From IMG/VR virus record IMGVR_UViG_3300018475_000004: a stretch of 64,000 bases of DNA. One strand, written 5' to 3'. The DNA comes from a virus (lineage: Duplodnaviria; Heunggongvirae; Uroviricota; Caudoviricetes). This document shows positions 1 through 64,000 of the stretch, piece by piece. Both the position numbers and the translations under genes were made by a program. Each line of letters opens with the position of its first letter. The first letter of the stretch is position 1. The notes under the pieces were generated by a model, which had not been told where the DNA came from, did not search any database, and worked only from the letters and a program-made list of their open reading frames with translations.

Positions 1-262
1 TTGTGATATGGCTAGTACTGCAACTACATTGAGTGATTCTTTTCGAGTGCTTGAATGTAGAGTCGATGAACTTGAAAGAGCGATAAGCAATGCTATTGCC
101 AATATAATTGCTCTCCAAGACGCCATCCGACCGGTGCCAGACGCGCCAGCCGAAAACCCAAAACAAAAAAGCGATTTAGAAATTTTTCCCCAAATTGAGT
201 GGGATGAAGATTTTCTTAAATTGGACAACAATATGTTCCTTATTGATTTATAAGAAATATTT

Positions 263-271
263 TGGTATAAT
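263..271 (+). promoter_or_regulatory. Extended -10 element TGGTATAAT upstream of the 291..524 ORF
   Basis: TGnTATAAT match; an AGG ribosome-binding site follows 7 nt before the ATG at 291. Confidence 0.35.
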
Positions 272-290
272 AAAAATAAAAGGTATTAGT

Positions 291-524
291 ATGGAAAAAG
301 TACATTTTAGTGATAATAAGCATTTAAAGGGTTATATGTTTGATAGTCTGGTATTCCGTTTTAAGGAATACCAGGCAAAAGCCTTTGAACACGACAAAAT
401 TGAATTGATGAAGTGTAAAGGGTTCTCTGAACCAAAAGCACATGAGGCTGTCATACGTAGGCATGAACGAGATATGATGCGTTTTATTCAGATTTTAGAT
501 GAAGCAATAGGAGAGCATGATTGA
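291..524 (+). CDS. Hypothetical early protein (78 aa)
   Basis: ATG at 291 preceded by AAAAGG; ORF-track ORF 195..524 trimmed to the start that has a ribosome-binding site. Confidence 0.5.
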   Translation: MEKVHFSDNKHLKGYMFDSLVFRFKEYQAKAFEHDKIELMKCKGFSEPKAHEAVIRRHERDMMRFIQILDEAIGEHD

Positions 525-648
525 TAAGTTGCTTGTGCAACTTTGGTTAGGTAAGTTCGTTGTGTAAAACTCCGGACAAAGCTGACGAATTTACTTGTCT
601 TATTTTTGAAATATAATGAAAGAAATATTTCAAAAAAGGAGAAAATAT

Positions 649-1176
649 ATGATAAATAAATGTGTTATGTGTGGAAATGAATTTGAGGCAATCCGTTCTA
701 CTAAAAAATACTGTAGTATAGAATGTCAAAACGCTTCGCGCAGAGAAAAATACGCCAATAAAGAAAAGAATCAAAAAGATACTTCTTATAAAGGAAAACC
801 AAAAATTTGTCCCATTTGTGGAAAAGAATTTTATCCTTTAACTTCTACGGCTCATCAAAGAACCTGTTGTTATAACTGTATGCCAAATGGAGTTCAATTA
901 ACGAGAGGAATGTTTTTAGCTAAAATAAAAGAATCTCGTGGTGGAAAATGTATAAGATGTGGATATGATAGATGTATAAAAGCATTAGAATTTCATCACA
1001 TTGACCCCTCTAAAAAAGATTTTACAATTAGCAATGACCATTTTCACTTATTAGAAGCAGTAGAAGAAAGTAAAAAATGTATTTTAATTTGTTCTAATTG
1101 TCATAAAGAACTACATGATAATCTATGGAATATTGAAGATTTGAATATTGAAGAAAGAGAGGAAGTAGAACTGTGA
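649..1176 (+). CDS. HNH homing-type endonuclease with N-terminal Cys4 zinc finger
   Basis: CxxC...CxxC pairs at the N-terminus; HNH motif EFHHIDP...N...CSNCH; ribosome-binding site AAAAAGGAGAAAA 8 nt before the ATG at 649. Confidence 0.7.
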   Translation: MINKCVMCGNEFEAIRSTKKYCSIECQNASRREKYANKEKNQKDTSYKGKPKICPICGKEFYPLTSTAHQRTCCYNCMPNGVQLTRGMFLAKIKESRGGKCIRCGYDRCIKALEFHHIDPSKKDFTISNDHFHLLEAVEESKKCILICSNCHKELHDNLWNIEDLNIEEREEVEL

Positions 1177-2365
1177 TTCTTACAAGAAAGCAAGAAGAAG
1201 GTTTGAAAATTGCCGTAGCCAGACACAGAGCACATGAAAAGTACACTGTGATTGCTGGCTACGCCTAAAGGCAGGTACAGGAAAGAGCACTCTGGTAAAA
1301 TTTATCATTGAAGCATTAGATGTAGAACATAATAAAGTTTGCTTTGCTACTTTTACAGGCAAGGCCGCCCAGGTTCTAGCTAAGAAGGGCAATAAGAACG
1401 CAATGACTCTACATCGTCTGCTTTATGATAGCGTGCCTCGTCCAGGCGGTGGATTTACTAGAATCCCAAAGAAATCTTTGGAATATACAGTCGTTGTGGT
1501 TGATGAGGTGTCCATGGCGCCCAAGAGTATTATGGATAAATTATTCTCCCATAATGTATATGTAATTTGTCTTGGCGACCCGTTCCAGTTGCCACCCATT
1601 GAGAAAGACGAGGATAATCATTTGCTTGACCATCCTCATATCTTCCTTGATGAAATTATGAGACAGGCTACTGAATCTGGTATTATCCGTTTGACTATGG
1701 ATATTCGAGACCAGAAGCCTTTGGAATATATAAAGAATGACCAAGTTCAAATTTATCCAGCCAGCGCGCTCAATACCGGAATGCTTGATTGGGCAGACCA
1801 GGTTCTTGTTGCGACTAATCTACAACGGCACAGTATGAATGATTTCATGCGTCAGCAACGAGGTTTTGGACCTGAGCCAGAAGAAGGAGATAAAGTTATT
1901 TGTCTGCGGAATTACTGGGACTGGGGTAATTTGACTAACGGCGACCCATTGGTAAATGGCACTATTGGAACATTACATGATCCCAAGTATAGTCATATCA
2001 ATGTCCCGTTTTACGCTTATGAGAAGGGTAAGATCAATATCCTTACTGGTGTATTTGAATCTGACTTAGGTGAGAATTATGGTCATATCAATATGGACCC
2101 TCGCATTATGAAGGGCGGCGAAAGCGAGCTTGAATGGCGTGATAAGTATAAGCTGAATAAGCTAAAAAATCGTATTGGCGATGTTGTGCCAAAGGAATTT
2201 ACTTATGGATATGCCATTACCTGTCATAAAGCGCAGGGTTCTGAATGGGATAACGTCTTGGTTCTGGAAGAAAAGTTCCCCTTCCAGCCCGTTGATCATG
2301 CTCGTTGGTTATACACTGCGGCCACTCGTGCGGCAGAGAAATTGGTGATTGTCACCAAAGATTGA
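1173..2365 (+). pseudogene. Dda/RecD-like SF1 DNA helicase, interrupted by a frameshift at about 1259-1274
   Basis: GTG start at 1173 overlaps the HNH stop. The N-terminus ...LTRKQEEGLKIAVARHRAHEKYTVIAGYA ends at TAA at 1266. Walker A GTGKSTLVKFIIEAL continues in the -1 frame into ORF 1403..2365 (DEVSM, C-terminal HKAQGSEWDNV). This closely resembles T4 Dda (TLTKFIIEALI, CDEVSM). Confidence 0.75.
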
Positions 2366-2390
2366 CTTACATAAAAAAAATTGATATAAT
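2362..2390 (+). promoter_or_regulatory. SigA-type promoter TTGACT-N17-TGaTATAAT upstream of the polymerase gene (copy 1 of a duplicated cassette)
   Basis: Perfect -35 TTGACT at 2362-2367, 17-nt A-rich spacer, extended -10 TGATATAAT at 2382-2390; identical 30-mer at 9953-9982. Confidence 0.55.
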
Positions 2391-2425
2391 ATAGTATAAT
2401 AAGTAAAAAGAAAGAGGATAATAGA

Positions 2426-5400
2426 ATGACAACTTACTTCAATATTCACAATCATACTATGTATTCTAATATCCGCTTGCTCGATTGTATCAATAGACCA
2501 AAAGACCTCATTGACAAAGCGATTGAGTTGGGTCTTTCTGGCATTGCGATTACTGACCATGAATGTATTAGTGGTCATATGGAAGTAAATCAATATGCGA
2601 AGGAAGTTAAAAAGAACCATCCCGACTTCAAAATCGCTTTAGGCAATGAGGTTTATTTAGTAGATAAACGAGAAAGTGGTATAAAATATTATCACTTTAT
2701 TTTAGTTGCGAAGGATGCCATCGGACATAAGACACTTCGTGAATTGAGTTCTATTGCATGGTATTACGCTTATACTGATAGAGGTATGAAGCGTGTGCCA
2801 ATCACGAAAGAAGAAATGACTAAAATCATTAGCAAATATCGTGGCCATGTAATTGCGACCTCTGCTTGTCTTGGTGGTGAATTATCTACCGCCGCCTGGA
2901 ATATGTCGCAGGCTGAACGAGTAAATGATATGGTAAACGCAAAGGTTTATTATGACCAGATTTGCGATTTTATTGATTATTGTCGAGGCTTGTTTGGTGA
3001 TGATTTTTATATTGAGTGCGCTCCCTCAAGCGCAAGTCAACAATGTGAGGTCAACCGCAAACTAATGAGAATTGCGAAAGCATATGGTATCAATATGGTT
3101 GTTGGTACTGACTCTCATTATTTGACAAAAGAAGATAGATTTGTCCATAAATCTTATTTGAACTCAAAAGATGGTGAACGAGAAGTTGATGACTTCTATG
3201 AGTTCGCATATTTAATGAGTCCAGAAGAGTGTCGAACATTATTGTCAAAGTCATTTAGTGATGTTGATATTGATGATATTTTTGCGGCGACCTTAGAAGC
3301 TCAGAGTAAAATTGAAGATTACTCTTTGGAGCGTAAGCAGATTATTCCTAAAGTTCAAGTTCCATTTTATGATAATCTTTGGGATTTATTGCCAGAAGAT
3401 ATTCAATGGGATTCTTATCAGTGGCCCACTTTAGATCGCATTATTTGTGCGGGTAATGATCAAGAGAGATATTGGTTGGGTGAATGCTTGAAGAGTATGC
3501 ACGAAAAAGGCTTCATTGATAAGAGAGAATATTGGGATAGACTTGAAACGGAGGCAGACGTAATTGACGACATTGGAAGAAAGCTTGAAGATTGTCTCTT
3601 CGCTTATTTCAACACATTCAAACACTATATTGACCTCTTCTGGGAGTGCGGCAGTATCGTTGGTCCAGGACGAGGTTCAGCGACTGGATTCCTCTCTAAC
3701 TATCTCTTGGGTATCACCCAACTTGATCCAGTACGATGGAAGTTACCATATTGGCGCTTTCTTAACAAAGAAAGAGCTGAGTTGCCCGATATTGATATTG
3801 ACCTCGCTCCCTCAAAGCGACCAGAAATCTTTCGAAGAATTCGGAAAGAAAGAGGTGAACTTGGACTTATCCAAGTTGGAACCTTCGGCACAGAAGGAAC
3901 TAAATCAGCCATCCTTACCGCCTGCCGAGGATACCGAAGTGAAGATTTTCCTGATGGAATTGATGTCGACCAAGCCCAATATATGTCATCTCTAATCCCA
4001 CAGGAACGTGGTTTTTTGTGGTCTATTGATGATGTTGTTAATGGTAATGAAAGTAAAGACAGAAAGCCTGTTGTTGCTTTCATTCGAGAAGTAAATCAGT
4101 ATCCTGGTTTGCTAAATATTATCAAGTCCATTGATGGACTTGTAAATAAATGTTCTTCTCACGCATCTGGTGTTATCTTATATGGTGATGATCCATTTGA
4201 TACAGCAGCTTTTATGAGAACTCCTAGTGGTGACTTGATTACCTGTTATGACCTACATAAAGCTGAGGCCGCAGGTGATACTAAGTACGACTTCCTGGTT
4301 ACTGAAATTTCTGATAAGATTATTAAATGTTTTGAACTTTTGGTAGCAGATAAAGTAATTCCAGATTTGAGTTTGCGTGAATTATATAATAAATATATCC
4401 ATCCAGAAGTAATGGATACAACTGACCAGCGCATTTGGGATCACCTTGCGGCCGGTGATGTTCTGGACGTGTTTCAGTTCAGCACAGGTGTCGGTCTAGC
4501 CATTGCGAAAAAGTTGAAGCCTCAAAATCCTATGGAGATGACTGCGGCAAACGCCATGATGAGACTGATGAGCGAAAAAGGCAAAGAGTCTCAGCAGGAC
4601 AGATACGTCCGTATTCAACGGAAAGGTTTGACTGAGTTTCATCGAGAAATGGTTCAAGCAGGACTTGATTCTAATATGATTGCGTTGATGCATAAGCATT
4701 GTGATCAATATTGGGGTTGTTGTGCAATCCAGGAGCAAATGATGGAACTGTTGATGGATGTCGCTGGCTTCACATTAGGTGAAGCAAATACCGCAAGAAA
4801 GATTGTCGGTAAAAAGCAAATGAGTAAGATTCCGCAGTTGCGCGAGGATGTATATAGTAGATTTGACCATGTCAATTCTGCGAATTACTTCTGGGAAAAT
4901 GCGGTTGCCCCTCAGTTAGGATACGCATTTAGCTTGAATCACTCATTACCTTATTCATTCGTTGGTATGCAATCTATTTATCTTGCCATGAATTTCAATC
5001 CCATCTACTGGAATACAGCTTGTCTGATTGTCAATAGTGGTTCTTTGGAAGATAATAGTGAAGAAGAGATTGTTGATATTTATGAGCCAGAAGGACAAGA
5101 CCTAAGCGAAGGCGTGACTTTCCAGGATCTGCCCGATCGGTCTGGTAAGATTCGTAAGACCGCAAGCACTGACTATGGTAAGATTGCTAAGGCAATTGGA
5201 GATATTCGTGCGGCTGGCATCAAGGTGAGTCTGGTTGATATCAATAAATCTCAATTTGGATTTGCTCCCGACGTGGAAAATAATCGTATTCTGTTTGGTT
5301 TGAAAGGTATGCTAAATGTCGGCGATGATGTTATCGCCGCAATCATCGCAAATAGACCATATGCTTCTCCCAAGGATTTCTTACAGAAAGTAAAGCCCGG

Positions 5401-6391
5401 TAAGCAAGCAATGATTTCTCTAATCAAGGGCGGTGCCTTTGATGATATGGAAGATCGTCGTTTCGTAATGGCATGGTATCTGTGGGAGACTTGTGATAAG
5501 AAGAGCCGTTTGACTTTACAGAATATGGGTGGTCTTATCAAGCATGGTTTATTACCTGAATCCACAGAAGAGCAAATTATGGCTCGTAGAGTTTATGAGT
5601 TCAATCGTTATCTAAAAGCAATTACAAAGGCTGATGAATGTGCTTACAAAGATATGTATAGTCTTGATCCACGAGCAATTTCATTCTTACATGAAATTGA
5701 ATGTGAAGACTTGATGGAAAGCGATAATCTCGCTTGGTTTATCAAAGTCAAGACTTGGGATAATGTATATCAGAAGTATATGAACATTTTCAGAAATTGG
5801 ATTGCTACTGATAAGGAAGAAATCCTTGAAGCATTGAATACAAAAATCTTCATGGAAGACTGGGAGAAATATGCCCAGGGCAGTATCTCCGCATGGGAGA
5901 TGGAAGTATTGTGCTTCTATTATCATGAGCACGAATTGGCTCATGTAAATAATGACAAGTATGGCTTTGTTGATTTCTTTGCTTTGCCAGAAGACCCCGT
6001 AATTGAAAAGACTTTTAAAAAGGGTGACAAAGAAATCCATATCTTTCACTTGAATCGTATTTGCGGAACTTGTATCGCGAAGAATAAAACTAAGAGTACA
6101 GTTACTATTTTGACTAACACAGGTGTTGTAAATGTGAAATTTAGAAAAGAATATTTCACATTATTTGATAAGCAGATTTCTGCTCGTCAACCCGATGGAA
6201 CTAAGAAGATCATGGAAAAGTCCTGGTTCAATCGAGGTAATATGATTGTGGTAACTGGTATTCGTTCTGGTGATGATTTCATTTCTAAGAAGTATGCTTC
6301 AACTGGTGGACACCAGTTATATAAAATTGATAAAATTTATCCTAATGGTGATTTGAAACTATTAGATGCTCGTTATCAAGGAGACGAATAA
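2426..6391 (+). CDS. dnaE: DnaE-type (family C) DNA polymerase III alpha subunit with N-terminal PHP domain
   Basis: PHP motifs HNHTMYS / GIAITDHE at the N-terminus; palm motif LPDIDIDL...GTFGT; 1321 aa; ribosome-binding site AAGAAAGAGGA. Confidence 0.85.
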   Translation: MTTYFNIHNHTMYSNIRLLDCINRPKDLIDKAIELGLSGIAITDHECISGHMEVNQYAKEVKKNHPDFKIALGNEVYLVDKRESGIKYYHFILVAKDAIGHKTLRELSSIAWYYAYTDRGMKRVPITKEEMTKIISKYRGHVIATSACLGGELSTAAWNMSQAERVNDMVNAKVYYDQICDFIDYCRGLFGDDFYIECAPSSASQQCEVNRKLMRIAKAYGINMVVGTDSHYLTKEDRFVHKSYLNSKDGEREVDDFYEFAYLMSPEECRTLLSKSFSDVDIDDIFAATLEAQSKIEDYSLERKQIIPKVQVPFYDNLWDLLPEDIQWDSYQWPTLDRIICAGNDQERYWLGECLKSMHEKGFIDKREYWDRLETEADVIDDIGRKLEDCLFAYFNTFKHYIDLFWECGSIVGPGRGSATGFLSNYLLGITQLDPVRWKLPYWRFLNKERAELPDIDIDLAPSKRPEIFRRIRKERGELGLIQVGTFGTEGTKSAILTACRGYRSEDFPDGIDVDQAQYMSSLIPQERGFLWSIDDVVNGNESKDRKPVVAFIREVNQYPGLLNIIKSIDGLVNKCSSHASGVILYGDDPFDTAAFMRTPSGDLITCYDLHKAEAAGDTKYDFLVTEISDKIIKCFELLVADKVIPDLSLRELYNKYIHPEVMDTTDQRIWDHLAAGDVLDVFQFSTGVGLAIAKKLKPQNPMEMTAANAMMRLMSEKGKESQQDRYVRIQRKGLTEFHREMVQAGLDSNMIALMHKHCDQYWGCCAIQEQMMELLMDVAGFTLGEANTARKIVGKKQMSKIPQLREDVYSRFDHVNSANYFWENAVAPQLGYAFSLNHSLPYSFVGMQSIYLAMNFNPIYWNTACLIVNSGSLEDNSEEEIVDIYEPEGQDLSEGVTFQDLPDRSGKIRKTASTDYGKIAKAIGDIRAAGIKVSLVDINKSQFGFAPDVENNRILFGLKGMLNVGDDVIAAIIANRPYASPKDFLQKVKPGKQAMISLIKGGAFDDMEDRRFVMAWYLWETCDKKSRLTLQNMGGLIKHGLLPESTEEQIMARRVYEFNRYLKAITKADECAYKDMYSLDPRAISFLHEIECEDLMESDNLAWFIKVKTWDNVYQKYMNIFRNWIATDKEEILEALNTKIFMEDWEKYAQGSISAWEMEVLCFYYHEHELAHVNNDKYGFVDFFALPEDPVIEKTFKKGDKEIHIFHLNRICGTCIAKNKTKSTVTILTNTGVVNVKFRKEYFTLFDKQISARQPDGTKKIMEKSWFNRGNMIVVTGIRSGDDFISKKYASTGGHQLYKIDKIYPNGDLKLLDARYQGDE

Positions 6392-6586
6392 ATGATCCAA
6401 AAAAGAAAAGTAAAAGCTATGTATGTTGTGCAGATTGTCTGTGAAGAGTGCGGTAAGCCCATGCGTTGCACTCATACACTCTGTACTTATCCTGCACAGC
6501 ACTGCTATGAGTGTTTGAATTGCGGAACGACTACAACAAGCACTACTAAAAATGGCAGTATTGAATATGAGTTCGAGGATGAATAA
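6392..6586 (+). CDS. Small zinc-ribbon protein (64 aa)
   Basis: CEEC...C..C...CYEC..C cysteine pairs; start overlaps the polymerase stop (TAAATG). Confidence 0.5.
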   Translation: MIQKRKVKAMYVVQIVCEECGKPMRCTHTLCTYPAQHCYECLNCGTTTTSTTKNGSIEYEFEDE

Positions 6587-6587
6587 A

Positions 6588-7154
6588 ATGTATAAAATCG
6601 TTGCTTTGTTTGGCGAGGCAGGCTCCGGCAAGGACTTTATGTTGAATAAGGTCCTCGCTATGAGACCTGACTGGCATAAAATTATTAGCTGTACTACTCG
6701 TCCTATGAGACAGGGTGAACAGCATGGTGTGAATTATTTTTATCACACAATGGATGAGTTCAAAGAAAAAATTAACAATGACCAAATGCTTGAATGTGTA
6801 ATGTTCAATAATTGGTATTACGGCACAAGTACCGAGTCTGTGGTTGAAGATAATATCAATGTTGGAGTTTTCAATCCTCAAGGCATCCATGATCTCTTGG
6901 CTCGTGGGGATTGTGAAGTTCTAGCTATTCGTTTGCGGACGCCCGATAAGTTGCGTCTAATGCGTCAGTTGAATCGAGAAGAAGATCCTGACGTCAAGGA
7001 AGTTTGTCGTCGCTTCTTAGCTGACTATTCTGATTTTGGCGAGATTGATTTCCCATTTTTTGAAATTAGAAACGCCACTGAATTGGACGGTTGGACTGGC
7101 CCTGAAGAGATTGTGTACCAGACCGAGACCACATTCGCCCAAGGACGAGATTGA
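6588..7154 (+). CDS. Guanylate kinase-like (deoxy)nucleoside monophosphate kinase
   Basis: P-loop GEAGSGKD plus guanylate-kinase signature TTRPMRQGEQHGVNYFY; ATG at 6588 directly after the upstream TAA. Confidence 0.7.
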   Translation: MYKIVALFGEAGSGKDFMLNKVLAMRPDWHKIISCTTRPMRQGEQHGVNYFYHTMDEFKEKINNDQMLECVMFNNWYYGTSTESVVEDNINVGVFNPQGIHDLLARGDCEVLAIRLRTPDKLRLMRQLNREEDPDVKEVCRRFLADYSDFGEIDFPFFEIRNATELDGWTGPEEIVYQTETTFAQGRD

Positions 7155-7198
7155 TTAAGTGATCAATCCATAAACCCATATTTAGTAGAGAAATTTTG

Positions 7199-7228
7199 CC
7201 CTCTACACAAGATGTAGGGTTTTTAATT
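7199..7228 (+). terminator. Hairpin followed by a T-run after the kinase gene
   Basis: Stem CCCTCTACA/TGTAGGG with a U-run TTTTTAATT. Confidence 0.4.
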
Positions 7229-7241
7229 GGAGGTAATATAT

Positions 7242-9446
7242 ATGTATGTAATTAAACGAGATGGAACAAGAGTTCTATTCAATCCCGATAAGATTGTTCA
7301 AGCTATCAACAAAGCTATGATTAGCACTTACGGCGCAGTCTATGAGACTGAAACTGCCGAAGAGATTGCCGATTTAATTGGTCAGCGCAATGTTGATATG
7401 AGCGTTGAGCAAATCCAAGATTTAGTTGAAGGATACTTGATGAAGAGCGAGTATCCAGAAGTAGCAAAAGAATATATCCTATATCGCGACCAGCGTAGTA
7501 AAGAGCGCACTCGTCGCAGCAAGTTAGTCAAAGCAGTAATGAAGCGCATTGAAGCTACTGCAGTAGAAAATGCTAATGCTAATGTTGACGAAAAGAGCTT
7601 CTCTGGTAGAGAGAAAGAGGCTTCCGCAGATATTCAGAAGATTATTGCCCTCGATTATACTTTGTCTCCAGAAGTCTCAAATGCTCACAAGAATATGTTG
7701 TTATATCAACATGATATGGAAAAGACTAATATCGGCCAGCATAACTGCTTGTTCGTTGATATGAAGAAGCTATTTACCGATGGCTTTATAACCCGTAATG
7801 GTGATGTAAGACCACCTTCTAATTTCAGTAGTGCTTGTCAACAAACTGCTGTTATTGACCAGTGCCAGTCTCAAGTTCAGTTCGGTGGTGTTGGTACTGT
7901 TCACTTGGATTATGACTTGGCTCCTTTCGTAAAGAAGAGTTATAAGAAGAAGCTAATGCAGTATTATACTGACGTCCAAGAGATGAGTGAAGAGGATGCT
8001 GAATTAGTTATTCATGCCAAGTTCCCCGATTTGGATATGGGTAATCCCGCATATGCAGATGATCCTGCACATAAGTTTGCGGTCCGCCAGGTTGAGCGCG
8101 AAGGCACCCAGGCTGCCGAAGCTATGTATCACAACTTGAATACATTAGAGTCTCGCGCAGGTTCTCAGGTTCCTTTCACTTCTATTAATTTTGGTAGAGA
8201 CGAATCTGTTGAAGGTCGTTTCGTATCTCGCAAGATGTTAGAGGCTTCCTTGTCTGGTATTGGTAAGCATCATCTAACTCCTATTTTCCCAATTAGTATT
8301 TTCCAATATAAGCAGGGTTGTAATGCTAATCCCGAAGATCCTAACTATGATTTGAAGCAGTTGGCTATCGAATCTTTAAGTAAGCGCATTTATCCCAACT
8401 TTGTCAATTGTGATTATTCCGAAGCACATGAAGACCCAAATAATATTGACACATATTTCGCAACAATGGGTTGCCGCACAATGTTGGGTTATGACAGACA
8501 CAGCAAATCTTATAATCGCGTCGGACGTGGTAACCTTGTTCCTAATACTATGATTTTGCCAAAGCTCGGTATCGAATATGGTATCTGCCTTGGTGAGCGT
8601 GAGACCCCAGACTTAGACGGCTTCTGGTCTGCGTTTGAGGATTTATTGATGCTATGTGAACAAGGTTTATTAGAGCGCTTTGATATTATGGTTAATCAGC
8701 CACCTGAGGCCGCTCCATTTATGTATCAAAATGGTACTATGAAGGATGCTCAGAAGTGCAAAATGTCTAACTATGAAGCATTGAAGCACGGCACTTTAGC
8801 TATGGGTTATATCGGTATTGCTGAAATGTGCCAGGCTCTGTTTGGTAAGAATCACGCAGAAGACTCCGAAGTTCATGCTTTCGCTTTGAAGGTTGTCAAG
8901 AGAATCAATGAATACGCTAAGGAAGCTTCCGAGCGTCACGATTTGAATTTCTCTTGTTATGCTACTCCTGCGGAAGGTCTATGCCATACCGCGCTGAAGG
9001 GCTTACGTAAGCAATATGGAATCATTCCTAATGTTACTGATAAGGAGTTCTTGACTAACAGTCACCATGTTCCTGTTTGGCAGGAAGTTGGTATCTTTGA
9101 GAAGTTAGCTATTGAAGCTCCTTTCTGTAAGTATCCTACTGGTGGTTGTATCACTTATGTAGAATTGGATTCTACTTTCGTAAAGAATACTAAGGCTATC
9201 GAGCAGATTATTGATTATGCTTTCAAAGAGCTAGATATCCCTTATTTAGCTTTCAACTTCCCAATCGACTCTTGCTTAGATTGTGGTTATCAAGGCGAGT
9301 TCAATGATGCTTGTCCCGAGTGCGGAAGCCAGAATATTCAACAGCTTCGTCGTGTAACTGGTTATTTGACTACTGACTATCGCCATTTCAACAACGGAAA
9401 ACAAGCAGAGGTTGAACACCGCGTCAAGCATTCTCAATTTTCCTAA
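7242..9446 (+). CDS. nrdD: Anaerobic ribonucleoside-triphosphate reductase (class III)
   Basis: ATP-cone N-terminus VIKRDGTRVLFNPDKIVQAINKA; C-terminal glycyl-radical region RRVTGYL and a CxxC zinc ribbon; ribosome-binding site GGAGG 8 nt upstream of the ATG at 7242. Confidence 0.9.
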   Translation: MYVIKRDGTRVLFNPDKIVQAINKAMISTYGAVYETETAEEIADLIGQRNVDMSVEQIQDLVEGYLMKSEYPEVAKEYILYRDQRSKERTRRSKLVKAVMKRIEATAVENANANVDEKSFSGREKEASADIQKIIALDYTLSPEVSNAHKNMLLYQHDMEKTNIGQHNCLFVDMKKLFTDGFITRNGDVRPPSNFSSACQQTAVIDQCQSQVQFGGVGTVHLDYDLAPFVKKSYKKKLMQYYTDVQEMSEEDAELVIHAKFPDLDMGNPAYADDPAHKFAVRQVEREGTQAAEAMYHNLNTLESRAGSQVPFTSINFGRDESVEGRFVSRKMLEASLSGIGKHHLTPIFPISIFQYKQGCNANPEDPNYDLKQLAIESLSKRIYPNFVNCDYSEAHEDPNNIDTYFATMGCRTMLGYDRHSKSYNRVGRGNLVPNTMILPKLGIEYGICLGERETPDLDGFWSAFEDLLMLCEQGLLERFDIMVNQPPEAAPFMYQNGTMKDAQKCKMSNYEALKHGTLAMGYIGIAEMCQALFGKNHAEDSEVHAFALKVVKRINEYAKEASERHDLNFSCYATPAEGLCHTALKGLRKQYGIIPNVTDKEFLTNSHHVPVWQEVGIFEKLAIEAPFCKYPTGGCITYVELDSTFVKNTKAIEQIIDYAFKELDIPYLAFNFPIDSCLDCGYQGEFNDACPECGSQNIQQLRRVTGYLTTDYRHFNNGKQAEVEHRVKHSQFS

Positions 9447-9493
9447 CTGTTGCTAACTACAACTTAGCTACGCTATAAGAAAGAGAGATAACT

Positions 9494-9976
9494 ATGAGAT
9501 ACAGTGGATTGATACTAAATGATATCACCGCTGCTCCAGGTTTATGTGTAAGCTTTTTTACACAAGGCTGTCCTCATCATTGTCCTGGGTGTCATAATCC
9601 TGGCACCTGGGCCTTTGATGGAGGTAAGGAGTTTACAAATAATACTTTACATAAGATTTTAGAAGGACTAACCGCACAAGGAATCAAGCGTAATTTATGT
9701 ATTATGGGCGGTGAACCTTTGTGTGAAGCAAATGCTTTTCTGGTAAATTTGATTCTCCAAGAGGTAAGACATAAGCTTCCAGAAGTGAAGATATATATTT
9801 GGAGCGGCTACACTTATGAAGAATTATTGCGGTCTGGCGACCCTCATGTCAAATCATGTCTGGAATTAGCGGACGTCCTAATCGACGGTCCATATATTGA
9901 AGCAGAGCGAGATTTGACTCTAGAAATGAGAGGCTCTCGCAACCAGCGTATAATTGACTTACATAAAAAAAATTGA
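9494..9976 (+). CDS. nrdG: Anaerobic RNR activating enzyme (radical SAM)
   Basis: CPHHCPGCHNP radical-SAM cysteine motif; 160 aa immediately downstream of nrdD. Confidence 0.85.
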   Translation: MRYSGLILNDITAAPGLCVSFFTQGCPHHCPGCHNPGTWAFDGGKEFTNNTLHKILEGLTAQGIKRNLCIMGGEPLCEANAFLVNLILQEVRHKLPEVKIYIWSGYTYEELLRSGDPHVKSCLELADVLIDGPYIEAERDLTLEMRGSRNQRIIDLHKKN

Positions 9977-9982
9977 TATAAT
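9953..9982 (+). promoter_or_regulatory. SigA-type promoter TTGACT-N17-TGaTATAAT (copy 2, identical 30-mer) upstream of the 10013 ORF
   Basis: ATTGACTTACATAAAAAAAATTGATATAAT is identical to 2361-2390; the -35 lies inside the last nrdG codons. Confidence 0.55.
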
Positions 9983-10012
9983 TTAGTATAAAGAGTAAAA
10001 GGAGGTCTTGAT

Positions 10013-10510
10013 ATGGGAAGTAAACTCACTGTCAAGAAAATGGACCTTTCACAAGTCAATTTTGAACCAATGGAAGGAGAAGTAATTCAAGATTCCATTT
10101 CAGGTGAAATTCGCGTATATCATGACGGTCATTGGGTTACAATGAGAACTGATGGCGCAGGCTTGAATTTAGGTCTATATGATTTGAATAAACAAATTAT
10201 CGCCCAGCTTCCTGAGTTGGCTGATTTAAATAAGGCAATCCAAACCATTGAAGCATTACATGAAATGTATCGTAATAAATACTATATGCTTTACGGTAAA
10301 GAGATTTCTTATTTTACTGTATTCAAACTAATTGAGCCTCAGTATTTCGCACAAGAGGTTCTTGATTGTCTGCGAAATGTGGGAAAAATTAAAGCCATTG
10401 ACCCCGACGAACCTGGCACTGCCGTGGAGATTTGGGTGGAAACAGATGACGGCCCAACCTGTCTATATCTGTTCCCTTATGATAGTGGCTTAGTTCAGGT
10501 AGGTGAATGA
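10013..10510 (+). CDS. Hypothetical protein (165 aa)
   Basis: ORF with ribosome-binding site AAAAGGAGG upstream; follows its own promoter. Confidence 0.6.
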   Translation: MGSKLTVKKMDLSQVNFEPMEGEVIQDSISGEIRVYHDGHWVTMRTDGAGLNLGLYDLNKQIIAQLPELADLNKAIQTIEALHEMYRNKYYMLYGKEISYFTVFKLIEPQYFAQEVLDCLRNVGKIKAIDPDEPGTAVEIWVETDDGPTCLYLFPYDSGLVQVGE

Positions 10511-10511
10511 A

Positions 10512-10781
10512 ATGAAAAGAATTTATTGTGAATTACATATGTTCGATTTGCACCAGAGAGTCTATATCGTTGATACAGATACTGGAGATAAAGAGTGCGT
10601 AGCAATTACCACCATGGAAGGACTTCCAGAGGTAATCAGTACAATCAGTAATGAAAAGAAAATTGATCATGTATATTTGAGTGGCAATAGTGTTTTCGGT
10701 AATGCTGTTTCCGAAGATATTCTTGCTTACTCAAAAATGAATTATAGTCGAAATAATATTGTTGTAGAGGTAATAAGATGA
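10512..10781 (+). CDS. Hypothetical protein (about 89 aa)
   Basis: ATG at 10512 after AGGTGA; overlaps the upstream stop. Confidence 0.5.
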   Translation: MKRIYCELHMFDLHQRVYIVDTDTGDKECVAITTMEGLPEVISTISNEKKIDHVYLSGNSVFGNAVSEDILAYSKMNYSRNNIVVEVIR

Positions 10782-11020
10782 AATATTTATTAAAAGCTGT
10801 TGATACTTATAGAGTTCCCACCATTGCCGATGTTGAGGCTCTTCATGAACAATTACTAGATGATCCCACTTTTGACCTAACTGCTTTTAGTTATAAGACT
10901 AAGCAAATTAAGGCTAAGGGTGAAGTTATTGAAGAATATCAAGTAGTTACTGCTACTAAGATTTTCACTAATGAGAAAGACCCCGAGGATGTTTATACCG
11001 TCACTTATGAAAGGGGTTAA
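10778..11020 (+). CDS. Hypothetical protein (80 aa)
   Basis: ATGA start/stop overlap with the upstream ORF. Confidence 0.5.
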   Translation: MKYLLKAVDTYRVPTIADVEALHEQLLDDPTFDLTAFSYKTKQIKAKGEVIEEYQVVTATKIFTNEKDPEDVYTVTYERG

Positions 11021-11025
11021 TCATC

Positions 11026-11565
11026 ATGGCACATTTTGAAAAAGTTTCTAAGTATGCGGACGCGGACTTAGCTATGCCGGTCCGTAAAACCAGTCAATCC
11101 GCAGGATATGACATGGTCGCCGCAGAGGATTATGTAATTCCTTCTCTTCCTTTGATGTGTGAAGAAGCAAAATTATTATGGCCTGTTGAGGTCGATGAAT
11201 ATGTAAGTCTGGAACAAATGGCTGACTTTACTAAGAAGATTGGTTTCAAGCCAACTCTTGTTTCTACTGGAATGAAGTGTAAGTTAGATCCTGGCTCTTG
11301 GTTACAACTAAGTGTCCGCAGTTCCTCTCCCTTGAAATATTGGTTGATGTTGGGTAACGGCATTGGTATTATCGATGCTGATTACTACAATAACCCCGAT
11401 AATGAAGGTGAGATTTTCTTCCAGATTTACAATCTATCTCCATTTAATATTCAAATTAAGAAAGGTGACGCAATCGGTCAGGCAACCATTCTTCCATATG
11501 GTATCACTTCTGATGATGTGGTAATGGGCGAACGCACTGGCGGATTCGGTTCTACTTCTAAGTGA
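11026..11565 (+). CDS. dut: dUTP diphosphatase
   Basis: Motifs AGYDM, SVRSS, GIIDADY and C-terminal RTGGFGSTSK. Confidence 0.85.
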   Translation: MAHFEKVSKYADADLAMPVRKTSQSAGYDMVAAEDYVIPSLPLMCEEAKLLWPVEVDEYVSLEQMADFTKKIGFKPTLVSTGMKCKLDPGSWLQLSVRSSSPLKYWLMLGNGIGIIDADYYNNPDNEGEIFFQIYNLSPFNIQIKKGDAIGQATILPYGITSDDVVMGERTGGFGSTSK

Positions 11566-12047
11566 GAACTCTTGCATTGGACCAGGCCAGTCGCGTGACT
11601 GGTTGGGCAGTATTTGATGATGGTGAACTTTACAATTATGGCAAGTTCTCCGCAACTCAAACCGATGTTGGAGATAGACTTCACTTTATTCGCAAGGAAG
11701 TTATTGGTTTAATTGAGAAGTTTGATATTGACGAAGTCGTCTTTGAAGATATTCAACTTCAAAATAATGTTGTCAATAATGTAGCCACCTTTAAAGCATT
11801 GGCTGAGGTATTTGGCGTTTTACATGAATTATTTGTTGAAATGAAAATGCCTCGAACCGCCGTTCTTTCTACCGTCTGGAAATCTTCTCTTGGTATCAAG
11901 GGAAAAGATCGTCCAGCCTAGAAGAAAGCCGCACAAGATTGGGTTGTAAAAACCTATAATGTAAAACCAACACAGGATGAATGTGATGCTATTTGTATTG
12001 GCGCTCATTATACCAAAAATAAGGTCGAAGTATTCGATTGGTCCTAA
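11562..12047 (+). CDS. RuvC-like Holliday junction resolvase containing one in-frame TAG (11919-11921) read as a sense codon
   Basis: N-terminus LALDQASRVTGWAVF (catalytic Asp). The conserved C-terminus QDECDAICIGAHY lies downstream of the TAG in the same frame. The true stop is TAA at 12045. Confidence 0.75.
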
Positions 12048-12111
12048 CTAATAAATCCCCCTATCCAACTTCTTATAAATGTCAGAGAAGTTAGAAAGGG
12101 GGATACTTTAA

Positions 12112-12570
12112 ATGGAATTATTAGCTGAGTGGGGTATGGAGATTTTGTTTGCTCTTATCAGTGCCGGTGTAATTGGTTATGCTAAGTTCAAAACTCGTGA
12201 ATTGAATCGTGAATTAAGAAACGCTAGAGAATTAGCCGCCGCCCAAGAGAGACAACATGTCGAGGACACCATTGAGATCCATTTAGAACCAGTATATCAG
12301 GAATTAGAGGAACTAAGAAAATATATCAGAGAAACTGAGAACATCGAGAAGACTCATATGAATCTGATTATTGCTTCTTATCGTTTCCGCTTAGTACAAT
12401 TATGCAAAGGATTCTTAGCTCAGGGATATATTACTCCTGCACAGATGGAACAGTTAACCGAGTTCTATAAATTATATACTGGTTTGGGTGGCAACGGTCA
12501 AGCTAAAATCTATTATGATAAGGCTATGGCTTTAGACTTAAAAGTTGATAATGACGACGTTGTTGATTAA
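12112..12570 (+). CDS. Hypothetical membrane-anchored coiled-coil protein (152 aa)
   Basis: N-terminal hydrophobic segment ILFALISAGVIGY; last gene of the plus-strand module. Confidence 0.6.
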   Translation: MELLAEWGMEILFALISAGVIGYAKFKTRELNRELRNARELAAAQERQHVEDTIEIHLEPVYQELEELRKYIRETENIEKTHMNLIIASYRFRLVQLCKGFLAQGYITPAQMEQLTEFYKLYTGLGGNGQAKIYYDKAMALDLKVDNDDVVD

Positions 12571-12586
12571 ACCAAAAAAAAATAAG

Positions 12587-12630
12587 GGGTCGATTATGAT
12601 TATTCATAATCGACCCTTATTTCATTTTTA
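12587..12630. terminator. Bidirectional rho-independent terminator at the junction of the convergent modules
   Basis: 13-bp perfect stem GGGTCGATTATGA/TCATAATCGACCC flanked by an A-run upstream and a T-run downstream. Confidence 0.7.
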
Positions 12631-12928
12631 TACCATTATAAATCGCGTTTGTCCGTTCTAATATATCTTCTCCATATTCAGTCATAAGCTCTGCTACCAT
12701 TTCCTCTTCATCATATGATAAATCCACAGCATAGCTAAACATAAAAGCATGAACTAATTCATGACATAAGACTTCTTTTAGTTGTTGAGGGGAAAGAGTC
12801 TTGTCTATACATATAGTCTATGTGACTTTATCACAAACTCCAAGAGCGTGAGTTCTCCAAGGCGTAAGTAGCATTGGATGGGCTGGCGAGACCAACCGGA
12901 CCCGCCAGCGCACGCCATTTATAATCAT
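12617..12928 (-). CDS. Small recoded ORF (about 85-103 aa, 1 in-frame TAG) with an HExxH motif
   Basis: Reading through TAG at 12818-20 gives ...QQLKEVLCHELVHAFMFSYAVDL.... ATGA overlap with the upstream gene. Not in the ORF track because the TAG splits it. Confidence 0.35.
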
Positions 12929-13506
12929 TTCATTTGACCAATTTTAGAAGCCAATGCGGTTATCTTCTTTTCAAGATATGCTTTTTCTTCTGGAGAAGCA
13001 TCCGCAATCATTTCGGTAATATCCAGAGATAGCTCTTGCATATACTTTTCTAACTCACGCAATTGAGTAGCTTTATCTCGTTTCATATCCTTGGCTTCCA
13101 TATACATTCTACGACTATTATAACTGCGGCCTTCGCGCTCATCGCGCCACATACCTGGGTCATCGTAATAATTTCTTCCATTAGAACTATTCATTCCAGA
13201 AGAAGAAGAATTATCATTGTCAGCATAGAATGTACCATCACTTCTACGATTTCTGTCATAATACATGCGGCTGTCACCATTTTCCTACTGGTGATGGCCG
13301 CCTTTTTTCATTTCAAACTCCATTTCGTGTGAAGAGTTGTTCATAGCTTCTGTAACGGTGCAATAGTAGATTGCCTCTTCTAAATCTTTAATCATATCAA
13401 TAGCTTCTCCAAGCTCTTTAGTATCTACTTCACCCAAATCACATAATTGTACTTCAACAGCACACATTAAAGTTTCTTTCATGTGTTTTAATCTTTCGTG
13501 GTCCAT
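12925..13506 (-). CDS. Hypothetical late protein (193 aa, 1 in-frame TAG at 13285)
   Basis: ORFs 13285..13506 and 12925..13266 share a frame and are joined by TAG (...GGHHQ-Q-ENGDSRMYYDR...); ribosome-binding site AAGGAGGG; true stop TGA. Confidence 0.6.
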
Positions 13507-13517
13507 ACTATCCCTCC

Positions 13518-13940
13518 TTACGCAGAACGTTCAGCAATTAGATTTGCATTTTGTACATCAATTGGCTGAGTAGAAATATTCTTCACGGCCACATGAGAGC
13601 AGCATCCTTTTGGAATATCAATAAAGATAGATGCGCTCACATTGAAGAAATCTCCAACTGCGGCAGGGGTGACAGTCATAATTGTAGCTGGAACCGCTTC
13701 ACCATCCAAAGAGATAGCTAAGGAAATTGGTCCGACGGTGCCACCTTCTGCAATCGCGACATTTGCGCCGAAATGTACTCTAAAACGGGCGCGGCACTGA
13801 GTATTGGTGACTCCGCGAAGAGTCACCAATCCACTACCATCACGATGCTCGATAGAATAATTTCCAGAAGTAACAGAATCAGTGAAATAAACATTCTGAT
13901 TTGCGGGAACTGTTTGAACAGCATTAGCAATAATTTCCAT
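13518..13940 (-). CDS. Hypothetical protein (140 aa)
   Basis: Intact ORF; ribosome-binding site AAGGAGGAAAG; TAA stop. Confidence 0.6.
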   Translation of the reverse strand: MEIIANAVQTVPANQNVYFTDSVTSGNYSIEHRDGSGLVTLRGVTNTQCRARFRVHFGANVAIAEGGTVGPISLAISLDGEAVPATIMTVTPAAVGDFFNVSASIFIDIPKGCCSHVAVKNISTQPIDVQNANLIAERSA

Positions 13941-13959
13941 ATACTTTCCTCCTTAGATA

Positions 13960-14676
13960 TTAGTTGCAGCCACATCCAGCATAGTAGTTCATACCACAAC
14001 CATAGCTAGCATATGGATTAGCTACCATGTATGCAGGAATAGGAGCCTTAGTTCCTAACTGGTCGATCAAGAAAGCGTTCTGAGCTTGCTGAGAAGCGGT
14101 CAAGCGCAAAGCCTGATTTTCAGCCTGCAAAGTAGCAATCTTATCCTGAGTCAAGAAGTCTAAGATAGAGCGAACACCATTATTATTGTTTTCAATAATA
14201 TCTCTCGCGGCATTGGCAATATTAGTATTAGTTGCGTTAGATTGAGTCAAGATATTATAGTTGACTTCGCACAAACCTCTCTCAATCAAGCGCTGAGTTT
14301 CGCAGCAACAAGCAGCTTGCTCTGCGGACATATCACACAAACGGCCCATAATGGCGTTAGTGTTCTGCATATTACCCATAGTAACATTACCAAAACCAGT
14401 TAGCAAAGAAGTGTTCATGTCATAGAAACCATCGCATAGACCATGCTCTAGTCCACGGATTCCATTTTCTAGATTGTTGATATCAAAGCCATAAGAAACA
14501 GCGTCGCGAGCGTTACCTGCGCCAAGGCCGCCGCCATAGCCACCATTACCCCATCCCGCAAACAGGAATAACAGTAACAGCCACCATGCGCCGTCGCCAT
14601 CTCCACCGAAACCAGTACCACTTCCACGGGTTACAGCAGCGATATCAGATAAATTATAACCTTTTCCATTGAACAT
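13960..14676 (-). CDS. Gly/Cys-rich membrane protein (238 aa)
   Basis: GFGGDGDG-AWWLLLLFLFAGW-GNGGYGGG transmembrane segment flanked by Gly runs; Cys-rich C-terminus; ribosome-binding site AGGAGG. Confidence 0.6.
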   Translation of the reverse strand: MFNGKGYNLSDIAAVTRGSGTGFGGDGDGAWWLLLLFLFAGWGNGGYGGGLGAGNARDAVSYGFDINNLENGIRGLEHGLCDGFYDMNTSLLTGFGNVTMGNMQNTNAIMGRLCDMSAEQAACCCETQRLIERGLCEVNYNILTQSNATNTNIANAARDIIENNNNGVRSILDFLTQDKIATLQAENQALRLTASQQAQNAFLIDQLGTKAPIPAYMVANPYASYGCGMNYYAGCGCN

Positions 14677-14697
14677 AATTTTTTTCCTCCTTAAATT

Positions 14698-14952
14698 TTA
14701 AGTGTTGTAGCCTAATGCACGTTTAAAGGCTTCGAACTCCTGGTCGAAATTTTGACCGCCCTACTGGGCGTAAAGGTTGCGAATTACTTTCTCTAATTCG
14801 ACAGTGCGACCAGATTGAGCTAAATTTAGGAGATTTTTTCCGAGGGGATTATCATAGGCTTGTCCTTTCAAAATTGATAACATCAATTGCTGAGGATTTT
14901 GCCCGGATTTAATCATTTGGATTAATTTATTTGGGTTTACTGGATACATCAT
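14698..14952 (-). CDS. Hypothetical small protein (84 aa, 1 TAG at 14761)
   Basis: ORF 14761..14952 extended through TAG to TAA at 14698; ribosome-binding site AGGAGGTATGA. Confidence 0.5.
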
Positions 14953-14962
14953 TCATACCTCC

Positions 14963-15397
14963 TTAGAATGACATTAATTCTACTTTTTCTTTTGCGGGGG
15001 CAGATACGGCCGGCTCGGTTGGCTTCTGGAGCATTTGTAGTTGCGCCAGGACCTGCTCAAACTCTTCTCTCGTTACAAATTTCTCAACGGATGGAACAGA
15101 ACCGCTCTCTTCTCTCTAAACGGGCATTTCCCTTAATTCATACACACACAGTGATGCGGTGCCATCCATATTTATTTGTTTTGTGTAGATTCGTCTGTTC
15201 GCTAAATCTGGGAAGTAGAATACAGAACCATCAAAGTCAATAGAGGTTGCACGGGCCTCTTCCAATGATGCTACCAAGCGTCCTTTCAGTCCTGCTTGCG
15301 GCGGCGCCTGTCGTAAGTAAGACAATGGTTGGTACACTGGTTGCTATTGGGCGACTTGCTAGGGTTGTTGTGGATAATAATTATAGTTTGAGTACAT
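14963..15397 (-). CDS. Hypothetical protein with Q/P/Y-rich N-terminus (144 aa, 3 in-frame TAGs)
   Basis: ATG at 15397 with ribosome-binding site GGAGAGGAGA. TAGs at 15359 and 15344 fall inside YPQQP-Q-QVAQ-Q-QPVYQP. TAG at 15116 joins to the TAA at 14963. Confidence 0.6.
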
Positions 15398-15439
15398 ATG
15401 TAAGGTCTCCTCTCCATACAAAAAATATTTTATCCAATC

Positions 15440-15600
15440 CCCTCATAGCTTTATGAAAATTAGGACCGAAAAATTACCCTAATTTGTCCAAACGAGGACC
15501 GAACCCTAACCGAAAATGGACCGCGACTGGAATGAAAAATAACCAAAAATGGACCGTAAGAATACCGGGACATAACTTTTTGAGGTCCTGCGAATGACAA
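15440..15600. repeat. Array of 4-5 GGACCG direct repeats (AAAAT-GGACCG units) in the intergenic region
   Basis: GGACCG at about 15465, 15495, 15517 and 15551, plus degenerate GGTCCTG at 15584; spacing 22-34 nt; between a terminator and the next gene start. Confidence 0.5.
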
Positions 15601-15643
15601 AAAAAAATACCCGAAAAATACTTTTTAGGTATTTTTCGGGTAT
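15596..15643 (-). terminator. Strong rho-independent terminator (minus strand)
   Basis: 15-bp perfect stem ATACCCGAAAAATAC/GTATTTTTCGGGTAT followed on the minus strand by T9. Confidence 0.8.
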
Positions 15644-15651
15644 CTCCGCAA

Positions 15652-16059
15652 TTACTCAGTAACAGGAACAATCTTACTTACATTAACCTCAGCCTCAATA
15701 CGACTAGTAATGTAGGCGGTCAAGTCGCCATAAATGGAAGCCAAATAATGCTTAGCTTCATCAGTTAATACAGACATAACTGCATTATAAGTCAAATTGA
15801 AAGCTTCCTTCTGAGCTTCTGCATCAAACTTACCTTGCTTCTTCAAAGATTCAACATAAGTCTGATTAGTTGCGATAACGCAAGTAGTGATAGTATCAGC
15901 AAGCATTTGAATGTACTTATCTGCTAATTCACTATCAGTCTTATCTGCGATTTCTTGGCTCTTCATTTTAATGAATTGAACTAAGTACATAGTCAATACA
16001 CCCAAGAGAGGAATAACGCAAAGTTCAAAAATTTGATATAACATAACCATCCAGTCCAT
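15652..16059 (-). CDS. Putative holin-like single-TM protein (135 aa)
   Basis: N-terminal transmembrane segment VIPLLGVLTMYLVQFI then a soluble coiled region; ribosome-binding site AAGGGGGA; terminator immediately downstream. Confidence 0.4.
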   Translation of the reverse strand: MDWMVMLYQIFELCVIPLLGVLTMYLVQFIKMKSQEIADKTDSELADKYIQMLADTITTCVIATNQTYVESLKKQGKFDAEAQKEAFNLTYNAVMSVLTDEAKHYLASIYGDLTAYITSRIEAEVNVSKIVPVTE

Positions 16060-16080
16060 ATTATATCCCCCTTTTTTTTA

Positions 16081-18255
16081 TTAGAATTGAACAAATGAAT
16101 CTCTAGAATCAATATACATATATAATTGAGTCAGAGTCCATGGTTGCTACAGGGTCCAAACAACATATAAATTTAAAGTAGCTCCATCTGCTACGCCTAA
16201 ATCATCAACAAATCCTTGACCAAATCGATAGTCAGGAGAAGTGGCAGATGCAGATCTACTCCAACCAATAGCTTCATAGCCATCCTTCGTCCATCCAGAA
16301 GGAAGAGTTCTAAAAGTATTGGTGGTAGCTGCAGGAATACAACTAACACTTAATGTATTACCATTGCTATTGTCATGATATTTAATTGTAAACTCTTTTG
16401 TATCCCAAACTGCATATAAAATAACTGTTGCGCCTGCGGCTCCAATATTATTGAAAGTATCTCCAGCTTCATAAGTCGCAGTCGTAGCAGAAGATGATGT
16501 AGACCATCCTAAGAAGATTAAGCCATTGGCTGCAATGGTTCCAGTAGGAATGGTATAATTAGTATTACGAGCACAAGTCATATTACTAAAATCACCACTT
16601 TGAATACTACCACCATTTAGATTGAAAATAACTGTATAAGTGGCTTCACCCCATTGAGCGTATAAAGTAACAGTTCCTCCGGCAGTAGTTGTTAAATCAG
16701 TTACTACAGCATTATTAGCATATGTAGTTCCTGTTCCATCTTCTTTGGTATTCCATCCGGTAAAGGTATAACCAGAATGGGTAAAACTATTAGTTCTTAA
16801 ACTAGAGCCTTCACCATAAGTATGAGATGTATTAGCCATAGAACCAGTACCACCATTAGCATTATAAACAACAGTATAAGTATTTCCAACCCATTCTGCA
16901 GTCGCAGTTACATTGCCAGCATAATTACCATTGAAAACCCAAGAGCGAGTATCAGAAGCAGTAACCATTGCGGCGGCTGGATTATCGCCCATAAAATAGA
17001 AAGTAGCACCACTAGTATTCTATTGACCTGAGCCTCCAGAGAAAGTAAATCCAGTACAAGTATAACCAGGTTTTGTTGGCTTATTGTCTGGCTAGTATCC
17101 TTCGTAACTATCTAAATTACCAATATAAGTTAGAGTACCATAAGAGAATTCTGTGGTAAAAGGACTTGAAGTAGTATTGTCACCGTTATACATTGTACCA
17201 CCATTTGGATTAATGGTTAATGTATATACATTGGGTGTCCAATATGGATAAAAAGTTGCAGGAGCATCTGTCTGATAAGTTCCATTTAAGGTATTTACCC
17301 ATACCGTACCTGCGGCGTCAGAAGCCCAATCAGTTTGAGTATAACCAGAACGAGTGAATTGCACTCCTTTTAAGGTTAAATTTGTACCATGAGTTTTATA
17401 AACAGAACTCTCTGTACCAGAACCATAAGTACCAGCTTTATATTGAACTAAATAAGTCGCAGAACTTGCGTTAGCAGTATAAGACTTATTACCATAAATA
17501 TAAAAACTATAAGGGTTTGCGGTTGAAGTTTCTGAACCTGTCCAGTTTACAAAGCTATATCCAGAAGATGGAGTAGCTCTAATGGTTACTAAATCGCCTT
17601 CTGTATAAGTGCCACCGCCACTTACAGAACTGATACCAGTACCTTTACTCAAACTTACAGTATAAGATGCTGCATTTTGAGTATAAGTAACATAAGCATC
17701 AGTGCAAATTGCGCCACTGTGATAAAAACCATAAATTTGGCTTGTAGATTTAGTATATAAGAATAAATAATATGAAGTATTTGGGGAAAAAGATCCGTAG
17801 AAAGTAGGAGACCAAGTATTAAGATTTAGAGAATTTCCAGTAAGAGAACTGGTACTAGCCTCACTTCCAATTGCGTAATTTCTAAAAGTGCTGTAAGTAT
17901 CACTACTACTACTTGTAGAAGTAGTTCTTAAACTAGCATATAATGGATAAGTAGAAGTAAGACCTTTGTAAGTATGGTCAAAACCTTGAACTGTAATTGT
18001 TAAAGCACTAATAGTAACATTTGATAAATTTGGAGTAGTTACTTTGATAGCAACTGTAAATTTACTATTACCGCTTGGATCACAAGCCATGGGGTTGACA
18101 TTTCCACCGAAGAAATCTTCTCCATCATTAACGCCCCAACCTTCATCGTCAGTTGTAGAAGTGCCTAGGTTGCCGCCAGAGGGTCCAAACCAGTAGACTC
18201 CAGTGGCAGCAACTCTTGCACGAACACCATTTATAGTGCAATCATAAGTTGCCAT
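16081..18255 (-). CDS. Tail fibre/adhesin with Listeria-Bacteroides (Flg_new-type) repeat domains (724 aa, 3 TAGs)
   Basis: ORFs 17092..18255 and 16147..16992 share a frame and are joined by TAGs at 17092, 17020 and 16147. Repeats TYTVVYNANGGTG...LYAQW and YTVIFNLNGG...LYAVW. Ribosome-binding site AAAGGAGAAAA. Confidence 0.65.
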
Positions 18256-18287
18256 TGTATATTTTCTCCTTTCTCACCTAGATTTTA

Positions 18288-20393
18288 TTAAGTCAATAAG
18301 AAGAAAATTCGACCTTCTTCTAAATTAGTAGTTGGTAAAGTAGGACCATAATTACTAGAATTTAGAACGATAGTTGTACCATTTAAATAAACAGTTGGAG
18401 AAGTCACAGTTGCTTTAGTATCAGTCAAAGTTAGATAAGAAGTACCTGCGGAATGACTCTTCAATTGACCACTCAACTTGATGTTTGTAGCATTGATTTG
18501 TCCAGAGAATGTACCTGTTGTACTTGTGATACCAGCGCTAAAATTAACAGCTCCAGTAAAAGTCTTTGCTCCTGCAAAAGTCTGAGTAGTAGTAGAAACT
18601 AGACCAGGATTTTCGCCAGTAGCAGATTGAATGCCATTAGTAGAAGTATAAGTAGCACCATTAATGACAAAACTAATAGTTGGATTAGAAGCGCCTGTGC
18701 TGAAACTTAAACTTGGGCTAGCATATAGAGGAGCAGAAGTAGTACCGCCAGATACTAAAATACGGCCTGCGGCCATAGGAGTAACCTGTCCTACTGCATT
18801 AGTTCCATTGCCATATAATAAAGAATAAGCACTTAAAGAGTTAGCGCCAGTACCACCATGCTCGACAGAGACAGTAGAACAAGCAGTAACTTCACCGCTC
18901 GCAGCAACAAACACTGGTGCATTCAGACCACCAACGGCCGCAGTAGTGCTAGCCTTAGTAACAATTAAGCCAGAAGTATTAGGTAGCTGTAATTCACAAT
19001 CAGCAGAACCAGCATTACTTGTTAGCTTATGCTTATAGTTATTATTATTAGGATTATGGAAATAAGTTTCTTTAAAATGAGCAACTTCAACTGGGGCTCC
19101 AGCAGCTCCTAAGTTAGTTGCCAATAAATTAGTAGAAGTGATGCTAGTGAAACCAATCATAGTTGCGGGAATGATTAGAGTATAACCATCTTCATTAGAA
19201 CCATCAACAATAGTTCCAGTTGTGCCGGCAGTGCCAGAAATAGAGATATTGCGTTCAGCACCCCATTTAGCAGTAGTAATTGCTTCAGTTTCTCCGCCTT
19301 TAACTTCAGTGCCATTTAAAAGAATTGCATTGGTCCAAGAAGTTGCATCTCTAGCTGTACCTTCTAAATCTCCAGCAAAAGCTCCTTCAAACTGGGCTGC
19401 ATTGATTGAAGTGGAATGAAGTTCTTCAATATAAGCAGTAGGAATATAATTAGATTCAGCTCCTAAGGAACCTGTCCAAAAATAACCTTCTGCAAGCGTA
19501 AAACTTGCATCACCAGCCATAGCCACTATTCCTGGAGTATTATCCTAATTGCTTACACTAAACACTGCGGTCTAATCCTCTGTAGCTAATATTAAAGTTT
19601 CTGGACTTTGAATTATTCCTACTTTATTATATTCTGTACTATCATCTCCAAATAAAACTGCAGCATCTCCAATTCCAATGGCATAACCGTTATTTAATTC
19701 TAATGCAGGCATTGTACCAATTATAATGCCTGGATAAAAAGATTTCAATCCTAATGGCATCTATTGGATTTCTGTAATACTATTCTTGGCAGGCATCATT
19801 AAACCAGGGTTATATATTGTTGCTTCAGGGAAAAAATTAGAAGCTATTACAGTTCCATCTTCAAAAGTTAAATCTAATCTAAGGCCATCAACTAAATCAA
19901 TATTGCTAGAATTATACTAAATTTTAAATTTAGCGCTGCTAATATTGCTACCGCCAATTTTTACTCGATTGCCATTTTCATCATCATAATATAATTCACC
20001 AAAGTTTTTATCTCCATCTTTAGCAAAATATACTGTGCCTTTATTTTTACTGGATGGAAGATCAGTCTTCGCACCCATCTTTAATTTGATATCCATTCTC
20101 TTTCCATATATGATAATTCCAAAGGAGATTCCATCATCTAAATAAATATGAGCTTGAAAACTTAATGAACTACCAATTTGAATTTCATTCTAATAATTTG
20201 AATCCCAATACCATAAAGCAGCTTCGCCATTAGGCCCATTAATAATCCAATCTGAAGTAACTGTCGCTTCGACGGGATCTCCACTTTTATAAATGCCCAT
20301 ACTAGATCCATAGTAGCCTGTCATTTCTTCGCCTTCAAAAAAATAACGAATATAAAAACCACTATAAATCCCATCGGGTGGAAGAGTTGCCAT
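18288..20393 (-). CDS. Tail fibre protein (701 aa, 5 TAGs)
   Basis: ORFs 20190..20393, 19572..19760 and 18288..19526 share one frame and are joined by TAGs at 20190, 19917, 19761, 19572 and 19545. Gly/Thr/Ser-rich fibre-like C-terminus. Ribosome-binding site AAAGGAGGAACATAT. Confidence 0.65.
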
Positions 20394-20502
20394 ATATGTT
20401 CCTCCTTTTCTAAAAATTTTTATAAAAAAAGAGTATCTCTTTTTATTTTCTAATATAAATAAAAAAAGAGATTAGTATATTATTTTTATTCGGCCAATAA
20501 CA

Positions 20503-20537
20503 AAAAAAATGGGTGGAAGTAAAAATTACTTCCACCC
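20503..20537 (-). terminator. Rho-independent terminator (minus strand)
   Basis: 11-bp stem GGGTGGAAGTA/TACTTCCACCC followed on the minus strand by T8. Confidence 0.7.
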
Positions 20538-20544
20538 ATAAAAG

Positions 20545-21192
20545 TTATGAAACAAATTCAATCCAAAAAATATCTTGCTGATTTAATTTTCTGATTTCGT
20601 CAGTAAAATGTTCATACATACTACTAGCAATATCATAATCACCAGCTAGATCTCCGGCGTCTTCAAGGCCGTTTGGCTGAACGTTTAGTCCATATAGGAC
20701 TTTGCCAACATTTGGCATGGTGCTGATATTATAGAGGATTTTCTTTCCATCAGCATCAACACGATAAAAACGAATGGCATATTCTACTTCTGCTTCGTCT
20801 TGAGTTACTCGTCCATCAATACACCATGGAATAACCATCTTATCCTTTTCCAAAGTGCCAGGAGTAGCTTTATGAGTATAAATGTCGTAATATGGAACGG
20901 CATATAAACCAGTCACACCTTGCTTCTGGGGGTCTGCGGGATAAGTCTTATAAGAAATAACACAGGTGGTGGTAGACAAGTCCATATAATCCCAATATCT
21001 ATCCATGATAAAGTATAAATTTTCGGATTTATGGTCACGAGCAGTGCTTAGGATATCACGTTCTCCAATTGAGCGAGTACGCCAATCAACTTCAATGTAA
21101 TCCTCCGCATATGGAATGGAAGCCATCTTTGGAGGATTACTTCTTTGGATTTCATATAATTTGTCAATAGCAGTTTGACTTAACTGTGACAT
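20545..21192 (-). CDS. Hypothetical structural protein (215 aa)
   Basis: Intact ORF; ribosome-binding site AAAGGAGGTCAATAATT. Confidence 0.6.
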   Translation of the reverse strand: MSQLSQTAIDKLYEIQRSNPPKMASIPYAEDYIEVDWRTRSIGERDILSTARDHKSENLYFIMDRYWDYMDLSTTTCVISYKTYPADPQKQGVTGLYAVPYYDIYTHKATPGTLEKDKMVIPWCIDGRVTQDEAEVEYAIRFYRVDADGKKILYNISTMPNVGKVLYGLNVQPNGLEDAGDLAGDYDIASSMYEHFTDEIRKLNQQDIFWIEFVS

Positions 21193-21210
21193 AATTATTG
21201 ACCTCCTTTA

Positions 21211-23223
21211 TTAAGAAATCTGGAATACCTTAGAAGTAGTTTTCTTTTCTTCTCCTGCTAGAGTATTAGTGATTTCACAGTAATAGAAGGCAATATTAAC
21301 AGGCAAGTCATTATTAGCTAATAGCTTAACAGTAATTTCACTGCCATTTACACTAATAATATCTAGATCAGAATCCTTAATAGGAGTACCATTCTGGTTA
21401 GGAGTATTGCGGAACCACTTGTAAGTGACACCGTCAGTCTGGAACTCATTCATTTCTTCAATTTCAATCTTGAAGGTAATAGGAGTATTCAAGCCAGGAA
21501 CATTCTCTAAAGTTGGGTCATCATCTGTAATAGGATACTCGATACCATCAACTAGATACTTGACGATTTCAGGAGCTTCAGCAGGATAAGTAACCTTACA
21601 TTCAGAACTTTCTTTCCACATACTCTCTCTGTTCAAAGTACCGATAGCCTTAACTTTATACCAGCCTGGCTGAGTAGCAGTCATACTAGCATTAGAAGCA
21701 TTGGGAACTTCAACATATTCAGCGTCAGAAGAAGCAGCTTCATACCATACATAGCTCTTTTCAGCACCGTCATTTGCATCAACAGTAACAGTTAAAATAG
21801 CCTGGCTAACAGTCTCTTCGCCTTCGCCAATAGTAGATAGAACTTTGTTCTTAGGTAAATCTGCGGTGAACTCAACTTTTTCAACACAAGGAATTACGCA
21901 CTTCAAAGAATCAACGCTCTCTGCAGATTTGCTACTACCAACTTGATTGTTCAAAGTTAGCTTGTATTCACCGGTGACGTGAGGCCAATATCTCTTATTA
22001 GGTGCTAGCGCAGTAGAAGCACCCAAATCCTCAGCATCATCATCAACAGCCAAAATGGTATAAACACTTACCTGCTCATAATAAACAGGAGCAGCTTCTC
22101 CCTCTTCTGGCTCTTCAAAAGCATCGCCTAGGAAAACAGTATAAATCTGATTGCCAGTTTCAGCTTCGATTTCTTCAACATAATAAGTCTTGCCAGCTTC
22201 TTTTTCAGTATCATTTGTGGGCTTGAAGATAGTATCTACATCAGCGTAAGCCTTGAAAACTTCTTCAGTATCTTTAGTTACAGCGACATTATTTTCGATG
22301 AATCGAGGAGTATAATACCACTTGTAGCACAACTGACCTGCATCAGCAGTGGCACCGCTAGCATATAGCTTAATTGCATCATTCTTTAAGAAAGCTTTTC
22401 CTTCGTCATTACCCAATTTCCAATCATAGAAGAAGACAGGAATCTGAGGTAGAGTCATGTTGGAGTCAACGCCATTTTCAACTGCGGCCGCAAACAACAA
22501 AGATGGATCATCAATGTCTAGGTCAGCATTGAAATGAGTATATAGAGCTTGCTTAATCATAACAGAACTAGCCAAAGTATTTAAGCTGTACTGAATTTCT
22601 TTCTCTTCATTTCTTACGAAGAAACGAACAGAGAACTTCAAAGGATTTTTACCTTCAACAGTAACCTTACTGGTCAAAGGCCAACCAAATAATAGATAAC
22701 CTTCTTCTGCTTCAAAGTCAACTAAGACAATACGAGAAGCACCTTCGTCTCCTGCTGGGTTAGTCCACTGAACATAAATTTCAGTAGAAGCCAAGTCAGT
22801 ATAATCGAAATAGCGAGGAACCTTAAACATCAAAGTCTCGGCTAACTGATCACCAGTAACACTAACACCATATTTACTATAAATATCAGGAACCTGAATA
22901 TTTCTAGTATTTAGGTCAATGTAAAAACAGCCAGACTTGACATCGTATTTTTCATCCATAGGAAGCATCAAGAACTTAGCAGAGTTTTGATATGCAACAT
23001 TAGAAGGTGGATTATTTCTAATATTTTCAGTGTGATAATCTGCTAAATAACCAATATGAGCAAAATACTCTTCAAGAGAACTGATTTTGCCTTTATCCAA
23101 AACAGACTGATTAATCTTTACACCAAGAGGATCTTTAGCCTGCATATCCAATAAAACGTTATATGCGTCTTGGAATAGAACGGTATATTGGTCTTTATAA
23201 TCTTTATTATAGACTGTAATCAC
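21211..23223 (-). CDS. Hypothetical structural protein (670 aa, GTG start, no TAG)
   Basis: Intact ORF; GTG start at 23223. Confidence 0.55.
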   Translation of the reverse strand: MITVYNKDYKDQYTVLFQDAYNVLLDMQAKDPLGVKINQSVLDKGKISSLEEYFAHIGYLADYHTENIRNNPPSNVAYQNSAKFLMLPMDEKYDVKSGCFYIDLNTRNIQVPDIYSKYGVSVTGDQLAETLMFKVPRYFDYTDLASTEIYVQWTNPAGDEGASRIVLVDFEAEEGYLLFGWPLTSKVTVEGKNPLKFSVRFFVRNEEKEIQYSLNTLASSVMIKQALYTHFNADLDIDDPSLLFAAAVENGVDSNMTLPQIPVFFYDWKLGNDEGKAFLKNDAIKLYASGATADAGQLCYKWYYTPRFIENNVAVTKDTEEVFKAYADVDTIFKPTNDTEKEAGKTYYVEEIEAETGNQIYTVFLGDAFEEPEEGEAAPVYYEQVSVYTILAVDDDAEDLGASTALAPNKRYWPHVTGEYKLTLNNQVGSSKSAESVDSLKCVIPCVEKVEFTADLPKNKVLSTIGEGEETVSQAILTVTVDANDGAEKSYVWYEAASSDAEYVEVPNASNASMTATQPGWYKVKAIGTLNRESMWKESSECKVTYPAEAPEIVKYLVDGIEYPITDDDPTLENVPGLNTPITFKIEIEEMNEFQTDGVTYKWFRNTPNQNGTPIKDSDLDIISVNGSEITVKLLANNDLPVNIAFYYCEITNTLAGEEKKTTSKVFQIS

Positions 23224-23250
23224 GTTATATCTTCCTTTCTTTATAATATT

Positions 23251-23282
23251 GTTCTAGGGAAGGAATTTCCCTTCCCTAGAAC
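23251..23282. other. Perfect 13-bp inverted repeat in the intergenic region
   Basis: GTTCTAGGGAAGG-aatttc-CCTTCCCTAGAAC. Confidence 0.5.
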
Positions 23283-23299
23283 TGAAAAATCAAATAACC

Positions 23300-23509
23300 T
23301 TATTTTTTGGTATTGTCCGTAATTTCTCTCCACTTATGTTCCTCGGCCTCTTCAACAGTGACGCTGTACTGAGTACGCTCACCATTAGTTAAAATCTTGC
23401 CGGGATCAGCATTGATAGTTACGATATTGATATGATTGATACCATCTAGAAGGACCTTAGTATCTAAAATACCATTGCGGCCAAGGTATCTGTATTTTCT
23501 ATCTTTAGT
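23300..23509 (-). CDS. Small hypothetical protein (69 aa)
   Basis: ATG at 23509 with ribosome-binding site AAAGGAGAAGG; TAATGA overlap with the upstream gene. Confidence 0.45.
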   Translation of the reverse strand, partial: TKDRKYRYLGRNGILDTKVLLDGINHINIVTINADPGKILTNGERTQYSVTVEEAEEHKWREITDNTKK

Positions 23510-23511
23510 CA

Positions 23512-26500
23512 TTAAGAACCTTCTCCTTTCCAATCCCAAACTTCAGTGTAAGGAGGATTATCAAATCCCATAGTAGAAATACTAGTATGGTAGGCTGTAT
23601 CAGTCATTAGATAATCTTCAACACTTTGTTTAGCAAAGCTAATAGTACTTACACGACCATTTTTACCATATCCCTTGAAGGCGTTTTCACCAATGAAGTT
23701 AACCGTTGAGCCGAAGTAAATATCAGTAACAGTGCCATTAGCGCCAGAACCGCCGCCAAAAGCTTGCATACCGATATAACTCAATTTAGCGTCACCGCCA
23801 CCCAATTGATTAATACTAATCTTAGGACATAAGAAAAATACGTGGCTTTCGATAGTCTCTAAAGAAGCTGGTAAAGCAGACAAAGTCAATTCACGACAAT
23901 CCATGAATGCACCAGACTTTAGAAGTTTTAGTTTAGCAGGTAAAGAAGTTAAGTTAATGTTGGTTTCATAGAATGCCTGGCTACCAATTTCTTCAACATT
24001 AGATTTCATATCAACAGTAGTTAAACTCTTGATACTCTTGAAAGCATATGTTCCGATATGAGTAATTCCAATAGGCAAATCAACATATTGCAAAGCTAAA
24101 GCTCCTTCGAAGGCTTGTTGGAAAATACTTGTATAAGAAGTATTGGTTCTCAAGAAGAATACGTGAGTAACACGAGCCATATTCTTAAAGTCTTTTACCT
24201 GAGTTAGAGGGATACCATCATATTCACTAGGTAAAGTAATTTTACCTTGTAAAGTTTCACGATATTCCTCAGCGATTGAGATCTTACCACGCTCGCTGAA
24301 ATTGAAATATTCCAATTTAGAAGCGACATCACGGCAGTCTTCAGTTAAATAGTGACCATGTAAAGTCACATCATTAGTAACTACCATTGTTGCCAAATCT
24401 TCATAAACAGGATTCTTAATTTCCTTATCCTTGTATTGGTTCTTAGACCAACCTTGGAATGCCCATCTCATATGATCTTGTAGACCTGTATTATCACGAT
24501 AGTGGAAATTAGTCATTGGACCTGCGGCCTCGACGTAAGTCTTACCATAAGGAACAGGCCAATACTCTTCACCATTCTGTAAGATAATATTACCAGCCCA
24601 GTCGCAGAAGCGAACTTTGTACTCTCTATCAGTAGTAATATACTCTGGATAGAATGTCATACTTTCAGTTGGAGTAATATCTTCAAAGGAGATTGCAGAT
24701 GCTTCTGGAACTGCTCCATCTGGCAAATCTTTTGTATTGTAATACTTAGTAATTACATTATCCTTTTTATGAATCCAATAGCCAGTAAATGCAAAATCAT
24801 GAGAAGAAGTAGATTCCTTGTGAGGAGTACCAATAGCAAAACCTAAAGGACCTTGTGCGGAAGTTAGATAAGCAATACTGTGAGCATTTTCTCCAGAGGT
24901 ATCACCGCTACCCAATACTCTGTAATATTGTTCCTCAGAATTTTCATTGGTTAAGAAAATTAATTCAACTGCGGGGTTGAAATTAGCACCAACTTTATCA
25001 GTGTACTTGAAAATCAAGTTTGGATAAGTTTTTGCATAAGTTTTGTAAATCTTATATTCATCAATAGCGCAAGCCTTATCAACTGTTAATGTACCGCTTA
25101 AAGCAGTAACAGTAGTAGTACCAAGTCTAGGACCAGTATTATTATCAGTTAAGTTTTCAAGAGCGGCAAAGGCTACAACATTATTATCGGCATCTAAGAC
25201 GAAATCATCTTCAGTCTCATCATTAATAACCCAATTTACATCGGTAAATTGATAGTTAGTTAAAGAAGGAGCTTTTGCGAAGCGATAAGTGTAAACATCT
25301 AAGCCAGGGCAGTTATTAATGTAAGCCTGCTGAATTGAATCATAAATTCCATCATCCAATCTAACAGTTTCCAAATCAAGAAGATTTGTTGCAGAGAAGA
25401 TTGCTAATGGGTTTAATTCAAGTTCTTTGGTAGTTGCGTTAGGAGCCAAAGACAATTCTTTGAAAGCACTACCACTCATTAGAACAGTTTCTAGCTGAGT
25501 TGCGTTAGTTAAGCTTAGGATAGAAATATTCTCGGGGTTACCGACATTTCTAGCCTGGAATTTTTGTAACATTGCGTTAGTACCAACGCTAACTTCGCTC
25601 AAACGAGGGTTATAATAACCTTCTATATCAGAACCGATTTCAAATTCACGCAATTTACTTGCATTAGTCATCTTGGCATAACCAGGATACAACTTATACA
25701 AGTCTTTAATTGTTTGAATCATACTTGCACCATAAATATAGCAAGTAGCATCGCTTGCGGCAGAAATCAATTCACCGACAGGGGCATTATAATAATTACC
25801 TCTCTTAATACGAGTAGAAGTTCTCTTCTGACCACCTAAGTGGATAGTGCCATAACAATCAATATAGAAAGTCATGGGAAGAACGTCAGTTGGTTGCAAT
25901 GCGAAATCACCGTCTTTATTGAAACGGAATTCGATACCAGCACTGTCTGTGAAAGCAGTACTTGCAACATATTTAGAGTTCAGATAGAACTCTTGATAAG
26001 TTTCATATTGCTTTCTCTGGTGAGTCTTACGACCACCCTCTAGACGACTTAAGAAAGTAGTTTCATCAAGACCTAAGCGTCTAGGACGAATATATTTTCT
26101 TTCATAGTCCTGAATCCAGCAAATTTCGGGAATAATATCTTGGTGAGCCTTAAATTCAGCTAGATAATCATCAGCATCCCAAGCACCCTTCTTACTCAAC
26201 TCCTGGAATAGATATTGCTGAGCCTCTCTTAATTCATGAATGAAATTCAACCATACGGAAGGAGAAGCATTGAAAACATCTTTACCATTGGGGTTAATAT
26301 CACCGACTTCTAGACCATATGTATAAGTCAAGTTACCAGTATTATCATTACCATCAGAAGTATCATTATCGTAGTTTTTAGTTAGATCCCAGTGGAATCC
26401 ATCTTCGGTGCTCCAGAAAGTGTTCTTAGCAACGTTATCAACCATGGTGTGACGAGAGATATACAAATAATGGAATACAACAGAATCCATAACCAAGTAA

Positions 26501-29500
26501 TCTTCACATTCATACAACATTTTAGCGATACGATAATCTTTAGTGTCGTGGGTATAAGTACCTTTGTAACGACTAATTTTCTGACCCTTTAGACTAATTT
26601 CAGTTGGATTTGGCTGGCCTTCGTATCCAGGAGGATCGAAGCCTTCAAACACAAAATCATCAGTAAAGGTTACAGGTTCAGGCAATTCTTCACCAGTATA
26701 TCCATTGGGGTGAGACAACTCATCATATGGACTTGGATCATTCATTGCGAACCATTCAGCCAGTCTCAAGAAATCTTGTTCTTGTTGTTCTACGGTAATG
26801 CCCTGCTCATTTTCTAACAAGTCTTCATTTTCTACAAGACCATAACGGAACTCATAGTATGGACCCTTGGTAATATCTTTACCTTCTTCGTCCTGACCTA
26901 CAACTTCTTTTTCAAAAGCTTTTTCATTGAAAATAGTCATCCAGTGTTCTGCGTTCTGGTTATCTAGAACTTCGACACAGGCCGCACGTGGATTGGTAGT
27001 ATCATGGAAAACATTCAAATTCTTCTTATCATTACCCATATTGCCGATAGAATACATCTTAAAATAAGGTTCTGCGGCATATTTTGCTTCCCAATCAGGG
27101 TTAGTTGGGTTGATAAATGCATTGGACTCCAAATAGATTTCACTCTTAGGATCTCCATTGTCATCTAAATATTTGAATTGTGTATTGTGGTCTCTCAAGA
27201 AGACAACGCCAGAGTGGAATTTCATACAGTCACGCATAGGATTGTATAATAAATTACCATCACTGTCATAACGAGTACCTTTTCTTCTGTGAGCATCCCA
27301 GTAAGGCTGGAATCTGTTATACCATTCTGCGTTTACAACGTTATTGGCATTTTCACAAGAAGCAACATTAACTTTAGTACAAGCAATGTCAATATATTCA
27401 TCTTCATCAGAAGGTCTCCATCCAGGGATTTCATTACCATTCTTATCATAAATTTTACCTTTTTTAGTAAAATCAGAACGTAAGTTAAATGCGGCAACAC
27501 CATAAGCGGCAGAAGAAGTGCCCTGAACATAAGTTCTAACTTTATCTGCTCTCATAAATGGCTTACCTAAATTATCATATTCATTAATCAACTCATAATA
27601 AGTACAGCCATCAATCTTATCTTCTTTATTAGTAGTTAATTCTGGAATATCATACAAATAAGCATGGCATCCAGGATTTTTCTGCACCAAAAGCTCATAA
27701 GAAATTTCGCCGGTACTGGAGTCAATAATATCATTGCGGCGATGGCGCTCTAGCATCTTATTAACGCTAGGAGCATCCATAACGAAGTTATTTAAATGTT
27801 CATCATTTGTTAATCTACGTTCATATGCTTTTGCGGTATATACATAGACGTCACAAGAATCAGAACCAATGCGAATGGTTTGAGCATCATTTTGCTGTAA
27901 AGCCATGTTTTGGCTGTAAGGCTTAGCACCTGCAGGAACACCATCAACCCAAATCATTAAGTAGCGATCACCATAAACGGTTTTACTACCTTGCTGTCTA
28001 TCTCCTACATTGGGCCAAATTTCAGTTTCAACTTCAATATAAGAGTTTTCACAATACTGAGTTGCGAAATTAGGATAAGTAGCAGAAGAGAAAGTTGCTT
28101 TCTGAGCATCAAATTCTAGACCAATTTCAGCGACTCTTACTTTCTCAAAATAAGTAGCAGTTTCATCAAATGGATTTCTAGAAATAATATAATCAGAGCC
28201 AGAAAGGATATAATACTTATTAGTTCTATAAGTATCTTCAGTCAATTCAATTTCGTTATAATTATAATGGATACAGCTTAAAACTGGAGCTTCATAATCA
28301 TAACAGTTGGCTGCCTTGAAGCAGAACTTAAAGTTCTTACCACCGGTAGTACCAGTTTTGAAATTTTCAAATAACTTATAGTCAATTTCCATCCAAGTAC
28401 CCTGGCGCACACAGATAAACTTTTCAATGCTTCCATCTGCAAGAACTTCATATTTTAGACCGCCATTACGCCAGTCAAAATTATCAGAGAAGTTCAATCT
28501 TACAGGCTTAGTTTCACTACCGCCAACCCAGTTAATAACTTCATCATTACCAGAGAAATTAATTGCTTTTAAGCTAAAAGCTGCACCACTAACTTCTTCT
28601 CTGTTCAAATCCAAAGGTTCAACAGTGATATTGAATTCTCTCTTAGTATCACCATTAGTAGACTCTAAAGCTAACTTAATAGTACCATGAGTGGTAATTG
28701 TGTAAGGAATAGATTGCTTATCTCTGTTGTAGCTACGAGTAGAAATTACGTTATCATTAACAGAGAAAGTAACACTACATTCAGTTGTATCTGGGTCATA
28801 AACTAAGAATGGAATCTCAATAGTGTCATATTGAGTAGCAGTCTTTTGATCAAATGGGACGGTTAAAATTGTAGAAGTACCACCTTCGGTGAAAGTGATT
28901 CTATGAACAATTTCTTGTGTTCTAACAGTAATTGGCTTTCCAGTATCTTCATTGATAGTGGCATCCAAATAAATAGAACAAGTATGCTCACCATAAGACA
29001 GACTCTTCATTGCTTGAGTAGTAAATTCATTACCGTTTGCGCGATTAGCAGGAATATCTTCCTCGAAGTAATCTTGTCCTAGAGTAGAACCATTGTCAAA
29101 AGTAATATGAGCGGTACAATTAATACCACCAAAAGGTTTGAATACTAAAGTAAAGGTTGAATCTTTACGATATTCATCTTCAGAATAAGTGAAAGGCCAC
29201 TCTAAACGCAAATCAACTTTTTGGATATTCCATTGCTTACTAGCATAGTTATCAGTGATACCGCCAGTATTCATATAGACCATCAAGTTAATACGAGTAT
29301 AGTTACCATCTTTTGCCATGGGTAAAAGTTCATCAACTCTGAATTTATTATAGCCAGTAGTTACAGATTGAGTATAAGTCTTACCATTAATAGCCCAACT
29401 TGCGGTACCAGTTTCAGTTAAGATATCTCCAACTTCATCAGTTGCAGTAATAGTAAACTCAATCCAATGCTCAACACCATTTAAGATAGTGATATTAGTA

Positions 29501-29982
29501 TCAACGTCAGCGCCATTGTAATATTCAATAGTAATATTACCTTTTTGATTAGAGCCAGGACCAGTGTTATCTCCACCGCCGCCAGACATAGCCAGTCTTT
29601 CTACAGCAATGGCGTCACCATCAACATTTAATACTCTGTAAAAACCGCCATCAGGTATATTCAAAATCAAAGAATCTAAGGCAGGAACATTTTCTCCTTC
29701 AATATGTTCAGTCATAGAGAAAGTAAAGAAAACATTAGTTCCGTATTTTTCATCATCGGTCATAGGATATTTGCCGTAGAAAATACTAGAACTGCCGCCG
29801 ACCATCTGGTATTCACCAGAGCCTAAGCCTTGATAAATCTTATGAGAATCTTGTGTGAAGTATAAGTAGCCTGGAATAGCACGTTTTCTCTTCATGTCTT
29901 GCTCAGTACAATTTACAGGTCTAAAAACATTGCCGGTCTCACGGGCGCCAATAGATTGTAAAACATTTTTTTGATCTACCAT
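23512..29982 (-). CDS. Giant virion/tail protein (2156 aa) with C-terminal BspA-type leucine-rich repeats; putative adhesin
   Basis: One uninterrupted ORF with no TAG. C-terminal repeats of the form AFxxCxxLTxIxLPxSLxxIGxxAF. Ribosome-binding site GAAAGGAGAGCAACA. Confidence 0.75.
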   Translation of the reverse strand: MVDQKNVLQSIGARETGNVFRPVNCTEQDMKRKRAIPGYLYFTQDSHKIYQGLGSGEYQMVGGSSSIFYGKYPMTDDEKYGTNVFFTFSMTEHIEGENVPALDSLILNIPDGGFYRVLNVDGDAIAVERLAMSGGGGDNTGPGSNQKGNITIEYYNGADVDTNITILNGVEHWIEFTITATDEVGDILTETGTASWAINGKTYTQSVTTGYNKFRVDELLPMAKDGNYTRINLMVYMNTGGITDNYASKQWNIQKVDLRLEWPFTYSEDEYRKDSTFTLVFKPFGGINCTAHITFDNGSTLGQDYFEEDIPANRANGNEFTTQAMKSLSYGEHTCSIYLDATINEDTGKPITVRTQEIVHRITFTEGGTSTILTVPFDQKTATQYDTIEIPFLVYDPDTTECSVTFSVNDNVISTRSYNRDKQSIPYTITTHGTIKLALESTNGDTKREFNITVEPLDLNREEVSGAAFSLKAINFSGNDEVINWVGGSETKPVRLNFSDNFDWRNGGLKYEVLADGSIEKFICVRQGTWMEIDYKLFENFKTGTTGGKNFKFCFKAANCYDYEAPVLSCIHYNYNEIELTEDTYRTNKYYILSGSDYIISRNPFDETATYFEKVRVAEIGLEFDAQKATFSSATYPNFATQYCENSYIEVETEIWPNVGDRQQGSKTVYGDRYLMIWVDGVPAGAKPYSQNMALQQNDAQTIRIGSDSCDVYVYTAKAYERRLTNDEHLNNFVMDAPSVNKMLERHRRNDIIDSSTGEISYELLVQKNPGCHAYLYDIPELTTNKEDKIDGCTYYELINEYDNLGKPFMRADKVRTYVQGTSSAAYGVAAFNLRSDFTKKGKIYDKNGNEIPGWRPSDEDEYIDIACTKVNVASCENANNVVNAEWYNRFQPYWDAHRRKGTRYDSDGNLLYNPMRDCMKFHSGVVFLRDHNTQFKYLDDNGDPKSEIYLESNAFINPTNPDWEAKYAAEPYFKMYSIGNMGNDKKNLNVFHDTTNPRAACVEVLDNQNAEHWMTIFNEKAFEKEVVGQDEEGKDITKGPYYEFRYGLVENEDLLENEQGITVEQQEQDFLRLAEWFAMNDPSPYDELSHPNGYTGEELPEPVTFTDDFVFEGFDPPGYEGQPNPTEISLKGQKISRYKGTYTHDTKDYRIAKMLYECEDYLVMDSVVFHYLYISRHTMVDNVAKNTFWSTEDGFHWDLTKNYDNDTSDGNDNTGNLTYTYGLEVGDINPNGKDVFNASPSVWLNFIHELREAQQYLFQELSKKGAWDADDYLAEFKAHQDIIPEICWIQDYERKYIRPRRLGLDETTFLSRLEGGRKTHQRKQYETYQEFYLNSKYVASTAFTDSAGIEFRFNKDGDFALQPTDVLPMTFYIDCYGTIHLGGQKRTSTRIKRGNYYNAPVGELISAASDATCYIYGASMIQTIKDLYKLYPGYAKMTNASKLREFEIGSDIEGYYNPRLSEVSVGTNAMLQKFQARNVGNPENISILSLTNATQLETVLMSGSAFKELSLAPNATTKELELNPLAIFSATNLLDLETVRLDDGIYDSIQQAYINNCPGLDVYTYRFAKAPSLTNYQFTDVNWVINDETEDDFVLDADNNVVAFAALENLTDNNTGPRLGTTTVTALSGTLTVDKACAIDEYKIYKTYAKTYPNLIFKYTDKVGANFNPAVELIFLTNENSEEQYYRVLGSGDTSGENAHSIAYLTSAQGPLGFAIGTPHKESTSSHDFAFTGYWIHKKDNVITKYYNTKDLPDGAVPEASAISFEDITPTESMTFYPEYITTDREYKVRFCDWAGNIILQNGEEYWPVPYGKTYVEAAGPMTNFHYRDNTGLQDHMRWAFQGWSKNQYKDKEIKNPVYEDLATMVVTNDVTLHGHYLTEDCRDVASKLEYFNFSERGKISIAEEYRETLQGKITLPSEYDGIPLTQVKDFKNMARVTHVFFLRTNTSYTSIFQQAFEGALALQYVDLPIGITHIGTYAFKSIKSLTTVDMKSNVEEIGSQAFYETNINLTSLPAKLKLLKSGAFMDCRELTLSALPASLETIESHVFFLCPKISINQLGGGDAKLSYIGMQAFGGGSGANGTVTDIYFGSTVNFIGENAFKGYGKNGRVSTISFAKQSVEDYLMTDTAYHTSISTMGFDNPPYTEVWDWKGEGS

Positions 29983-30008
29983 TGTTGCTCTCCTTTCTAT
30001 CCAAATAT

Positions 30009-30044
30009 AAAAAAAATGGAGAGGATAATTATATTATCCTCTCC
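30009..30044 (-). terminator. Rho-independent terminator (minus strand)
   Basis: 12-bp stem GGAGAGGATAAT/ATTATCCTCTCC followed on the minus strand by T8. Confidence 0.7.
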
Positions 30045-30107
30045 ATATAATCATCCTTCATAAGGATTTGAAAATAACAACTTATTTATTGTCCTTTTCT
30101 GTCCGAA

Positions 30108-32237
30108 TTAGAATGTTCCCCATACGAAGCTAACATTTACGGTGCAGTCTTTTCCTTCGCCAGAAATATTAGTTACAATATTCTCGCTAGCAGAAATAAC
30201 AGAAACAGTTCCTAAAACTTCACCTAAATGGCTCTTCATCTTGATCTTGGCATCTTCAACAACCAATTCAGGATCATTGAAAGTAGAATAACCAGTCTTA
30301 ACCCAGATGAAGAAATCCTTCTTAGCATTAGCATCAGCTAAAGTAGCACCGTCTGCCTGATCATCTCTAGCAACCAATAAGTCACCAATCTGAGGCTCAG
30401 TTTCAGCGTTACTAAAAGCAGTAGTTACAACGTAAGTGTCACCAGCCTGGATTCCAGAAGCAGGTAAGCTGTCATAACCGGTTACGCTACCCTTGAAGGA
30501 CATGGAGTTTGCGGCAGCCATATTCTCATTAATCAGATCTAGCAAAGCCTGGTCTTTTTCGTCAGCAGTATTAGCAGCCTGAGTTAAAGCATCGGCAATA
30601 GCATCTTCACGATCCTTGGTTTCAGCACTAATTAAATTAGTTAACTCTTCGTCTCTCTTCTCACGAGCCTCAGTTTCAGAAGTCAAAGCATTGTTTAAAT
30701 TATTGATAGCAGTCTGACGGGCTTGAGCTTCCTGCTGAATTGTGTCATCAGTATCAGTTGCCCAATCCTCTAAATCTTTAATTTGTTTTGAAGCAGTTGT
30801 CTTCCAATTTTCTAAAGTAGAAACTTTACCATCAGTTGCAGCCAAACCATTAGAAACAGTAGTAATCTTTCCGTCTAACTCAGTATCGGCATTAGTACGA
30901 GCTGTCTTTTCCTGTTCTAAAGCAGTATCGACATTAGCGATAGCTTGAGCATTAGCCTGATCAGCTGCTTGACGGTCTGCAATTTCTTTATTCAAATTCA
31001 ACCGAACAGCATCAGCACTAGAGCCAGCCTCACCAATCAAACCTTCCAGTCTTTCGACTTCTTCGGCCAATTCGCCATCCAAGGCTTCAATAGCATCAGC
31101 ATTAGCTTGATCGCCAGTGGCACGGTCTACCAATTCTTGAGCTAAACCAGCTTTATTAGTGTCAGACTGAGTCTTAGCATCGTTAGCAATACCAGTAGTG
31201 GCAGCTAAGCTACTAGTTAAACCAGTAATAGACTGCTCTAAAGCATTCTTATCAGTAGTGTGAGTATTAGTTAGGTTAGTAATAAGTGTTCTTAACTTGC
31301 CTTCAACTCCAATAGCACGAGAAGCTTCATTGGCGGCAGCTGTGGCAGCTTCATCAGCCTTAGACTGAGCATTAGCAGCAGCAGTCGCATTAGCTTGCTC
31401 AGCAGCCTTAGCACGAGCAGCTTCATCAGTCAAACCAGTTGTTAAGGTACTGATATTACCAGTATTCTTATCTACATCGGTACGTAAGCCATTTTCAATA
31501 CCAGTTGCACGTTCCTGCTCTGCAAGAACCTTAGCATTTACATAATCAACAATGTTAGTAGCAACTCCATCTGGTAATTGACCAAACAAAGTCTTTAAGT
31601 TAGAGATATCACCCTCATTGGTACTAACACGTCCACTTAGAGTGGTAATACTGCCTTGTAAAGCCTCATCGCCATCTTCTCTAGCCTCAATTTCAGCATT
31701 TAAATCTGCTCTTAATTGGGTTAAAGAATCAGTAGAGCCATCTCCACCGCCAGTTAAAGCATCAATACGATTTCTTAGGGCGGCTTCAGCGTTAGTAGCA
31801 CGAGTAGTCTCAGTAGCTAAATTAGTTTGCAAGGTCTTAATATAGCCCTCATTAGTAGTAATTCTAACATCAAGGGCCGCAATATCAGCATTTACATCAC
31901 TTAAATCATTGATAAGTACAAAAGTCTTTTCGCTCTTCTTGTACTTCATCAAAGCATTCTCTTGGATAGAGTAGTATAAGCAATGCTCAGAGAAAGCTTT
32001 GTCAGGATCTGTAGCAGCTGCGGCAGCAGCCTTGATATCGTCAAAGCTAGCAACAGAGATGAAATCACCGACACGGACTCTCTTAGCAACACCGCCGCCT
32101 TCATCAGTAGTTAAATCTAGATAAATACCAGGCTCATCAGTACAGAAAGAAACGGCACCAGGAACAATATTATCGCCAGCTAAAATCTGGTCGATTGTAC
32201 CTCTTCTAAATAATAAACTTAATTTTTCATCAGCCAT
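30108..32237 (-). CDS. Tail fibre/spike protein with long coiled-coil (709 aa, no TAG)
   Basis: N-terminus LLFRRGT...ILAGDNIVPGAVSFCTDEPGIYLD resembles the conserved phage tail-fibre / HylP-type N-terminal domain; Ala/Thr/Asn-rich heptad region; ribosome-binding site AAGGAGG. Confidence 0.65.
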   Translation of the reverse strand: MADEKLSLLFRRGTIDQILAGDNIVPGAVSFCTDEPGIYLDLTTDEGGGVAKRVRVGDFISVASFDDIKAAAAAATDPDKAFSEHCLYYSIQENALMKYKKSEKTFVLINDLSDVNADIAALDVRITTNEGYIKTLQTNLATETTRATNAEAALRNRIDALTGGGDGSTDSLTQLRADLNAEIEAREDGDEALQGSITTLSGRVSTNEGDISNLKTLFGQLPDGVATNIVDYVNAKVLAEQERATGIENGLRTDVDKNTGNISTLTTGLTDEAARAKAAEQANATAAANAQSKADEAATAAANEASRAIGVEGKLRTLITNLTNTHTTDKNALEQSITGLTSSLAATTGIANDAKTQSDTNKAGLAQELVDRATGDQANADAIEALDGELAEEVERLEGLIGEAGSSADAVRLNLNKEIADRQAADQANAQAIANVDTALEQEKTARTNADTELDGKITTVSNGLAATDGKVSTLENWKTTASKQIKDLEDWATDTDDTIQQEAQARQTAINNLNNALTSETEAREKRDEELTNLISAETKDREDAIADALTQAANTADEKDQALLDLINENMAAANSMSFKGSVTGYDSLPASGIQAGDTYVVTTAFSNAETEPQIGDLLVARDDQADGATLADANAKKDFFIWVKTGYSTFNDPELVVEDAKIKMKSHLGEVLGTVSVISASENIVTNISGEGKDCTVNVSFVWGTF

Positions 32238-32257
32238 TATTAGTAATCCTCCTTATA

Positions 32258-33679
32258 TTAAGTAGTGACAAAGTCAGATAACTCATGCCAAGCAAAACGA
32301 TCCTCAAACTCAGACTTAGTTAAATAAGTTTGAGAAACTTCAATCTTATAAGCAGTTAAAGTTGTATCCAAAGATTGTAAAGAAGCATTTAAAGCAGCTA
32401 AGTCAGTAGATAAACTATCTACATTATTAGACAAATTCTTAAAATCTTCATTTAAATCCAATTCAGCAATCTTAGAACCACTTACGGAAACAATAGATAA
32501 AGTGCGGTTTTCATCAATTGCTAATTCATTTTCATCAACCGCATTGATAACATTTTTCTCGCCCTCTGCATTCATTGCCTCTAACTTTGCAATTAGAGTA
32601 TCATCAACTAAGCTCTTGCCTGGGACAATAGTGACTTTAGAGTCAATACCAGACTGTAAAGATAAAATAGTTGTATGATTTGCAATATTAGCAGTATCAG
32701 GTAAGCTGATAAGTTTTAACTTACCATCAGTAATTTCAAACTCATCACTAACTTCATTGATAACGTTCTTTTGAGCGCCTTCTTCAATGGTAGCTAATTT
32801 AGCAGTCTGAGCTGTAGACATTAGTCCATAGCCATCAACTTTATCAACTTTTCCATCAAGATCATCCTTGGTGGCATAATTATCAAGATTAACTTCCCAA
32901 GAACCTAATCTTTCAATCCCACCATCAATAACCATATATTCATCATATACGTCATTTACTAAGCCTTCTAAAACAGGAACTAAGTAAATAGTATTAGAAA
33001 CATTAGCATCTTCATTATCAATATCCGCCTGAATGTCATCTAAACTATCAACTTTTTTATATACTAGATGTCCAGCCTTAGCAATTTCAGCTAAGGTCTC
33101 TTCTTTAGTATAAACATTCTCTAAAGCCTTCTCATTCAAAGAAACCTGGATACCCAAGCTCTCAACAGTACCCTGTAAATCACTTACAGAAGTCTGTAAA
33201 GTGCTTAAAGAACTATTTACACCTTCCAATGTAGTTGAATTTGGCTCAAACCAACCTAATACCAATTGACCGGCTTCACTAGTTACTTTTGGTTCTAGAC
33301 CAGCAATCCAAGGATGGTTTTCATCAACTTCCTGTAAAGTATATTCTTCGGTTTCTGCGTCATATTTATAATAACGCTTACCAAAATCTTTGAAAGCTAC
33401 TGCGCCATTATCCAAAACAATAGTTTTGTTATCAGCAACAACAGCAGAGCCAACTTTTTCTAAATCTCCAGCTAAGTTAGTAATAATATAAGCATTAGCT
33501 ACATCATCAACAACCAAGCTTAAAATCTGACCTACATAGGCAGTAGGATCACTAGCTGCATAAGCAGCCATCAAATCATAGTCATACCATAAGGCAGTAC
33601 TATCCAGAGGAATTGGATTATTTCTCTGAATAGCAGCAGGCAAGTACATGACATTAAAATCTTGTCTAATTACAGCCAT
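32258..33679 (-). CDS. Tail fibre-associated structural protein (473 aa, no TAG)
   Basis: Intact ORF in the fibre cluster. Confidence 0.55.
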   Translation of the reverse strand: MAVIRQDFNVMYLPAAIQRNNPIPLDSTALWYDYDLMAAYAASDPTAYVGQILSLVVDDVANAYIITNLAGDLEKVGSAVVADNKTIVLDNGAVAFKDFGKRYYKYDAETEEYTLQEVDENHPWIAGLEPKVTSEAGQLVLGWFEPNSTTLEGVNSSLSTLQTSVSDLQGTVESLGIQVSLNEKALENVYTKEETLAEIAKAGHLVYKKVDSLDDIQADIDNEDANVSNTIYLVPVLEGLVNDVYDEYMVIDGGIERLGSWEVNLDNYATKDDLDGKVDKVDGYGLMSTAQTAKLATIEEGAQKNVINEVSDEFEITDGKLKLISLPDTANIANHTTILSLQSGIDSKVTIVPGKSLVDDTLIAKLEAMNAEGEKNVINAVDENELAIDENRTLSIVSVSGSKIAELDLNEDFKNLSNNVDSLSTDLAALNASLQSLDTTLTAYKIEVSQTYLTKSEFEDRFAWHELSDFVTT

Positions 33680-33693
33680 TCTTCAATTCCTCC

Positions 33694-35181
33694 TTAGTTC
33701 AAAGTAATTTTATGGACTTCATCAACACCCATTTTACTTGGAGCATAAACCCAAACTTCATACTCAGCAGCGGTAGCACCATTAGCACCTTCAACCATAA
33801 CATTATCTTGCTGTACATAGTCAGCAGTGCAATTATAATTCATAGATTCAGGCATAATAATTTCTTTAATACCATTACGAGTATTAGAAGCAGGAATAGC
33901 AATAATAATACGAGTAGGATTATTAATAGTTTCTGCGTCAACAGTAATAACCTTACCGGCATTATAATTCCAAGAAGTAGCTAAACCTCTAATTACAGCA
34001 GAGTCAATAGCTCCAGTACCATTATCAACACCAACAAAAGAAGCGCGATAACCAATAATAGAACTAGTAGCCTTAGTTACGGAACCACCCTTGATATATT
34101 CTGCGCTTTCTTGCTGTAAGTTATTATAGGCTTTAACACCATCAGTATAAGTAGCAGTAATTGCTACAGAATACTTAGTATCATCAGTAATGGTAATTTC
34201 TGGCATGGAGCCAGAAGCTGTATTAGCAGTATTGTTATTGGTATCAACAACACTATAACTACTAACAGTTACGCCAGTACTTTCAGGGCCAAATTCATAA
34301 CTACCAGGAGTGAAAGTAGAAGTATACTTAGGAATTACAGAAGTGCCAACTTCATAAGAAGTCTTAGTTCCATCCCAGGAGACAGTGAACTCTACATCGG
34401 TAATTGTTGGATCTTTTACCTCAGAGAACAACTTATTAAAGAACTCAGCAACATTCAAACCTGCGGCCTGAACTTCAATATTACCAGACTCTGGAATTTT
34501 TACTGTACCTACATTTTCAGTAAATACAAAATCGCTTTTGAAGTAAACATTTTCAGCGTTATAATTGCCATCCATGGCGGCCCAATTTGTACCGTCATAT
34601 ACATAAGCAGTATGCTCATACATATCATTAGCAATTAAGACTCTTACGATTGCTACATCATTTTTATGCAATTCAGCACCATTTACGATGCGAACGATTG
34701 CGGCCTCCTTGCTCTCATCTGCTTCTGCGGTTACTTGATAAACAACAGCATTAGAAGCAGCTCCTGCGCCTTCAGGAACGGCCCAAGTGCCGTCCGCACG
34801 CAAGAACATATTTTCTTCGCCCTTTGCGGGGGCTGGCACTAGGCCAGCCTTACCGTCGGACAAAGAAGAAGAGCCAACAAATACTAATGCTTCTTTACTA
34901 CAATTTACCCAAGCACCTTGAGATTGATTGTAGATTAGAAAGGAAGCATCAGATAAGTCTAAGGAATTTACAATGACATCAGATAAGTCGTTTAAACTTA
35001 GTAATTCAGATAGATCTCCGCTATTGCTTTCGCCATTACCAGCAATTAACTTATTACCTAAGTACAAGCAACCTTCACTAGCAGTAGGTTCAGCAATAAA
35101 ATACAGGGTATCAATATCTTTTTCAACCAAAGCGGCGTACTGTGTAGGAGTACCTCGCATAAACTTAACGTATCTTGCCAA
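33694..35181 (-). CDS. Tail fibre-like protein (495 aa, TTG start, no TAG)
   Basis: N-terminus FMRGTPTQYAALVEKDIDTLYFIAEP...LYLGNKLIAG has the same fibre N-domain pattern; ribosome-binding site AGGAAGGAGAG. Confidence 0.6.
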   Translation of the reverse strand: MARYVKFMRGTPTQYAALVEKDIDTLYFIAEPTASEGCLYLGNKLIAGNGESNSGDLSELLSLNDLSDVIVNSLDLSDASFLIYNQSQGAWVNCSKEALVFVGSSSLSDGKAGLVPAPAKGEENMFLRADGTWAVPEGAGAASNAVVYQVTAEADESKEAAIVRIVNGAELHKNDVAIVRVLIANDMYEHTAYVYDGTNWAAMDGNYNAENVYFKSDFVFTENVGTVKIPESGNIEVQAAGLNVAEFFNKLFSEVKDPTITDVEFTVSWDGTKTSYEVGTSVIPKYTSTFTPGSYEFGPESTGVTVSSYSVVDTNNNTANTASGSMPEITITDDTKYSVAITATYTDGVKAYNNLQQESAEYIKGGSVTKATSSIIGYRASFVGVDNGTGAIDSAVIRGLATSWNYNAGKVITVDAETINNPTRIIIAIPASNTRNGIKEIIMPESMNYNCTADYVQQDNVMVEGANGATAAEYEVWVYAPSKMGVDEVHKITLN

Positions 35182-35244
35182 TATAATCTCTCTCCTTCCT
35201 AAAAATTATTTACTTATATATATTAATTTCTCAATAGAAAGAAA

Positions 35245-37401
35245 TTATGTAGTGGGTTCAGAACCTTCATCTCCTGGAGTGGGATCTGGTTCTTCTGGAT
35301 CTGGTTCTTCGGGTGCGGGTTCTAGGGCAGCAATTCTGCCTTCTAGCTCAGCTACCTTCGCAACCAGTTCATTGTAATTTTGAAGCAATAATTCTAAATC
35401 TTCAATTGCTGCACTGTTGTCTGCAACAGCACCTTCAGCCAATGCTTTTACTTGGTTTTCAGTTTCAGTTTTGGCTTCAGCAATTGCTTCACTCTTGGCA
35501 GTTGCAATAGCGCCTTCAGTTAATGCCTATATCTGATTTTCAGTTTCGGTTTTAGCTGCAGCAATTGCCTCGTTCTTGGCAGTTGCGGCCGCACCAGCCG
35601 CATCAAAAGCGTCTGTATTAGAATAAGCAGCAGTACCTAATCCTTTTACAATTACATCAGATCCATTGAAAGCGACTGTACCATTGGTACTACCAGAAGT
35701 TAAAGTATAAGTAGGAAGAGCTTTATGCTCAACTGCAATAATACCATCAGTTTCATTTACAGAATAGACATATTGTCCATCGGCAGCACTGTCAGTATAA
35801 TCTAATTTATCAATTTCATCATCAGTGTAATTATTTGCAGATTTTAAAATACCAGTTTCGCCATCATTAATTGCAATAATAGCATTAGCATTATCTGTTA
35901 CTGCACCATTGGCTAATTCATCTGTATACTTATTAGCCTTTGCTAAAATACCAGTTTCACTATCATTAATTGCGGTAATAGCATTAGTATTATCTTTTAC
36001 TGCTCCATTTGCTAAATTATCAGTATAAGACTTAGCATTTGCTAAAATACCTGTAGTAGGATCATTAATCGCGGCAATGGCATCAGTATTTGCTTTTACA
36101 GCGCCATTGGCTAAACTATCAGTATAATTTTTAGCAGTAATCAAAATGCCAGTAGCAGGATCGTTAATTGCATCAATATCAGCTTCAATTTCAATATCTT
36201 TTGCTTCTAAGTCATCTGCACGTTTTGTCAAAGCTAAAGTATCTGAAGTTAATCTATTAATATCGTCAGTTAAGTTATCAAGTCTTCCTTTATGACCAGT
36301 AAGAGTTGTTGTATTTGTCGCAACTAAATTATCTTTAATATACAAAATAACATCAATCAAGCTAATATCACTCATTTTAGTATCATCAACTCTAAAATGA
36401 GCATTATCAAAAGATTTTAAGCTTTCTCTTAATAGTGTTAAGTTACCGATAACACGAGCAATATTAACATCACGATGGTCTTCCCAGTCAGACCAAACAT
36501 CTTTGACGCTTCCATCTTCATTAAAAGTATTTTGGTGACCTGCGATTAATTCACACATATCGCCAATGGCATCAGAGACACCCGGCATCCAATAATTAAA
36601 TCCTTTATCATTGGTTGCGCCTCTGTATAGATTCCAATCACCGACATATTCTTCCAATAGATCAATATCGTCGTCTTGCTCTCCATCGTGCTCTTCATTC
36701 TTCGTCATACGAGCCTTTAGAGCATCAATTTCTTCTTGAACATCAGACTTTGGCATCTTGTATAAATGACGAGTACCAGGAATCATATGTCCTGCTCCAT
36801 CTACAGCATAAGATTCAGTAGTTACAAAGAAATCATCGGGATTTAGAATGGTTACCATTCCTTGAGTTGCTTCTAATTCCTCTTCCCATTCACCATCAAT
36901 AGTATATTTATAGATTGCATGAGAAGGATCAACATTATCTTCTTTGCTTGGAATTTCAACAACTACTCTACAGCCCTCTTCTAAAGTAAAAGTTCCGCCC
37001 TCTTCTGCAATTCTGTCAGAAGTTTCTTGAATACATCTATCAATAACCTATTCGATTTTTTCTCCATCTTGCTAAACAACCAAATACATATTTGGAACAT
37101 GATAAAAACCATTACCAGGAACATTACTCTCGGCATCTGCTTCTCTATGCCAAATCTTGAAAGATTTATCTTCTTCATTCTAAGTAAAAACAATCCATCT
37201 GTTACCAGACTTTAAGTCGATAACACCTTGGCGTCCAGGAGAATGATATTCAAAAGTATCTTCTGGAACACCCTCAGCAGGATTTGGATTTACTAATTTA
37301 TCTTCACCGGGGAAAATAATGCTGTCTTTTCCCTAGTTACTAAACCATAGTCGATTGAAAGCATCAACTAATTGGTAATATATGCTACCATAAAAACTCA
37401 T
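35245..37401 (-). CDS. Tail fibre/structural protein (718 aa, 5 TAGs) with tandem 22-aa repeat near the C-terminus
   Basis: ORFs 35527..36858 and 35245..35442 plus an upstream extension to ATG 37401 share one frame via TAGs at 37333, 37180, 37072, 37048 and 35527. ATGA coupling with the upstream gene. Confidence 0.6.
35461..35590. repeat. Tandem imperfect repeat of about 66 nt inside the fibre gene
   Basis: Encodes EAIAAAKTETENQI / EAIAEAKTETENQV. Confidence 0.5.
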
Positions 37402-37766
37402 GCGCTTCCACCTGACCCTTCAAATACAATGTCAATTAGAAGACGGTCGCCTTTGCCATCTTCATCGTACCACTTCAATGAAGGACCGTCAAATTTGATA
37501 CGGAAAATCTGTCCATAACCTTCTAAATCAATCTCATAAATACCTGTCTCGCCAATGACGATTGGGTAATTACTATCATTCAAATAGAACATTGTACCTG
37601 GACGACCTTGAATACCAAGCTTTGTGATTGCGCTATATTCATTAAAAATATTACCACCGATCAATCTTTCTGGGAAAGAAGGATCATTTGGATAATTATT
37701 TATTTTGGCAAATTCATTATTAATCAAATCAGATCCATAATATCTAAATTGTCTAATAGCTTTCAA
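37398..37766 (-). CDS. Small structural protein (about 122 aa)
   Basis: ORF 37398..37790; preferred TTG start at 37766, 9 nt after AAAAGGAGG; TGA stop overlaps the downstream ATG. Confidence 0.4.
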   Translation of the reverse strand: MKAIRQFRYYGSDLINNEFAKINNYPNDPSFPERLIGGNIFNEYSAITKLGIQGRPGTMFYLNDSNYPIVIGETGIYEIDLEGYGQIFRIKFDGPSLKWYDEDGKGDRLLIDIVFEGSGGSA

Positions 37767-37782
37767 TTCGTCCGTCCTCCTT

Positions 37783-40680
37783 TTAAACAATATTTTCTGC
37801 GGCTTTAGTAGCAGTAATACTCATTGTTCCATTATATGCTAATGGAATAGTATATTTGCTAATAATATAATCTCCGCATAGATTGGTTTCGTTGTCATAT
37901 AAATGCACACGAATATTAGGTTCCAAATAATAGATTGGAATAGTTGTAATTGTAGCATTTTCAATGCAATATCCATGAGTATAAATTAGTTCATCTAACT
38001 TATCTTTTGCGGATTTGCCTTGAGTACTAATCTTAAACATGGTCTCAATCATTGGAGCCTAAATGTATCTATAACCAGTCATTATTTCTCCCTCATCAGC
38101 AGTTCTAAAAATAATGTCCGGTGTATCTCTAAAATAAATGGATTTTACACTTGAATCATTTACAACTTTTGGCCTACGACCGACATTCTACACATTGAAT
38201 TGTGCCAGTTCTCCATCTGTATCTAAAAAGTCAAACCAGAAATTCAAGCTCTAAGGAGATTCATAAACATCTTTACGCCAATGAGGATAAAGTTCATCTT
38301 TGGTATAATAATAAGAGCTTTCTTCTTCAACTGCTTCAATTTTTGTATCGCACTTCGCAATAAGCTCTTCAATTTCAGTTAAAGTGACGTATAAAGCATC
38401 TTGGAATTGTAATAACAATGCGTCTATTCTTTCCGCATAAGCGTCATCTGTTTCATCTTCTTCTTGCTCAGGTCCAAATCGATCTAGCTCATGCACTACG
38501 CCTTCTTCGTCCTTTTCTTTTCTTACATAGAAGAAATAATCAAATTTCTTATCTAGGTTAGATAATGCTTCTTTGTTCTCTTCAATATATTCAGGAGTAT
38601 AAATAAAATTTCCAATGAACCCTTTCTCTTCCATTAATTTTGCTTTTTCATCTTGGTATTCTTGCACAGTTCTTTCAATGGGATAATATAACTGTCTCCA
38701 AAAGCCTTGTAAATCAATATAATAAGATTCATATCCAGTCAATCCAGTAGGATAATAAGGATAATTATTTTCAATAATCCGTTGCTCAAAATCTTCTTCT
38801 TGACCATGCTGATAATAGTCTAAAGCCATTTGATAAATAATTTCTCGCCAATCTTGATTATAAACACGATTTTTCATAATATCAACAACAATATTACTTA
38901 CATCGCCGCCTTCAGATTCGGGAATTTCTGGCTTATAAATGTAAGAAGTTCCTAATCCTTCTAACGCTCTTTCTAAGAAATATTCATAATAATGAGTACA
39001 TCCATTATAATGTCCATAATATCCAAGAGTTCCATCACTTTCTACATCAAAGATATAAATGTCACGATAATGATTCCATTTACCTCTACTATCATTCAAA
39101 TTCTAATCCTCAGGAGGAGCAGGGAAATAAGAATTTAAATCAATTCTTTTACTTACTGCTTCAGAACAGTATTGGCCAATACGTCCAGGAGGATAAAAAC
39201 CTTTTAGCATTTTATATCTTTCAGCCCAATCCATAATATCCCACCAATCTTCCGGTAATCCATTTGGATTTGGCTTTTTAGTAAATTCTTCATATAGCTC
39301 GCTAAAGATTTCATTATATAAATCTTCATCAGTTTTTTTCTCAGTTGTAAAGAATTTACTTCCGTCATATGTGCGGTAGAAGGTTGGTTTCTTATCAATT
39401 GCATAGCGCATATGAATTGGAATTTCAGTATTTTGAACGGAAGCACGAGTACCCCAAATTGAATAATCATTTTTCATATTAGTCAAATTAGGATTATTAT
39501 TGAAAGCAGTAATTAGCTCTCCTTCATGGAATACATAACTTTGAGAGGAAGCAATCGCCAAGCTTTCTACATATTGTTCATCATAAGAACCATCCTCATC
39601 ATCGGAACTACTATCAACCAATGGAGACCATAAAGTATTGACAAAAGAACGCTTTTTCTAGAAAATGAATTGTCCCTATAAATCATAAAAATACTCGAAT
39701 TCACCAAGCATATTTACGATCTTATCTAAAACAGAAGTAACTGTTTCACCTGCGGCCGCAATCAAATCACCTGGGTAAGTTAACTCAGTAGTTCGATAAC
39801 CTGCAGTCTAATTAGTTTCAATCTTAGCAAAATAATAAGGAATATCTTGCTTTTCTTCACTGTCCCAAATCCATACTTCAGAGGGATTAGGTGTTCCAGT
39901 CAATGGATCAACTAACATTTCTAATTCTGTATTAGTTAAATCTTTTACTTGAATGGATACTCGCTCTACTTCTTTTGTTTCTGGATTAACTCTGTCTACC
40001 TTACATTCGACTTCACCTTTTAATAAAGCGTTTGTATAAATTGGAGAATCAATATGTCTGTATAAAAACATTGGAACATCGTATTGATACTCTAAAAGCT
40101 CTAAACCATATTCTTCTAAATCATTGATAATAATATTGTGAAAAGGCTCTCCGGCGTATTGGTGAATCATTTCGCGAATAATACGATGAATTGGAAGTTT
40201 AGTAATTTTCCAAGAGCCATCAGGATTTTGTTCTTCAATTTGACCGAAATCAACAGAAGATTCAAAATTACCACCAATTTCACCATTTAGCTAACACATC
40301 TTATCTTTACCAGATACAGAAATATTAAAACTTGAGGCATTACGACTTGTATTAAATTGAGTAATTAAAAAGACACCCTAATCAAACCAGCATACTTTTG
40401 GGTAGGCAGGATTGATATAATTTTCCAATCCAATTTCTAACTTGAATTTAGTATTCAGTCCCCAATAATAATTTCGATAATCAAAATCTGCGGCGACCAT
40501 GGTTAAAGAACAAGAGCGTCTGATGGCAGAGGTTCCATCGATATTGATGGAACCCTGCGTTACACGACCTTCAATAAATTCAATAGGAGATTCATCAAAG
40601 CGCAAAGCTGTGATACGAGCATAAATGGTTTTGTTTTTATCTCTATCTAACTCTAATAAAAAATTTTTATCATAAACCAT
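37783..40680 (-). CDS. Large tail/baseplate protein (965 aa, 9 TAGs)
   Basis: Five ORF-track fragments (40378..40680, 39808..40170, 39103..39621, 38251..39099, 37783..38052) lie in one frame. They are separated only by TAGs at 40378, 40291, 39808, 39676, 39658, 39103, 38251, 38188 and 38059. Confidence 0.6.
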
Positions 40681-43526
40681 TAATCTTCAACCTCCTGTGC
40701 CAAAGCATATTCAAGTGCTTCTATATATTTTGCATAAGCAGATTCAATTTGTTGTAAACTAGCATCAATTTGTTCTCTGGTAGATTCTGCATCACCAGTG
40801 ACAGCTTCCCAATTCTCAATTGCAGCCTGCCAAGTTGCTTTAGCATTTCTAACTGCACTACTACTAGTCTCAACATCATATCCTAAGAATTTAACACGAT
40901 AAGCCATCTCAACCATTAAACCAGTGCCAATATAAATTCCATCAATTTTATCAACACCAGTAATCGCATCAATTCTACTGTGAGTACCAGAAGATTTATT
41001 GATACGACCATTATTATAAGAATTAGTAGGCCACCATTTATCTAATTCGATGCCAGGTGATTTTCTACCATCGAATTTGATTTCATCCTCATACTCGCCA
41101 TCACCATTTACAATCTTTAGACGATAATCAGGCTTACCCATGGGAGAACGAGGTTTACCGCTATAATAAGTTCCTGAATTTCCGACTTGATAAATTACAC
41201 TAGCATCCCATTCAGTATCATATATACGATCGGTGAACTGTGGATTAAAGAACCAAACTCCGTTACTATCTTTATAAATCTGACGAATTGGTCTTTCGCT
41301 AATTCGCAAATAATGGAATCTACCAGTCTATCGACGAATATCTTCCAAAAAAGAAATAAGATTAGCATTAAAGCCAGTGCCAATAAATTGTCTAAATTCG
41401 TCTTGTACTGCGATGCTTGTAATCTTACTAAAATTATCAGTAGGATTACTATCATAATAACAGAAAGTTAAATATGCGTCTCTCCAATCATCGGTCTCAG
41501 GTTTCTTAGTATAATCTAATTTATCAATATCTGCGGATTTTAATAAAGTAATTGAAGTAATTGGTTTATCCTGTACTTGTACATAATAAGTACCCGTATA
41601 GCCAATTTCAATTTCAACATTACCATATCCATCTTCAAAGTTTAATGCAAAAATTGTTCCAGGAGCGACACCAGTAAAGCTAGCTCGATAAATTGCGGGA
41701 GTGGTAATTTTATTACCTTCTGCACTAAATCCTTGTACATCTTTTTTGGGATCTGCGGCGTCCGCAAGTCTAATCTAACCGATTTTCAGATCGCGATTAT
41801 CTCTATCAGGAGCAGAAATAAATCCATATGTATTTAGATTATCAAAAGTGCATTCCGCAATCTCGTAAGCAGTTCCGCTAAAGCTATGAAGCATACGTCC
41901 CACTACATCAAGTGGAGACATGGATACATTCATAATACGAACAATAAAATTACCCTCGCTAGGAGAGCGGAACAACTTAGGCTTGCCATTTGTTAGCCAA
42001 GACAAAGCCTCCATTTTAAATTCGCGTTCTCTGCGTAAATTATCCATAGTTACATGAGTATCTCCTGGACCGATAATTTCATCGCCATTAGCCTAAGAAC
42101 GATATAATAACTTCTCAGTCTAAATACCTTTTAAGAAGAACTCATTTGGATCACTAATGAGAGATAATAATCCAGATACAGGGAATTCTTTATATTCTAC
42201 ATTACCATTTCTAAATACGAATGGATATTTACCGCCTAAAGTATCAATTTTAGATTCCAAAACAGTAGACTTAAAAGAAGTAACCTTTGGATTAAATCTA
42301 ATCTTTAATTGACGAGAGCCATCAAATAAGAACATATCTTCAAAATCAACTGTAATAGTTTCTGGAGTGCTGTCAAAATAATATCCTCTGCGGTATTCAT
42401 CATAACCATCAGGCTCTTCATAGTCGCCTGCGGCATTCATATCATTGTCACGATAAGCTAGTGTCCATTTATGATTTATCATTCGATTAGAAAATAATCC
42501 TTGAGCATTGAATGCTTGAATAGAATAAACATATTGAACACCTTGTTGCACAGTAAAATCTTCCCAAAGGATTAAATCATTCTTATCCCAAAAATCTGGG
42601 TGAGTTGTTAATAAGTCCGCAGATTCTCCAATATCTCCATATACATGAAGATTTTTATAAGAGAATCGGTAAATCTCATTCCAGCTATCAAAATTATCTT
42701 CGCTAGAAGAACGAGACAAAACAAAGCTACCATCAATAACACCATGCTTCACTTTTGGACGTAAACTTAAACGAATAAAACCATCTTCAAAATTAGAAGT
42801 GGCAATTAAATCACATTTCTCTTGAAGAGAAGAGTCTACGCTTTCTTGAGTAACAATTGGATAACTTTGACTTTCACATTCTAATCCATTGGTAGTAGTT
42901 ACTTTATAAGTAAGATAATAAGGAACTCCTTCTTTCAAATTCTTTCGCAAAACCCAGTGGTCATGCATCTCTTCTGGCTCCGTATCATAAGAGCTATTAT
43001 GAATTTGAGTTCCGCTTGTAGAAACAATATTTCCATCAATGTCCCTTAATTCAAAACAATAAGAGTAAGCTTTTTCTGTTGTATCATACTTATTACCTTC
43101 GCTTGGCTGTTGATAAACACCAACATATTCATAACTATTAGATAAATTATCACTTTGTCCCTAAACTTTTACGATGGGGTATGTAGTACATTTAATAATT
43201 CCTACGGTAGAATAATAACCCACAGTATTATCCTTAGAAACAAAAGCAATTTGAACTTTATAAAAAGTACCAAATTTTATTTCATTTTTCTTTTCAGATA
43301 AAATAAAGTTAGCATGATAATTACCCGTAGCTTTATTGTATATATATTGACCACTAAAAGTACCAATCTCTCTGTTGGTTTTTACAGTTTTAATTTTCAA
43401 TTTTAGTGGAGTGGCTTCATTCAAATCAGATAGAGCAACTGCACGATTCAACATAAAAGGAATATTCATTGAGGTTCCCGCAAAAGCAGGTAATTTACCA
43501 TCTATAACAGGTGGATGTAATTTCAT
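40680..43526 (-). CDS. Large tail/baseplate protein (948 aa, 5 TAGs)
   Basis: Fragments 43161..43526, 42120..42968, 41775..42047 and 40680..41309 lie in one frame, joined by TAGs at 43161, 42120, 42093, 41775 and 41328. Ribosome-binding site AAAGGAG 8 nt before the ATG at 43526. Confidence 0.6.
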
Positions 43527-43588
43527 AACTCTAACTCCTTTCTCTCTAAAAAATTGGGCTACTGGAAAATTTCCAGTAGCCCATATAA

Positions 43589-43954
43589 TTACTTAATCAT
43601 GAACAATAATGCTTCCATCTGGGCAGCAGTCATTGTCATACCAGGATCGAGATCATCATAACTAATCATAGCAATGTCAACCTCTTGCTCAATATTAAAC
43701 AACTGAGTTAATTCAGCTTGGGCCTTATCAACATTTTCAGGTTCGACGGTATATCCACCATTTTCATTTTGAACGCCGAGTTCTTTAGCAACATTCAAAC
43801 GAGCCTCTTCAATTTCTTGAGCTAAACCCAATAAAGTCTTTTTATTCTTCTGTAAGAAGAAATTCAATTTAACAGGTAATTTTTGATTACCATCACTGAA
43901 AGCCTCCATAAGGTGACTTGCAGTATTATAAATTTCTAAATTTGTCATTTTCAT
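43589..43954 (-). CDS. Hypothetical structural protein (121 aa)
   Basis: Intact ORF; ribosome-binding site AAGGAG; TAA stop. Confidence 0.55.
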   Translation of the reverse strand: MKMTNLEIYNTASHLMEAFSDGNQKLPVKLNFFLQKNKKTLLGLAQEIEEARLNVAKELGVQNENGGYTVEPENVDKAQAELTQLFNIEQEVDIAMISYDDLDPGMTMTAAQMEALLFMIK

Positions 43955-43979
43955 AACGTATATCTCCTTTTTCTCCTTT

Positions 43980-46900
43980 TTAATCTTTAATAGTAACAGC
44001 TACTTGAATTGTACCAGAAGTTGAAACATCTTTTGTTTGAGATTTATCTTTAGTACAATAAGTATAGTAAGAACCTGATGGCGGACTACCAGCTGTTTCA
44101 GTAGTAGAAAAATAACCTCCAGAAGGTTGTGTATATGTATAACAACAAATTGTCTAAGATGCTGTAACAGTTTTATTATCTGTTGTTGTTACTGTATAAA
44201 CCCCATCTGTTCCACCAGTTACTGTTGTATCACTAGCTCCAGAAGTCACAGATACTGTAACGCTATCTTTTATTATTGATTTTATATATGCCTCTAAGCT
44301 TACAACACTACCATTACCATCTGCTACATTAACAGAAGCGGTCTTAGTACCACCTAAATAAACGCTACTAGCATATAAACCAGCGGTATTATCACCTGCT
44401 GAAAATAGTAAAGCTCCAGAAGAATTTTCTGCTGATAAATAATGACCTTTTACTTTTGCTCCTGAAGTAAATAACACTTGAGTATTATAGTCTTCCATGC
44501 CATTCGATTCTAGCGCACCAACAATTTGATAAGCAGTTATTTTTGAAGCATTTATTTTATTAGCATAAAAAGCCGTTAAAGCACTTACTGAAACACGACC
44601 ATCATCTGAAAAATATAAATAATTACCAGTACCAGAACCAAAATATATTTTATTATTACCATTTAAATAAATATTGCCAGAAACGGTCTTTCCATCCACA
44701 GTTCCTCCGATATATAAAGAATCAATTACAGTACAAGTGGTAAAAGATCCATTTGTTAAACTACAACCAAAACCTTTCATAATACCCGCTGGAGTGACAC
44801 TAAATCCACCAGTACCTGTGGGAGCTCCATCGCCGCTCTAAATATCACAATTTATAATTTTTGCATTTTTAATTACAACCTCTTTGTTATCAGCATATAA
44901 CTGATAACCAGTTTCTCCTGAGGTTGGACCTACTTTTAACACGCCACCTTCAATAGTAGCACCTGAAATAGTACCACCTGTCAAAACACCACTAACAGTT
45001 AAACTACCAAGAGTACCGCTAGTTGCATGAATTGCTCCGGTAAATTTACCACCTTGTGAATAAAAATTGCCGGCCCAATCAACTTTAAAATTAGGAATTA
45101 TATCTTCTGGATCATCATTTTCAGGATCATAGGTTTTATCAATTGTACCTATCCACAAAGGATATTGTGCGGCACTACTATCAATTCTTAATTGACCAGT
45201 AGAAGCATTACCAGCTTTTAAATTAAATGTATAAGCTGTAAATTCTCCAGTACCAAGATTAATTTCCATACCTGTTCCAGGAGTACCAGCAGCCTCTCGA
45301 ATAAAAGTATTAGAACGAATATATTGTCCCGCTTCAGAAATATGCATTAAAGTTATATCATTACCAACAATTTCTAAATAAGGTTTTGTTACTGTTCCGC
45401 TAGTACTCAATTTAACTCTACTAGAAACTAATGAAAAATTAAAAGCATCAATTTTACCAGTAGATAAATCAATTTTCATACCAGATTCAGGTTCACCAGC
45501 TGCAGTCTCACTATAATCAGCAGATTTTAGCCAGAACTTAGTACCACCAATATGCATAAGCATATTGTTACAATTATCTTTAATAACAAAATAAGGTTTA
45601 CTTGAATCTTTTGAATTTAACATTACATTCTTTGAAGTTAAATAAAAATCAAATGCATCTAATGTACCATTTTTTAAATCCAATCGCATACCGGTACCAG
45701 TAGTATCAGTAGTTGGTGTAGTTAAGCCATTAGATTCAGTCTCATTCAAAGTAAATTTTGTTTCATTATATTCGTCAGATTGTAAATAATATCCTTCTTT
45801 CTCTCCGCCGATAAACATTAAAGTTTTACCTTTAACACTATCAATCTTGAAATAAGGACTTTTTACATCAATATGAATATGACTTGCAGTATCTGCTACA
45901 TACTTACCAGTAGTAGCATCAATTTTAGCTCCCTTCATGTCAATGATACCATCATCTAAATCAATTTTCATTCCAGAAGAATCTTTTGCTTGTTCATACG
46001 AAGCACTTGTAATAGTACCTGTATTTCCATCAAACTTGATTCTACCTCTACCAGATTTACCGATAAAAGCAGTACCATCAACATTGAAATTAAAGCTTTG
46101 CGCTCCTTTGTGGAAACCATATAAGCCTACGCCAGTAGCATTATCTTCAGAGGCGGTATTTACATCGCCCAGTAAAACACCTTCAAATTGGTTTTCTGAG
46201 TTCTTGCGGCCCGCACCTACCATAGTAGACATAATAGTTCCATTCTCTTCATCAATAACTAGACTACCGTCCCATTTATTGATCATAGCAGAAGCGTATC
46301 TATTTTTCATACAATAAATTGGCTGAGCCCAAATTACTACTGCATCCTCATCTTCACAAGTAACAACTGGATAAACCATTGTACCACCATTATTTTCTAA
46401 GAAAATATGACAAGGAATCAAGCAATTTCGCTCATTCAATTTAGGCATATAACTTTGTAAAACAGCATATTGTGATTGACCCCAATCTGTGGCAGTCATA
46501 ATATCGCCATTTTCTTTATAATACATAATCTTCCAAGTTACACCAGTAACTTCAGAATCAGCTTCATGGATTACATTACCATCAGCATCAGTTTCTTCCT
46601 TACGTCTAAAAATCTTATATGGATTTTTATAATAAGTAGGATTAACTCCATCAGAGTTATAAACTACAATACCAGGACCTTCAATATAATAATTTCCAGC
46701 TGTATAAGGAACAGTATAAATAGAAATTAAATTGATAATTTCACCTAATTCATCAATAGGGTAAGGGACTGTCGCTTTCAAAATACCATTATAGTATTTT
46801 TGCAATGGACCTTCGCTCTCTTTTAAGGTGATATTAATTCTTTCAACACCATATCCTTTAGGATCACTATTGTAGACTGGTGCGGCATAATATCCAGTAG

Positions 46901-49559
46901 GACCAATCCATTCTAAACTTGCTAAGTATGGATCTGGATTATCAACTGCCGGAGCACTATCCAAAATCTTAATTCGATTATTATCATAATCATATAATGC
47001 CAGACCAAGAGGAAGATTAGCTCCATCTTCTAATACACCATCTGCCGCAGCTTTTGCGGTATTAGGAGAAATTACTAAAGTATAATCTGTTCCAGAAGTA
47101 CCAAAGCTACTAAATATTAAAGAAATCTCTGCATTGCAGTCATAATAATTAGGTTTTACAACTCTACAATAAATTGTATTATTTGTAAAACTTTGAGAAT
47201 AATAATCTTTTATGCGGTATGTAAAATATCTGTCTCGATTTGCAATTTCATAATGAACTTTTCCATCTTCGTCAGTGCTTTCTGTACCACCGATTGTTTT
47301 ATAGAAGCATACATAACCAGTCTTAGAATAAGGAGAAGTTACTCCAGGCATAGCCTTTTCATCATTAGACCAAGAACTGTCAAAATCTTCAAGTTCATAT
47401 TTCAACATAGTTGAATTTTTAGGAATGTACCAGAAAATCTGCGCTCCGTATAATGCTTCATCACCTGCGGTCAAGCCCTCATAGCGCAATAACAGTTCGC
47501 GTTTACGATAACCATCGGCCGCATTTACTAATAAGTTATTTAATCCATAAACTTGATAAGAAGGTTGAGAGTTATCTCCATGCTCAATGCGACAAGCATC
47601 AGCCTAGTCTACAATCTTCTCATCTACAGGAGGATTTGCATTTGTAAAAGTTAGAATATTACTCTTATACATATTATGATTAAAGAATAATACTGCCATA
47701 TATTTTTCTTCTACGTATTGAGTATCTAATTCTACTTCTAAAATTCCTTCTGGATTTAATGTTTTTTTAGCATTATAAATACTATCTTCACTTAGTTTTG
47801 CAGAAGGCAATCCAACATTTAATTTTTTTGATAATCTATGCCATCCTGTTTCAAGGAATCTTTCTTCTAAGTTAGCATAACCAGGTTCATACCGATACCA
47901 GTAAATACAGTATTTATTATCATATTCACTAAAATCAGTTCTTCCATAAGGCTCAAAATTATAACCTGGCAGGAAGAAAGCATCCATCTTATTGGCATCA
48001 TCAGCTAATAATGCATTCAGCTGATCGATATAACCAGTAATTGACTTTTTGACTTTTTCAATACGAGCCTCATAAGTATCATATATACTTACAAAACCAG
48101 TATATTTATCTTTTATTTCAGTCTCTGTTGCTGACAATAAAGCATCTGTATCCCCAATAACAGAATTTACTTTTTCTTTTATCTTATCAATTGTAACAGT
48201 TTGATTTGGTTTAGCTACAACAATACCATCTTGAATTTTTTTTGCCGCAGATAAAATTGTAGCATATTCTTCTGTCATAGTTTTTTGATCTTCTTCAATT
48301 TGCTAACCGACAATTGAAATTTCAGATAACAGAAGTTCAAAATCGTCTTTAAAAGTCTCAATTGATTGAATCTAATCTCGATAAGAAGTTAAGTTATTTC
48401 TTAAATCTCTTGTTAAAGCATTACGAAGATTTTTGAAAATCGGTTGAGCCTCTTCAATATCAGCTGAAATCCCTAATGCAATTTCATCATTAGGAACGTC
48501 CTTGCCCATTTGAGCGACCAAACGACTATCAACTTCACTTATTTCTAAATAAGTAATTTCATCATAACCGGGGTCATAAATACCATCACTAAAACCAATA
48601 TAAGTATTATCTTCGTCTTTATTATACCATAGCAATCCGATGTCACGAGAATTACTACCATCGTCGCTAATATTATAAATAGCACTATCGCCAGTATAAA
48701 TTTGTAAAGTATTATCTTCTACTTTAGTTAAATCTGAGCCAAAACTCAAATAAATATTCTTCACAAGAATATTACTGAAATCAACCGCAGGTAACCGCTC
48801 AGGGAAACCTTTATCATTATAAAATTCAAAATCATCATTTTGATATAAAAATAATTGAAGACTTTCAATTGTGCCCAATCCAGAAATATCGAATGTGGCT
48901 TCTTGTGTAGAATATACCATAAATGCATATGGATTACCAAACATATCTGTGGAATCTAATGATACCCATTGACTAATTGTTTGGCTATTATCATTTGTTG
49001 GTCTAACATCTAATCGTAAAATTAAACCATAAGTACCTGTTTTCATTTTATAATTAGATAAAAGACATTTAAAATCTGCCTTTAGATTAAGAGTATTATA
49101 AATACTGTTAGTTTGTAAATCTTTATAATCTGAATTAGATAAATTTACACTCCAAAGAGGAAGTTGAGTTTCATCGCCATTTGCGGTAATGCCCCAAGCA
49201 TCTACTTTACCTGGAATCAGATTATCAGTCATATCAACAACAGTTTCAGATGGAGAAATATAAGTTAAGGGATCACTGTCATCATTATAAGAATATTTAC
49301 CACTAATATAACAGTTACCCAAATCGCCTTTAATAGCAAGAACTCTTACAGTATCTCCGACATTATAATATCTACTATTGGCATCGGTTTTGGCAGTAAA
49401 TTTTGCGGCACCATCAGTTACCTGATATATGCCACTTTTCTTTTCTGTATTATCAGTAACAGTACAAATAATTGTAGTATCCATTTGGATATTTCGAATA
49501 CGCTATTCTACAACTATATCAACTGCTTTTAACAGTTCCTCAGCATAATCTATTACCAC
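43980..49559 (-). CDS. Giant tail fibre/baseplate protein (about 1859 aa, 6 TAGs) with internal tandem domains of about 70 aa
   Basis: Fragments 48372..49484, 47604..48278, 44838..47489 and 44154..44780 lie in one frame, joined by TAGs at 49503, 48372, 48303, 47604, 44838 and 44154. GTG start at 49559 follows AAAGGAG. Repeats GMKIDLxxGxIDAxxF...KPYxxI. Confidence 0.55.
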
Positions 49560-49589
49560 AACCAATATCTCCTTTCTCTCTTATAATCT

Positions 49590-49618
49590 ATTATATCATA
49601 AAAATTTAGAAAAGTCAA
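49590..49618 (-). promoter_or_regulatory. SigA-consensus promoter TTGACT-N17-TGaTATAAT (minus strand) driving the giant fibre gene
   Basis: Reverse complement reads TTGACTtttctaaatttttatgaTATAAT, then the ribosome-binding site and GTG. Confidence 0.5.
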
Positions 49619-49635
49619 TTTTTTATATTAGACCA

Positions 49636-49674
49636 AATAAGAAAAAGGGTAGGTTGTATTTCTACAACCTACCC
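49636..49674 (-). terminator. Rho-independent terminator (minus strand)
   Basis: 12-bp stem GGGTAGGTTGTA/TACAACCTACCC followed on the minus strand by a T-rich run. Confidence 0.6.
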
Positions 49675-49680
49675 AAAAAT

Positions 49681-52600
49681 TTATTTACGGTTAGCGTATT
49701 GAGAAGCACGATTGACGATAGAAGTCAAAGCAGCTTCAATTTCATATCTATCAGTTACTTCAGGGAAGCTAGCTTCAATATGAACATTTTGCTCTAATAC
49801 CTCAGAAGTTTGAGGAGCGTAATATCCAGGACTATGTAACAATCCACCTAGCTGAGAAGCAGTGCTTTGTAAGTCAATCATCTTGATAATACTACGCAAT
49901 ACTTCCATACTTGCTAAAAAGTTTTCAGTTTCACCTGGATTCAAAATCAATTCTTTTTCATGTAACATAGCGAACTTACCATAAGAACCCCAAGCTCCAG
50001 TATAACCACCAGTATCAAAACTAGAATAAGCATACTTACTTAAGTCAGAAATTCCATAACGAGTACGCCAATCTCCATTAGGATTAGTAATATCAACAAT
50101 ACGCTGGATTTCTTCGGGATCAAATCCTTTTTCATCCAACCGGTTGCGGCGGGTAGTACCGTTACCCCAACCAAAACCACCATTCCAAATTGCGAGAGCA
50201 ACTCCTTGCTTAGTAGTGTCACTATATTCTGGAGCACTTGCTTCTTTAGTACTAGTTCCAGAAGATGTGCTTGCTGTACTAGAACCTCGACCACTACCAC
50301 TAGAAGAATTACCAGAATTAGAACTTCCACTACTACCTCCGCTAGAAGAAGAACTTCCAGAAGTACCAGTTCCAGGAGGAGTGTAAGGATTAGGTTCATT
50401 GCCAATACGTACCATAAGAGTTTCATGATCCGCAATCAGTCCCTGAATCTATTGTCTTAAATTAGCGTATTTACCAGTCAATTCACTAACTTGATCCAAT
50501 TCAGACTCAATAGCGTCAATAACGCCGCCATCTTTTACGATAGAATCAGTTAAAGCATCATTAGCATCTGTAATATCTTTAACGTTATCTTCAAGAGTAT
50601 CAAGATTTGGTCCAAGAGTCTCATTAGTAATAGTATCAACATTTTCTTCCCATTCGTCAAATGCAAGATTTACATTACCAACATATTCAGTAACTGCGCG
50701 CATCCAATCTTCAGTATTGAAAATCATTTCGCTATAATCAGAAGACCAAGCATCTGCAATGACTCGACTATCTGTAGTCAATGCTATTTGATGCAGAGAA
50801 GAATAACTCTTCAATTTTTCATAATAATATTCCTTAGCTTTTAACATAGCATCTTGATATTCAGCTTCAGTTTCGAATTCACCACTCAAATACTGCTCTT
50901 GGAGTTCAGTAAATGTATCATACATTTCACTCATGGTTTGCTGATACTTTTCACTATATTCATTAGCGCCTTCCAATCCAATATTATATAAACTATTTTG
51001 TGCGTCTTCTAACTCTTGTTGCGCTTCGGCCAACTTATCTTGATCTGCGGTATATACATAACCAAGATTGCCTTCATTATCACGCTTTAATCTAACAACA
51101 GTTTTCGCATCACGAGCATCTTCTAGAGCCATCTCAGCCAATAATAAATTATATTTTGCTTGCTGAATTTCTAACTCGTATTTACTTAACTTTGTTTGAT
51201 CTTGCAATTGCTTAGTTTCATTAATAAATCCTTTTAGTTTTTGCTTTGCAATACTACTAGTGGAATTATCAATAGCTTGCTGTGCAACGCGCATCAACTT
51301 ATTAGTCTCATAAATTTGGTTAGTCGTTGTTAAATATTCTTCTTGTAGACTAGCTGCTCGCTCCATAGAAGTAGTTAAAGTATCAAAAGATGTGCCTCCG
51401 GTCAGAGCGTTCTCTAAATTTTGAGCGAAACCAGATAGTTTATTCTCCAGTATTGCTCGTAATGCATCAGCCCACTCTTCAGTTTTATCAAGCATATCTT
51501 GTTGAGCTTCCATGGCAGCAGCATTAGCAGCTTCCCATTCTTTCTGATATACTTCTGCAGCTTCAGTATTTCCTGTGGCAATAGCCTAATCAAGCAATTT
51601 CTTCTTTTCATCTGCTTCAGATTGATACATAGCATATGCTTCTTTAGCAACCTTCATTTGATTTTCAATAGTTTTTGCTTGACCTTCAAGAATAATTCCT
51701 AAACCGTTATAGTCAGTTTCTTTGCCAAGAATTTCCATTAAAGATTGATAATGTTCTAGAACTTCAGTTTGATGCTCCATACGGTCAGTATACTTCGCTA
51801 ATTCTTCCTAGGCCATATTTAGAGTTTTACTATAATACTCTTTCATAGTATTATCTAATTCAACTAAAGAACTTAAATTATCTCTAATACCAGAACGGAC
51901 TTCTTCTAAGCCTTCTTGATACATTGCTTCAGTAATTTCTCCTGCGACATAAGCTTTATTTAATCCTTGAAGAGAAGATTCATATTCTTCTAAATTAGAA
52001 ATATACTCAGTCAATTGACTATTTCCTTTTGGATTTGCTATTAAAGCAGCAGCTTCAGCCATAGAATAAAAATCATCTTCAATCTTAGATAAATAATAAT
52101 TAATTATTTCTAAATCTTCTTCATTAAAACCAATATGAAGCTCTAAACCGTCCATTATAATATCATAATTATTTTGCATAATCTAATCTTGAAGATCTTC
52201 AATGTTAATACCCAATTCTTCAAATAATTCTTTACTCTCTTCGTATAACTCCATTGCATCTTCAATGTTTTGGATCTTATTTTTTAGAGGGTCAAGAATA
52301 GTTTCTTCATAAGACTCTTGAGCTTCACCAGTAGCAAGAGAATTGTAACGAGATTCTGCGGCAGCTAACTGATTATAAAGGACAGTCATCTAGTCAGTGT
52401 AATTAGTAATATTACCTTTATCATCAAATGAGAAGGCTAATCCCGCTGCAGCTGCAGCCTATTGTAAAGCAACTTGATCTTGTTTCATATAGCGTTCTGC
52501 TTGACGCTATTTTTCAGCTAACAATTCTTGCTACTCTTCAATTAAAGCATTTTGTTCACGAAGAGCATCTAAACGATGTTCGCCCCATAATCTATCTGCA

Positions 52601-55176
52601 GATTTAGAAGCTCTATCATATTCATCAGATAAATCATCAAGCGCATCATCAATTTCTTTATATCTTTTTACTACATCAGTTTGTTTAGTGGTATCCATCT
52701 ATTTTGGTTTAGAAGGTTCTTTTGCTTTACTACCACTACTACCACCACCGCCACTGCCTGATGATACAGGTTTTCTGGTTGTATTAGTTGGACTTGGAGT
52801 TCTAGAAGCAGTTGGAGCTTTATGAGCACCATTTATCTAAATACCACGAACTTTACCTTCTTCACCCGCAGCGTTCTCAGTGACAACTTCAGTAGCAGTT
52901 GCAGTATCTTGAGTTTGATAACTTACTGGATCAACACTTACAGACTTCTAATAACTAACCATATTAGTACCATAAATTAATGGTCCAAAACCATTTGTCA
53001 TAGGCACTGCCGCAATAGACGGATGATTAGTAGTTGTAACAGTTTCAGTGAAATTTACATTATCAACTGTACGTGGAGTAGCTTCAGTTTCAGTCGTTGA
53101 TGTTTGAGAGAAAGAAGTAGCTTGTACTACACGAGAACCAGCTTGCTCTGCAATAGCTGCCATTTCTTCCATCGTACCATAGAAATCACTAACATCAGCA
53201 TCGATGTTCAAACCACTTAACAAAGCTTCAATGTCAGCTGCAGTTGCACCTGCGGCAACCTTTGCTTCAATTAAAGACCATAGCATTGGCATATTGTCTA
53301 AATCAATATAAGCACCATCATTAAATGCATTTAATTCAGCCATTAAGCCATCAAGTGTAATTCCATCAATACCTTCAATCTATAATTTTATAAAAGCCTC
53401 TCTAATTCTATCAATAGCTTCAACACTACCGTTTGCAGCTGCTTCGAAATCTGCTGGATTAATTGCTGCCATTAAATCTGCATCAATTAAATCTTCTGTA
53501 GTGCCAAGCAAACCTGCCAAAGAAGTTCTTAAAGATCTAGCAGATTTTTCATTTAATAGGTTAGCTTTTTCTAAAGGAGTTGAAGCTTTTCTTGCTGCTT
53601 TTAAAACATCTATATAATCATCATAATTATCATAAATATCAGTAATAGCTTCGTTAAGTTCCATATAACGAACAGTAGCATCTTTAACAGCTTCTTCATT
53701 GTCTTTTAAAGCTTCTGTGCCTGCTTCACCAGCATCTGCCATTTCACGGAAAGCATCTGCTACATCATTAGCGGCTTCTACATCTAACCCTTCAGCCTCA
53801 AATTCCACATCCATTACGGATTCAATTGCTTTATTATATGCTTCAGCATTAATTAATCCTTCGCGAAGCATATCATTTAAATCTCCAACTGTAGTTGCAG
53901 ACATAGCATATGCATCCATATTACGTTGGATTTCTGCATCAAACCCTTCAGTTACTTGAGATAAATTATCCCATTGCCAAGCATTTTCTTCAAGTTCGTT
54001 GCGAATTTCTCTTAATTGACGTTGGGTTAATTGTCTACCAGCTTCAATCTCTTGAATATAGCTATCAAGATTTTCTAAATCAGAACCAATTGCTTTTAAG
54101 AAAGTTAATTGATCTCCTAATTTATCATTATCTTGTTTAATCATACCTATCATATTAGTATCCATTGTAGCAATAGAATCCTTATCATAGGTACTATTTT
54201 GTAAATTATTTACATCTGCTTTTTGACCGCGTAAAGCGTCAATATTATTTTGGAATTGTTCTAAAGTTTTAGCATTAACAACATCATAGAATTCTTTTGC
54301 ATCAGCAGTTAATTTATAAGACCCATCTGCCATTTGAACAAAATAGTCAGACATATTAATGCCCATAGTTTTAAGATTATCATAATCTTCACTAGAAATA
54401 GTATCTCCAGTTTTAAGATCATCAATAATCTCATGAGCAGTTTTATAAATATCGGCCGCACCGTCAAAACCAATGTTTTGACCCTCTTGCATTAAGTCTA
54501 TTAAGTTTTCTAGCTCATTAGCAAAACCATCAGTTTCAATGCCTGCGTCTTCTAAAATTGCAGTTAAATCTTCAATATTAGTAGTTTGCCAATCAACATT
54601 TGCTAAGATTGCAGCCATTTTTCCAGCATCTTGACCAGACTTCTCAAACATTACATTTAAACTATTCTATAGAGAATCTAAACCTTCAACTCCACCCTTG
54701 GCGAAAGCATCTTGGAAGAGATCTGCCATTTGATTAGTTTGTTCTAAAGTCAAATCATCAAAAATACCAGAATCCATAGAATTTTTAAATGCTTTTTTTG
54801 CAGTGCTAGTTAAATGTTTACCAACATCATCCCAAGCATCTTCACCATCTTCAATGGCCTATTCAATTCCTGCCTATAAAGCTTCTATGGAATCATACCC
54901 CAAAGCCTTTAATTCAGCTTCATCAATAACACCATCAGCACCACCAAAAGCTTCATTTAAATAAGCAGTTTTATCTTCTGCTGATTCATATTCATTTTTT
55001 AAATCATCAAACTCAGCTCTAGTTGATTTTTCAACATTTTCATAAGCGATAATATTTTTTAATGCCTAAGCAGCTTCATTACCAGAATTATTTAATTCAT
55101 TAAATATTCCTAGTAATACATTTGCTGAATCAGCTAATAAATTATTTGCTTCTGCAGCTGCAACTGCCGCAGCCAT
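49681..55176 (-). CDS. Second giant tail protein (about 1830 aa, at least 16 TAGs); possibly the distal part of a split tape-measure protein
   Basis: Fragments 53380..54651, 52948..53343, 52183..52389, 51808..52179, 51586..51780, 50449..51513 and 49681..50415 are all in one frame, joined by TAGs. Ser/Gly linker then a C-terminal globular domain. The frame opens at 55308; the first ATG is at 55176 and has no clear ribosome-binding site. Confidence 0.5.
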
Positions 55177-55277
55177 TGTAGCCAAATCAACATTAGCTTC
55201 TTGCTTCTTACCCTCTTCATCATAATACTCATAGTCAACAGTATTATCTTTTCTAAAATTGGTGGCTTTAATTCCTC

Positions 55278-58200
55278 TTAGTTCGTCTAAGCCAGAAGCC
55301 TCTAAATATTATTCCATAAATCTTTAGCATCTTCAGTTCCAGCTCCTACCCAATTGGCAATATCAACTTCTTGATATTTTTTTAAATTATCTTGATATAA
55401 TTTATTATATATTTCTCCACTTGCTGCATATAATTCTTCACTATCTTGAGACTTTGCAAAACGCTCATCTTGACTCAAAATAGAGGTTGCGGCTAACTCA
55501 GCGGCGACTTCCATTTCTTCTGCAGCCTGATGGGTAGCACGAACAATTTCTTTTAAAGAATTAATATATTCTTCATTAGCAGTATCAATGCCTAATTTTT
55601 GAAGTTCTACAGAATCAAAAGCAGCTTCTCCCATTTCATCATAAAGAGCTACTAAATCATCAATTTGTTTTTGTTGTGCTTCATTACTAGCTTTATTTAT
55701 AAGAGCAGTATCAATAGCTCCAACAACTCCACCCGTTAATGCACCTGCTAAAACTGCTGGAGCATTACCAGTAATCATCATTGCAGCCATTCCTGTGACC
55801 ATACCTTCAACTACGCCCTACCAAATAGATTTATCATCAGTTCGAGTAAGTTTAGTTTGATCTGCCTCAGCTTTTAAACGACTAGCATTTGCATTTGCCA
55901 TTGTACTTGCAGCATATGCTTCTTGAACTTTTCCATATTGATTTTCTTTAGCCGCATCAATTGATTCTTGTTTAATAATGATTTCTCCACCGACAATATC
56001 GTAATCTTCTCCACGAATCAAATTACCAGCTTTAATTAATTGTAAAGCTGCTTCATTCGCTCCGTTTAAGGCATCTCGATATGCTTCAGTACCCTTAGTT
56101 AAATTATCAAGACTGTCTCTAGCACTTTGATAATTTTCCATAGCAGAAATCATATCTTCATAAGATTTCTTAGTTTCTTCATATGCTTCTTTCAAATTAT
56201 TTGCTGCTTCAGCAGCTTTGTTAGCAGCAATAGCATCTTTATTATATTCATCAGATAAATATTTTACTCCAGCTGCTAATGCAGTAATTACTAACGTCAA
56301 GCCTGCAACTACTAATGCAATAGGCCATAAAGCTGCCCACAATGCTCCAACACCACCTGCAGCAACTTTTGCAGAAATAGCAACACCATCAAAACCTGCT
56401 GCTGCAACAATAGAAGAAGAAACACTACCTAACATTGCAAGATTGTTTCCAGTAAAAGCAGTTGTAACCATTGGAATAACCATTCCAAGAGATGTAAAAG
56501 TGGAAAGTAATTTCTCTCCAAAACTCATATCTTCATTATTCCAAGTATCAATTAATCCTTTTACTACATTAATACTCATAGCAATATTACTAATTGTATT
56601 TGCAACTGCCATAAATTTCTGGCCGACAGTTGGTGGAGGACCTTGCATTCCACTAATAGCTTCTGCCGCAGCATCTCCATTAACTTTTATATTTTTTAAT
56701 TTTTCTGCTAAATCCGCAGTAACAATACCTTGCTGTCTCCAAGATTCAATTAACTAATCAAGAATTGCATCAACTTGAGTGCCATCCATTCCCATTCCAG
56801 TTAAAGAATTTTTAACAGTTTCTGCAGTATTTAAAGCTTCCAATGCAAGATCATCTAAATTGCTTTCAATTGCATTTAAAGTAACTACTACGCTATCTCC
56901 GTTATTTAAAGAGTGTAAAATGGCATCAAAATGTGAAATATCAAGGCCTGCCGCTTTAGCCTAATTACTCATTTCAGTCAGTTCTTTAATTATTGTTGCA
57001 CTATCTAAACCTTTATTTTGTAATTGTTTTAATTTCAAAAAAACATCATACAAAGAAGAATACTACATCTAAGCTTTTTGAGCTTCATCAATCTGAGGTT
57101 TTAAAGTTGTTTTAAAATCAACTTTTTTGTCTTCAGGATTTTTTGTATTTTGCTTCTAAACAGCATATCTTAATTGCATCTCATTTTCTCGAGTCTACTG
57201 TTCAGCTGCCTCTAAAGATTTTGCAGCAAGAATTGCTTGCTCTCCATATGCTTCATTTGCTTGTAATAAATATTGAACTTGCTTTTGATTTTCTTCTGAA
57301 AGCATCTAACCTTGAGCAGTTAATTCTTTTTGTTTTGCTAATACTACATCTGTTAAAGAAGCATATTCACTGAAAGCAATTTGAGATGCAGAATTTATAG
57401 GACCAGTGTCTACATTATCTGCATACATTGTTTTTAAAGAATTTTTTGCTTGCTCTCTAAGCTCCATTAAAGACTAAACGCCCTCTTTAGAGCGCAATTT
57501 AATATTATATCCCCAATCATCAATCGCTTTTGCCATATCTTTACCAAACATTTTAATCATGAGGCTAGATGCAACAGTAAGTACTCCAGGTAATCCACCA
57601 AGAGTGTCGATAGTATCAGAGATAATATTTAAGAAACCTGCAAAACCATTATTTAAATCAATAAAAAATTCATCGTTCAATAATTGGTTATAAATTTCTT
57701 CTGCCGCTGCAGTAACTCTATCTTTTGCAGCTTCCCAAGATTCTGCATAAATATCTGCTTGTTCTTGTAAAGTGCCAGTGGCATTATAAGCAGTATTTAA
57801 GTTAGCTGTCATACTATCAGAATCTCCAGCATTCCAGTTATCCATTAAAGCAATTAGCTAAGTATATTGACGAACGCCAGCAACAGTCTATGCTAAAGCA
57901 ATTTGTTGATCCTTCGCTAAAGTTCCCCATTTTTCAGCCATTTCATTTAGAATGTTATCCATCTTTTTGATTTCGCCATTCTACTCAAAAATGCTAATTC
58001 CAATTTTTGATAAAGCTTCTGAATATTTATTTAAAGAAGTTCCATCTTCAAGAGTTTCACCTAAATTTAAACCTTGAATACGTGCAAAAATAGTTTTTAA
58101 TGCAGTACCAACAACTTCTTCACTTTGACGAGTGTTAGAAGTAATAGTTGCTAATGCAGAAGCAGCATATTCATAACTTAAACCAATAGTCTAACCAATT

Positions 58201-59069
58201 GCCGCAAACTTTTCTAAACCGCCTGCAATTTCATCAGTACTAGATGCAGTTGCTGCACCAAGAGCAGTCATAACATCAGCATAATATTCCAAAGATTTGG
58301 AACCGTCATAGAAGTTATTCCAAACAGCAGTTAATTGATCAGAAATTTTCTAAGCACTTTCACCTGCGGCATTTGCCATTTTTACAGTTACTTCTGTTCT
58401 CTTGGCAACTTCTTCATCACTTAAACCCTATTGATAAAAAATCAAAGAAGCGTTAGTATATTCTGTAGTAGTTGTGCTTAAAGCCTAAGCTGCCGCATTA
58501 GCTTCTTTTGCAAATCGTGACATTTCATCAATATTTGCTCCAGTAACAATACGAATATTATTTAAAGATTCATTTAAATCTTGCGCGTAACCATAGGCAG
58601 ATTGTACCGCTCCCATAAAACCATGTAACATACTAGAAGACAATTGCCATCTAGCAGTATTCATAAGAGAAGTTTTAAATTCTTTTAATACACTATTTGT
58701 TCTTTTTAAAGGAACTTCAGCGTTAATAATTGCTTTTGCTAATTTAGCAAAAGCTTGATCTCCCTATGGACCTAAAGAACTTAGAGTTCTGGCATAATCA
58801 GAAATTTTTGTTTGTCCCTAACTTAAGCTCTGATTAAATTTACCTAAATCTAAACCACCAGATGCATTTTTAGAAGACTCTAACATTGCCTATAATTTAG
58901 CGACTTCATTAGTTGCCTAAGCTATATCTTTAGTAATACCAAGGCCTGTGGTATTTTTACTTGCAGTAGTCATTAAATTATTTAAAGCACTTTGTAAATC
59001 TTGGATTTGCTGTTTAGCTTGTGTATTACTTGCCGTAAATCGCAAATCTACATTTAACTGTTTAGCCAT
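55278..59069 (-). CDS. Tape measure protein (about 1263 aa, many TAGs)
   Basis: ATG at 59069 with ribosome-binding site AAAGGAG. Alpha-helical Ala/Gln/Lys-rich sequence with hydrophobic segment ALWPIALVVAGLTLVITALAAG. Fragments 57474..57845, 55818..56648 and 55302..55802 share the frame and are joined by TAGs. TAA stop at 55278. Confidence 0.6.
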
Positions 59070-59097
59070 TTAAAATACTCCTTTCTCTCCAATTTTT

Positions 59098-59146
59098 ATT
59101 TTGCAAAATAAAAATAAGCCGGTTAGATTGAAATAATCTAACCGGC
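59098..59146 (-). terminator. Hairpin with T-run (minus strand) between the chaperone-like gene and the tape-measure gene; possible attenuator
   Basis: 12-bp stem GCCGGTTAGATT/AATCTAACCGGC, then TTATTTTTATTTTG on the minus strand. Confidence 0.5.
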
Positions 59147-59193
59147 GATTATTCCTAAATAGATTGAAAATCTAGATAGGTTAATAAATGTAA

Positions 59194-59733
59194 TTAGCCC
59201 AATTTAGCCAATACATCCTTTAATAAAGCCATATTATTTGGATCAGCTAACTTACTCTGAATTTCAGTTGCATCTAAATTTAAATTACTATAATCTGCAG
59301 TAATATTTTCTAAAATACCCATAGCAGAATTACGATAATTATAAATACTTTTAATAGTATCCCAAATACTTCCTTCCAATTCCTCTAAATCTTCAGTACA
59401 AATATGACTAGTAATATCATTATATAAACCGGTACTTACTAATAAATCATACAATTTAAAAGGATCTTCTTTCTGCTTTGGAGTGAAAGTTAAATTAGTA
59501 TAAGTATATACCATTTCTAAAGTAGTATATAACTTTACTCTCATAGGATTATAGAAACCATTATCATCAGTAGACTGATTAATAATACGAGAAACTAAAT
59601 CCATTTTTTCTTTAATAGGAAGATAGTTTTTTACTTCATACTGGATAACTTCTCCCTTTGAATTTTCGTGACACATAACAAAATCACGAGAATTGATTTT
59701 CATATCAAGTTTAGAAAATGGAATTTTTGCCAT
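59194..59733 (-). CDS. Putative tail assembly chaperone (179 aa)
   Basis: Intact acidic ORF immediately upstream of the tape-measure gene. Confidence 0.4.
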   Translation of the reverse strand: MAKIPFSKLDMKINSRDFVMCHENSKGEVIQYEVKNYLPIKEKMDLVSRIINQSTDDNGFYNPMRVKLYTTLEMVYTYTNLTFTPKQKEDPFKLYDLLVSTGLYNDITSHICTEDLEELEGSIWDTIKSIYNYRNSAMGILENITADYSNLNLDATEIQSKLADPNNMALLKDVLAKLG

Positions 59734-59795
59734 TTATAAACACTCCTTTATCTCTTTTTATATATTATATCAAAAAAATTTGAGCGAGTCAAATT

Positions 59796-61121
59796 TTAAT
59801 TTCCTTTGGTAATACCAACCTTACGCTTATCAGTCATAGTCTTATCGCCTTCTAGAACAACATTACCTTGAATTAAAGCAATATAATTTTCAGTTTTTAA
59901 TAGCTGTTCCATTCTTTTAGAGAATGTCATAAAGCCGTAAGGAGTTAAAACATACTGGTTGCCCTCTTCTGATAAATGTAAAACTTTATGCATAACAGTA
60001 GCAAGACCGTAATTTGCTAAGGCATTGTAGTCAGGACTGCTATCTTTTACAACCCAAGGCTATTTTTCATTTTCAGCATCATTTAAAGTACTCAATAACT
60101 AAAAAGTTCTTCGTACTGATATATCTAAATTATCTTCACCATATTCGCCAATAGAAACACTTGTAGAAGCATTCTAGTTCCATGGCAACTGATTCTTACC
60201 AGACTTAGCCTGAATATTAATAGATTGTAAATTAGTAAGTACGTCATAAGTCTCATCTGTGATTGAAATCTATTTATTTTGACCATTGGCGGCTTCTATA
60301 TCCTAAAATAATTTAGACAAAGGAGCTTTTATATATTTATCAGATCCTACTGGACGATATTCAACCTCTATATCATTTAAAATATCTGGACTAGTAATAT
60401 CAAAAGCAATTAAGTCTTGAATTAACTAACCTCTATGTCTACCTTTTCTACCATCTGTATTTAAATAAACACTACCTAAACGAATACTTTCAATATTTGG
60501 GATCTTTAATTTTCTAAAAAAAGCAACACCTAATTCTTCTAATGTATCACCCTTCATTTGATTTACATTTTTTAAAAATTCATTTACAACACCACTATCA
60601 AATGAAGTAATGCCGCAAGCATTTAATGCAGTTTGAACTTTTTCAAGAGTTGCTCCCATTACAGTTTGATTTCCAAATTCATTTACAGAAGAAATGTTTA
60701 ATTCAGTCATTAATTCAGTTAATGATTTTTCTAAGGCTTTTAAAGCATTTTGTAAATATTTCCATGCATTTTGACTTTTCTATTCATCTTTACTTGCCCA
60801 ATAAAATCTATTCATTGTCGTGACAAAGTGCTCTATCATTTCATTGATTCTATCTGCTTCGTCTCCTTCAAATGAATCTATTACAGTTTGAAAATTTTCT
60901 TTACCCAAACCATCTAAGTTTTTAAATTTAGAATCCATTATTGCATTTTCACATTCACGAATTTTTGCAATCTAATAGTTTCTAATTGCAGTGTTATCTG
61001 GCACTGAAACTTGGTTTAATAAAGAATACTATGGAGTTCCGCTATAAGGGTCCCAAAAAGGATTTTTATCGGCATATCCTTCAATAATATTTCTTCTAGC
61101 AAATTCACTACCAATACCCAT
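59796..61121 (-). CDS. Tail structural protein (about 441 aa, several TAGs)
   Basis: Fragments 60426..60710 and 59796..59993 share a frame with ATG 61121; ribosome-binding site GGAGAGAAAGG; joined by TAGs. Confidence 0.45.
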
Positions 61122-61205
61122 TATTTTCTCCTTTCTCTCCGGATAAAACAAAAAAGGGGAGAGATAATTTCTTATCTCTCCCCTAAAAAGTTATTTAATT
61201 GTAAA

Positions 61206-62258
61206 TTACATCAAATACTTCTCGTGAGCAGGATCGTGAGAAGTACGAGTACGTGCTCCGACTTCAGCAGCGTTACCAGTCTGGATGATCTGGATAGCAG
61301 CTAGAACCTTCTTAGTAGGATCGAAGCGAGTGTAGTCTGGGAATGCGTCCATGGTGAAGGTGAAAGTAGATGGATCACCAGAAGAAGCCATGGTGAAAGT
61401 GAAGTTAGACTGAATCTTGCAGTTAGGAATGATGAACTCAGCAGGCATATCAACACCGTTAGTATCACGGAATAGAGTAGAAGCCTCTAAGTAGTAGTTA
61501 CCACCGAACTTGTCGGGAGTAATCTCAATCTGCTGTGCGGCAGATGCGTGTTCAACATAATAGTCGACCAATACGACATCTTCGTTAGCAAATACATTTA
61601 CTTCATCAAAACCAGGGTTAGCTTCACGAGAAGGTCTTGCGCCAGTGACAGCGGCACCATTCAATACAATCATCCAACCATCGGCCTCGTCTTCAGAAGT
61701 ACCATCAGCCATAGGTGCATACCAATCGCTCTCTTCATCAAAGACAACAGCGGTAACAGCATTGTGATCAGGAATATATGGTTCAGTAGCAACTTCGCCA
61801 TTATCTAACTTCATAACATAAATTAAATCTTCATGAGCACCAACTAAAGCACCATCAGCATTCATTTTACCAACGTAAGGCTTTTGAGTCAAAACAATCT
61901 GAACTTCAGTACCTTCAACTCTAACCTTATTAGTCTGCTCAGTAGTGTGAACCTTTAGAGTGTTCTTAGAAGTAGCCTCAACCAAGCCAGCACCAGATAG
62001 AATCATGAAGCCAGCGGGAGAGATCAATGCATCTTCCATAGTGAAAGTAACAGTTCTCTCACCTTCCCAAGCGATTAGACGAGAGTTACCACGACCGCCC
62101 TGTGCGTAAGAAGTAGTAGCAGTACCTTCCATGCTGGAAGTCTTCAAAGTGTCGAAATAAATAACAGGCTCATTCTTATAGAAGACTTTATTACCAACCT
62201 TCTGAGCGGCCTTTGCCTTTAGAACGACATCACAAATTTCGCGAACGCCAAATTTCAT
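61206..62258 (-). CDS. Major tail (tube/sheath-like) structural protein (350 aa)
   Basis: Intact ORF with strong ribosome-binding site AAGGAGG; leads the tail gene cluster; C-terminal beta-rich region FTFTMASSGDPSTFTFTMDAF. Confidence 0.45.
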   Translation of the reverse strand: MKFGVREICDVVLKAKAAQKVGNKVFYKNEPVIYFDTLKTSSMEGTATTSYAQGGRGNSRLIAWEGERTVTFTMEDALISPAGFMILSGAGLVEATSKNTLKVHTTEQTNKVRVEGTEVQIVLTQKPYVGKMNADGALVGAHEDLIYVMKLDNGEVATEPYIPDHNAVTAVVFDEESDWYAPMADGTSEDEADGWMIVLNGAAVTGARPSREANPGFDEVNVFANEDVVLVDYYVEHASAAQQIEITPDKFGGNYYLEASTLFRDTNGVDMPAEFIIPNCKIQSNFTFTMASSGDPSTFTFTMDAFPDYTRFDPTKKVLAAIQIIQTGNAAEVGARTRTSHDPAHEKYLM

Positions 62259-62281
62259 AGGTAGTATCCTCCTTAAAAATA

Positions 62282-63007
62282 TTAGTGGATATTTTTCATC
62301 CAGTTATCCGGCTAAGAATCCGGCTTTGCGCCAGCCAACCGAGACCGAATATCCATATCCCAATTAATATATAGCATATATCTTTCAACTAAATCGTATA
62401 ATTGGAACATGGTCAATTCAGTCGCGTCTTGTAGAGACATTGAATGTAGTCCTACAGTAATGATTGAAAGATATTGGCTAAATATACTTGTGTTAGTTTC
62501 GCCCTTTTGAGCCGCAACTCTCTAACGTCCTCGCATAAGTTTTTCAGCGATCTCTCTCGCTTTAGCATCTGCGGGATTGAAAGTTGTCTGATCCATAGGG
62601 CCAGTTTTTAAACAGCAAATAGTTGATATAGCATTTTGTAAAAATTCAAAGTTAGTTTCATCAATTTGAATATTTGCTGAGCCATCACTTAATAGCACAG
62701 AGCGTGGTGTCATCAGCAATCTATGTTTTGGAAAAAACAAAGAACAAACTTGCTAAACAGCTCTTTTTTTATCTGCCGCTTCTTTTTCTGACATTATCGT
62801 CATAAATATCTAAAAGTTGCTCGTATTGAGTAAATCACTTTCGTCCTTTACAAACATAGATTTATTCAAACACAAACATTGAACTCCTGAGAAAAAATCT
62901 GTCTCCCCAATATATGCAATTTCTTTTATTTGAGGCTAATGAACTGTAATCTATAATTCTGGAACTGGATAATCAGCTCCACACATTAGAGCTAATCTAG
63001 TATCCAT
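62282..63007 (-). CDS. Hypothetical neck/tail completion protein (241 aa, 6 TAGs)
   Basis: Contains ORF 62522..62740; continuous frame from ATG 63007 to TAA 62282 once TAG is read through. Confidence 0.45.
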
Positions 63008-63009
63008 AA

Positions 63010-63600
63010 TTATTTATCCTCATTAAAAATTGCATTAAAGTTCTCAATAAATGCCTCTTCATCCATTGGATTCGGCATAAATTTTTTATCTTCTTCTCCA
63101 TGGATTGCTCTAAAAGTAATACATAAACCAGCATATTCATCGGTAAGTAAAATTTGATTAGCACCATTAAATTCTAATTTACCAATGCCAGTTAAATGCT
63201 ATTCACTAAACATAGAATCTAATTCTGCTGCAATTTTATATGGACGCAATTCAAAATCTTTCATATGCCATTGATCATAATGACAAATAATATCAAATTC
63301 AATAATATTATCTCTAAATTCTGGATTAGTACGATTTGGTACAAAATTATCAAAACTAACGATAATATAATTTAATACAGAATGATCTATATATAATTTT
63401 GGAACAATTTTTATTTGCTCTCCAAATAAACTATTGGTCTACATTTTAGTTAGTTTTGGTCTATCTAAACAATCCTTGGTTGTGTAATAAAGCATTTTCT
63501 TTAAACGATCATTTTTCATAATCATCTAAACAATAATACCCATATCCTTTTCTAAAGCTAAAAAACTAGACTTAGGATATGTATAAGTTTCAATTTTCAT
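63010..63600 (-). CDS. Hypothetical structural protein (196 aa, 3 TAGs)
   Basis: ATG at 63600 with ribosome-binding site AAAAGGAG; continuous to TAA 63010 once TAG is read through; not in the ORF track. Confidence 0.45.
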
Positions 63601-63626
63601 ATAAACACTCCTTTTACTCTTAGTTC

Positions 63627-64000
63627 TTAAAATAGAGATTCTACTACAATAGTCTTACTATATTTTGAATATCTCAATTCAAACTAACCGCTGAATGATC
63701 CTTCCCAGGTAACTACTACTATACGAGGATCATCTTTATCAATATCTAAGGTCACAGGATATTTTTTATCCACTTCCCAGACTGCTCCAATATTACCATC
63801 AAATTTAAACACAGCAGGTTGTCTAATTTTAATGAAGGTATCACCAATAATCTTACCACCAGCTACATTTGGATCTGGAATTTCTTCAATTAATCCATCT
63901 ACAACACCATTTTCAACATCATCTTCAAATTCATTTGCATAATATTCAACTGCGGCAATCTCTAAAATACCAGGAGTAGAAATCCAATCAAGAGCTTCAA
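63627..64000 (-). CDS. 3' end of an upstream structural gene (partial, 1 TAG)
   Basis: Open frame runs from the window edge to TAA at 63627. Confidence 0.35.

What the first reader, a model, noticed from the sequence alone, without database searches (positions are those of the whole stretch)
11562..12047. RuvC-like resolvase needs TAG read-through to include its catalytic C-terminus; it marks the boundary of TAG usage
All plus-strand replication genes from 291 to 11565 are TAG-free. The last enzyme gene is different. After ...KGKDRPA it has TAG at 11919, and the same frame continues for 42 more codons, encoding QDECDAICIGAHY. This matches the conserved C-terminal acidic/His catalytic segment of RuvC-family resolvases, and the frame ends at TAA at 12045. 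Truncation at the TAG would remove that segment. So the recoding already applies to a gene of the plus-strand module, which is consistent with a timing or gating role.
Basis: partly seen in the sequence, partly recalled or inferred. Interest (0 to 1): 0.6.

Follow-up and report, generated by a model that had tools for sequence, protein, structure and literature searches.

The report
Amber-coded Holliday junction resolvase gene
This is an intact RuvC-type DNA junction-cutting enzyme gene in a large gut phage that reads the TAG stop codon as glutamine, so it is one ordinary example of a known recoding, although this gene is recoded unusually often across the phage's relatives.

Summary
GTG 11562 to TAA 12047 is one 161-codon frame with a single in-frame TAG at 11919-11921 (codon 120).

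The read-through product is a complete RuvC-family resolvase. The AlphaFold model has pLDDT 90 and TM 0.81 to E. coli RuvC. Two of its four catalytic acids, D139 and D142, lie after the TAG.

TAG here means glutamine:
- Codon 120 is CAA or CAG in 59 of 79 related loci and TAG in 14.
- In-frame TAGs across the family fall on invariant-Gln columns.
- Codons 121-161 are under strong purifying selection (pN/pS 0.05-0.16).
- The window holds 97 in-frame TAGs, and none of its 43 called genes ends in TAG.

The phage is an SPbeta-like, roughly 183-kb gut phage using code 15, a known phenomenon.

The "boundary" reading fails:
- The next plus-strand gene is TAG-free.
- A RecJ-like gene 1.7 kb left of the window also carries a TAG.
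- The minus strand is a mosaic of TAG-rich and TAG-free genes.

The "gating" idea is plausible but unproven. RuvC is the most TAG-rich gene family near it in relatives (31% of Gln-type codons, against 2-6% for polymerase, NrdD and dUTPase). It is also translationally coupled to dUTPase.

No suppressor tRNA was found in the 81 kb of this genome that I could see. Close relatives carry tRNA(CUA) pairs.

The parts
11562..12047 (+). RuvC-family Holliday junction resolvase gene, 161 codons when TAG is read as Gln
   Evidence: PHROG 159/827 at E about 1e-19 over residues 1-153. Profile hit to E. coli RuvC 1HJR over 3-153. AF2 pLDDT 90, Foldseek TM 0.81 to 1HJR.
11562..11565 (+). GTGA overlap: the RuvC GTG start (11562-11564) overlaps the dUTPase TGA stop (11563-11565), which implies translational coupling
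   Evidence: ATGA, TAATG or GTGA overlaps are conserved in most relatives.
11919..11921 (+). In-frame TAG, codon 120, read as glutamine
   Evidence: Homolog codon 120 is CAA in 41, CAG in 18, TAG in 14 and GAA in 6 loci. It is CAG in L081 and TAG in L082-L084. No local RNA structure (z = 0.49).
11580..11582 (+). Codon D7, first catalytic acid, before the TAG
   Evidence: Aligned to E. coli RuvC D7.
11745..11747 (+). Codon E62, second catalytic acid, before the TAG
   Evidence: Aligned to E. coli RuvC E66. Invariant in alignment A1.
11976..11987 (+). Codons D139-E-C-D142, third and fourth catalytic acids, after the TAG
   Evidence: Aligned to E. coli RuvC D138 and D141. They lie in predicted helix 138-153.
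11026..11565 (+). Upstream dUTPase gene, TAG-free, to which RuvC is coupled
   Evidence: Pfam PF00692 at E = 9e-11. 0 TAG.
12055..12104 (+). Conserved stable hairpin between RuvC and the next gene; its 3' arm holds that gene's Shine-Dalgarno sequence
   Evidence: dG -26.6 kcal/mol, z = -4.2. Retained in relatives although both arms differ in sequence.
12112..12570 (+). Last plus-strand gene, function unknown (PHROG 4105/4257); TAG-free here and TAG-rich in relatives
12585..12618 (.). Bidirectional terminator-like hairpin that closes the plus-strand module against the convergent minus-strand module

Best explanation
Window 11562-12047 is one intact gene for a RuvC-family Holliday junction resolvase. 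It belongs to an SPbeta-like gut phage of about 183 kb that uses genetic code 15, in which TAG means glutamine. Codon 120 is an ordinary Gln codon written as TAG, one C-to-T change away from the CAG found in a close relative. A ribosome that stops there makes a 119-residue fragment lacking D139 and D142, so by inference that fragment is inactive. Active enzyme is made only when amber suppression is available, most likely from phage tRNA(CUA) genes outside the window. The gene starts on the stop codon of the TAG-free dUTPase gene, and no terminator lies between the two. The TAG is therefore the only feature seen here that sets its expression apart from the early replication genes. Shown: the full-length reading, the Gln meaning, and the RuvC fold and catalytic motif. 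Inferred: the source of suppression, and that resolvase output is delayed or reduced until suppression builds up.
For: Anatomy. Fold and catalytic tetrad. Meaning of TAG: codon 120 is CAA/CAG in 59 of 79 loci and TAG in 14. CAG and TAG alternate among relatives at 88-93% amino-acid identity. In 57 unique RuvC genes, in-frame TAGs concentrate on invariant-Gln columns 8, 65, 67, 120, 125 and 138. Purifying selection after the TAG: pN/pS 0.05-0.16 for codons 121-161, as low as before the TAG. Variants L090 and L092 differ at 18-19 nucleotides, 2-3 of them after the TAG, with no amino-acid change and the TAG retained. Genome-wide recoding: 97 in-frame TAGs in 18 of 43 called genes, and none of the 43 ends in TAG. 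Of 792 in-frame stops inside HSPs to relatives, 743 are TAG. No read-through-stimulating structure at the TAG. Suppressor tRNAs: tRNA(CUA) pairs sit on the contigs of the closest IMG/VR relatives (L239 with L111; L189 with L003/L112) and on four more TAG-recoded relatives. The described relative phAss-1 has three. Published precedent: PMC10607447, 10.1101/2021.08.26.457843, and proteomic proof of TAG read as Gln in PMC9523058. Gene-specific enrichment: RuvC TAG share is 0.31 against 0.02-0.06 for polymerase, NrdD and dUTPase in 26 de-duplicated recoded relatives. RuvC exceeds the pooled replication genes in 21 of 23 (sign test p = 7e-5). Coupling with dUTPase is conserved.
Against: No tRNA was found in the window, in 8.2 kb to its right or in 8.6 kb to its left of the same genome, and the window has no Rfam hit. 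The suppressor for this phage is therefore inferred, not seen. This gene has only one TAG among 7 Gln codons, and the site is polymorphic (CAG or TAG) among close relatives, so a regulatory role for this particular codon is not required. The single sequence scores 20.7 bits on Pfam RuvC, just under the 22.2 cut-off. There are no expression, proteomic or activity data.
Confidence: 0.9

Rival explanations
1. The TAG is a neutral synonymous variant. Once the phage suppresses amber codons, CAG-to-TAG changes drift in any gene that is not needed before suppression starts. The codon has no timing or dosage function of its own, and RuvC is simply tolerant of it.
For: There is only 1 TAG among 7 Gln codons here. 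CAG in L081 and TAG in L082-L084 occur at 88-93% amino-acid identity. The TAG count in RuvC varies from 0 to 9 among relatives with no fixed position. TAG-bearing genes are depleted in CAG, as a CAG-to-TAG mutational flow would produce.
Against: The RuvC TAG share (0.31) exceeds that of adjacent late genes (pooled 0.14; RuvC higher in 19 of 25 relatives, p = 0.015; pooled Fisher p = 3e-9, not corrected for relatedness). Several relatives have 2-6 TAGs in RuvC but 0 among 65-93 Gln codons in neighbouring replication genes.
Confidence: 0.5
2. The TAG codons act as a translational timer or attenuator. They hold back junction-cutting and DNA-end-processing nucleases (RuvC-like and RecJ-like) that are co-transcribed with early replication genes. 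Active enzyme then appears, or stays scarce, only as tRNA(CUA) accumulates, in step with packaging.
For: In the 20-gene replication module of the same genome, only RecJ-like and RuvC-like carry a TAG. In relatives the TAG share is 0.08 for RecJ and 0.31 for RuvC, against 0-0.013 for YorF, AAA_24, YorH, DnaB, helicase, polymerase and NrdD. The RuvC start overlaps the dUTPase stop across the clade. Borges et al. propose the same logic for lysis genes and for an intron homing endonuclease inside an early gene (10.1101/2021.08.26.457843). From my own knowledge, phage resolvases such as T4 endonuclease VII act late, debranching DNA before packaging.
Against: A guanylate-kinase-like gene, which is not a nuclease, is also TAG-rich in relatives (0.14-0.22). 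In the relatives' loci, tblastn matches to a different nuclease-like gene of the window, the HNH endonuclease gene at 616-1176, were absent, so the nuclease theme rests on two gene families. The phAss-1 RuvC-like gene has no TAG. There are no timing data, and related sequences are not independent.
Confidence: 0.3
3. The TAG is a true stop. The gene is a truncated pseudogene or a split gene, and the downstream 41 codons are untranslated or translated separately.
For: Code-11 gene callers report a 119-aa product, or a 66-68-aa ORF starting at ATG 11841.
Against: Purifying selection after the TAG equals that before it. The catalytic D139 and D142 lie downstream. Gln occupies that column in 59 of 79 relatives. 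The window has 96 other in-frame TAGs in long conserved genes. No homolog naturally ends there.
Confidence: 0.02
4. This is site-specific programmed read-through, driven by context or RNA structure as in some RNA viruses, rather than genome-wide codon reassignment. Alternatively, an amino acid other than Gln is inserted.
For: ARAGORN labels CUA-anticodon tRNAs as 'Pyl' by default.
Against: There is no stable structure around the TAG (z = 0.49). TAGs occur at 30 different alignment columns of the RuvC family and in 18 window genes. The columns most often occupied by TAG are otherwise Gln only. The relatives' tRNA(CUA) has G73, G2:C71, G3:C70 and a mismatched 1:72 pair (read), which from my own knowledge are Gln-type features.
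Confidence: 0.03

Closest known systems
Code-15 (TAG read as Gln) recoded gut phages: the phAss-1 / 'Phassvirus' group and its wider clade (Babkin et al. 2023, PMC10607447), and recoded phage lineages in general (Borges et al., 10.1101/2021.08.26.457843; Peters et al., PMC9523058)
   Same: In-frame TAGs fall at conserved Gln positions. They occur mostly in virion genes plus a few DNA-processing genes. Core replication genes stay in standard code. Relatives carry tRNA-Sup(CUA) genes within tRNA arrays. The gene content is shared: DnaE-type polymerase, NrdD/NrdG, dUTPase and a RuvC-like gene in the same order.
   Different: This phage is only distantly related to phAss-1 (RuvC 29%, polymerase 38% amino-acid identity) and is larger, at about 183 kb. 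The phAss-1 RuvC-like gene has no TAG. Neither paper mentions a resolvase. No suppressor tRNA has yet been seen in this genome.
Bacterial and phage RuvC resolvases (E. coli RuvC 1HJR; Lactococcus phage bIL67 RuvC 4KTW)
   Same: Same fold over the whole length (TM 0.81 and 0.72). Same size, about 160 aa. The acidic tetrad is in equivalent positions.
   Different: Sequence identity is only 19-22%. The Pfam score is just under the gathering cut-off. One codon of the gene is an amber codon.
SPbeta-like siphoviruses and Enterococcus phages EF1 / VRE9
   Same: Shared genes include YorF, YorH, a YorL-type DnaE polymerase, YonB, YonD, YomU tail tube, YomV and YomW. The best annotated RuvC matches are 'Holliday junction resolvase' genes of Enterococcus phages at 38% identity.
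   Different: [quoted passage not shown] In the Enterococcus phage matches shown, tblastn reports single uninterrupted pieces.

Membership tests
RuvC-family Holliday junction resolvase | RNase H-like fold with RuvC topology over the full length of about 160 residues | tested here: met
   The AF2 model has pLDDT 90 and pTM 0.86. The top 14 Foldseek PDB hits are all RuvC; 1HJR has TM 0.81 over 157 columns.
RuvC-family Holliday junction resolvase | Four catalytic acidic residues (E. coli D7, E66, D138, D141) | tested here: met
   The profile alignment places window D7, E62, D139 and D142 on them. E62 is invariant and D7 nearly invariant in A1. D139 and D142 are identical in every full-length sequence displayed in A1, but they are not among its listed invariant or near-invariant columns because the alignment includes truncated sequences.
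RuvC-family Holliday junction resolvase | Score above the curated Pfam PF02075 cut-off | tested here: not met
   20.7 bits against a cut-off of 22.2. Many close homologs carry precomputed PF02075 hits, and PHROG 159/827 match at E about 1e-19. This is a near miss of a sequence threshold and does not contradict membership.
RuvC-family Holliday junction resolvase | Dimeric, structure-specific cleavage of four-way junctions | not testable with these tools
   Needs purified protein.
Code-15 (TAG = Gln) phage | In-frame TAGs in conserved genes, aligned with Gln in relatives | tested here: met
Code-15 (TAG = Gln) phage | TAG not used as a terminator | tested here: met
   All 43 genes called in the window end in TAA or TGA before any terminal TAG. 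The call is partly by construction, because TAG was treated as sense. However, no gene needed a TAG to end at its homologs' length.
Code-15 (TAG = Gln) phage | Suppressor tRNA with CUA anticodon in the genome | tested here: inconclusive
   None in the window or in the 17 kb of flanks of the same genome. About 102 kb of the 183-kb genome could not be fetched. The tRNA is present on contigs of the closest relatives.
Code-15 (TAG = Gln) phage | Peptide evidence for Gln at TAG | not testable with these tools
   Shown for other phages in PMC9523058.
Context-dependent programmed stop-codon read-through | A single special site with a stimulatory downstream structure or context, while TAG is otherwise a stop | tested here: not met
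   No structure at the site. The window has 97 in-frame TAGs.

The most novel reading that the evidence does not exclude
In this clade of SPbeta-like code-15 gut phages, amber codons are selectively concentrated in DNA-processing nucleases. The RuvC-like resolvase is the most affected, with a RecJ-like exonuclease as well. Both genes sit inside an otherwise standard-code early replication operon, and the RuvC-like gene is translationally coupled to its upstream neighbour. The code switch would then act as a gene-specific timer or attenuator for junction cleavage, extending the proposed 'recoding gates lysis' idea to recombination and packaging-preparation enzymes.
Probability: 0.3. Interest if true: 0.55.

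Novelty: new member of a known kind. Interest (0 to 1): 0.3.

Why it matters
In practice, code-11 annotation cuts this resolvase to a dead 119-aa fragment or to a 66-68-aa orphan ORF, as seen in public gene calls. Such genomes need table 15. Biologically, the gene is a clean natural case for testing whether amber recoding regulates a specific enzyme. It is co-transcribed and start/stop-coupled with a TAG-free early gene, so any delay or reduction in its synthesis must come from the codon itself. If confirmed, recoding would control DNA-processing steps as well as lysis and virion genes.

Tried and rejected
1. First guess, a crAss-like phage: rejected. The polymerase is DnaE-type and closest to SPbeta, Enterococcus EF1/VRE9 and phAss-1, and the structural genes carry SPbeta Yom/Yon Pfam domains.
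2. Megablast of 10000-14000 against INPHARED found no match.
3. Taking 'Q' at position 120 in database proteins as evidence: rejected. Some database proteins were themselves translated with code 15 (P0010 has TAG at codons 75 and 120). I therefore re-did the test on DNA.
4. The hunt for this phage's own suppressor tRNA failed in several ways.
   - ARAGORN found nothing in the window, in 51 RuvC loci, in 25 RecJ loci or in the flanks L087 and L101.
   - Rfam found nothing in the window.
   - Exact look-ups of left-edge proteins failed.
   - The left-edge DNA and protein were not in IMG/VR.
   - A 32-nt exact search with the relatives' tRNA(CUA) in metagenome contigs returned only two small contigs that could not be linked to this phage.
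5. Host or prophage search in GTDB genomes gave only two MAG contigs of about 148 kb (Eubacterium sp., Oscillospiraceae). These look like whole phage genomes binned with a MAG, so the host hint is weak.
6. The plus-strand ORF 14968-15456 with one TAG was judged spurious. The relative L083 has a called minus-strand gene at the syntenic position, matching window ORF 14963-15442.
7. A read-through-stimulating RNA structure at the TAG: none found.

Full report
**1. Observation**

The frame opens at GTG 11562, and the product runs MRTLALDQAS...KGKDRPA. TAG sits at 11919-11921 (codon 120). Then come 41 sense codons, KKAAQDWVVKTYNVKPTQDECDAICIGAHYTKNKVEVFDWS, and TAA at 12045-12047. The GTG overlaps the TGA stop of the upstream gene (GTGA at 11562-11565). 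That gene is a dUTPase (Pfam PF00692, E = 9e-11).

The TAG is real. The exact 119-aa truncated product is on record on 8 contigs, and the six places shown come from six different samples. The exact 161-aa code-15 product is on 31 contigs, the longest 208 kb.

**2. What the gene is**

With the TAG read through, the protein matches PHROG 159 and 827 ("RuvC-like / Holliday junction resolvase") at E about 1e-19 over residues 1-153. Pfam RuvC scores 20.7 bits, just under its 22.2 cut-off.

A profile of 44 homologs hits E. coli RuvC (1HJR) over residues 3-153. It places window D7, E62, D139 and D142 on the catalytic D7, E66, D138 and D141.

An AlphaFold2 model (pLDDT 90, pTM 0.86) has helices at 122-132 and 138-153 after the TAG. 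Its best PDB matches are all RuvC proteins. 1HJR gives TM 0.81 over 157 columns, and Lactococcus phage bIL67 RuvC is also among them.

A stop at codon 120 would therefore remove two of the four catalytic acids and two core helices.

**3. TAG means glutamine here**

Database proteins show Q at position 120. Some of them were themselves translated with code 15, so I repeated the test on DNA:

- In 79 related IMG/VR loci, codon 120 is CAA in 41, CAG in 18, TAG in 14 and GAA in 6.
- A relative at 93% amino-acid identity has CAG (L081). Others at 88-92% have TAG (L082-L084).
- Of 57 unique RuvC genes in the family, 31 carry 1-9 in-frame TAGs. These concentrate on columns that are otherwise only Gln: positions 8, 65, 67, 120, 125 and 138.
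- Codons 121-161 evolve under the same strong purifying selection as codons 1-119. pN/pS is 0.05-0.16, including comparisons between genomes that both carry the TAG.
- Two variants differ from the window at 18-19 nucleotides, 2-3 of them after the TAG. They show no amino-acid change and keep the TAG.
- No RNA structure surrounds the TAG (z = 0.49).

In the window as a whole, 18 of 43 called genes contain 97 in-frame TAGs, and none of the 43 ends in TAG. This is codon reassignment across the genome, not read-through at one special site.

**4. Which phage**

The window is 99.99% identical to parts of ENA contig ERZ27248436 k141_1895590 (183,267 bp), to a JGI contig and to a further ENA contig. 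The coordinates wrap around the end of that contig, so the genome is about 183 kb and circularly permuted.

It encodes the following:

- a DnaE-type polymerase, 38% identical to SPbeta YorL
- YorF, YorH and DnaB-like proteins
- NrdD and NrdG
- SPbeta-type virion proteins (YonB, YonD, YomU tail tube, YomV, YomW)

The nearest described recoded phage is phAss-1. [quoted passage not shown] Stop-codon recoding that spares replication genes and marks late genes is already described (10.1101/2021.08.26.457843). TAG read as Gln has been proven by proteomics in other phages (PMC9523058).

**5. Source of suppression**

No tRNA lies in the window, in 8.2 kb to its right or in 8.6 kb to its left of the same genome. 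The window also has no Rfam match. About 102 kb of the genome could not be fetched.

A pattern built from the phAss-1 suppressor tRNAs found tRNA(CUA) genes on the contigs of relatives, inside tRNA arrays:

- a tandem pair on the contig of L111 (RecJ 80% identical)
- a tandem pair on the contig of L003/L112 (RuvC 78% identical)
- single copies on four further contigs whose RuvC genes hold 4-7 TAGs
- one copy on a contig whose RuvC has no TAG (L229, the contig of L060)

In the relative with L111, the array lies about 60 kb upstream of the RecJ-like gene. That would fall in the unseen part of this genome. A phage-encoded suppressor is therefore inferred for this phage, not shown.

**6. The "boundary" idea**

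Inside the window the statement about the plus strand holds. The ten called genes from 204 to 11565 have 0 TAG in 126 Gln codons, against 15.5% on the minus strand (p = 7e-9). But TAG usage does not switch at RuvC:

- The next plus-strand gene (12112-12570) is TAG-free.
- A RecJ-like exonuclease gene 1.7 kb left of the window, in the same module of the same genome, has an in-frame TAG at codon 55. It aligns with Gln in relatives, and those relatives carry 6-8 in-frame stops in that gene.
- The minus strand is a mosaic. A 14.6-kb block (20545-35160) has 147 Gln codons and no TAG. The holin, the tail tube and several other genes are also TAG-free.

TAG use is a property of individual genes, not of position.

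**7. The "gating" idea**

Two results speak for it.

First, I compared 26 recoded relatives, de-duplicated at about 90% RuvC identity. RuvC has the highest TAG share of Gln-type codons among the gene families that are well represented in these loci:

| Gene | TAG share of Gln-type codons |
|---|---|
| RuvC | 0.31 (21 of 26 relatives have at least one TAG) |
| polymerase | 0.018 |
| NrdD | 0.039 |
| dUTPase | 0.062 |
| adjacent late genes, pooled | 0.14 |

RuvC exceeds the pooled replication genes in 21 of 23 relatives (sign test p = 7e-5). It exceeds the adjacent late genes in 19 of 25 (p = 0.015). Several relatives have 2-6 TAGs in RuvC but none in 65-93 Gln codons of the neighbouring replication genes.

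In the loci fetched around RecJ, RecJ-like (0.08) and a guanylate-kinase-like gene (0.22) are also TAG-permissive. YorF, AAA_24, YorH, DnaB, helicase and polymerase stay at 0-0.008.

Second, the RuvC start overlaps the dUTPase stop (ATGA, TAATG or GTGA) across most of the clade, and no terminator separates the two genes. A TAG is therefore the only gene-specific feature I could see that could set RuvC synthesis apart from the early genes.

Against it:

- This phage has one TAG in seven Gln codons.
- That codon toggles between CAG and TAG among close relatives.
- The phAss-1 RuvC-like gene has none.
- A gene that is not a nuclease shares the pattern.
- The counts are not phylogenetically independent.

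I rate an adaptive timer or attenuator role at about 0.3. Simple tolerance, meaning the gene is not needed before suppression is available, rates about 0.5.

**8. Verdict**

The read-through claim is confirmed with high confidence, and the inserted residue is glutamine. The boundary claim is wrong. Gating remains an open and testable idea.

The case is a new member of a known kind: code-15 recoding in a gut phage lineage whose wider group has been described. One modest new point is that the resolvase is the most consistently amber-recoded gene of its neighbourhood.

Noticed in passing
window 12055-12104 (+): A stable hairpin (dG -26.6 kcal/mol, z = -4.2) lies between the RuvC stop and the next gene. 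Its 3' arm AAAGGGGGA is the likely Shine-Dalgarno sequence of gene 12112-12570, and no T-run follows it. Relatives at 74-85% nucleotide identity retain it although both arms differ in sequence, which suggests translational control of the downstream gene.
   Followed up: partly
L101 6719-8512 (same genome, 1.7 kb left of window position 1): A RecJ-like (YorK-like, DHH/RecJ_OB) exonuclease gene has an in-frame TAG at codon 55. It aligns with Gln in relatives, which have 6-8 in-frame stops in this gene. Code-11 callers split it into 54-aa and 413/538-aa products.
   Followed up: yes
window 20545-35160 (-): A contiguous block of 7 genes, including a 2156-aa ORF at 23512-29982 and tail-fibre-like proteins, has 147 Gln codons and no TAG, with a higher CAG share than the TAG-bearing late genes. 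It sits among TAG-rich late genes and is poorly conserved in relatives. It may be a recently acquired host-range cassette from a standard-code source, or it may hold genes needed before suppression.
   Followed up: partly
window 61206-62258 (-) and 59194-59733 (-): The tail tube gene (Pfam YomU_Tube) and its neighbour are TAG-free and use CAG almost exclusively for Gln (9 of 10 and 4 of 4 codons). Flanking genes are TAG-rich and CAG-poor, so highly expressed late genes may avoid TAG.
   Followed up: no
window, all called genes: TGA stops cluster in the plus-strand early module (7 of 12 genes), against 2 of 31 minus-strand genes, which otherwise end in TAA.
   Followed up: no
L239 1154-1303; L189 4043-4192: The closest IMG/VR relatives carry tandem pairs of tRNA(CUA) genes inside tRNA arrays. 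One member has G73, G2:C71, G3:C70 and a mismatched 1:72 pair, which are Gln-like features. The array lies about 60 kb from the RecJ-like gene on the same contig.
   Followed up: partly
window 616-1176 (+): An HNH endonuclease gene sits immediately upstream of a Dda-like helicase gene (1403-2365). The helicase matches only the C-terminal part of its PHROG profile. I did not check for a possible mobile-element insertion.
   Followed up: no
window 6552-7154 (+): A guanylate-kinase-like gene is TAG-free here but among the most TAG-rich replication-module genes in relatives (share 0.14-0.22). This does not fit a nucleases-only explanation.
   Followed up: partly

What the first reader, a model, noticed from the sequence alone, without database searches (positions are those of the whole stretch)
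11919..64000. TAG is used as a sense codon throughout the late module (code-15-like stop-codon recoding)
On the minus strand from 12.6 to 64 kb, adjacent ORF-track fragments repeatedly lie in the same frame and are separated by a single TAG. Examples are TAGs at 13285, 14761, 15116, 16147, 17092, 19545, 19572, 19761, 20190, 35527, 37048, 38059, 38251, 39103, 39808, 40378, 41775, 42120, 43161, 44154, 44838, 47604, 48372, 50449, 51586, 51808, 52183, 52390, 52948, 53380, 55302, 55818 and 57474. Reading through them gives 700-1860-aa genes with proper ribosome-binding sites and starts. Every true terminator I checked is TAA or TGA, and no gene in the window ends in TAG. That is more than 85 in-frame TAGs in total. 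Stop-codon reassignment is known in some gut phages, but it makes standard gene calling fail on this region.
Basis: partly seen in the sequence, partly recalled or inferred. Interest (0 to 1): 0.95.

Follow-up and report, generated by a model that had tools for sequence, protein, structure and literature searches.

The report
TAG read as glutamine in phage
This window is part of a roughly 183-kb gut phage related to Bacillus phage SPbeta, and it uses the stop codon TAG as an ordinary codon (almost certainly glutamine) in many of its tail and virion genes; this is real but belongs to an already well-described kind of phage recoding.

Summary
All 33 listed TAGs are in frame in long minus-strand ORFs bounded only by TAA or TGA. 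I count 94 in-frame TAGs in 16 genes, and none of 41 genes ends in TAG.

TAG is a sense codon, most likely Gln. Profile matches run straight across TAGs. The tape-measure homologue is one 2750-3270-aa ORF in 47 relatives. In relatives whose tape-measure gene has no TAG, Gln (CAA/CAG) is the commonest residue opposite the window's TAGs (47 of 149). Close relatives swap TAG with CAA/CAG, including a single TAG/CAG change in a 94%-identical genome.

- The 1263-aa and 1876-aa ORFs are one 3129-aa tape-measure gene, split in the window by a 1-nt deletion. The TAG at 55302 is therefore out of frame.
- Recoding is mosaic. A 14.7-kb block (20545-35160), the tail tube gene and the holin have no TAG.
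- One TAG sits in a plus-strand RuvC-like gene.

No suppressor tRNA was found in the window or in about 17 kb flanking it. Syntenic regions of relatives also gave no canonical tRNA. About 43 kb of the genome was not examined.

Verdict: a new member of a known kind (code-15 gut phages), of modest interest.

The parts
616..11565 (+). Replication and nucleotide-metabolism genes with no in-frame TAG: helicase, DNA polymerase III alpha (2426-6391), guanylate kinase, NrdD (7227-9446), NrdG and a dUTPase-like gene. They are readable under the standard code.
   Evidence: Codon table per gene. Pfam families recorded for the identical genes on contigs L057 and L058.
11562..12047 (+). RuvC-like Holliday-junction resolvase with one sense TAG at 11919-11921. 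It is the only recoded gene on the + strand.
   Evidence: phrog_159 and phrog_827 match as single stretches over residues 1-150 and 2-153, across the TAG at residue 120. The catalytic DxxDA-like motif lies after the TAG. In the 94%-identical relative L059 the codon is CAG.
12617..15397 (-). Small genes at the 3' end of the - strand module. In-frame TAGs: 12617-12928 has 1 (12818); 12925-13506 has 1 (13285); 14698-14952 has 1 (14761); 14963-15397 has 3 (15116, 15344, 15359). The genes 13518-13940 and 13960-14676 have none.
   Evidence: PHROG matches run across the TAGs in 12617-12928 and 14963-15397.
15652..16059 (-). Holin with no TAG.
   Evidence: phrog_13712 'holin', E = 9e-35. Codon table.
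16081..20393 (-). Two genes of about 700 aa each. 16081-18255 carries Listeria-Bacteroides repeats and has 3 TAGs. 18288-20393 has 5 TAGs.
   Evidence: AGGAG-type ribosome-binding sites lie upstream of both starts.
20545..35160 (-). TAG-free block of seven genes (4762 codons), including a 2156-aa protein with BspA-type leucine-rich repeats (23512-29982). CAG is at least as common as CAA here, unlike in the TAG-bearing genes.
   Evidence: 38 TAGs expected, 0 observed, P about 3e-17.
35245..43526 (-). Three large tail or baseplate-region genes with sense TAGs: 35245-37401 (5), 37783-40680 (9) and 40680-43526 (5).
   Evidence: phrog_32343 and a 'tail protein' PHROG match 37783-40680.
43980..49559 (-). 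1859-aa gene with 6 sense TAGs. It starts at a GTG behind an AAAGGAG site, and its first TAG is codon 19 (49503).
   Evidence: A terminator-like hairpin (49674-49647) and a TTGACT-17-TATAAT promoter-like site (49618-49590) lie just upstream.
49681..59069 (-). Tail tape-measure gene (3129 aa when intact) with 36 sense TAGs. In the window it is split into 55278-59069 and 49681-55308 by a 1-nt deletion at about 55308.
   Evidence: PHROG tape-measure families match, and the homologues found carry Pfam PF10145. The otherwise identical contigs L054-L056 carry the extra A, and the gene is called as one 3129-aa product on L055. It is a single ORF in 47 relatives.
59796..61121 (-). 441-aa gene with 9 sense TAGs. 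TAG makes up 38% of its Gln-plus-TAG codons.
   Evidence: It is called as one 441-aa gene on L055 and L056.
61206..62258 (-). Tail tube protein (YomU-like) with no TAG, and a CAA:CAG ratio of 1:9.
62282..63600 (-). YomV-like gene (62282-63007, 6 TAGs) and YomW-like gene (63010-63600, 3 TAGs).
   Evidence: Columns 24, 66 and 162 of the YomV-like protein are Gln or TAG in relatives.

Best explanation
**What it is.** The window is about one third of a roughly 183-kb, circularly permuted genome of an SPbeta-like siphovirus. It comes from gut metagenomes, and its host is probably a member of the Bacillota. In this genome TAG is not a terminator. It is read as an amino acid, almost certainly glutamine (translation table 15), and genes end only in TAA or TGA.

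**How the TAGs are distributed.**
- The 94 sense TAGs sit in tail and virion genes, in small genes near the holin, and in one RuvC-like resolvase gene.
- The replication genes carry none, so they can be translated by an unmodified host.
- A 14.7-kb block within the late module (it includes a 2156-aa protein with BspA-type repeats), the tube protein and the holin also carry none.

**Shown here.** TAG is in frame and must be read through to give full-length conserved proteins. It corresponds to Gln in homologues. It is never used as a stop in the window.

**Inferred from published work on code-15 phages.** Decoding would need an amber-suppressor tRNA(CUA) charged with Gln. Once that tRNA is available during infection, the TAG-bearing late genes become translatable, so the code acts as a post-transcriptional gate on late gene expression. 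That tRNA was not found in the sequence I could reach, so this step is unverified for this phage.
For: **TAGs are in frame.**
- In-frame TAGs occur only in TAA/TGA-bounded ORFs.
- A stop-blind codon-usage frame test agrees.

**Homology runs across the TAGs.**
- Single PHROG matches cross TAGs.
- Tape-measure homologues are single ORFs of 2750-3270 aa in 47 relatives, with 0 to 116 TAGs.
- The same gene is recorded as one 3129-aa product on an otherwise identical contig.

**The residue is Gln.**
- In relatives whose tape-measure gene has no TAG, read from DNA, the residues opposite the window's TAGs are Q 47, K 19 and E 19 of 149.
- At tape-measure column 214 the codons across relatives are only CAG (9), CAA (6) and TAG (12).
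- Columns 394 and 404, and YomV-like columns 24, 66 and 162, are likewise dominated by Gln or TAG.
- Column 214 is also Q in the cultured Enterococcus phage H1 and Psychrobacillus phage Perkons.
- A BLOSUM62 sum ranks Q first.

**Close relatives swap TAG and Gln codons.**
- Against L003 (82% aa identity), 17 of 21 columns with a TAG on either side are TAG/TAG or TAG against CAA/CAG.
- Against L223 (75% aa identity), the figure is 10 of 13.
- The RuvC TAG is CAG in the 94%-identical L059.

**Supporting patterns.**
- TAG-bearing genes are depleted in CAG, for example 72 CAA to 9 CAG, whereas TAG-free genes have CAG at or above CAA.
- TAG ends 0 of 41 genes.
- The distant relative phAss-1 sits in NCBI's 'Caudoviricetes code 15 clade' and carries tRNA-Sup-CTA genes.
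Against: **No tRNA was found.**
- ARAGORN and Rfam both find none in the window.
- None lies in the 8.6 kb before or the 8.2 kb after the window in the same phage.
- Close relatives have no canonical tRNA in about 50 kb upstream of the replication module.
- 49 relatives gave only one ARAGORN hit within 10 kb either side of the terminase gene: a tRNA-Asn at the edge of L089, in DNA that looks bacterial. One further relative, L223, gave nothing. A Rfam scan added a 113-nt tRNA-like element in L075, which BLAST also found in L077.
- No release-factor or aminoacyl-tRNA-synthetase domain appears among the Pfam families recorded for the loci inspected.

**Other weaknesses.**
- Many TAG columns are variable and align with K, E or other residues, so the Gln assignment rests on the conserved columns and on exchanges between close relatives.
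- Part of the protein database was itself translated with code 15, so the Q counts are partly circular and were not relied on.
- The holin carries no TAG, which does not fit a simple 'lysis genes are gated by the code' picture.
- There is no peptide evidence.
Confidence: 0.87

Rival explanations
1. TAG is a sense codon but codes for an amino acid other than glutamine, such as Glu, Lys or pyrrolysine.
For: At many variable columns the commonest residue in relatives is K or E rather than Q. ARAGORN labels any CTA-anticodon tRNA as 'Pyl'. No tRNA is available whose identity elements could be inspected.
Against: - Conserved columns are Gln encoded by CAA or CAG in TAG-free relatives.
- The BLOSUM62 sum gives Q 243, E 161 and K 99.
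- Exchanges between close relatives are overwhelmingly TAG against CAA/CAG, including a single C/T difference in the RuvC-like gene.
- CAG is specifically depleted in TAG-bearing genes.
- K and E are the usual substitutes for Q at variable sites.
- No pyl genes were seen among the recorded Pfam hits.
Confidence: 0.05
2. TAG remains a stop codon that is only partly read through. This would be leaky termination using host machinery, perhaps to limit late proteins, with no dedicated phage suppressor.
For: No suppressor tRNA was found in the window or in any flanking or syntenic sequence examined.
Against: - The tape measure has 36 TAGs. Even 90% read-through per codon would yield about 2% full-length protein of a component the virion cannot do without.
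- TAG is never used as a real terminator in 41 genes.
- TAG makes up 11-50% of Gln-plus-TAG codons in the recoded genes of more than 150 codons.
- About 43 kb of the genome was not examined.
Confidence: 0.06
3. The TAGs are genuine stops, and the region consists of decayed or fragmented genes or contains assembly errors.
For: The window does contain one real frame-breaking lesion, the 1-nt deletion at about 55308.
Against: - 94 interruptions are all TAG, none is TAA or TGA, and all preserve the reading frame.
- The same sequence appears in at least three independent assemblies, differing only at the single-base gap.
- Relatives carry TAG at the same conserved Gln columns.
- Codon usage continues across the TAGs.
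Confidence: 0.01

Closest known systems
Alternatively coded (code 15, TAG to Gln) gut phages as surveyed by Borges et al. (bioRxiv 10.1101/2021.08.26.457843): crAss-like, Lak, Jade, Sapphire, Agate, Garnet, Amethyst and Topaz clades
   Same: - In-frame TAG occurs in structural genes, while replication genes are largely readable under the standard code.
- The predicted hosts use the standard code.
- Related genomes use code 11, 15 or 4, and that survey reports four of its eight clades doing the same. Here the homologous tape-measure genes carry 0 TAG, up to 116 TAG, or 21-25 TGA aligned with Trp.
- TAG is rare as a stop even in the non-recoded relatives, as in that paper's 'ancestral depletion' model.
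   Different: - I could not assign this phage to any of the named clades, because no terminase phylogeny was made.
- The holin has no TAG, whereas that survey found lysis genes biased towards recoded stops.
- No suppressor tRNA or other code-change gene was found in the sequence examined.
phAss-1 and the proposed Phassvirus group (Babkin et al. 2023, PMC10607447; GenBank OQ749652)
   Same: - A large siphovirus from human gut with TAG-interrupted tape-measure and tail genes. Its tape measure is 3149 aa, against 3129 aa here.
- Gln occupies conserved positions opposite TAG.
- Class III ribonucleotide reductase genes are present.
- Recoded and non-recoded genomes occur within one monophyletic group.
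   Different: - Protein identity is only about 30-32%, and there is no nucleotide-level match.
- phAss-1 has 36 tRNA genes, including three CTA suppressors, two of which are annotated just upstream of nrdD. Here the region around nrdD has no tRNA at all.
crAss-like phages with proteomic proof of code 15 (Peters et al. 2022, PMC9523058)
   Same: The reassignment inferred is the same, TAG to Gln.
   Different: They belong to an unrelated family (Crassvirales, with Bacteroidota hosts). In that case the reassignment was shown with peptides; here it is inferred from sequence only.
Bacillus phage SPbeta and SPbeta-like siphoviruses
   Same: Shared gene families: YomU tube, YomV, YomW, YonB, YonD, YonG, YorF and YorH domains, a giant tape measure and a PolIII-alpha type polymerase.
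   Different: To my knowledge SPbeta itself uses the standard code; I did not test this here. Similarity to cultured phages is low. The best tape-measure matches are 26-29% identical, in Enterococcus, Psychrobacillus and Lactococcus phages.

Membership tests
Code-15 (TAG to Gln) recoded phage | In-frame TAGs in conserved phage genes, where reading through restores full-length homologues | tested here: met
   There are 94 in-frame TAGs. PHROG matches run across TAGs. The tape measure is a single ORF in 47 relatives.
Code-15 (TAG to Gln) recoded phage | TAG positions align with glutamine in homologues that use the standard code | tested here: met
   Read from the DNA of TAG-free relatives, Q is opposite 47 of 149 positions and is invariant or nearly so at conserved columns. 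Close relatives exchange TAG with CAA/CAG. Database proteins translated with code 15 were excluded.
Code-15 (TAG to Gln) recoded phage | TAG is not used as a terminator; genes end in TAA or TGA | tested here: met
   Gene ends are 31 TAA, 10 TGA and 0 TAG among 41 genes in the window.
Code-15 (TAG to Gln) recoded phage | A phage-encoded suppressor tRNA with anticodon CUA (present in many but not all described cases) | tested here: inconclusive
   None was found in the window, in about 17 kb flanking it in the same phage, or in syntenic DNA of relatives. About 43 kb of the 183-kb genome could not be reached.
Code-15 (TAG to Gln) recoded phage | Early or replication genes are readable under the host's standard code | tested here: met
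   The 11 + strand genes between 195 and 12570 other than the RuvC-like gene have 0 TAG in about 3600 codons. The RuvC-like gene at the end of that module has 1.
Code-15 (TAG to Gln) recoded phage | Peptides showing Gln at TAG positions | not testable with these tools
   This needs virion proteomics or metaproteomics.
Code-4 (TGA to Trp) recoded phage | In-frame TGA in conserved genes | tested here: not met
   There are no internal TGA codons in any curated gene of the window. The feature is present in the relatives L033 and L035, with 25 and 21 TGA in the tape-measure gene; within the aligned N-terminal part, 4 of the 5 TGA in L033 fall on invariant Trp columns.
Proposed genus Phassvirus (phAss-1 group) | Substantial nucleotide identity and synteny with phAss-1 (members share 80-86% nucleotide identity) | tested here: not met
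   There is no megablast match to any GenBank phage record, and only 30-32% protein identity to phAss-1.
SPbeta-like siphoviruses | The shared set of SPbeta structural and replication protein families | tested here: met
   YomU_Tube, YomV_2nd, YomW, YonB, YonD_N, YorF and Phage_SPbeta_YorH are recorded for the identical genes on contigs of the same phage. YonG_N is recorded in a close relative.

The most novel reading that the evidence does not exclude
This lineage may decode dozens of TAGs per gene without any canonical phage-encoded suppressor tRNA. No canonical tRNA was found in the window or in about 17 kb flanking it in the same phage. None turned up in about 50 kb of syntenic DNA in close relatives, or within 10 kb of the terminase gene in 50 relatives, apart from one tRNA-Asn in DNA that looks bacterial. 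More distant relatives do carry large tRNA arrays next to the same phosphatase gene. If the absence holds for the whole genome, decoding would depend on a host factor or on a non-canonical RNA. One candidate is the 113-nt tRNA-like element with a 43-nt insertion in its anticodon arm, seen in two recoded relatives.
Probability: 0.12. Interest if true: 0.7.

Novelty: new member of a known kind. Interest (0 to 1): 0.3.

Why it matters
**Annotation.** Under table 11 the 28 minus-strand genes break into 120 fragments. The tape measure, baseplate and tail genes are then lost as recognisable genes. The window must be annotated with table 15. Some public gene calls for this phage already do this and others do not (the JGI contig).

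**Evolution of the code.** This SPbeta-like family holds one orthologous 3000-aa gene in three coding states:
- no in-frame stops;
- 36 to 116 TAGs read as Gln;
- 21 to 25 TGAs read as Trp.

Within one genome, TAG-rich and TAG-free late genes sit side by side. That makes the family a convenient natural series for studying how stop-codon reassignment spreads gene by gene.

**Limits.** None of this changes the current understanding of phage recoding.

Tried and rejected
1. **Q counts from the protein database.** Using these counts opposite TAG as evidence was rejected as partly circular. ENA-derived proteins such as P0001 had been translated with TAG as Q: all 20 differences from a table-11 translation are TAG. 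I replaced them with codon-level look-ups on the DNA of relatives.
2. **Programmed frameshift at the tape-measure junction.** Rejected. Three otherwise identical contigs have one more A and a single ORF, and there is no slippery site.
3. **'Three TAGs' in relatives L007 and L045 as an intermediate state.** Rejected. Those TAGs lie upstream of the ATG.
4. **Hunt for the suppressor tRNA.**
   - ARAGORN and Rfam on the window and on flanks of the same phage found nothing.
   - A walk through relatives used 8 viral-contig scans, 1 metagenome scan, 1 genome scan and 2 protein searches. It found no canonical tRNA in close relatives.
   - The second protein search returned only 90%-cluster representatives, so the exact genome could not be walked.
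   - An exact 45-mer from this phage is absent from IMG/VR.
5. **The tRNA-Asn at the edge of L089.** It sits in GC-rich, probably bacterial DNA, so it is not a phage tRNA cluster.
6. **The T/C difference in the tRNA-like element of L075 and L077.** I first read it as a CTA-to-CCA anticodon change. It is better explained as a G.U-to-G-C change in a stem.
7. **Pfam and PHROG annotation of most large tail genes.** This gave nothing informative.

Full report
**1. The observation**

The window has 36% G+C. Genes on the + strand run from about 200 to 12570, and genes on the - strand from 12617 to the end.

Each is in frame in a - strand ORF bounded by TAA or TGA.

With curated starts, 15 - strand genes hold 93 in-frame TAGs and one + strand gene holds 1. 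The row for 49681-55307 was read in the wrong frame. The correct count for that part is 16.

None of these genes has an internal TAA or TGA. The 41 gene ends are 31 TAA, 10 TGA and 0 TAG. Most starts sit behind AGGAG-type ribosome-binding sites.

**2. Is it more than chance?**

I trained a codon-usage model on the four TAG-free genes between 23512 and 35160, scoring stop codons as zero. I then used it to choose the coding frame in sliding windows.

- In 35206-64000 the chosen frame contains 86 TAG. Its 16 TAA and 3 TGA all lie at gene ends or between genes.
- Read with table 11, the 28 - strand genes fall into 120 pieces with a median of 63 aa.

**3. What the genes are**

PHROG and Pfam identify the following:

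| Coordinates | Identity |
|---|---|
| 55278-59069 plus 49681-55308 | tail tape measure |
| 61206-62258 | YomU-like tube protein |
| 62282-63007 | YomV-like protein |
| 63010-63600 | YomW-like protein |
| 15652-16059 | holin |
| 11562-12047 (+) | RuvC-like resolvase |
| + strand | helicase, PolIII alpha, guanylate kinase, NrdD, NrdG, dUTPase-like |

The Yom, Yon and Yor families mark this as an SPbeta-like siphovirus.

The same phage occurs in many public assemblies. Contigs L054-L058 match the window at 99.98-99.99%. One of these, ENA k141_1895590, is 183,267 bp. It carries both ends of the window in a circularly permuted arrangement, judged from the coordinates.

There is no nucleotide-level match among GenBank phage records. 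The best protein matches there are 29-36% identical.

**4. TAG is a sense codon**

Single profile matches cross TAGs:
- tape measure, residues 17-510, 11 TAGs;
- YomV-like protein, residues 1-240, 6 TAGs;
- RuvC-like protein, residues 1-150, across the TAG at residue 120.

In 47 IMG/VR relatives the tape-measure homologue is a single ORF of 2750-3270 aa bounded by TAA or TGA. It carries from 0 to 116 in-frame TAGs. The '3 TAGs' in L007 and L045 lie upstream of the ATG, so those genes are TAG-free.

**5. Which amino acid?**

*A trap.* The large protein database contains proteins already translated with TAG as Q. P0001 differs from a table-11 translation of its own contig at exactly 20 positions, and all of them are TAG. 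The Q counts are therefore partly circular, and I did not rely on them.

*Codon-level evidence from the DNA of relatives.*
- In four distinct relatives whose tape-measure gene has no TAG, the residues opposite the window's TAGs are Q 47, K 19, E 19, D 10 and A 10 of 149.
- At tape-measure column 214 the codons across relatives are only CAG (9), CAA (6) and TAG (12). Columns 394 and 404, and YomV-like columns 24, 66 and 162, are likewise dominated by Gln or TAG.
- Column 214 is Q in two cultured standard-code phages.
- A BLOSUM62 sum over the TAG-free relatives ranks Q 243, E 161 and K 99.

*Exchanges between close relatives.*
- Against L003 (82% aa identity), 17 of 21 columns with TAG on either side are TAG/TAG or TAG against CAA/CAG.
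- Against L223 (75%), the figure is 10 of 13.
- The + strand TAG at 11919 is CAG in the 94%-identical L059, a single C/T difference.

*Within the window.* TAG-bearing genes are depleted in CAG, for example 72 CAA to 9 CAG, or 50 to 8. TAG-free genes have CAG equal to or above CAA. This fits TAG having arisen from CAG.

**6.

(a) The 1263-aa and 1876-aa ORFs overlap in different frames at 55278-55308. The otherwise identical contigs L054-L056 read AATAAATAT where the window reads AATAATAT. On L055 the gene is recorded as one 3129-aa product. The window therefore carries a 1-nt deletion.

(b) Recoding is mosaic. The block 20545-35160 has no TAG. It comprises seven genes and 4762 codons and includes a 2156-aa BspA-repeat protein. 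About 38 TAGs would be expected at the rate seen elsewhere (P about 3e-17). The tube protein, the holin and several small genes also have none.

(c) Recoding is not confined to the - strand. The RuvC-like gene needs its TAG read through in order to include the C-terminal catalytic motif.

**7. Mechanism**

By analogy with described code-15 phages, an amber-suppressor tRNA charged with Gln should decode TAG (Borges et al.; Babkin et al.; Peters et al., abstract). TAG-free early genes would then allow infection to start under the host's code. I could not show this step.

- ARAGORN and Rfam find no tRNA in the window.
- The same phage has none in the 8.6 kb before or the 8.2 kb after the window.
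- Walking through relatives found no canonical tRNA in close relatives in about 50 kb upstream of the replication module.
- In 49 relatives the only ARAGORN hit within 10 kb either side of the terminase gene is a tRNA-Asn at the edge of L089, in DNA that looks bacterial. One further relative, L223, gave nothing.
- More distant relatives carry tRNA arrays next to the same phosphatase gene, with no CTA anticodon among those listed.
- About 43 kb of the 183-kb genome remains unexamined.
- phAss-1, by contrast, has two CTA tRNAs annotated directly upstream of nrdD.

**8. Comparison with what is known**

Stop-codon reassignment in gut phages is well documented. The survey by Borges et al. describes:
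- eight clades, four of which contain code 11, 15 and 4 genomes;
- alternative code in structural and lysis genes;
- variable use of the alternative code in replication genes.

The present family behaves the same way. Relatives L033 and L035 have 25 and 21 in-frame TGA and no TAG in the tape-measure gene. In the aligned N-terminal part, 4 of the 5 TGA in L033 fall on invariant Trp columns. Relatives are binned with Oscillospiraceae, Acutalibacteraceae and Clostridium MAGs, which suggests hosts in the Bacillota but does not prove it.

This phage is not a member of the proposed Phassvirus genus.

**9. Verdict**

The finding is real and its core interpretation is correct. It is a new member of a known kind. 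The points worth keeping are the mosaic distribution of TAG, the three coding states of one orthologous gene within the family, the failure so far to find a suppressor tRNA, and the single-base lesion in the tape-measure gene.

Noticed in passing
window 55278-55310 (- strand): There is a 1-nt deletion (AATAAATAT to AATAATAT) relative to three contigs of the same phage that match every other base compared. It splits the 3129-aa tape-measure gene into two ORFs in different frames. It could be an assembly error or a real variant.
   Followed up: yes
L033 9845-18658 and L035 9950-18670: In two IMG/VR relatives the homologous tape-measure gene has 25 and 21 in-frame TGA and no TAG. In the aligned N-terminal part, 4 of the 5 TGA in L033 fall on invariant Trp columns. 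The same phage family therefore contains standard-code, TAG-to-Gln and TGA-to-Trp genomes.
   Followed up: partly
window 20545-35160 (- strand): This 14.7-kb run of late-strand genes has no TAG and a CAG-rich Gln codon usage, flanked on both sides by TAG-bearing genes. It includes a 2156-aa protein with BspA-type leucine-rich repeats. It may be a recently imported cassette, or a set of genes under different constraints.
   Followed up: partly
L075 2989-3101 (-) and L077 799-911 (-): A 113-nt tRNA-like element scores 37 bits against the Rfam tRNA model. Its acceptor, D and T arms look normal, but it has about 43 extra nucleotides in the anticodon arm and no clear anticodon loop. It lies 7-9 kb upstream of the terminase C-terminus in two TAG-recoded relatives, and default ARAGORN settings miss it. 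It is absent from the window and its flanks.
   Followed up: partly
P0001 / L003 61-2493; L055 13190-21053: Some ENA-derived proteins in the large protein database were translated with TAG as Gln, while the JGI gene calls for the same phage are fragmented. A Q opposite TAG in such database hits is circular evidence.
   Followed up: yes
L223 8178-10996: In a relative whose terminase is 86% identical, that gene is interrupted by a group I intron (Rfam, 98 bits) carrying a GIY-YIG endonuclease gene. A weak LAGLIDADG match occurs at the position of the tube gene.
   Followed up: no
window 49590-49674 (- strand): Between the tape-measure stop and the next gene lie a 12-bp terminator-like hairpin with a T tail and a near-consensus promoter-like site (TTGACT, 17 nt, TATAAT, with an upstream TG). 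The late module is probably more than one transcription unit.
   Followed up: partly
L089 1-6000: The terminase-upstream flank in one relative (contig OJAW01000012.1) is visibly GC-rich at its start, looks bacterial and holds a tRNA-Asn. This could be a prophage junction, which would mean some relatives are temperate.
   Followed up: no
window, all genes: Stop-codon choice differs by strand. The - strand genes end 27 times in TAA and 2 times in TGA. The + strand genes end 8 times in TGA and 4 times in TAA. In TAG-bearing genes CAA outnumbers CAG by about 6 to 1; in TAG-free genes the two are about equal.
   Followed up: partly
L233, L234, L239, L241, L242, L251: Distant relatives carry arrays of 6-28 tRNA genes, and one also a tmRNA gene, within the 10 kb either side of a conserved metallophosphatase gene. 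Close relatives of the window have the same gene but no tRNAs there.
   Followed up: no

What the first reader, a model, noticed from the sequence alone, without database searches (positions are those of the whole stretch)
15340..15397. Context evidence that the reassigned TAG encodes glutamine
In the gene starting at 15397, two in-frame TAGs fall inside a glutamine run: MYSNYNYYPQQP-TAG-QVAQ-TAG-QPVYQP. The read-through product is YPQQPQQVAQQQPVYQP. Gln is the residue that fits this low-complexity context, as in known code-15 phages.
Basis: inference. Interest (0 to 1): 0.6.

Follow-up and report, generated by a model that had tools for sequence, protein, structure and literature searches.

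The report
Amber codon read as glutamine

Summary
The minus-strand gene 15397..14963 (144 codons, TAA stop) has in-frame TAGs at codons 13, 18 and 94. The first two sit in the run YPQQP-TAG-QVAQ-TAG-QPVYQP.

The interpretation (TAG = Gln) is supported, but by codon-level comparison rather than by context.
- 13 late genes in the window carry 92 in-frame TAGs, and none of 34 gene models ends in TAG.
- Over 200 related metagenomic loci show TAG alternating mainly with CAA/CAG: Q is 50-58% of sense partners at well-aligned sites, then K and E, with W/Y/L near zero.
- An empirical substitution likelihood ranks Gln first by at least 190 log units.
- TAG-using genes are depleted in CAG.
- Where a relative has TAG inside NrdD, solved standard-code NrdDs have Q in 6 of 8 comparisons.

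Caveats:
- Codon 18 is TAG in all 8 genomes compared.
- Codon 94 alternates with GAA.
- The "Q" in public protein databases comes from code-15 gene calling and is circular.
- No tRNA(CUA) was found in the window or in about 85 kb of flanking genome; about 35 kb was not seen.

The phage is an SPbeta/EF1-like genome of about 183 kb. This is a new member of a known kind (code 15).

The parts
14963..15397 (-). Target gene: 144 codons plus TAA, three in-frame TAGs. Conserved phage protein of unknown function (PHROG 21718), lying between a tail-fibre/holin-like block and small downstream genes.
   Evidence: PHROG hit E = 8.4e-12. No Pfam family. 4221 database homologs. Syntenic homologs in standard-code Clostridium perfringens phages and Dulem virus 36.
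15359..15361 (-). In-frame TAG, codon 13.
   Evidence: Aligns with CAA, CAG, CAG, CAA in L011-L014 and with ACT next to a gap in L015 and L016.
15344..15346 (-). In-frame TAG, codon 18, flanked by CAA on both sides.
   Evidence: TAG in all 8 genomes compared, which share about 75-100% protein identity. No sense-codon partner was seen, so its identity rests on the pooled evidence.
15116..15118 (-).
   Evidence: TAG in 4 genomes and GAA (Glu) in 4. Q/E exchange is the commonest substitution of true Gln codons in these alignments.
15326..15373 (-). Q/P/Y-rich low-complexity N-terminal segment (codons 9-24) that holds the first two TAGs.
   Evidence: Distant standard-code homologs also have Q/N-rich N-termini.
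12925..20393 (-). Late-gene block using TAG as a sense codon: 12 TAGs in 4 of 7 genes.
35245..63600 (-). Main TAG-using virion block: 80 TAGs. The tape measure carries 22+16, the gene at 59796-61121 carries 9, the YomV-like gene 6, the YomW-like gene 3 and the baseplate/tail genes 5-9 each. CAG is depleted (CAA 238, CAG 50).
   Evidence: Pfam names come from the sibling contig's gene table.
20545..35160 (-). TAG-free block inside the late strand: 6 genes and 4691 codons, including the 2156-aa BspA-type LRR protein. CAA:CAG is 73:73.
   Evidence: Fisher p = 4e-13 against the TAG-using late genes.
204..12570 (+). Replication and nucleotide-metabolism genes (Dda-like helicase, DnaE-type polymerase, guanylate kinase, NrdD and its activase, dUTPase-like) with no TAG in this genome. 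All end in TAA or TGA.
   Evidence: Relatives do carry TAG in some of these genes.

Best explanation
TAG is a sense codon for glutamine in this phage (genetic code 15). The target gene is an ordinary, conserved late gene whose mRNA is translated through three UAG codons.

Shown:
1. TAG occurs 92 times in frame in 13 late genes and never terminates any of the 34 gene models.
2. Across a large clade of related phages, TAG alternates with CAA/CAG. Its substitution spectrum (Q, then E and K) is that of true Gln codons.
3. TAG-using genes have lost CAG. This fits TAG arising from CAG by C-to-T change and then being kept.

Inferred:
- UAG is read by a Gln-accepting tRNA with anticodon CUA. This needs efficient suppression, because the tape measure alone has 38 TAGs.
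- Concentrating TAGs in virion genes delays or gates their translation until suppression is available. This is the published late-gene model.

Where the suppressor comes from is not settled. I put about 0.4 on a phage tRNA gene in the roughly 35 kb of genome I could not fetch. I put about 0.6 on no phage-encoded suppressor, meaning a host tRNA or near-cognate reading by tRNA-Gln with release factor 1 neutralised. The confidence below refers to TAG = Gln sense codon.
For: - ORF structure under TAG read-through.
- 92 in-frame TAGs; terminal codons are 26 TAA, 8 TGA, 0 TAG.
- In-frame stops inside aligned coding regions of the 46 relatives tabulated: TAG in 39 of them, hundreds in total, against TAA 1 and TGA 0.
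- Target-gene codon alignment.
- Pooled tallies: 1310 pairs with Q first. In the larger set, 1195 pairs at local identity >=0.5 with Q 50%, K 12%, E 10%, W 1, Y 6, L 11. With one count per column, Q is 30-48% against a 3.2% background.
- Gln is best by 190-1650 log-likelihood units.
- CAA (two mutational steps from TAG) is the commonest partner: 231 against 68 CAG at the strict threshold. The signal is therefore amino-acid identity, not mutational proximity.
- CAG depletion in TAG-using genes: CAA:CAG is 238:50 against 67:64 and 73:73 in TAG-free blocks.
- Independent standard-code check: relative L012 has TAG at NrdD codons 59, 373 and 496. Solved NrdDs 8p23, 9d3x and 1h78 have Q/Q, K/Q/Q and K/Q/Q there.
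- Tape-measure codon 214 aligns with CAA in Enterococcus phage EF1, phAss-1 and MT835936.
- Literature: TAG to Gln was predicted and confirmed by metaproteomics in gut phages (PMC9523058; bioRxiv 10.1101/2021.08.26.457843; PMC10607447).
Against: - No tRNA of any kind was found by ARAGORN in the window. None with anticodon CUA was found in the related or flanking loci scanned. The positive control on phAss-1 worked.
- No tRNA match in Rfam, even at E <= 1.
- Codon 18 of the target gene is never seen as a sense codon. A MAFFT alignment with three distant standard-code homologs puts M/L/L there and N at codon 13, but that region is low-complexity and the alignment unreliable.
- Codon 94 pairs with Glu, not Gln.
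- TAG sites are less conserved than true Gln sites: 57% against 79% Q at the strict threshold.
- Cultured standard-code relatives are too distant to be informative: 23 pairs gave E5, T3, K3, Q2.
- Relatives carry TAG in early genes such as NrdD, which weakens a strict early/late gate.
- There is no protein-level evidence for this phage.
Confidence: 0.93

Rival explanations
1. TAG is decoded ambiguously. The phage has no dedicated suppressor. UAG is read by near-cognate host tRNAs (mainly tRNA-Gln, some Tyr, Lys or Trp) once release factor 1 is blocked or outcompeted. 'Gln' is then only the predominant product, and the one selection sees.
For: No tRNA(CUA) in about 149 of about 183 kb examined, and no tRNA at all in close relatives. 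Published recoded phages without suppressor tRNA genes exist (PMC10607447). From my own knowledge, Gln is the main near-cognate insertion at UAG in RF1-deficient E. coli.
Against: A tape measure with 38 TAGs needs near-quantitative, accurate reading. About 35 kb of the genome was not examined. tRNA-repair genes (Thg1-like, RNA ligase) lie at the edge of the unseen region. No RF1 inhibitor was identified.
Confidence: 0.3
2. TAG encodes another amino acid: Glu or Lys (the next-best fits), or Trp, Tyr, Leu, Ser or pyrrolysine (single-step or known alternatives).
For: Codon 94 of the target gene alternates with GAA. E and K are each 10-15% of TAG partners. ARAGORN labels any CUA anticodon 'Pyl'. 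One database homolog has W and one has S at the codon-18 column.
Against: Log-likelihood is worse than Gln by at least 190 (E) and at least 229 (K) even with one count per column. Pair counts: W 0-1, Y 1-6 and L 2-11 of 520-1195. The E and K shares match what true Gln codons show. CAG depletion is specific to TAG-using genes. NrdD positions are Q in standard-code structures. The isolated W and S variants are most simply one-nucleotide neighbours of TAG (TGG, TCG); their DNA was not fetched.
Confidence: 0.03
3. The TAGs are real stops. The target gene would then be a pseudogene or a set of short ORFs, or the TAGs would be assembly errors.
For: Under the standard code the gene breaks into fragments (error). 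The window does differ from sibling contigs by one single-base indel elsewhere.
Against: Identical TAGs occur in ten independent assemblies. Frame and protein conservation continue across the TAGs in relatives down to about 75% identity. The same holds for 13 genes, including the tape measure and tail genes. TAG is never used as a terminator.
Confidence: 0.01

Closest known systems
Genetic code 15 (TAG to Gln) in gut phages: crAss-like, Lak, Garnet, Amethyst and Topaz clades (PMC7886860; bioRxiv 10.1101/2021.08.26.457843; proteomic proof in PMC9523058)
   Same: In-frame TAG concentrated in structural and late genes. TAG interchanges with CAA/CAG. TAG is avoided as a terminator. The genome is AT-rich. 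Replication genes are largely standard-code compatible.
   Different: This is a different phage lineage: SPbeta/EF1-like siphovirus modules and a DnaE-type polymerase, probably with a Bacillota host. No suppressor tRNA was found in about 80% of the genome. A 15-kb TAG-free island sits inside the late strand.
Phassvirus phAss-1 (OQ749652; PMC10607447), 'Caudoviricetes code 15 clade'
   Same: A TAG-recoded gut phage with a DnaE-type polymerase, NrdD and homologous tail and tape-measure genes. TAGs lie mostly in virion genes. TAG was assigned to Gln by the same kind of alignment argument.
   Different: It is only distantly related (DnaE 38% identity). phAss-1 is 136 kb with 36 tRNA genes, including tRNA-Sup-CTA just upstream of nrdD. 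The window's phage is about 183 kb and has no tRNA at that position or anywhere examined.
Enterococcus phage EF1 / Bacillus phage SPbeta group (standard code)
   Same: Shared virion and replication modules: YomU tube, YomV, YomW, YonB, YonD, YorF, YorH and a DnaE-type polymerase.
   Different: These phages use the standard code. Identity is 26-43%, too low for site-by-site inference.
Classical amber suppression by tRNA-Gln(CUA) (E. coli supE/glnV); from my own knowledge
   Same: UAG is read as Gln by a tRNA-Gln with a one-base anticodon change.
   Different: supE is a weak suppressor in a standard-code cell. Here UAG is a routine sense codon, about 20% of Gln codons in late genes. No tRNA was identified.

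Membership tests
Code-15 (TAG = Gln) recoded phage | In-frame TAGs inside conserved protein-coding genes, with frame and similarity continuing across them | tested here: met
   92 TAGs in 13 genes. Alignments run through TAG in the 46 relatives tabulated and in the larger locus set.
Code-15 (TAG = Gln) recoded phage | TAG not used as a terminator | tested here: met
   34 gene models end in TAA (26) or TGA (8), none in TAG.
Code-15 (TAG = Gln) recoded phage | TAG columns occupied by Gln codons in homologs | tested here: met
   Q is 50-58% of partners at well-aligned sites. Gln is best by likelihood. NrdD standard-code structures give Q in 6 of 8 comparisons.
Code-15 (TAG = Gln) recoded phage | Suppressor tRNA with anticodon CUA and Gln identity elements encoded by the phage | tested here: inconclusive
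   None in the window, and none in about 85 kb of flanking genome in identical or >=89% relatives. About 35 kb was not retrievable. The positive control was fine. Published code-15 phages without such a gene exist, so this feature is usual rather than strictly defining.
Code-15 (TAG = Gln) recoded phage | Recoded codons enriched in late (structural or lysis) genes | tested here: met
   0 TAG in 3533 early codons against 92 in late genes (Fisher p = 6e-12). However, a 4691-codon late block is also TAG-free, and relatives have TAG in some early genes.
Code-15 (TAG = Gln) recoded phage | Gln detected at TAG positions in peptides | not testable with these tools
   Needs metaproteomics of samples containing this phage.
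SPbeta/EF1-like large siphoviruses | Characteristic virion (YomU tube, YomV, YomW, YonB, YonD) and replication (YorF, YorH, DnaE-type polymerase YorL) genes in synteny | tested here: met
   Precomputed Pfam labels on the identical sibling contig. tblastn to SPbeta YorL gives 38.5-38.8%, and to the EF1 tube protein 43%.

The most novel reading that the evidence does not exclude
This widespread SPbeta-like gut phage lineage uses TAG as a routine glutamine codon without encoding any suppressor tRNA. It would then have to make the infected cell read UAG by other means, such as near-cognate reading by host tRNA-Gln after disabling release factor 1, or a host-borne suppressor. Relatives carry TAG even in early genes such as nrdD. 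That would require suppression from the start of infection, rather than a late switch.
Probability: 0.4. Interest if true: 0.6.

Novelty: new member of a known kind. Interest (0 to 1): 0.27.

Why it matters
For annotation, the whole late half of this window must be translated with table 15. Under table 11 the tape measure, tail, baseplate and the target gene fall apart.

Scientifically, the amino-acid assignment adds nothing new to what is known for gut phages. It does place an abundant, undescribed SPbeta/EF1-like lineage among the recoded phages: thousands of database homologs and contigs of 150-207 kb.

It also raises a concrete, testable question: where does the UAG-reading tRNA come from when no tRNA gene is seen in four fifths of the genome?

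There is also a practical warning. Public protein databases already carry 'Q' at these positions because their gene callers assumed code 15. Such sequences cannot be used as evidence for the assignment.

Tried and rejected
1. Database homologs as evidence. The 120 listed homologs all show Q at the TAG columns, but their DNA has TAG. They are circular and were rejected.
2. Megablast of 24 kb against GenBank phages gave no hit. An IMG/VR scan with the tape measure gave no relative.
3. Cultured standard-code phages (EF1, Sundance, D-1873, Dulem 36, C. perfringens HMD-PC1, bajarodcaudo 2) have local identity mostly below 0.4, so the residue tallies are uninformative.
4. Suppressor tRNA hunt, by ARAGORN:
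   - The window.
   - 42 relatives of the tail region.
   - The left extension on the identical contig.
   - Four IMG/VR walking steps leftwards, to about -47 kb.
   - The right extension and three IMG/VR steps, to about +101 kb.
   - A Thg1-anchored look-up. One of its two hits, P0311, was an unrelated T4-like phage.
   - A GTDB scan with the phage sigma factor, which returned mostly bacterial sigma-70 genes.
   - Only Asn, Lys, Ser, Ile, Leu, Arg and Gly tRNAs turned up, all in distant relatives. None had anticodon CUA.
5. Rfam at gathering and at E <= 1 gave nothing relevant.
6. The first look-up of a window protein failed because the gene starts at ATG 649, not 616.
7. Pfam gave no family for the target protein or its neighbours, so its function stays unknown.
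8. I asked whether the invariance of TAG at codon 18 is special. Neighbouring CAA codons (alignment columns 11, 17, 37) are equally invariant, so I make no claim.

Full report
**Observation.** The minus strand from 15397 reads ATG TAC TCA AAC TAT AAT TAT TAT CCA CAA CAA CCC TAG CAA GTC GCC CAA TAG CAA CCA GTG TAC CAA CCA. The TAGs are at 15361-15359 (codon 13) and 15346-15344 (codon 18). A third in-frame TAG lies at codon 94 (15118-15116), and the frame ends with TAA at 14965-14963 (144 aa).

**Window-wide recoding.**
- Treating TAG as sense turns fragmented late genes into ORFs of 1263, 1831, 1834, 965, 948, 724, 718 and 701 aa. Treating TGA as sense gains nothing comparable.
- Thirteen minus-strand genes hold 92 in-frame TAGs. 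The ten plus-strand replication genes hold none.
- All 34 gene models end in TAA (26) or TGA (8).

**What the phage is.**
- The plus strand encodes a Dda-like helicase, a DnaE-type polymerase (closest GenBank phage hit 38.8%; SPbeta YorL 38.5%) and NrdD.
- The window is 100% identical over 20.4 kb to ENA contig k141_2695036. It matches k141_1895590 (183,267 bp), whose ends join at window position about 14,531, so the genome is circular or circularly permuted at about 183 kb.
- The sibling contig's precomputed Pfam labels name YomU tube, YomV, YomW, YonB, YonD, YorF and YorH. This is an SPbeta/EF1-like siphovirus.
- The nearest cultured relatives are Enterococcus phage EF1 (tube protein 43%) and the SPbeta group. 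The nearest described recoded phage is phAss-1 (DnaE 38%).

**A trap.** A search of the 5.8-billion-protein collection returned 4221 homologs of the target protein. All listed ones have Q at the TAG columns. The DNA of ten contigs encoding the top hit has TAG at those codons, and the tool reports that they do not translate to the query. The collection's gene caller used code 15, so those Qs are assumptions, not evidence.

**Codon-level test on the target gene.** I fetched DNA for six diverged orthologs (75-84% protein identity, contigs of 42-207 kb). I then back-mapped a protein alignment to codons.

| Site | Result |
|---|---|
| Codon 13 (TAG in window) | CAA, CAG, CAG, CAA in four relatives; ACT beside a gap in two |
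| Codon 18 (TAG in window) | TAG in all eight genomes |
| Codon 94 (TAG in window) | TAG in four genomes, GAA in four |
| Window CAG30, CAA119, CAA121, CAG124 | TAG in three, five, one and four relatives respectively |
| Window GCG118 | TAG in one relative |

Neighbouring CAA codons are as invariant as the codon-18 TAG, so its conservation is not exceptional.

**Pooled test.**
- A JGI scan anchored on the TAG-free chaperone-like gene (59197-59733) gave 39 loci at 93-39% identity. IMG/VR scans added more than 150 loci.
- All relatives are recoded. Inside aligned coding regions they carry hundreds of TAGs, one TAA and no TGA.
- In tblastn alignments of the window proteins (TAG masked as X), I recorded the codon opposite every TAG, in both directions.
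- At local identity >=0.5 there are 1195 TAG-versus-sense pairs: Q 50%, K 12%, E 10%, T 6%, W 1, Y 6, L 11.
- At >=0.7 there are 520 pairs, with Q at 58%.
- Counting each residue once per column, Q is 30-48% against a background Gln frequency of 3.2%.
- I built a substitution model from the same alignments. The log-likelihood of the observed partners is highest for Gln. The runner-up (Glu or Lys) trails by 190-1650 units, depending on the counting scheme.
- The E and K shares mirror what genuine Gln codons show.
- The commonest partner is CAA, which is two mutational steps from TAG. The pattern therefore reflects amino-acid identity rather than mutational neighbourhood.
- Per site, 45 window TAGs have well-aligned relatives. 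Q is the plurality at 19, E at 8 and K at 6. At the six YomV-like sites, sampled in about 70 relatives each, Q and TAG alternate at all six.

**Two independent lines.**
1. *Codon usage.* TAG-free blocks have CAA:CAG of 67:64 and 73:73. The TAG-using blocks have 44:22 with 12 TAG, and 238:50 with 80 TAG. So TAG appears where CAG is missing.
2. *Standard-code anchors.* Relative L012 has TAG at NrdD codons 59, 373 and 496. In the alignments to solved NrdD structures these columns read Q and Q (8p23, 9d3x), then K, Q, Q, then K, Q, Q (8p23, 9d3x, 1h78). Tape-measure codon 214 (FYQ-TAG-GL) is CAA in EF1, phAss-1 and MT835936.

Otherwise the cultured standard-code phages are too distant to help. A MAFFT alignment of the target N-terminus with three distant standard-code homologs puts N at codon 13 and M/L/L at codon 18. 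That segment is low-complexity at about 30% identity, so I do not rely on it.

**Mechanism.**
- Decoding must be efficient. In the sibling contig the tape measure is one 3129-aa ORF with 38 TAGs.
- The usual agent is a phage tRNA(CUA). phAss-1 has two just upstream of nrdD, and ARAGORN finds them.
- Here ARAGORN and Rfam find no tRNA in the window, even at E <= 1.
- I walked outwards using the identical ENA contig and IMG/VR relatives at 89-100% identity.
  - Leftwards to about -47 kb the genes are: YorF/YorH/DnaB, ThyA, DHFR, topoisomerase II, NAD-dependent ligase, RNase H, an endolysin-like protein, an SPFH protein, an NAD-salvage module, a sigma factor, an RNA ligase, and a Thg1-like gene.
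  - Rightwards to about +101 kb the genes are: head genes, portal, terminase, then small early genes.
- No tRNA(CUA) was found anywhere. Close relatives have no tRNA at all. Distant ones have isolated Asn, Lys, Ser, Ile, Leu, Arg or Gly tRNAs.
- The source of the suppressor is therefore open. I put about 0.4 on a gene in the unseen part; tRNA-repair genes border it. I put about 0.6 on no phage-encoded suppressor.
- Recoded phages without suppressor genes have been reported.
- The late-gene bias fits the published gating model. Against a strict early/late switch, a 15-kb late block is TAG-free, and relatives carry TAG in nrdD, guanylate kinase and other early genes.

**Comparison and verdict.**
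- TAG to Gln in gut phages has been predicted repeatedly and confirmed by metaproteomics.
- This window meets the defining features that could be tested, except for the suppressor tRNA, which is inconclusive.
- The finding is correct but not new in kind. It is a new, abundant lineage of a known type of recoding.
- Interest is low to moderate. The one open point is the missing suppressor.

Noticed in passing
window 55311 (junction of ORFs 55278-59069 and 49681-55176): The window lacks one T (AATATT-ATTCC against AATATTTATTCC) relative to two otherwise identical sibling contigs. In those contigs the tape measure is a single 3129-aa ORF. In the window it is split into 1263-aa and about 1831-aa ORFs in different frames. 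This could be an assembly or sequencing error, or a real frameshift variant.
   Followed up: partly
window 20545-35160 (minus strand): Six late-strand genes (4691 codons, including the 2156-aa BspA-type LRR protein) have no TAG and a 1:1 CAA:CAG ratio, like the early genes. The flanking late genes use TAG for about 20% of Gln codons. This region is also the most variable among relatives, so it may be recently acquired from standard-code phages.
   Followed up: partly
window 15398-15652 (intergenic, upstream of the target gene): A terminator-like hairpin lies at about 15590-15640. After it, four copies of CGGTCC lie on the minus strand within 94 bp (15463-15556), spaced 33, 22 and 33 nt apart; the whole window has only 9 copies. 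The array is found only in the closest relatives. The proximal ~85 nt (TAATTTTCCnnTCCTAATTTT ... GGAGAGGAGACCTTACAT-ATG) is conserved in all relatives and may be a late promoter and leader.
   Followed up: partly
L012, L011, L014, L015 (relatives), aligned to window 2426-12570: Relatives carry in-frame TAGs in early genes that are TAG-free in the window. Examples: NrdD (3 in L012), guanylate kinase (several relatives), the 12112-12570 gene, and DnaE codon 928 (TAG in L011 against CGT in the window, in a perfectly conserved context).
   Followed up: partly
L063 6888-7880, L065 6892-7881, L071 7655-8623: A roughly 325-aa protein with an N-terminal membrane segment lies among early replication genes. 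It carries 7-12 TAGs and is by far the most TAG-dense gene seen. It could be a lysis- or timing-related protein kept silent until suppression is active.
   Followed up: no
P0076 and P0058 (database homologs of the target protein): At the column of the invariant codon-18 TAG, one homolog has W and another has S. These are probably the single-nucleotide neighbours TGG and TCG of TAG. Their DNA was not fetched.
   Followed up: no
L138 18-341 and 3554-4972; L255 9523-12143 and 17920-19098: Relatives encode tRNA-repair enzymes (Thg1-like tRNA-His guanylyltransferase, RtcB, RNA ligases) next to an NAD-salvage module (sirtuin, NAMPT, NadE, PncA, PRPP synthetase). Close relatives nevertheless show no tRNA genes.
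   Followed up: partly
window 15652-16059 and L093 7148-7552: The small membrane protein just upstream of the target gene has a paralog next to an endolysin-like 777-aa gene about 35 kb away in the early region of relatives. These may be two holin-like copies.
   Followed up: no
L145 521-877: A 118-aa endonuclease-like ORF sits between the terminase and portal genes. It is present in the window's genome and some relatives, and looks like a mobile insertion.
   Followed up: no
L226 13989-15083 and 17240-18109: A roughly 0.7-kb unit is duplicated. It consists of a probably non-coding stretch followed by a gene starting MANTTSS... and lies in the small-gene region upstream of the terminase.
   Followed up: no

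What the first reader, a model, noticed from the sequence alone, without database searches (positions are those of the whole stretch)
21211..35181. A 14-kb block of late genes with no TAG codons sits inside the TAG-rich module
The consecutive genes at 21211..23223, 23300..23509, 23512..29982 (2156 aa), 30108..32237, 32258..33679 and 33694..35181 contain zero in-frame TAGs across about 4500 codons. Flanking late genes average about 0.5-0.9% TAG codons, which predicts about 25 here. This block holds the likely host-recognition proteins: the BspA-like leucine-rich-repeat giant protein and three fibre genes. That suggests recent acquisition from a standard-code phage, or deliberate exclusion of these genes from suppressor-dependent expression.
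Basis: seen in the sequence. Interest (0 to 1): 0.7.

Follow-up and report, generated by a model that had tools for sequence, protein, structure and literature searches.

The report
TAG-free tail-fibre module in a recoded phage
In a gut phage that reads the stop codon TAG as glutamine in its late genes, a conserved seven-gene tail-fibre module is kept free of TAG by natural selection rather than by recent import, so gene-by-gene avoidance of a reassigned codon reaches beyond early genes.

Summary
Seven consecutive minus-strand genes (20545..35181, 4,754 codons) have no in-frame TAG. The other TAG-using late genes carry 95 TAGs in 10,532 codons (P about 1e-16). Gln content and off-frame TAG density are normal.

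"Recent acquisition from a standard-code phage" is not supported. The module is syntenic in relatives and mostly follows the backbone tree. It is no more diverged than its flanks, and no standard-code near-relative was found.

"Exclusion from suppressor-dependent decoding" is supported as purifying selection:
- In the flanks, CAG and TAG interchange between orthologues as fast as synonymous C/T sites.
- In the module, interchange is 1 of 57 sites against 27 expected (window vs L092) and 1 of 28 against 18.5 (window vs L086).
- CAG/CAA interchange is tolerated.

The module's codon usage also shifts towards that of the early genes and the major tail gene. That shift alone does not predict zero TAG.

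Complete exclusion is clade-specific. More distant recoded relatives carry 11-26 TAGs in the same genes, but always at a lower fraction than their flanks (9 of 9 lineages).

Why these genes are protected (timing, cost of truncated fibres, expression level) is inferred, not shown. This is a new variant of a known phenomenon.

The parts
33694..35181 (-). First gene of the TAG-free module. Fibre-like protein of 495 aa from the TTG start (488 aa from the ATG at 35160).
   Evidence: 0 TAG in 9 Gln codons. PHROG 35541, E = 1e-31. The C-terminal domain is 30% identical to a Faecalibacterium phage FP_Brigit protein. The TTG start region is conserved in relatives.
32258..33679 (-). Fibre-like protein, 473 aa.
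   Evidence: 0 TAG in 14 Gln codons. The exact protein occurs in 39 collection blocks. The orthologue in L087 has 7 TAG.
30108..32237 (-). Ala/Thr-rich coiled-coil fibre-like protein, 709 aa. It is the most variable gene of the module.
   Evidence: 0 TAG in 27 Gln codons. 82% identical to L092, 55% to L086 and 37% to L087.
30016..30046 (-). 14-bp hairpin followed by a T-run (intrinsic-terminator-like) between the 709-aa gene and the giant gene.
   Evidence: Almost identical in nucleotide sequence in L086, L087, L089, L091 and L092, so it does not distinguish TAG-free from TAG-rich lineages.
23512..29982 (-). Giant protein of 2156 aa with a C-terminal BspA-type leucine-rich-repeat domain.
   Evidence: 0 TAG in 69 Gln codons. 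Pfam LRR_5, E = 1e-43, at residues 1951-2075. PDB matches cover the LRR only. About 75 full-length homologues at 39-97% identity.
23300..23512 (-). Small gene of 70 aa. Its ATG overlaps the giant gene's stop codon by one base.
   Evidence: 0 TAG.
23250..23278 (-). Perfect hairpin between the 70-aa gene and the next gene. It holds the only 'in-frame' TAG of that stop-to-stop frame (23256), which lies upstream of the start codon.
21211..23223 (-). Protein of 670 aa from the conserved GTG start (644 aa from the ATG at 23145). No family match.
   Evidence: 0 TAG in 18 Gln codons, 15 of them CAG. No Pfam, PHROG or PDB match. GTG start region conserved.
20545..21192 (-). Protein of 215 aa.
   Evidence: 0 TAG in 9 Gln codons. 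It lies in one 14.9-kb, 92%-identical alignment with L092 that spans 35253..20399.
20509..20539 (-). 14-bp hairpin followed by a T-run, immediately after the last TAG-free gene.
   Evidence: Conserved in relatives.
35245..37401 (-). Upstream flank: a hypervariable fibre-like gene of 718 aa with 5 in-frame TAG.
   Evidence: No terminator lies between it and the first module gene.
18288..20393 (-). Downstream flank: a gene of 701 aa with 5 in-frame TAG.
61206..62258 (-). Comparator: the major structural gene (probably the major tail protein). It is TAG-free and sits at the 'optimised' end of codon usage.
   Evidence: PHROG 2729. TAG in 6 of 495 Gln-type codons over 50 recoded relatives, against 2352 of 7950 in neighbouring genes. 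Most negative PC1 score.

Best explanation
The block is a vertically inherited, conserved seven-gene distal-tail module: three fibre-like proteins, a 2156-aa LRR protein and three smaller proteins. It belongs to a large TAG-to-Gln recoded siphovirus distantly related to phAss-1.

In this phage and its close clade (L092, L086, L085), purifying selection removes CAG-to-TAG changes from these genes. The neighbouring late genes treat TAG as a neutral synonym of CAG. The module therefore reads the same in code 11 and code 15 and can be translated without the phage's amber suppressor. Its other codon choices (AAG, CAG, TTC, few A-ending four-fold codons) are shifted towards those of the early genes and the major tail gene.

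Shown: the absence of TAG, the conservation, the congruent phylogeny, and the suppressed CAG/TAG turnover.

Inferred: the reason. Most likely these proteins must be made efficiently or completely when suppression is absent or incomplete. That could be early in the late phase. It could also be because truncated fibres, which keep the N-terminal anchor and lack the distal part, would poison assembly.
For: 1. Zero TAG in 4,754 codons against 0.90% in the TAG-using late genes. P = 1.5e-16. The depletion is frame-specific and Gln content is normal.

2. The state is conserved. TAG counts over the 7 block genes are L092 1, L086 1, L089 14, L091 11 and L087 26. L085 has 1 in the 3 fibre genes covered. 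L088 is a standard-code relative (giant gene only, 0 in-frame TAG).

3. The phylogeny is largely congruent, and divergence is equal to or lower than in the flanks.

4. A test calibrated on synonymous change. Among aligned sites where one orthologue has CAG, the share where the other has TAG was compared with C/T interchange at two-fold synonymous sites.
- Flanks: 3 of 7 (expected 4.6), 3 of 6 (4.7), 3 of 4 (3.0).
- Block: 1 of 57 (expected 26.9, P = 8e-15), 1 of 28 (18.5, P = 4e-12), 1 of 31 (19.4).
- CAG/CAA interchange in the block is 20 of 76 and AAG/AAA is 46 of 156, so the constraint is specific to TAG.

5. TAG sites turn over quickly in the flanks. Most are specific to one lineage.

6. 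Codon usage with Gln excluded. PC1 correlates with TAG fraction outside the block (rho = 0.76, P = 2e-4). The block differs from TAG-using late genes (Mann-Whitney P = 0.005). Non-block genes in the block's PC1 range still carry 16 TAG in 82 Gln-type codons, so regime alone does not give zero.

7. The block's TAG fraction is below the flank fraction in all nine recoded lineages examined.

8. Precedent in the same family. The major structural gene avoids TAG in 50 recoded relatives (6 of 495 against 2352 of 7950).
Against: Complete exclusion is limited to one clade. L087, L091, L177, L178 and distant recoded relatives (L095, L097, L102, L104, L106) tolerate many TAGs in the same genes. The requirement is therefore not intrinsic to these proteins.

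The roughly 3,100-aa tape measure carries 38 TAGs, so suppression cannot be very costly late in infection.

The first three module genes appear co-transcribed with TAG-rich upstream genes. Terminators and linkers are identical in TAG-rich relatives, so no transcriptional basis for different timing is visible.

A CAI referenced on major-tail orthologues from 61 relatives did not separate the block from the flanks.

Flank CAG counts are small (4-7 sites per comparison).

No suppressor tRNA was seen in the window or in 29 related loci, so the decoding machinery of this phage was not examined.
Confidence: 0.6

Rival explanations
1. Recent horizontal acquisition of the block from a standard-code phage. 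TAG is absent because there has been too little time for it to accumulate.
For: Tail-fibre modules are exchanged in this family. L087 and L089 have 98% identical baseplate C-termini but blocks only 39-78% identical. Part of the giant gene is mosaic. Standard-code relatives with CAG- and AAG-rich giant genes exist in the wider family. The block's codon usage differs from its flanks.
Against: The window's block is syntenic and largely congruent with the backbone, and is not more diverged than the flanks.

Synonymous C/T sites inside the block have changed at 47-66% of C-containing sites between lineages, while CAG/TAG changed at 2-4%. Time was therefore ample.

No standard-code donor above 59% identity was found among 5.8 billion proteins. 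The standard-code relatives in IMG/VR are at most 42% identical, mostly 27-33%.
Confidence: 0.05
2. Old import plus inertia. The ancestor of the window/L092/L089/L086/L085 clade received a module from a standard-code, host-adapted lineage, and today's state is a slowly decaying relic.
For: The CAG- and AAG-rich, TAG-poor state is confined to this clade. Relatives outside this clade (L091, L087, L177, L178) have AT-rich, TAG-containing versions. L089 is intermediate with 14 TAG. AAG and CAG shares (0.44-0.60) lie between those of standard-code relatives (about 0.7-0.8) and those of the flanks (about 0.25).
Against: The clade's giant protein is nested among recoded relatives (69-71% to L091, 59% to standard-code L088) and is not an outlier.

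The A-ending four-fold share has not decayed (0.12-0.16 against 0.25).

The CAG-to-TAG deficit relative to synonymous change cannot be inertia.

Several of L089's TAGs lie in or near a segment that is closer to L091 than to the window, which suggests import rather than decay.

The origin question is compatible with selection acting now.
Confidence: 0.15
3. By-product of general translational selection for expression level. The module is simply highly expressed, and TAG is one more non-optimal codon. There is no specific link to the code switch.
For: TAG fraction tracks a Gln-independent codon-usage axis among late genes (rho 0.76-0.77). The most abundant structural gene is TAG-free across the family. 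A preprint reports a TAG-free major capsid gene in a recoded crAss-like phage and gives the same rationale (bioRxiv 10.64898/2026.08.21.746148).
Against: Non-block genes with the same codon-usage score carry about 20% TAG (16 of 82), which gives P about 1e-12 for the block's zero.

CAG/CAA and AAG/AAA swaps are tolerated in the block.

Orthologous modules with presumably the same stoichiometry are TAG-rich in relatives.

Fibres and a 2156-aa protein are not expected to be the most abundant virion parts (general knowledge).

The CAI test was inconclusive.
Confidence: 0.2

Closest known systems
Standard-code-compatible ('dual-coded') early gene blocks of TAG- or TGA-recoded phages (Borges et al. 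preprint 10.1101/2021.08.26.457843; Mgcod preprint 10.1101/2022.06.29.495998)
   Same: A contiguous run of genes with no reassigned stop codon, inside a genome whose other genes need the alternative code. The proposed logic is translation independent of the code switch.
   Different: Those blocks are replication and early genes on their own strand or module; the window's own example is 616..12570 on the plus strand. This block is a late structural module embedded between TAG-rich tail genes on the same strand, apparently partly in the same transcription unit. Its TAG-free state is specific to one clade.
TAG-free major capsid gene in a recoded Crassvirales genome (bioRxiv 10.64898/2026.08.21.746148)
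   Same: A late structural gene that avoids the reassigned codon. It is interpreted as translational selection. The window's major structural gene 61206..62258 behaves the same way across 50 relatives.
   Different: That is a single, very abundant protein. Here it is seven genes, including a 2156-aa protein and fibre-like proteins. In crAss-like phages, fibre proteins are TAG-rich and TAG-to-Gln decoding was shown by proteomics (PMC9523058).
phAss-1 / proposed Phassvirus group of code-15 siphoviruses (PMC10607447)
   Same: Large gut siphoviruses with TAG-to-Gln late genes, a tape measure of about 3,100 aa, and homologous structural proteins (41% identity).
   Different: Only distantly related. 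In phAss-1 the putative tail-fibre gene is among those interrupted by TAG. The suppressor tRNAs and 33-36 tRNAs documented there were not observable for this phage.
Mosaic exchange of tail-fibre modules between related phages
   Same: Module swapping demonstrably occurs in this family (L087 vs L089). Nearly invariant intergenic linkers flank the variable genes.
   Different: Exchange does not explain the window's TAG-free state. The window's module is congruent with its backbone, and the demonstrably swapped module (L087) is the TAG-rich one.

Membership tests
Code-15 (TAG-to-Gln) recoded phage | Conserved late genes are interrupted by in-frame TAG and become full-length when TAG is read through | tested here: met
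   95 in-frame TAGs in 16 late genes. ORFs of 700-1,834 aa appear when TAG is read through, and they match independent gene calls.
Code-15 (TAG-to-Gln) recoded phage | TAG aligns with Gln in homologues | tested here: met
   Gln is opposite TAG in 36% of comparisons against a 2.6% background.
Code-15 (TAG-to-Gln) recoded phage | TAG is not used as a terminator | tested here: met
   All listed genes end in TAA or TGA. The standard-code relative L088 does use TAG stops.
Code-15 (TAG-to-Gln) recoded phage | The phage encodes a suppressor tRNA with anticodon CUA | not testable with these tools
   No tRNA in the window or in 29 related loci. The rest of the genome is not available. phAss-1 carries one.
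Horizontally acquired island | Phylogeny incongruent with the flanking genes | tested here: not met
   The block tree follows the backbone tree, apart from a modest discrepancy in the giant gene. The clear incongruence belongs to L087.
Horizontally acquired island | Absent or replaced in close relatives | tested here: not met
   Syntenic orthologues in L092, L089, L086, L085, L091, L177 and L178.
Horizontally acquired island | Atypical composition | tested here: inconclusive
   Codon usage differs strongly at two-fold sites and in A-ending against T-ending four-fold codons. GC at four-fold sites is the same as in the flanks (0.16), and the pattern matches other genes of the same genome.
Dual-coded (code 11 = code 15) block | Identical translation under both codes over a contiguous multi-gene stretch | tested here: met
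   0 TAG over 14.6 kb and 7 genes.
Dual-coded (code 11 = code 15) block | Composed of early or replication genes expressed before the code switch | tested here: not met
   The genes are tail-module genes on the late strand, downstream of the baseplate-like genes. Expression timing is not testable.
BspA-type leucine-rich-repeat proteins | Pfam LRR_5 repeats above the gathering score | tested here: met
   148.8 bits against a cut-off of 27.7, at residues 1951-2075. PDB LRR matches.
Genes under translational selection (highly expressed class) | Codon usage clusters with the most abundant structural gene | tested here: inconclusive
   The block shifts towards the major tail gene on PC1 and on simple indices. 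A CAI built from orthologues in 61 relatives does not separate it. Expression was not measured.

The most novel reading that the evidence does not exclude
The module is a code-neutral host-range cassette. Selection keeps it readable in the standard code for one of two reasons. Either it must be translated before, or independently of, the phage's amber-suppression switch, for example slow-folding fibres and a 2156-aa protein made ahead of the other tail parts. Or a TAG-free cassette stays functional when recombined, through the conserved intergenic linkers, between standard-code and recoded relatives that coexist in the gut. Either reason would make the reassigned codon a barrier that shapes which late genes can be timed or exchanged.
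Probability: 0.25. Interest if true: 0.7.

Novelty: new variant of a known kind. Interest (0 to 1): 0.5.

Why it matters
Stop-codon recoding in phages is usually described as a two-state map: early genes in the standard code and late genes recoded. This case adds three points.

- Within the late region, selection can hold a whole multi-gene structural module free of the reassigned codon, while adjacent genes treat TAG as a neutral synonym of CAG.
- That state can differ between close lineages.
- It gives a simple internally calibrated test for measuring the fitness cost of a reassigned codon gene by gene from metagenomes alone: CAG/TAG interchange against synonymous C/T interchange.

For annotation, a long TAG-free stretch in a recoded genome need not indicate a foreign insert or a chimeric assembly.

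Tried and rejected
- Megablast of the block and of the flank against INPHARED gave no match.
- Single-protein scans of IMG/VR with the baseplate protein and with the first fibre gene gave no relatives. The alignment-based scan with the giant protein returned only relatives at 42% identity or less, mostly standard-code.
- My first inference from L086 vs L087 alone, that the window's block is the recombinant (note 2), was overturned once L089 and L092 were added. L087 carries the swapped module.
- The idea that TAG-rich genes depend on phage tRNAs for A-ending codons could not be tested. No tRNAs were seen for this phage. The distant relative phAss-1 encodes a near-complete set that reads both A- and G-ending codons, so it gives no support.
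- Transcription-unit explanation: strong terminator-like hairpins bound parts of the block, but they and the linkers are nearly identical in TAG-rich relatives, and no terminator separates the block from the TAG-rich upstream genes.
- A CAI using major-tail orthologues of 61 relatives as reference did not discriminate. The window's own major-tail gene scores only 0.655.
- Parsimony polarisation of codon changes shows an apparent T-to-C excess in both block and flanks. This suggests bias from skewed base composition, so I used it only as weak evidence against decay.
- GC3 as an explanation: the GC3 difference does not come from four-fold sites, where GC4 is 0.16 in both.
- PDB sequence searches gave only the LRR domain.
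Full report
**What the window is.** The window has 36% G+C and no tRNA genes. The plus-strand genes at 616..12570 encode a helicase, a DNA polymerase III alpha subunit, guanylate kinase, the anaerobic ribonucleotide reductase NrdD with its activase, and dUTPase. None contains TAG. From 12617 to 63600 the genes run on the minus strand. They are the late genes: holin, fibre-like proteins, baseplate-like proteins, a tape measure of about 3,100 aa and a major structural protein.

When only TAA and TGA are treated as stops, long ORFs of 700-1,834 aa appear that carry 1-22 in-frame TAGs each. An independent pipeline called the same long genes on another sample of the same phage. In orthologue alignments TAG lies opposite Gln in 36% of cases against a 2.6% background. 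No gene ends in TAG. The phage is therefore a TAG-to-Gln recoded siphovirus. Its structural protein is 41% identical to that of phAss-1 and 43% identical to that of Enterococcus phage EF1. phAss-1 and its group are described as code-15 phages in PMC10607447.

**The observation.** Neither does the next gene, 20545..21192. Together they make seven genes and 4,754 codons.
- The TAG-using late genes hold 95 TAGs in 10,532 codons, which is 22% of their Gln-type codons. The probability of none among the block's 147 Gln-type codons is 1.5e-16.
- The block is not poor in Gln (3.1%).
- TAG in the two other reading frames is as frequent in the block as in the flanks.

The depletion is therefore specific to the coding frame and is not compositional.

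**Is it a recent import?** I retrieved relatives through the flanking baseplate protein and the giant protein, and fetched their contigs.

The module is syntenic in all of them. Identity matrices per gene give the following backbone order: (window, L092), then (L089, L087), then L086 and L085, then L091. The block gives (window, L092), L089, (L086, L085), L091. That is the same order, with two exceptions:
- L087, whose baseplate C-terminus is 98% identical to L089's, has a block only 39-78% identical to L089's.
- The giant gene is slightly mosaic.

My first reading, that the window's block was the recombinant, was therefore wrong. L087 is the one with a swapped module.

The window's block is as close to each relative as its flanks are, or closer. 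For L092 it is 94% against 86% in amino acids, within a single 14.9-kb alignment at 92% nucleotide identity. Window-type giant proteins (at least 76% identity) occur only in recoded backbones. The nearest standard-code relative found, L088 at 59%, is AT-rich and CAG-poor. IMG/VR holds only homologues at 42% identity or less. Recent acquisition is not supported.

**Is TAG selected against?** TAG counts in the orthologous block are:

| Lineage | TAGs in the block |
|---|---|
| window | 0 |
| L092 | 1 |
| L086 | 1 |
| L085 | 1 (in the three genes covered) |
| L089 | 14 |
| L091 | 11 |
| L178 | 15 |
| L177 | 7 (in the part covered) |
| L087 | 26 |

In every one of the nine recoded lineages the block's TAG fraction is below that of its flanks. 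TAG positions in the flanks are mostly specific to one lineage, so TAG turns over quickly.

The decisive test compares two rates. The first is how often CAG in one orthologue is TAG in the other. The second is how often a synonymous C at a two-fold site is T in the other.
- In the flanks the two rates agree: 3 of 7 against 4.6 expected, 3 of 6 against 4.7, and 3 of 4 against 3.0.
- In the TAG-rich block comparisons L089-L087 (8 of 12 against 8.4) and L091-L087 (3 of 6 against 4.8) they also agree.
- In the block of the window clade they do not: 1 of 57 against 26.9 (P = 8e-15), 1 of 28 against 18.5 (P = 4e-12), and 1 of 31 against 19.4.
- In the same genes CAG/CAA interchange is 20 of 76 and AAG/AAA is 46 of 156.

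There was thus ample time for TAG to arise, and other single transitions in the same codons are tolerated. CAG-to-TAG is removed by selection.

**Codon usage.** The higher GC3 of the block does not come from four-fold sites, where GC4 is 0.16 in both block and flanks. It comes from several specific shifts:

| Codon share | Block | TAG-using late genes |
|---|---|---|
| AAG among Lys codons | 0.54 | 0.24 |
| CAG among Gln-type codons | 0.50 | 0.12 |
| TTC among Phe codons | 0.59 | 0.28 |
| A-ending four-fold codons (flank subset) | 0.15 | about 0.26 |
| ATA among Ile codons | 0.01 | 0.11 |

At most two-fold families the block is indistinguishable from the early genes. Overall it resembles the other TAG-free late genes, including the major structural gene.

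A PCA of codon usage with Gln removed gives an axis that correlates with TAG fraction among non-block late genes (rho = 0.76). On that axis the block differs from TAG-using genes (P = 0.005). Non-block genes with the same score still carry 16 TAGs in 82 Gln-type codons. General codon bias therefore accompanies the exclusion but does not account for it. A CAI built on major-tail orthologues from 61 relatives was uninformative.

The major structural gene avoids TAG across 50 recoded relatives: 6 of 495 Gln-type codons against 2352 of 7950 in neighbouring genes. Gene-specific avoidance is thus a family trait, and the window clade extends it to this module.

**Transcription.** Terminator-like hairpins lie after the 709-aa gene (30046..30016) and after the 215-aa gene (20539..20509). 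A hairpin also lies after the 70-aa gene. No terminator separates the TAG-rich gene 35245..37401 from the first module gene. The hairpins and the intergenic linkers are almost identical in relatives whose module is TAG-rich. Nothing visible in the DNA therefore indicates a different transcriptional programme. The suppressor tRNA was not found in any sequence available for this phage. The tRNA set of phAss-1 is near-complete, so it does not support the idea that A-ending codons and TAG depend jointly on phage tRNAs.

**Mechanism.**
- Shown: a conserved, vertically inherited module is kept free of TAG by purifying selection in one clade, which makes it readable in either code.
- Inferred: the reason. 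I favour a requirement for complete or efficient translation when suppression is absent or partial. That could be production early in the late phase. It could also be avoidance of truncated fibre subunits, which would keep the anchoring end and compete in assembly.
- Against a strong general cost of TAG: the tape measure carries 38 TAGs, and other lineages tolerate TAG in these genes.
- Still open: the rival that this is only high-expression codon optimisation, and the possibility that the clade's ancestor imported a host-adapted module. Simple recent import is excluded.

**Comparison with what is known.** Standard-code-compatible early blocks and recoded late blocks are established (preprints 10.1101/2021.08.26.457843 and 10.1101/2022.06.29.495998). 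A TAG-free major capsid gene has been reported and attributed to translational selection. Tail-fibre proteins of crAss-like phages are TAG-rich (PMC9523058), and the phAss-1 tail-fibre gene is interrupted by TAG.

I did not find a described case of a 14.6-kb late structural module under demonstrable selection against the reassigned codon, specific to one clade and embedded among TAG-rich tail genes. It is a new variant of a known kind, of moderate interest.

Noticed in passing
window 15652..16059, 13960..14676, 13518..13940: The holin (PHROG 13712) and two neighbouring small late genes are TAG-free here and mostly so in relatives; the holin has 0 TAG in L086, L087, L089, L091, L092 and L178. 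For crAss-like and Lak phages the opposite has been reported: lysis genes are enriched in the reassigned codon.
   Followed up: partly
window 61206..62258; loci L003-L079: The major structural gene (probably the major tail protein, followed by a strong terminator at about 61150..61180) has TAG in only 6 of 495 Gln-type codons across 50 recoded relatives. Neighbouring ORFs have 2352 of 7950.
   Followed up: yes
window 49681..59069 (junction 55278..55308): The tape measure is split into ORFs of 1263 and 1831 aa in different frames that overlap by about 30 nt. Relatives have one ORF of 3107-3256 aa. This is either a frameshift (programmed or not) or an assembly error.
   Followed up: partly
window 35182..35244, 29983..30107, 23224..23299, 20394..20544; same positions in L086, L087, L089, L091, L092: The intergenic linkers of the tail-fibre region, including the hairpins, are almost identical in nucleotide sequence between phages whose adjacent genes are only 37-65% identical in protein. 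They could serve as homology anchors for module shuffling.
   Followed up: partly
L087 vs L089 (loci): These two phages have 98% identical baseplate C-termini. Their fibre modules are only 39-78% identical and have very different TAG content (26 against 14). This is a clear case of module replacement. L089's giant gene also has a segment (alignment columns about 1200-1500) closer to L091 than to the window.
   Followed up: yes
window 59734..59795 and 49485..49680: Near-consensus sigma-70-type promoters (TTGACT, 17 nt, TATAAT) lie inside the late region, upstream of 59194..59733 and of 43980..49484. The one upstream of 43980..49484 lies just downstream of an intrinsic-terminator-like hairpin; the one upstream of 59194..59733 does not.
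   Followed up: no
window 43980..49484: In the standard code this region reads as four consecutive ORFs, all in the same frame and separated by TAG. With TAG read as Gln it is one 1834-aa protein, as in relatives (1688-1799 aa).
   Followed up: partly
window 37398..37782: The 190-nt 'gap' upstream of the 64-aa ORF is probably coding. An RBS followed by a TTG start near 37766 would give about 123 aa, matching the 104-130-aa genes in relatives.
   Followed up: no
window 23512..29982 (residues about 390-890) and 33694..35160 (residues 127-487): The central part of the giant protein is about 25% identical to 2,282-aa proteins of Bacteroides 'Hankyphage' p00-type phages, which sources annotate as CotH-kinase family. 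The fibre C-terminal domain is 30% identical to a protein of Faecalibacterium phage FP_Brigit. These are conflicting, weak leads to the host.
   Followed up: no

What the first reader, a model, noticed from the sequence alone, without database searches (positions are those of the whole stretch)
55278..55311. Tape measure region is split between two reading frames, giving about 3100 aa of TMP-like coding over 9.4 kb
The frame opened by ATG 59069 (alpha-helical TMP-like, with a hydrophobic segment) ends at TAA 55278. A second, -1-shifted frame opens at 55308 and runs TAG-interrupted to TAA 49681, about 1830 aa. The two frames overlap by about 30 nt. The second frame has no convincing ribosome-binding site or start (first ATG at 55176), and there is no X-XXY-YYZ slippery heptamer at the junction. 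It could be two large adjacent tail proteins, a genuine split, or an indel.
Basis: seen in the sequence. Interest (0 to 1): 0.55.

Follow-up and report, generated by a model that had tools for sequence, protein, structure and literature searches.

The report
One tape-measure gene, one missing base
The "split" tape measure is a single ordinary 3129-residue phage tail tape-measure gene, read with TAG as glutamine, whose frame is broken only because this copy lacks one A that every near-identical copy elsewhere has.

Summary
On the minus strand, frame A (ATG 59069 to TAA 55280-55278) and the -1 frame B (open from 55308 to TAA 49683-49681) overlap by 31 nt. Both are interrupted only by TAG. There is no start or slippery site at the junction.

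The cause is mundane. Four separately assembled metagenome contigs are 100% identical to the window over up to 20.6 kb, apart from one base. They read TGG AAT AAA TAT TTA GAG (W-N-K-Y-L-E); the window has AA instead of AAA at 55310-55309.

Restoring that A gives one ORF of 9390 nt: 3129 aa, 36 in-frame TAG and one terminal TAA.
- The intact junction product is on record on 23 contigs; the deletion product is on none.
- Relatives have one continuous tape measure: 3168 aa (two ENA calls), 3235 aa (L003), 3149 aa (phAss-1) and 2673 aa (Enterococcus phage VRE9_2).
- A matches the front and B the extreme C-terminus of the same tape-measure profiles.

So this is one TMP gene of a TAG-to-Gln, phAss/SPbeta-like gut siphovirus with a private 1-nt deletion. 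The deletion is either a sequence error or a very recent null mutation; reads are needed to tell. It is not two genes and not programmed frameshifting. Low interest.

The parts
49681..59069 (-). Single tail tape measure protein (TMP) gene. With one A restored it is 9390 nt, 3129 aa, 36 in-frame TAG (read as Gln) and a terminal TAA.
   Evidence: Repaired ORF built. The junction is 100% identical to P0006/P0007. Single-HSP alignments across the junction to P0001 (40%), P0002 (34%) and P0012 (67%) come.
55309..55310 (-). Site of the 1-nt deletion. The window has AA where four otherwise identical contigs have AAA (TGG AAT AAA TAT TTA GAG).
   Evidence: It is the only difference in 10,174, 9,594, 20,622 and 2,418 aligned bases (L001, L002, L006, L007).
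55278..55310 (-). Spurious out-of-frame tail of 'frame A' (N-I-Q-R-L-L-A-Q-T-N-stop), created by the deletion. It includes two out-of-frame TAGs (55304, 55289) and TAA 55280.
   Evidence: The homologues' sequence continues in frame B from here.
57876..58496 (-). TMP core domain (Pfam PF10145 PhageMin_Tail, TP901-type), aa 192-398.
   Evidence: E 5.9e-27, 95.3 bits against a cutoff of 33.2. TIGR01760 hits the close relative P0010.
56253..56384 (-). Hydrophobic (putative membrane-inserting) segments, aa 896-939.
   Evidence: Kyte-Doolittle scan.
55698..55757 (-). Second hydrophobic segment, aa 1105-1124.
50095..50169 (-). Single CW_7-type cell-wall-binding repeat near the TMP C-terminus.
   Evidence: Pfam PF08230, E 1.3e-7. 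It matches the CW_7 repeats of a PDB lysozyme, 5i8l, and gives weak endolysin PHROG hits.
49684..50061 (-). Conserved TMP C-terminal end.
   Evidence: It matches positions 2542-2675 of 2675 in phrog_34405 (tail length tape measure protein), E 1.5e-15. It is 46-62% identical to the C-termini of P0004, P0010 and P0012.
61206..62258 (-). Tail tube gene upstream of the TMP.
   Evidence: The identical 350-aa product in L001/L006 is annotated PF27173 YomU_Tube. phrog_2729 hit at E 4.8e-55, the same PHROG that lies upstream of the TMP in VRE9_2.
59194..59733 (-). 179-aa gene immediately upstream of the TMP, in the position of a tail assembly chaperone. The function is inferred from position only.
   Evidence: phrog_30570 at E 9.7e-16. 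A phrog_30570 gene also lies between the tube and the TMP in Enterococcus phage VRE9_2.

Best explanation
There is one gene here: the tail tape measure protein of a large siphovirus that reads TAG as glutamine (code 15) and is related to phAss-1 and SPbeta-like phages. Translation should start at ATG 59069 and run 3129 codons to TAA 49683-49681. The N-terminal part carries the TP901-type core and the hydrophobic segments. The C-terminal part carries a CW_7 wall-binding repeat and the conserved TMP end. In this particular sequence, one A of an AAA run is missing (window 55310-55309). That throws the reading frame by one, creates a 10-codon nonsense tail ending at TAA 55280, and leaves the remaining 1875 codons in the -1 frame without a start. 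The break has no function. It is either an error in this sequence or assembly, or a very recent loss-of-function mutation private to this sample's phage or prophage population. I lean slightly towards error (about 55:45), but only reads can decide. Shown: the deletion, its privacy, and the single-ORF state in all relatives. Inferred: that the protein works as a length ruler, which follows from the established role of TMPs, and a predicted tail of roughly 450-490 nm at about 1.5 A per residue.
For: 1. L001, L002, L006 and L007 come from four JGI samples. They are identical to the window over 10,174, 9,594, 20,622 and 2,418 nt except for one extra A at the junction, which puts A and B in one frame.
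2. The repaired ORF has exactly one stop, at its end.
3. The intact-junction product 'DLWNKYLEASG' (P0006/P0007) is on 9 + 14 contigs. The deletion-allele products (166 aa, 159 aa, and the orphan 36 aa) are not on record.
4. P0010 and P0012 are single 3168-aa proteins in the same 90% cluster as the window's 276-aa TMP fragment (A aa 808-1083).
5. P0001 and P0002 align across the junction in single HSPs.
6. The L003 TMP is one frame of 3235 aa with one in-frame TAG. The phAss-1 TMP is one frame of 3149 aa with 110 TAGs (PMC10607447). The VRE9_2 TMP is one CDS of 2673 aa.
7. A and B match the front or middle and the extreme C-terminal end of the same PHROG TMP profiles.
8. There is no slippery heptamer, and no start codon in frame B before the TTG/ATG near 55185/55176.
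9. TAG aligns with Q at conserved columns 195, 214, 394 and 404.
10. The rest of the window shows 0 differences over 21,422 nt against L008 and 1 SNP over 19,446 nt against L009, so the deletion is a lone event.
Against: Nothing argues for a functional split. What stays open is error versus real mutation. The assembly is otherwise essentially perfect over about 61 kb, and short-read assemblies rarely drop a base in a 3-nt run, which favours a real variant. Some contigs carrying this phage exceed 200 kb. It may therefore sit in a host chromosome as a prophage, where a null mutation in its largest gene would be tolerated. The JGI sample identifiers are near-consecutive, so the four 'independent' contigs may come from one project and one source population.
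Confidence: 0.93

Rival explanations
1. Programmed -1 ribosomal frameshifting (or another recoding event) at the A/B overlap. It would yield a short product A and a fused A-B tape measure, by analogy with the G/GT tail chaperone pair.
For: B is in the -1 frame relative to A and the overlap is short, 31 nt. A reassigned TAG codon (55304), which could be decoded slowly, sits right at the shift point.
Against: There is no X_XXY_YYZ heptamer in or near the overlap. P-site re-pairing AUU to UAU is not possible (read directly from the sequence). Sequences identical on both sides for kilobases are simply in frame thanks to one more A. No relative at any distance keeps a two-frame arrangement. The homology-defined join falls exactly at the missing base (W-N-K-Y-L-E against P0001's A-K-Y-A-K-Q).
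Confidence: 0.02
2. Two separate adjacent tail proteins. A (1263 aa) would be the tape measure, and B (about 1830 aa from ATG 55176 or TTG 55185) an independently initiated tail or lysis-associated protein.
For: Under the sequence as given, both frames are long and open. An AGAGGA purine run lies at 55278-55273.
Against: No start codon lies at a usable distance from that purine run. Homology to single-chain relatives runs through the 44 codons upstream of the first ATG of B. A lacks the conserved TMP C-terminal end and B carries it. No relative has two genes.
Confidence: 0.02
3. The deletion is real and tolerated or selected. In this reading, a phage variant uses the 1263-aa N-terminal fragment as a shorter ruler, or a phase-variable on/off switch acts at the A-run.
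For: The assembly is otherwise clean, so a true variant is plausible. The deletion lies in a homopolymer, although a short one.
Against: A run of 2-3 A is far too short for known slipped-strand phase variation (established knowledge). The truncated product would lack the conserved C-terminal end found in all relatives. The allele is on record in none of about 23 contigs.
Confidence: 0.03

Closest known systems
Tape measure proteins of phAss-1 and the proposed 'Phassvirus' group (human-gut, code-15 siphoviruses of about 136 kb; PMC10607447)
   Same: They have a single very long TMP ORF (3149, 3150 and 3209 aa) riddled with TAG read as Gln. Their genomes encode a DNA polymerase III alpha subunit, an anaerobic ribonucleotide reductase system and a flagellin-like protein, and were compared with Spbetavirus. 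I verified the phAss-1 TMP as one frame of 3149 aa with 110 TAGs.
   Different: The window's TMP N-terminus is only about 31% identical to phAss-1. It uses far fewer TAGs (36 against 110). No suppressor tRNA lies in this 64-kb window. The window copy carries the 1-nt deletion.
TMPs of large standard-code Firmicutes siphoviruses (Enterococcus phages VRE9_2/EF1, phrog_34405; SPbeta-like structural module)
   Same: Same PHROG families at both ends of the protein. The same upstream tube (phrog_2729) and phrog_30570 genes are present. Relatives carry YomU/YomV/YomW/YonB/YonD-type genes. The TMP is one CDS of 2673 aa.
   Different: They use the standard code and are about 29% identical. Their TMP is about 450 aa shorter.
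Lambda G/GT-type programmed -1 frameshift in tail assembly chaperones
   Same: Two overlapping frames in a tail module with a -1 relationship.
   Different: The G/GT frameshift lies in the chaperone genes upstream of the TMP, has a slippery heptamer and is conserved across phages (established knowledge). Here there is no heptamer and no conservation: identical relatives are in frame.
Extremely long tails and TMPs, for example Thermus phage P74-26 (tail of nearly 1 um; PMC10034513)
   Same: A very long tape measure implies a very long flexible tail.
   Different: At 3129 aa this TMP is long but not a record. Tail length was not measured here.

Membership tests
Phage tail tape measure protein (TP901-type core, PF10145/TIGR01760) | Presence of the PhageMin_Tail / tape_meas_TP901 core domain above the curated cutoff | tested here: met
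   PF10145 at aa 192-398, 95.3 bits against a cutoff of 33.2. TIGR01760 scores 99.2 bits on the close relative P0010.
Phage tail tape measure protein (TP901-type core, PF10145/TIGR01760) | Position in the tail module: downstream of the tube and chaperone-position genes, upstream of large distal tail proteins | tested here: met
   Tube at 61206-62258 (YomU_Tube / phrog_2729) and the phrog_30570 gene at 59194-59733 lie upstream. An 1834-aa protein and 948- and 965-aa proteins lie downstream. The layout matches VRE9_2 and L003.
Phage tail tape measure protein (TP901-type core, PF10145/TIGR01760) | One continuous polypeptide whose C-terminal end is the conserved TMP terminus | tested here: met
   Met after restoring the base present in all identical relatives: 3129 aa and one stop. 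The C-terminal 126 aa match the last 134 positions of phrog_34405. In the window sequence as given, the ORF is broken.
Phage tail tape measure protein (TP901-type core, PF10145/TIGR01760) | Protein length sets tail length | not testable with these tools
   This needs electron microscopy of particles. The prediction of 450-490 nm is inference only.
Programmed -1 ribosomal frameshift site | Slippery heptamer X_XXY_YYZ in the zero frame within the overlap | tested here: not met
   No XXXYYYZ in any frame in 55330-55270.
Programmed -1 ribosomal frameshift site | The two-frame arrangement is conserved in relatives | tested here: not met
   Four identical contigs and all homologues are in one frame.
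Programmed -1 ribosomal frameshift site | Downstream stimulatory RNA structure | not tested
   Not pursued, because two defining features had already failed.
Code-15 (TAG to Gln) phages, phAss/SPbeta-like group | In-frame TAG in conserved structural genes, aligned with Gln in homologues | tested here: met
   36 TAGs in the TMP. Q stands opposite TAG at conserved columns 195, 214, 394 and 404 in P0001, P0002, P0003 and P0005, with two exceptions among those 16 cells (K in P0003 at 195, T in P0001 at 404). Other late genes carry 1-9 TAGs.
Code-15 (TAG to Gln) phages, phAss/SPbeta-like group | TAG not used as a terminator | tested here: met
   32 major ORFs end in TAA (25) or TGA (7) and none needs TAG.
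Code-15 (TAG to Gln) phages, phAss/SPbeta-like group | Phage-encoded suppressor tRNA(CUA) | tested here: inconclusive
   ARAGORN finds no tRNA in the window. The window is only 64 kb of a genome whose relatives' contigs are 134-206 kb.
Code-15 (TAG to Gln) phages, phAss/SPbeta-like group | Close sequence relationship to phAss-1 (genus level) | tested here: not met
   Megablast of the TMP region finds no phage record. The TMP N-terminus is about 31% identical to phAss-1. This is the same broad group, not the same genus.

The most novel reading that the evidence does not exclude
The AA allele is real in the source population, and full-length tape measure is still made at a low level by non-canonical -1 decoding at AAU-AUU-UAG. 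A slowly decoded, reassigned TAG codon in the A site would promote the frame change, so a recoded stop would double as a frameshift stimulator.
Probability: 0.02. Interest if true: 0.55.

Novelty: not a real feature. Interest (0 to 1): 0.07.

Why it matters
It matters mainly for annotation hygiene. The region should be annotated as one 3129-aa tape measure gene under translation table 15, flagged as frameshifted or as a possible sequence error at 55309-55310. It should not be annotated as two tail proteins or as a recoding site. It also illustrates that in TAG-recoded phages a frame break can only be judged after the code is set correctly and strain-level relatives are compared. The underlying gene is an unremarkable member of a kind already described: very long TMPs of code-15, SPbeta/phAss-like gut siphoviruses.

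Tried and rejected
- Megablast of 49000-60000 against annotated phages found no match.
- tblastn of the junction fragment P0006 against phages found no match, because this part of the TMP is variable.
- The search for related loci in IMG/VR with a junction-spanning fusion found no confirmed relative.
- Exact or gapped junction pattern scans of metagenome contigs, viral contigs and genome contigs gave 0 matches. These collections evidently do not hold the JGI, ENA or Logan contigs that the look-up of encoding contigs reaches.
- Pfam on seven neighbouring proteins gave no hits in this copy. Context was taken instead from precomputed Pfam labels and PHROGs.
- A catalytic hydrolase domain in the C-terminal 244 or 354 aa was not found with Pfam, NCBIfam, PHROGs or PDB sequence search. 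Only a CW_7 binding repeat turned up. No structure prediction was run because it would not change the verdict.
- I considered a second frame break at 43589-44188. It is a normal small gene starting downstream of the stop of the 1866-codon ORF.
- I considered programmed frameshifting, transcriptional slippage (an A-run of 2-3 is far too short) and an internal start. All were rejected for the reasons given under rival explanations.

Full report
**1. Observation.**
I read the junction on the minus strand and mapped every stop codon in the three minus-strand frames between 60.5 and 49 kb.
- One frame carries no TAA or TGA from just after TAA 59072 down to TAA 55280-55278, but has 22 TAGs.
- The -1 frame is closed by TAA 55311-55309. 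It then carries no TAA or TGA until TAA 49683-49681, but has 16 TAGs.
- The other frames are full of all three stops.

ORF calling with TAG as sense gives A = 55278..59069 (1263 aa, starting at ATG 59069) and B = 49681..55308 (1875 codons, first ATG at 55176). The overlap is 31 nt. No XXXYYYZ heptamer exists in 55330-55270. Only B's length was slightly underestimated.

**2. Genetic code and context.**
- Many minus-strand late genes carry in-frame TAGs, while the plus-strand replication genes carry none. These include a DnaE-type Pol III alpha and an anaerobic ribonucleotide reductase.
- All 32 major ORFs terminate with TAA or TGA.
- At the conserved TMP columns 195, 214, 394 and 404, the homologues P0001, P0002, P0003 and P0005 mostly have Gln opposite the window's TAG. 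This indicates TAG-to-Gln, translation table 15.
- No tRNA lies in the window.
- The tube gene upstream is 61206-62258. Its identical product in L001/L006 is labelled YomU_Tube, and it hits phrog_2729.
- The 179-aa gene just before A hits phrog_30570.
- The same two PHROGs lie upstream of the 2673-aa TMP of Enterococcus phage VRE9_2.
- A more distant relative's contig (L003, 134 kb) has YonD/YonB/YomW/YomV/YomU-type genes upstream of its TMP, an SPbeta-like structural module.

**3. A and B are the two ends of one protein family.**
- A has Pfam PhageMin_Tail at aa 192-398 (E 5.9e-27) and hydrophobic segments at aa 896-939 and 1105-1124.
- B has a CW_7 repeat.
- B's last 126 residues match positions 2542-2675 of the 2675-position profile phrog_34405, 'tail length tape measure protein'. 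They also match the C-terminal part of phrog_4211.
- An A fragment matches phrog_4211 positions 916-1091, and the N-terminus of the close relative matches the front of both profiles.

**4. Homologues read straight through.**
- A junction-spanning query found P0001 (1651 aa) and P0002 (1967 aa).
- With blastp, the fused model aligns to P0001 over aa 1-1610 (40%) and to P0002 over aa 1-1628 (34%). Each is a single HSP across the junction at about aa 1255.
- P0001's text around the junction is '...KDAMAKYAKQMGLDQLNGYKVTNFKKGGNVEYTYIDKNGEKQ'. It aligns with A's '...KDLWNN' followed by B's 'YLEASGLDELRGIKATNFRKDNTVDYEYYDEEGKKQ'.
- P0001 itself stops at a single in-frame TAG. The L003 frame continues with clear homology, giving a 3235-aa TMP.
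- The 90% cluster containing the window's 276-aa fragment also holds two ENA proteins of 3168 aa, which are single full-length TMPs.
- The phAss-1 TMP is one frame of 3149 aa with 110 TAGs. This agrees with the published 3149, 3150 and 3209 aa for that group (PMC10607447).

**5. The cause of the break.**
- Looking up the window's own code-11 fragments returned strain-level contigs. In L001 and L002 the gene after the 276-aa fragment is 245 aa instead of 166 aa.
- Base-by-base comparison shows L001, L002, L006 and L007 are identical to the window over 10,174, 9,594, 20,622 and 2,418 nt, except for one column. These contigs come from JGI samples 3300022589, 3300018427, 3300018430 and 3300019376. 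They read GGAATAAATATTTAGAGG and the window reads GGAATAATATTTAGAGG.
- In the relatives the codons are TGG AAT AAA TAT TTA GAG = W N K Y L E, and the 'KY' matches P0001.
- Restoring the A gives one ORF of 9390 nt, 3129 aa, with a single terminal stop and 36 TAGs. It is 100% identical to P0006/P0007 across the junction.
- The intact-junction product is on 9 + 14 contigs.
- The products expected from the deletion allele are not on record anywhere. These are 166 aa, 159 aa with the alternative start, and the orphan 36-aa ORF on the B side.

**6. Error or mutation?**
- The rest of the window is essentially identical to public relatives: 0 differences over 21,422 nt against a Logan contig and 1 SNP over 19,446 nt against an ENA contig.
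- The deletion is therefore the only indel in about 61.5 kb. The assembly is not generally error-prone.
- That leaves an isolated consensus error or a very recent, private loss-of-function mutation. The second is plausible if the element is a prophage, since some carrying contigs exceed 200 kb.
- I cannot separate these without reads. Either way the split is not a conserved or designed property of the gene.
- One caveat applies. The JGI sample identifiers are near-consecutive, so the four assemblies may sample one source community.

**7. Rivals.**
- Programmed -1 frameshifting fails on the slippery site, on possible re-pairing (AUU to UAU), and above all on conservation, because identical flanks are in frame in the relatives.
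- Two separate genes fails for three reasons. Homology to single-chain relatives covers the 44 codons upstream of B's first ATG. A lacks the conserved TMP terminus, which B carries. No relative has two genes.
- Phase variation fails because the run is only 2-3 A.

**8.
The C-terminal 244 aa show no catalytic hydrolase domain by Pfam, NCBIfam, PHROGs or PDB sequence search. They show one CW_7-type peptidoglycan-binding repeat, like those of a PDB lysozyme (5i8l), and the conserved TMP end.

**9. Comparison and novelty.**
- Very long single-ORF TMPs in TAG-recoded gut siphoviruses of about 135 kb, compared with SPbeta, are already published (PMC10607447).
- Standard-code relatives such as VRE9_2 have 2673-aa TMPs.
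- Much longer tails are known, for example P74-26 at nearly 1 um (PMC10034513).
- The window's phage is a distant member of this broad group, about 31% identical in the TMP N-terminus to phAss-1. It is nothing categorically new.
- The feature flagged, a two-frame split, is not a real biological feature.

**Verdict.** This is an ordinary tape measure gene carrying a private single-base deletion. Interest is low.

Noticed in passing
window 23512-35205 (minus strand): A contiguous block of four late-strand genes has zero in-frame TAG in about 3,860 codons, although TAG-bearing genes flank it on both sides. The block comprises a 2156-aa protein with BspA-type leucine-rich repeats and proteins of 709, 473 and 488 aa. 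It may be a recently exchanged receptor-binding cassette or a differently timed transcription unit.
   Followed up: partly
window 1-12600 (plus strand) versus 35245-64000 (minus strand): Code usage is partitioned. The replication genes (DnaE-type Pol III alpha at 2426-6391, NrdD at 7242-9446) have no TAG and often end in TGA. The structural genes end in TAA and carry 1-36 TAGs. This is the early/late pattern described for recoded phages.
   Followed up: partly
whole window: ARAGORN finds no tRNA gene of any kind, so the suppressor tRNA(CUA) expected for TAG-to-Gln decoding must lie elsewhere in the genome or be supplied otherwise.
   Followed up: no
L003:10001-19711 (ENA XIAO16-1 scaffold_16, 134 kb): A 40%-identical relative has only one in-frame TAG in its 3235-aa TMP, and TAA ends all 13 other genes called in the locus. 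It is a lightly recoded relative. Its gene caller split the TMP into 1651- and 1542-aa 'genes' at that TAG.
   Followed up: partly
L009 (ENA ERZ27248370 k141_2695036, 203-kb contig) and other carrying contigs of 0.2-1 Mb: Several contigs carrying this phage are much longer than the 134-143 kb typical of relatives. That suggests either a larger genome or integration as a prophage in a host chromosome. This bears on whether a null mutation would be tolerated.
   Followed up: no
window 43589-43954 (minus strand): A small ORF overlaps the 3' end of the 1866-codon tail ORF and looked like a possible second frame break. It is a normal separate gene starting MKMTNLEIY, downstream of that protein's stop.
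   Followed up: yes
L005 (GenBank OQ749652, phAss-1) 5261-14713: The copy of the phAss-1 record held here annotates the TMP region as many short 'hypothetical protein' fragments, although the paper describes a 3149-aa TMP under table 15. The single frame was confirmed directly.
   Followed up: yes
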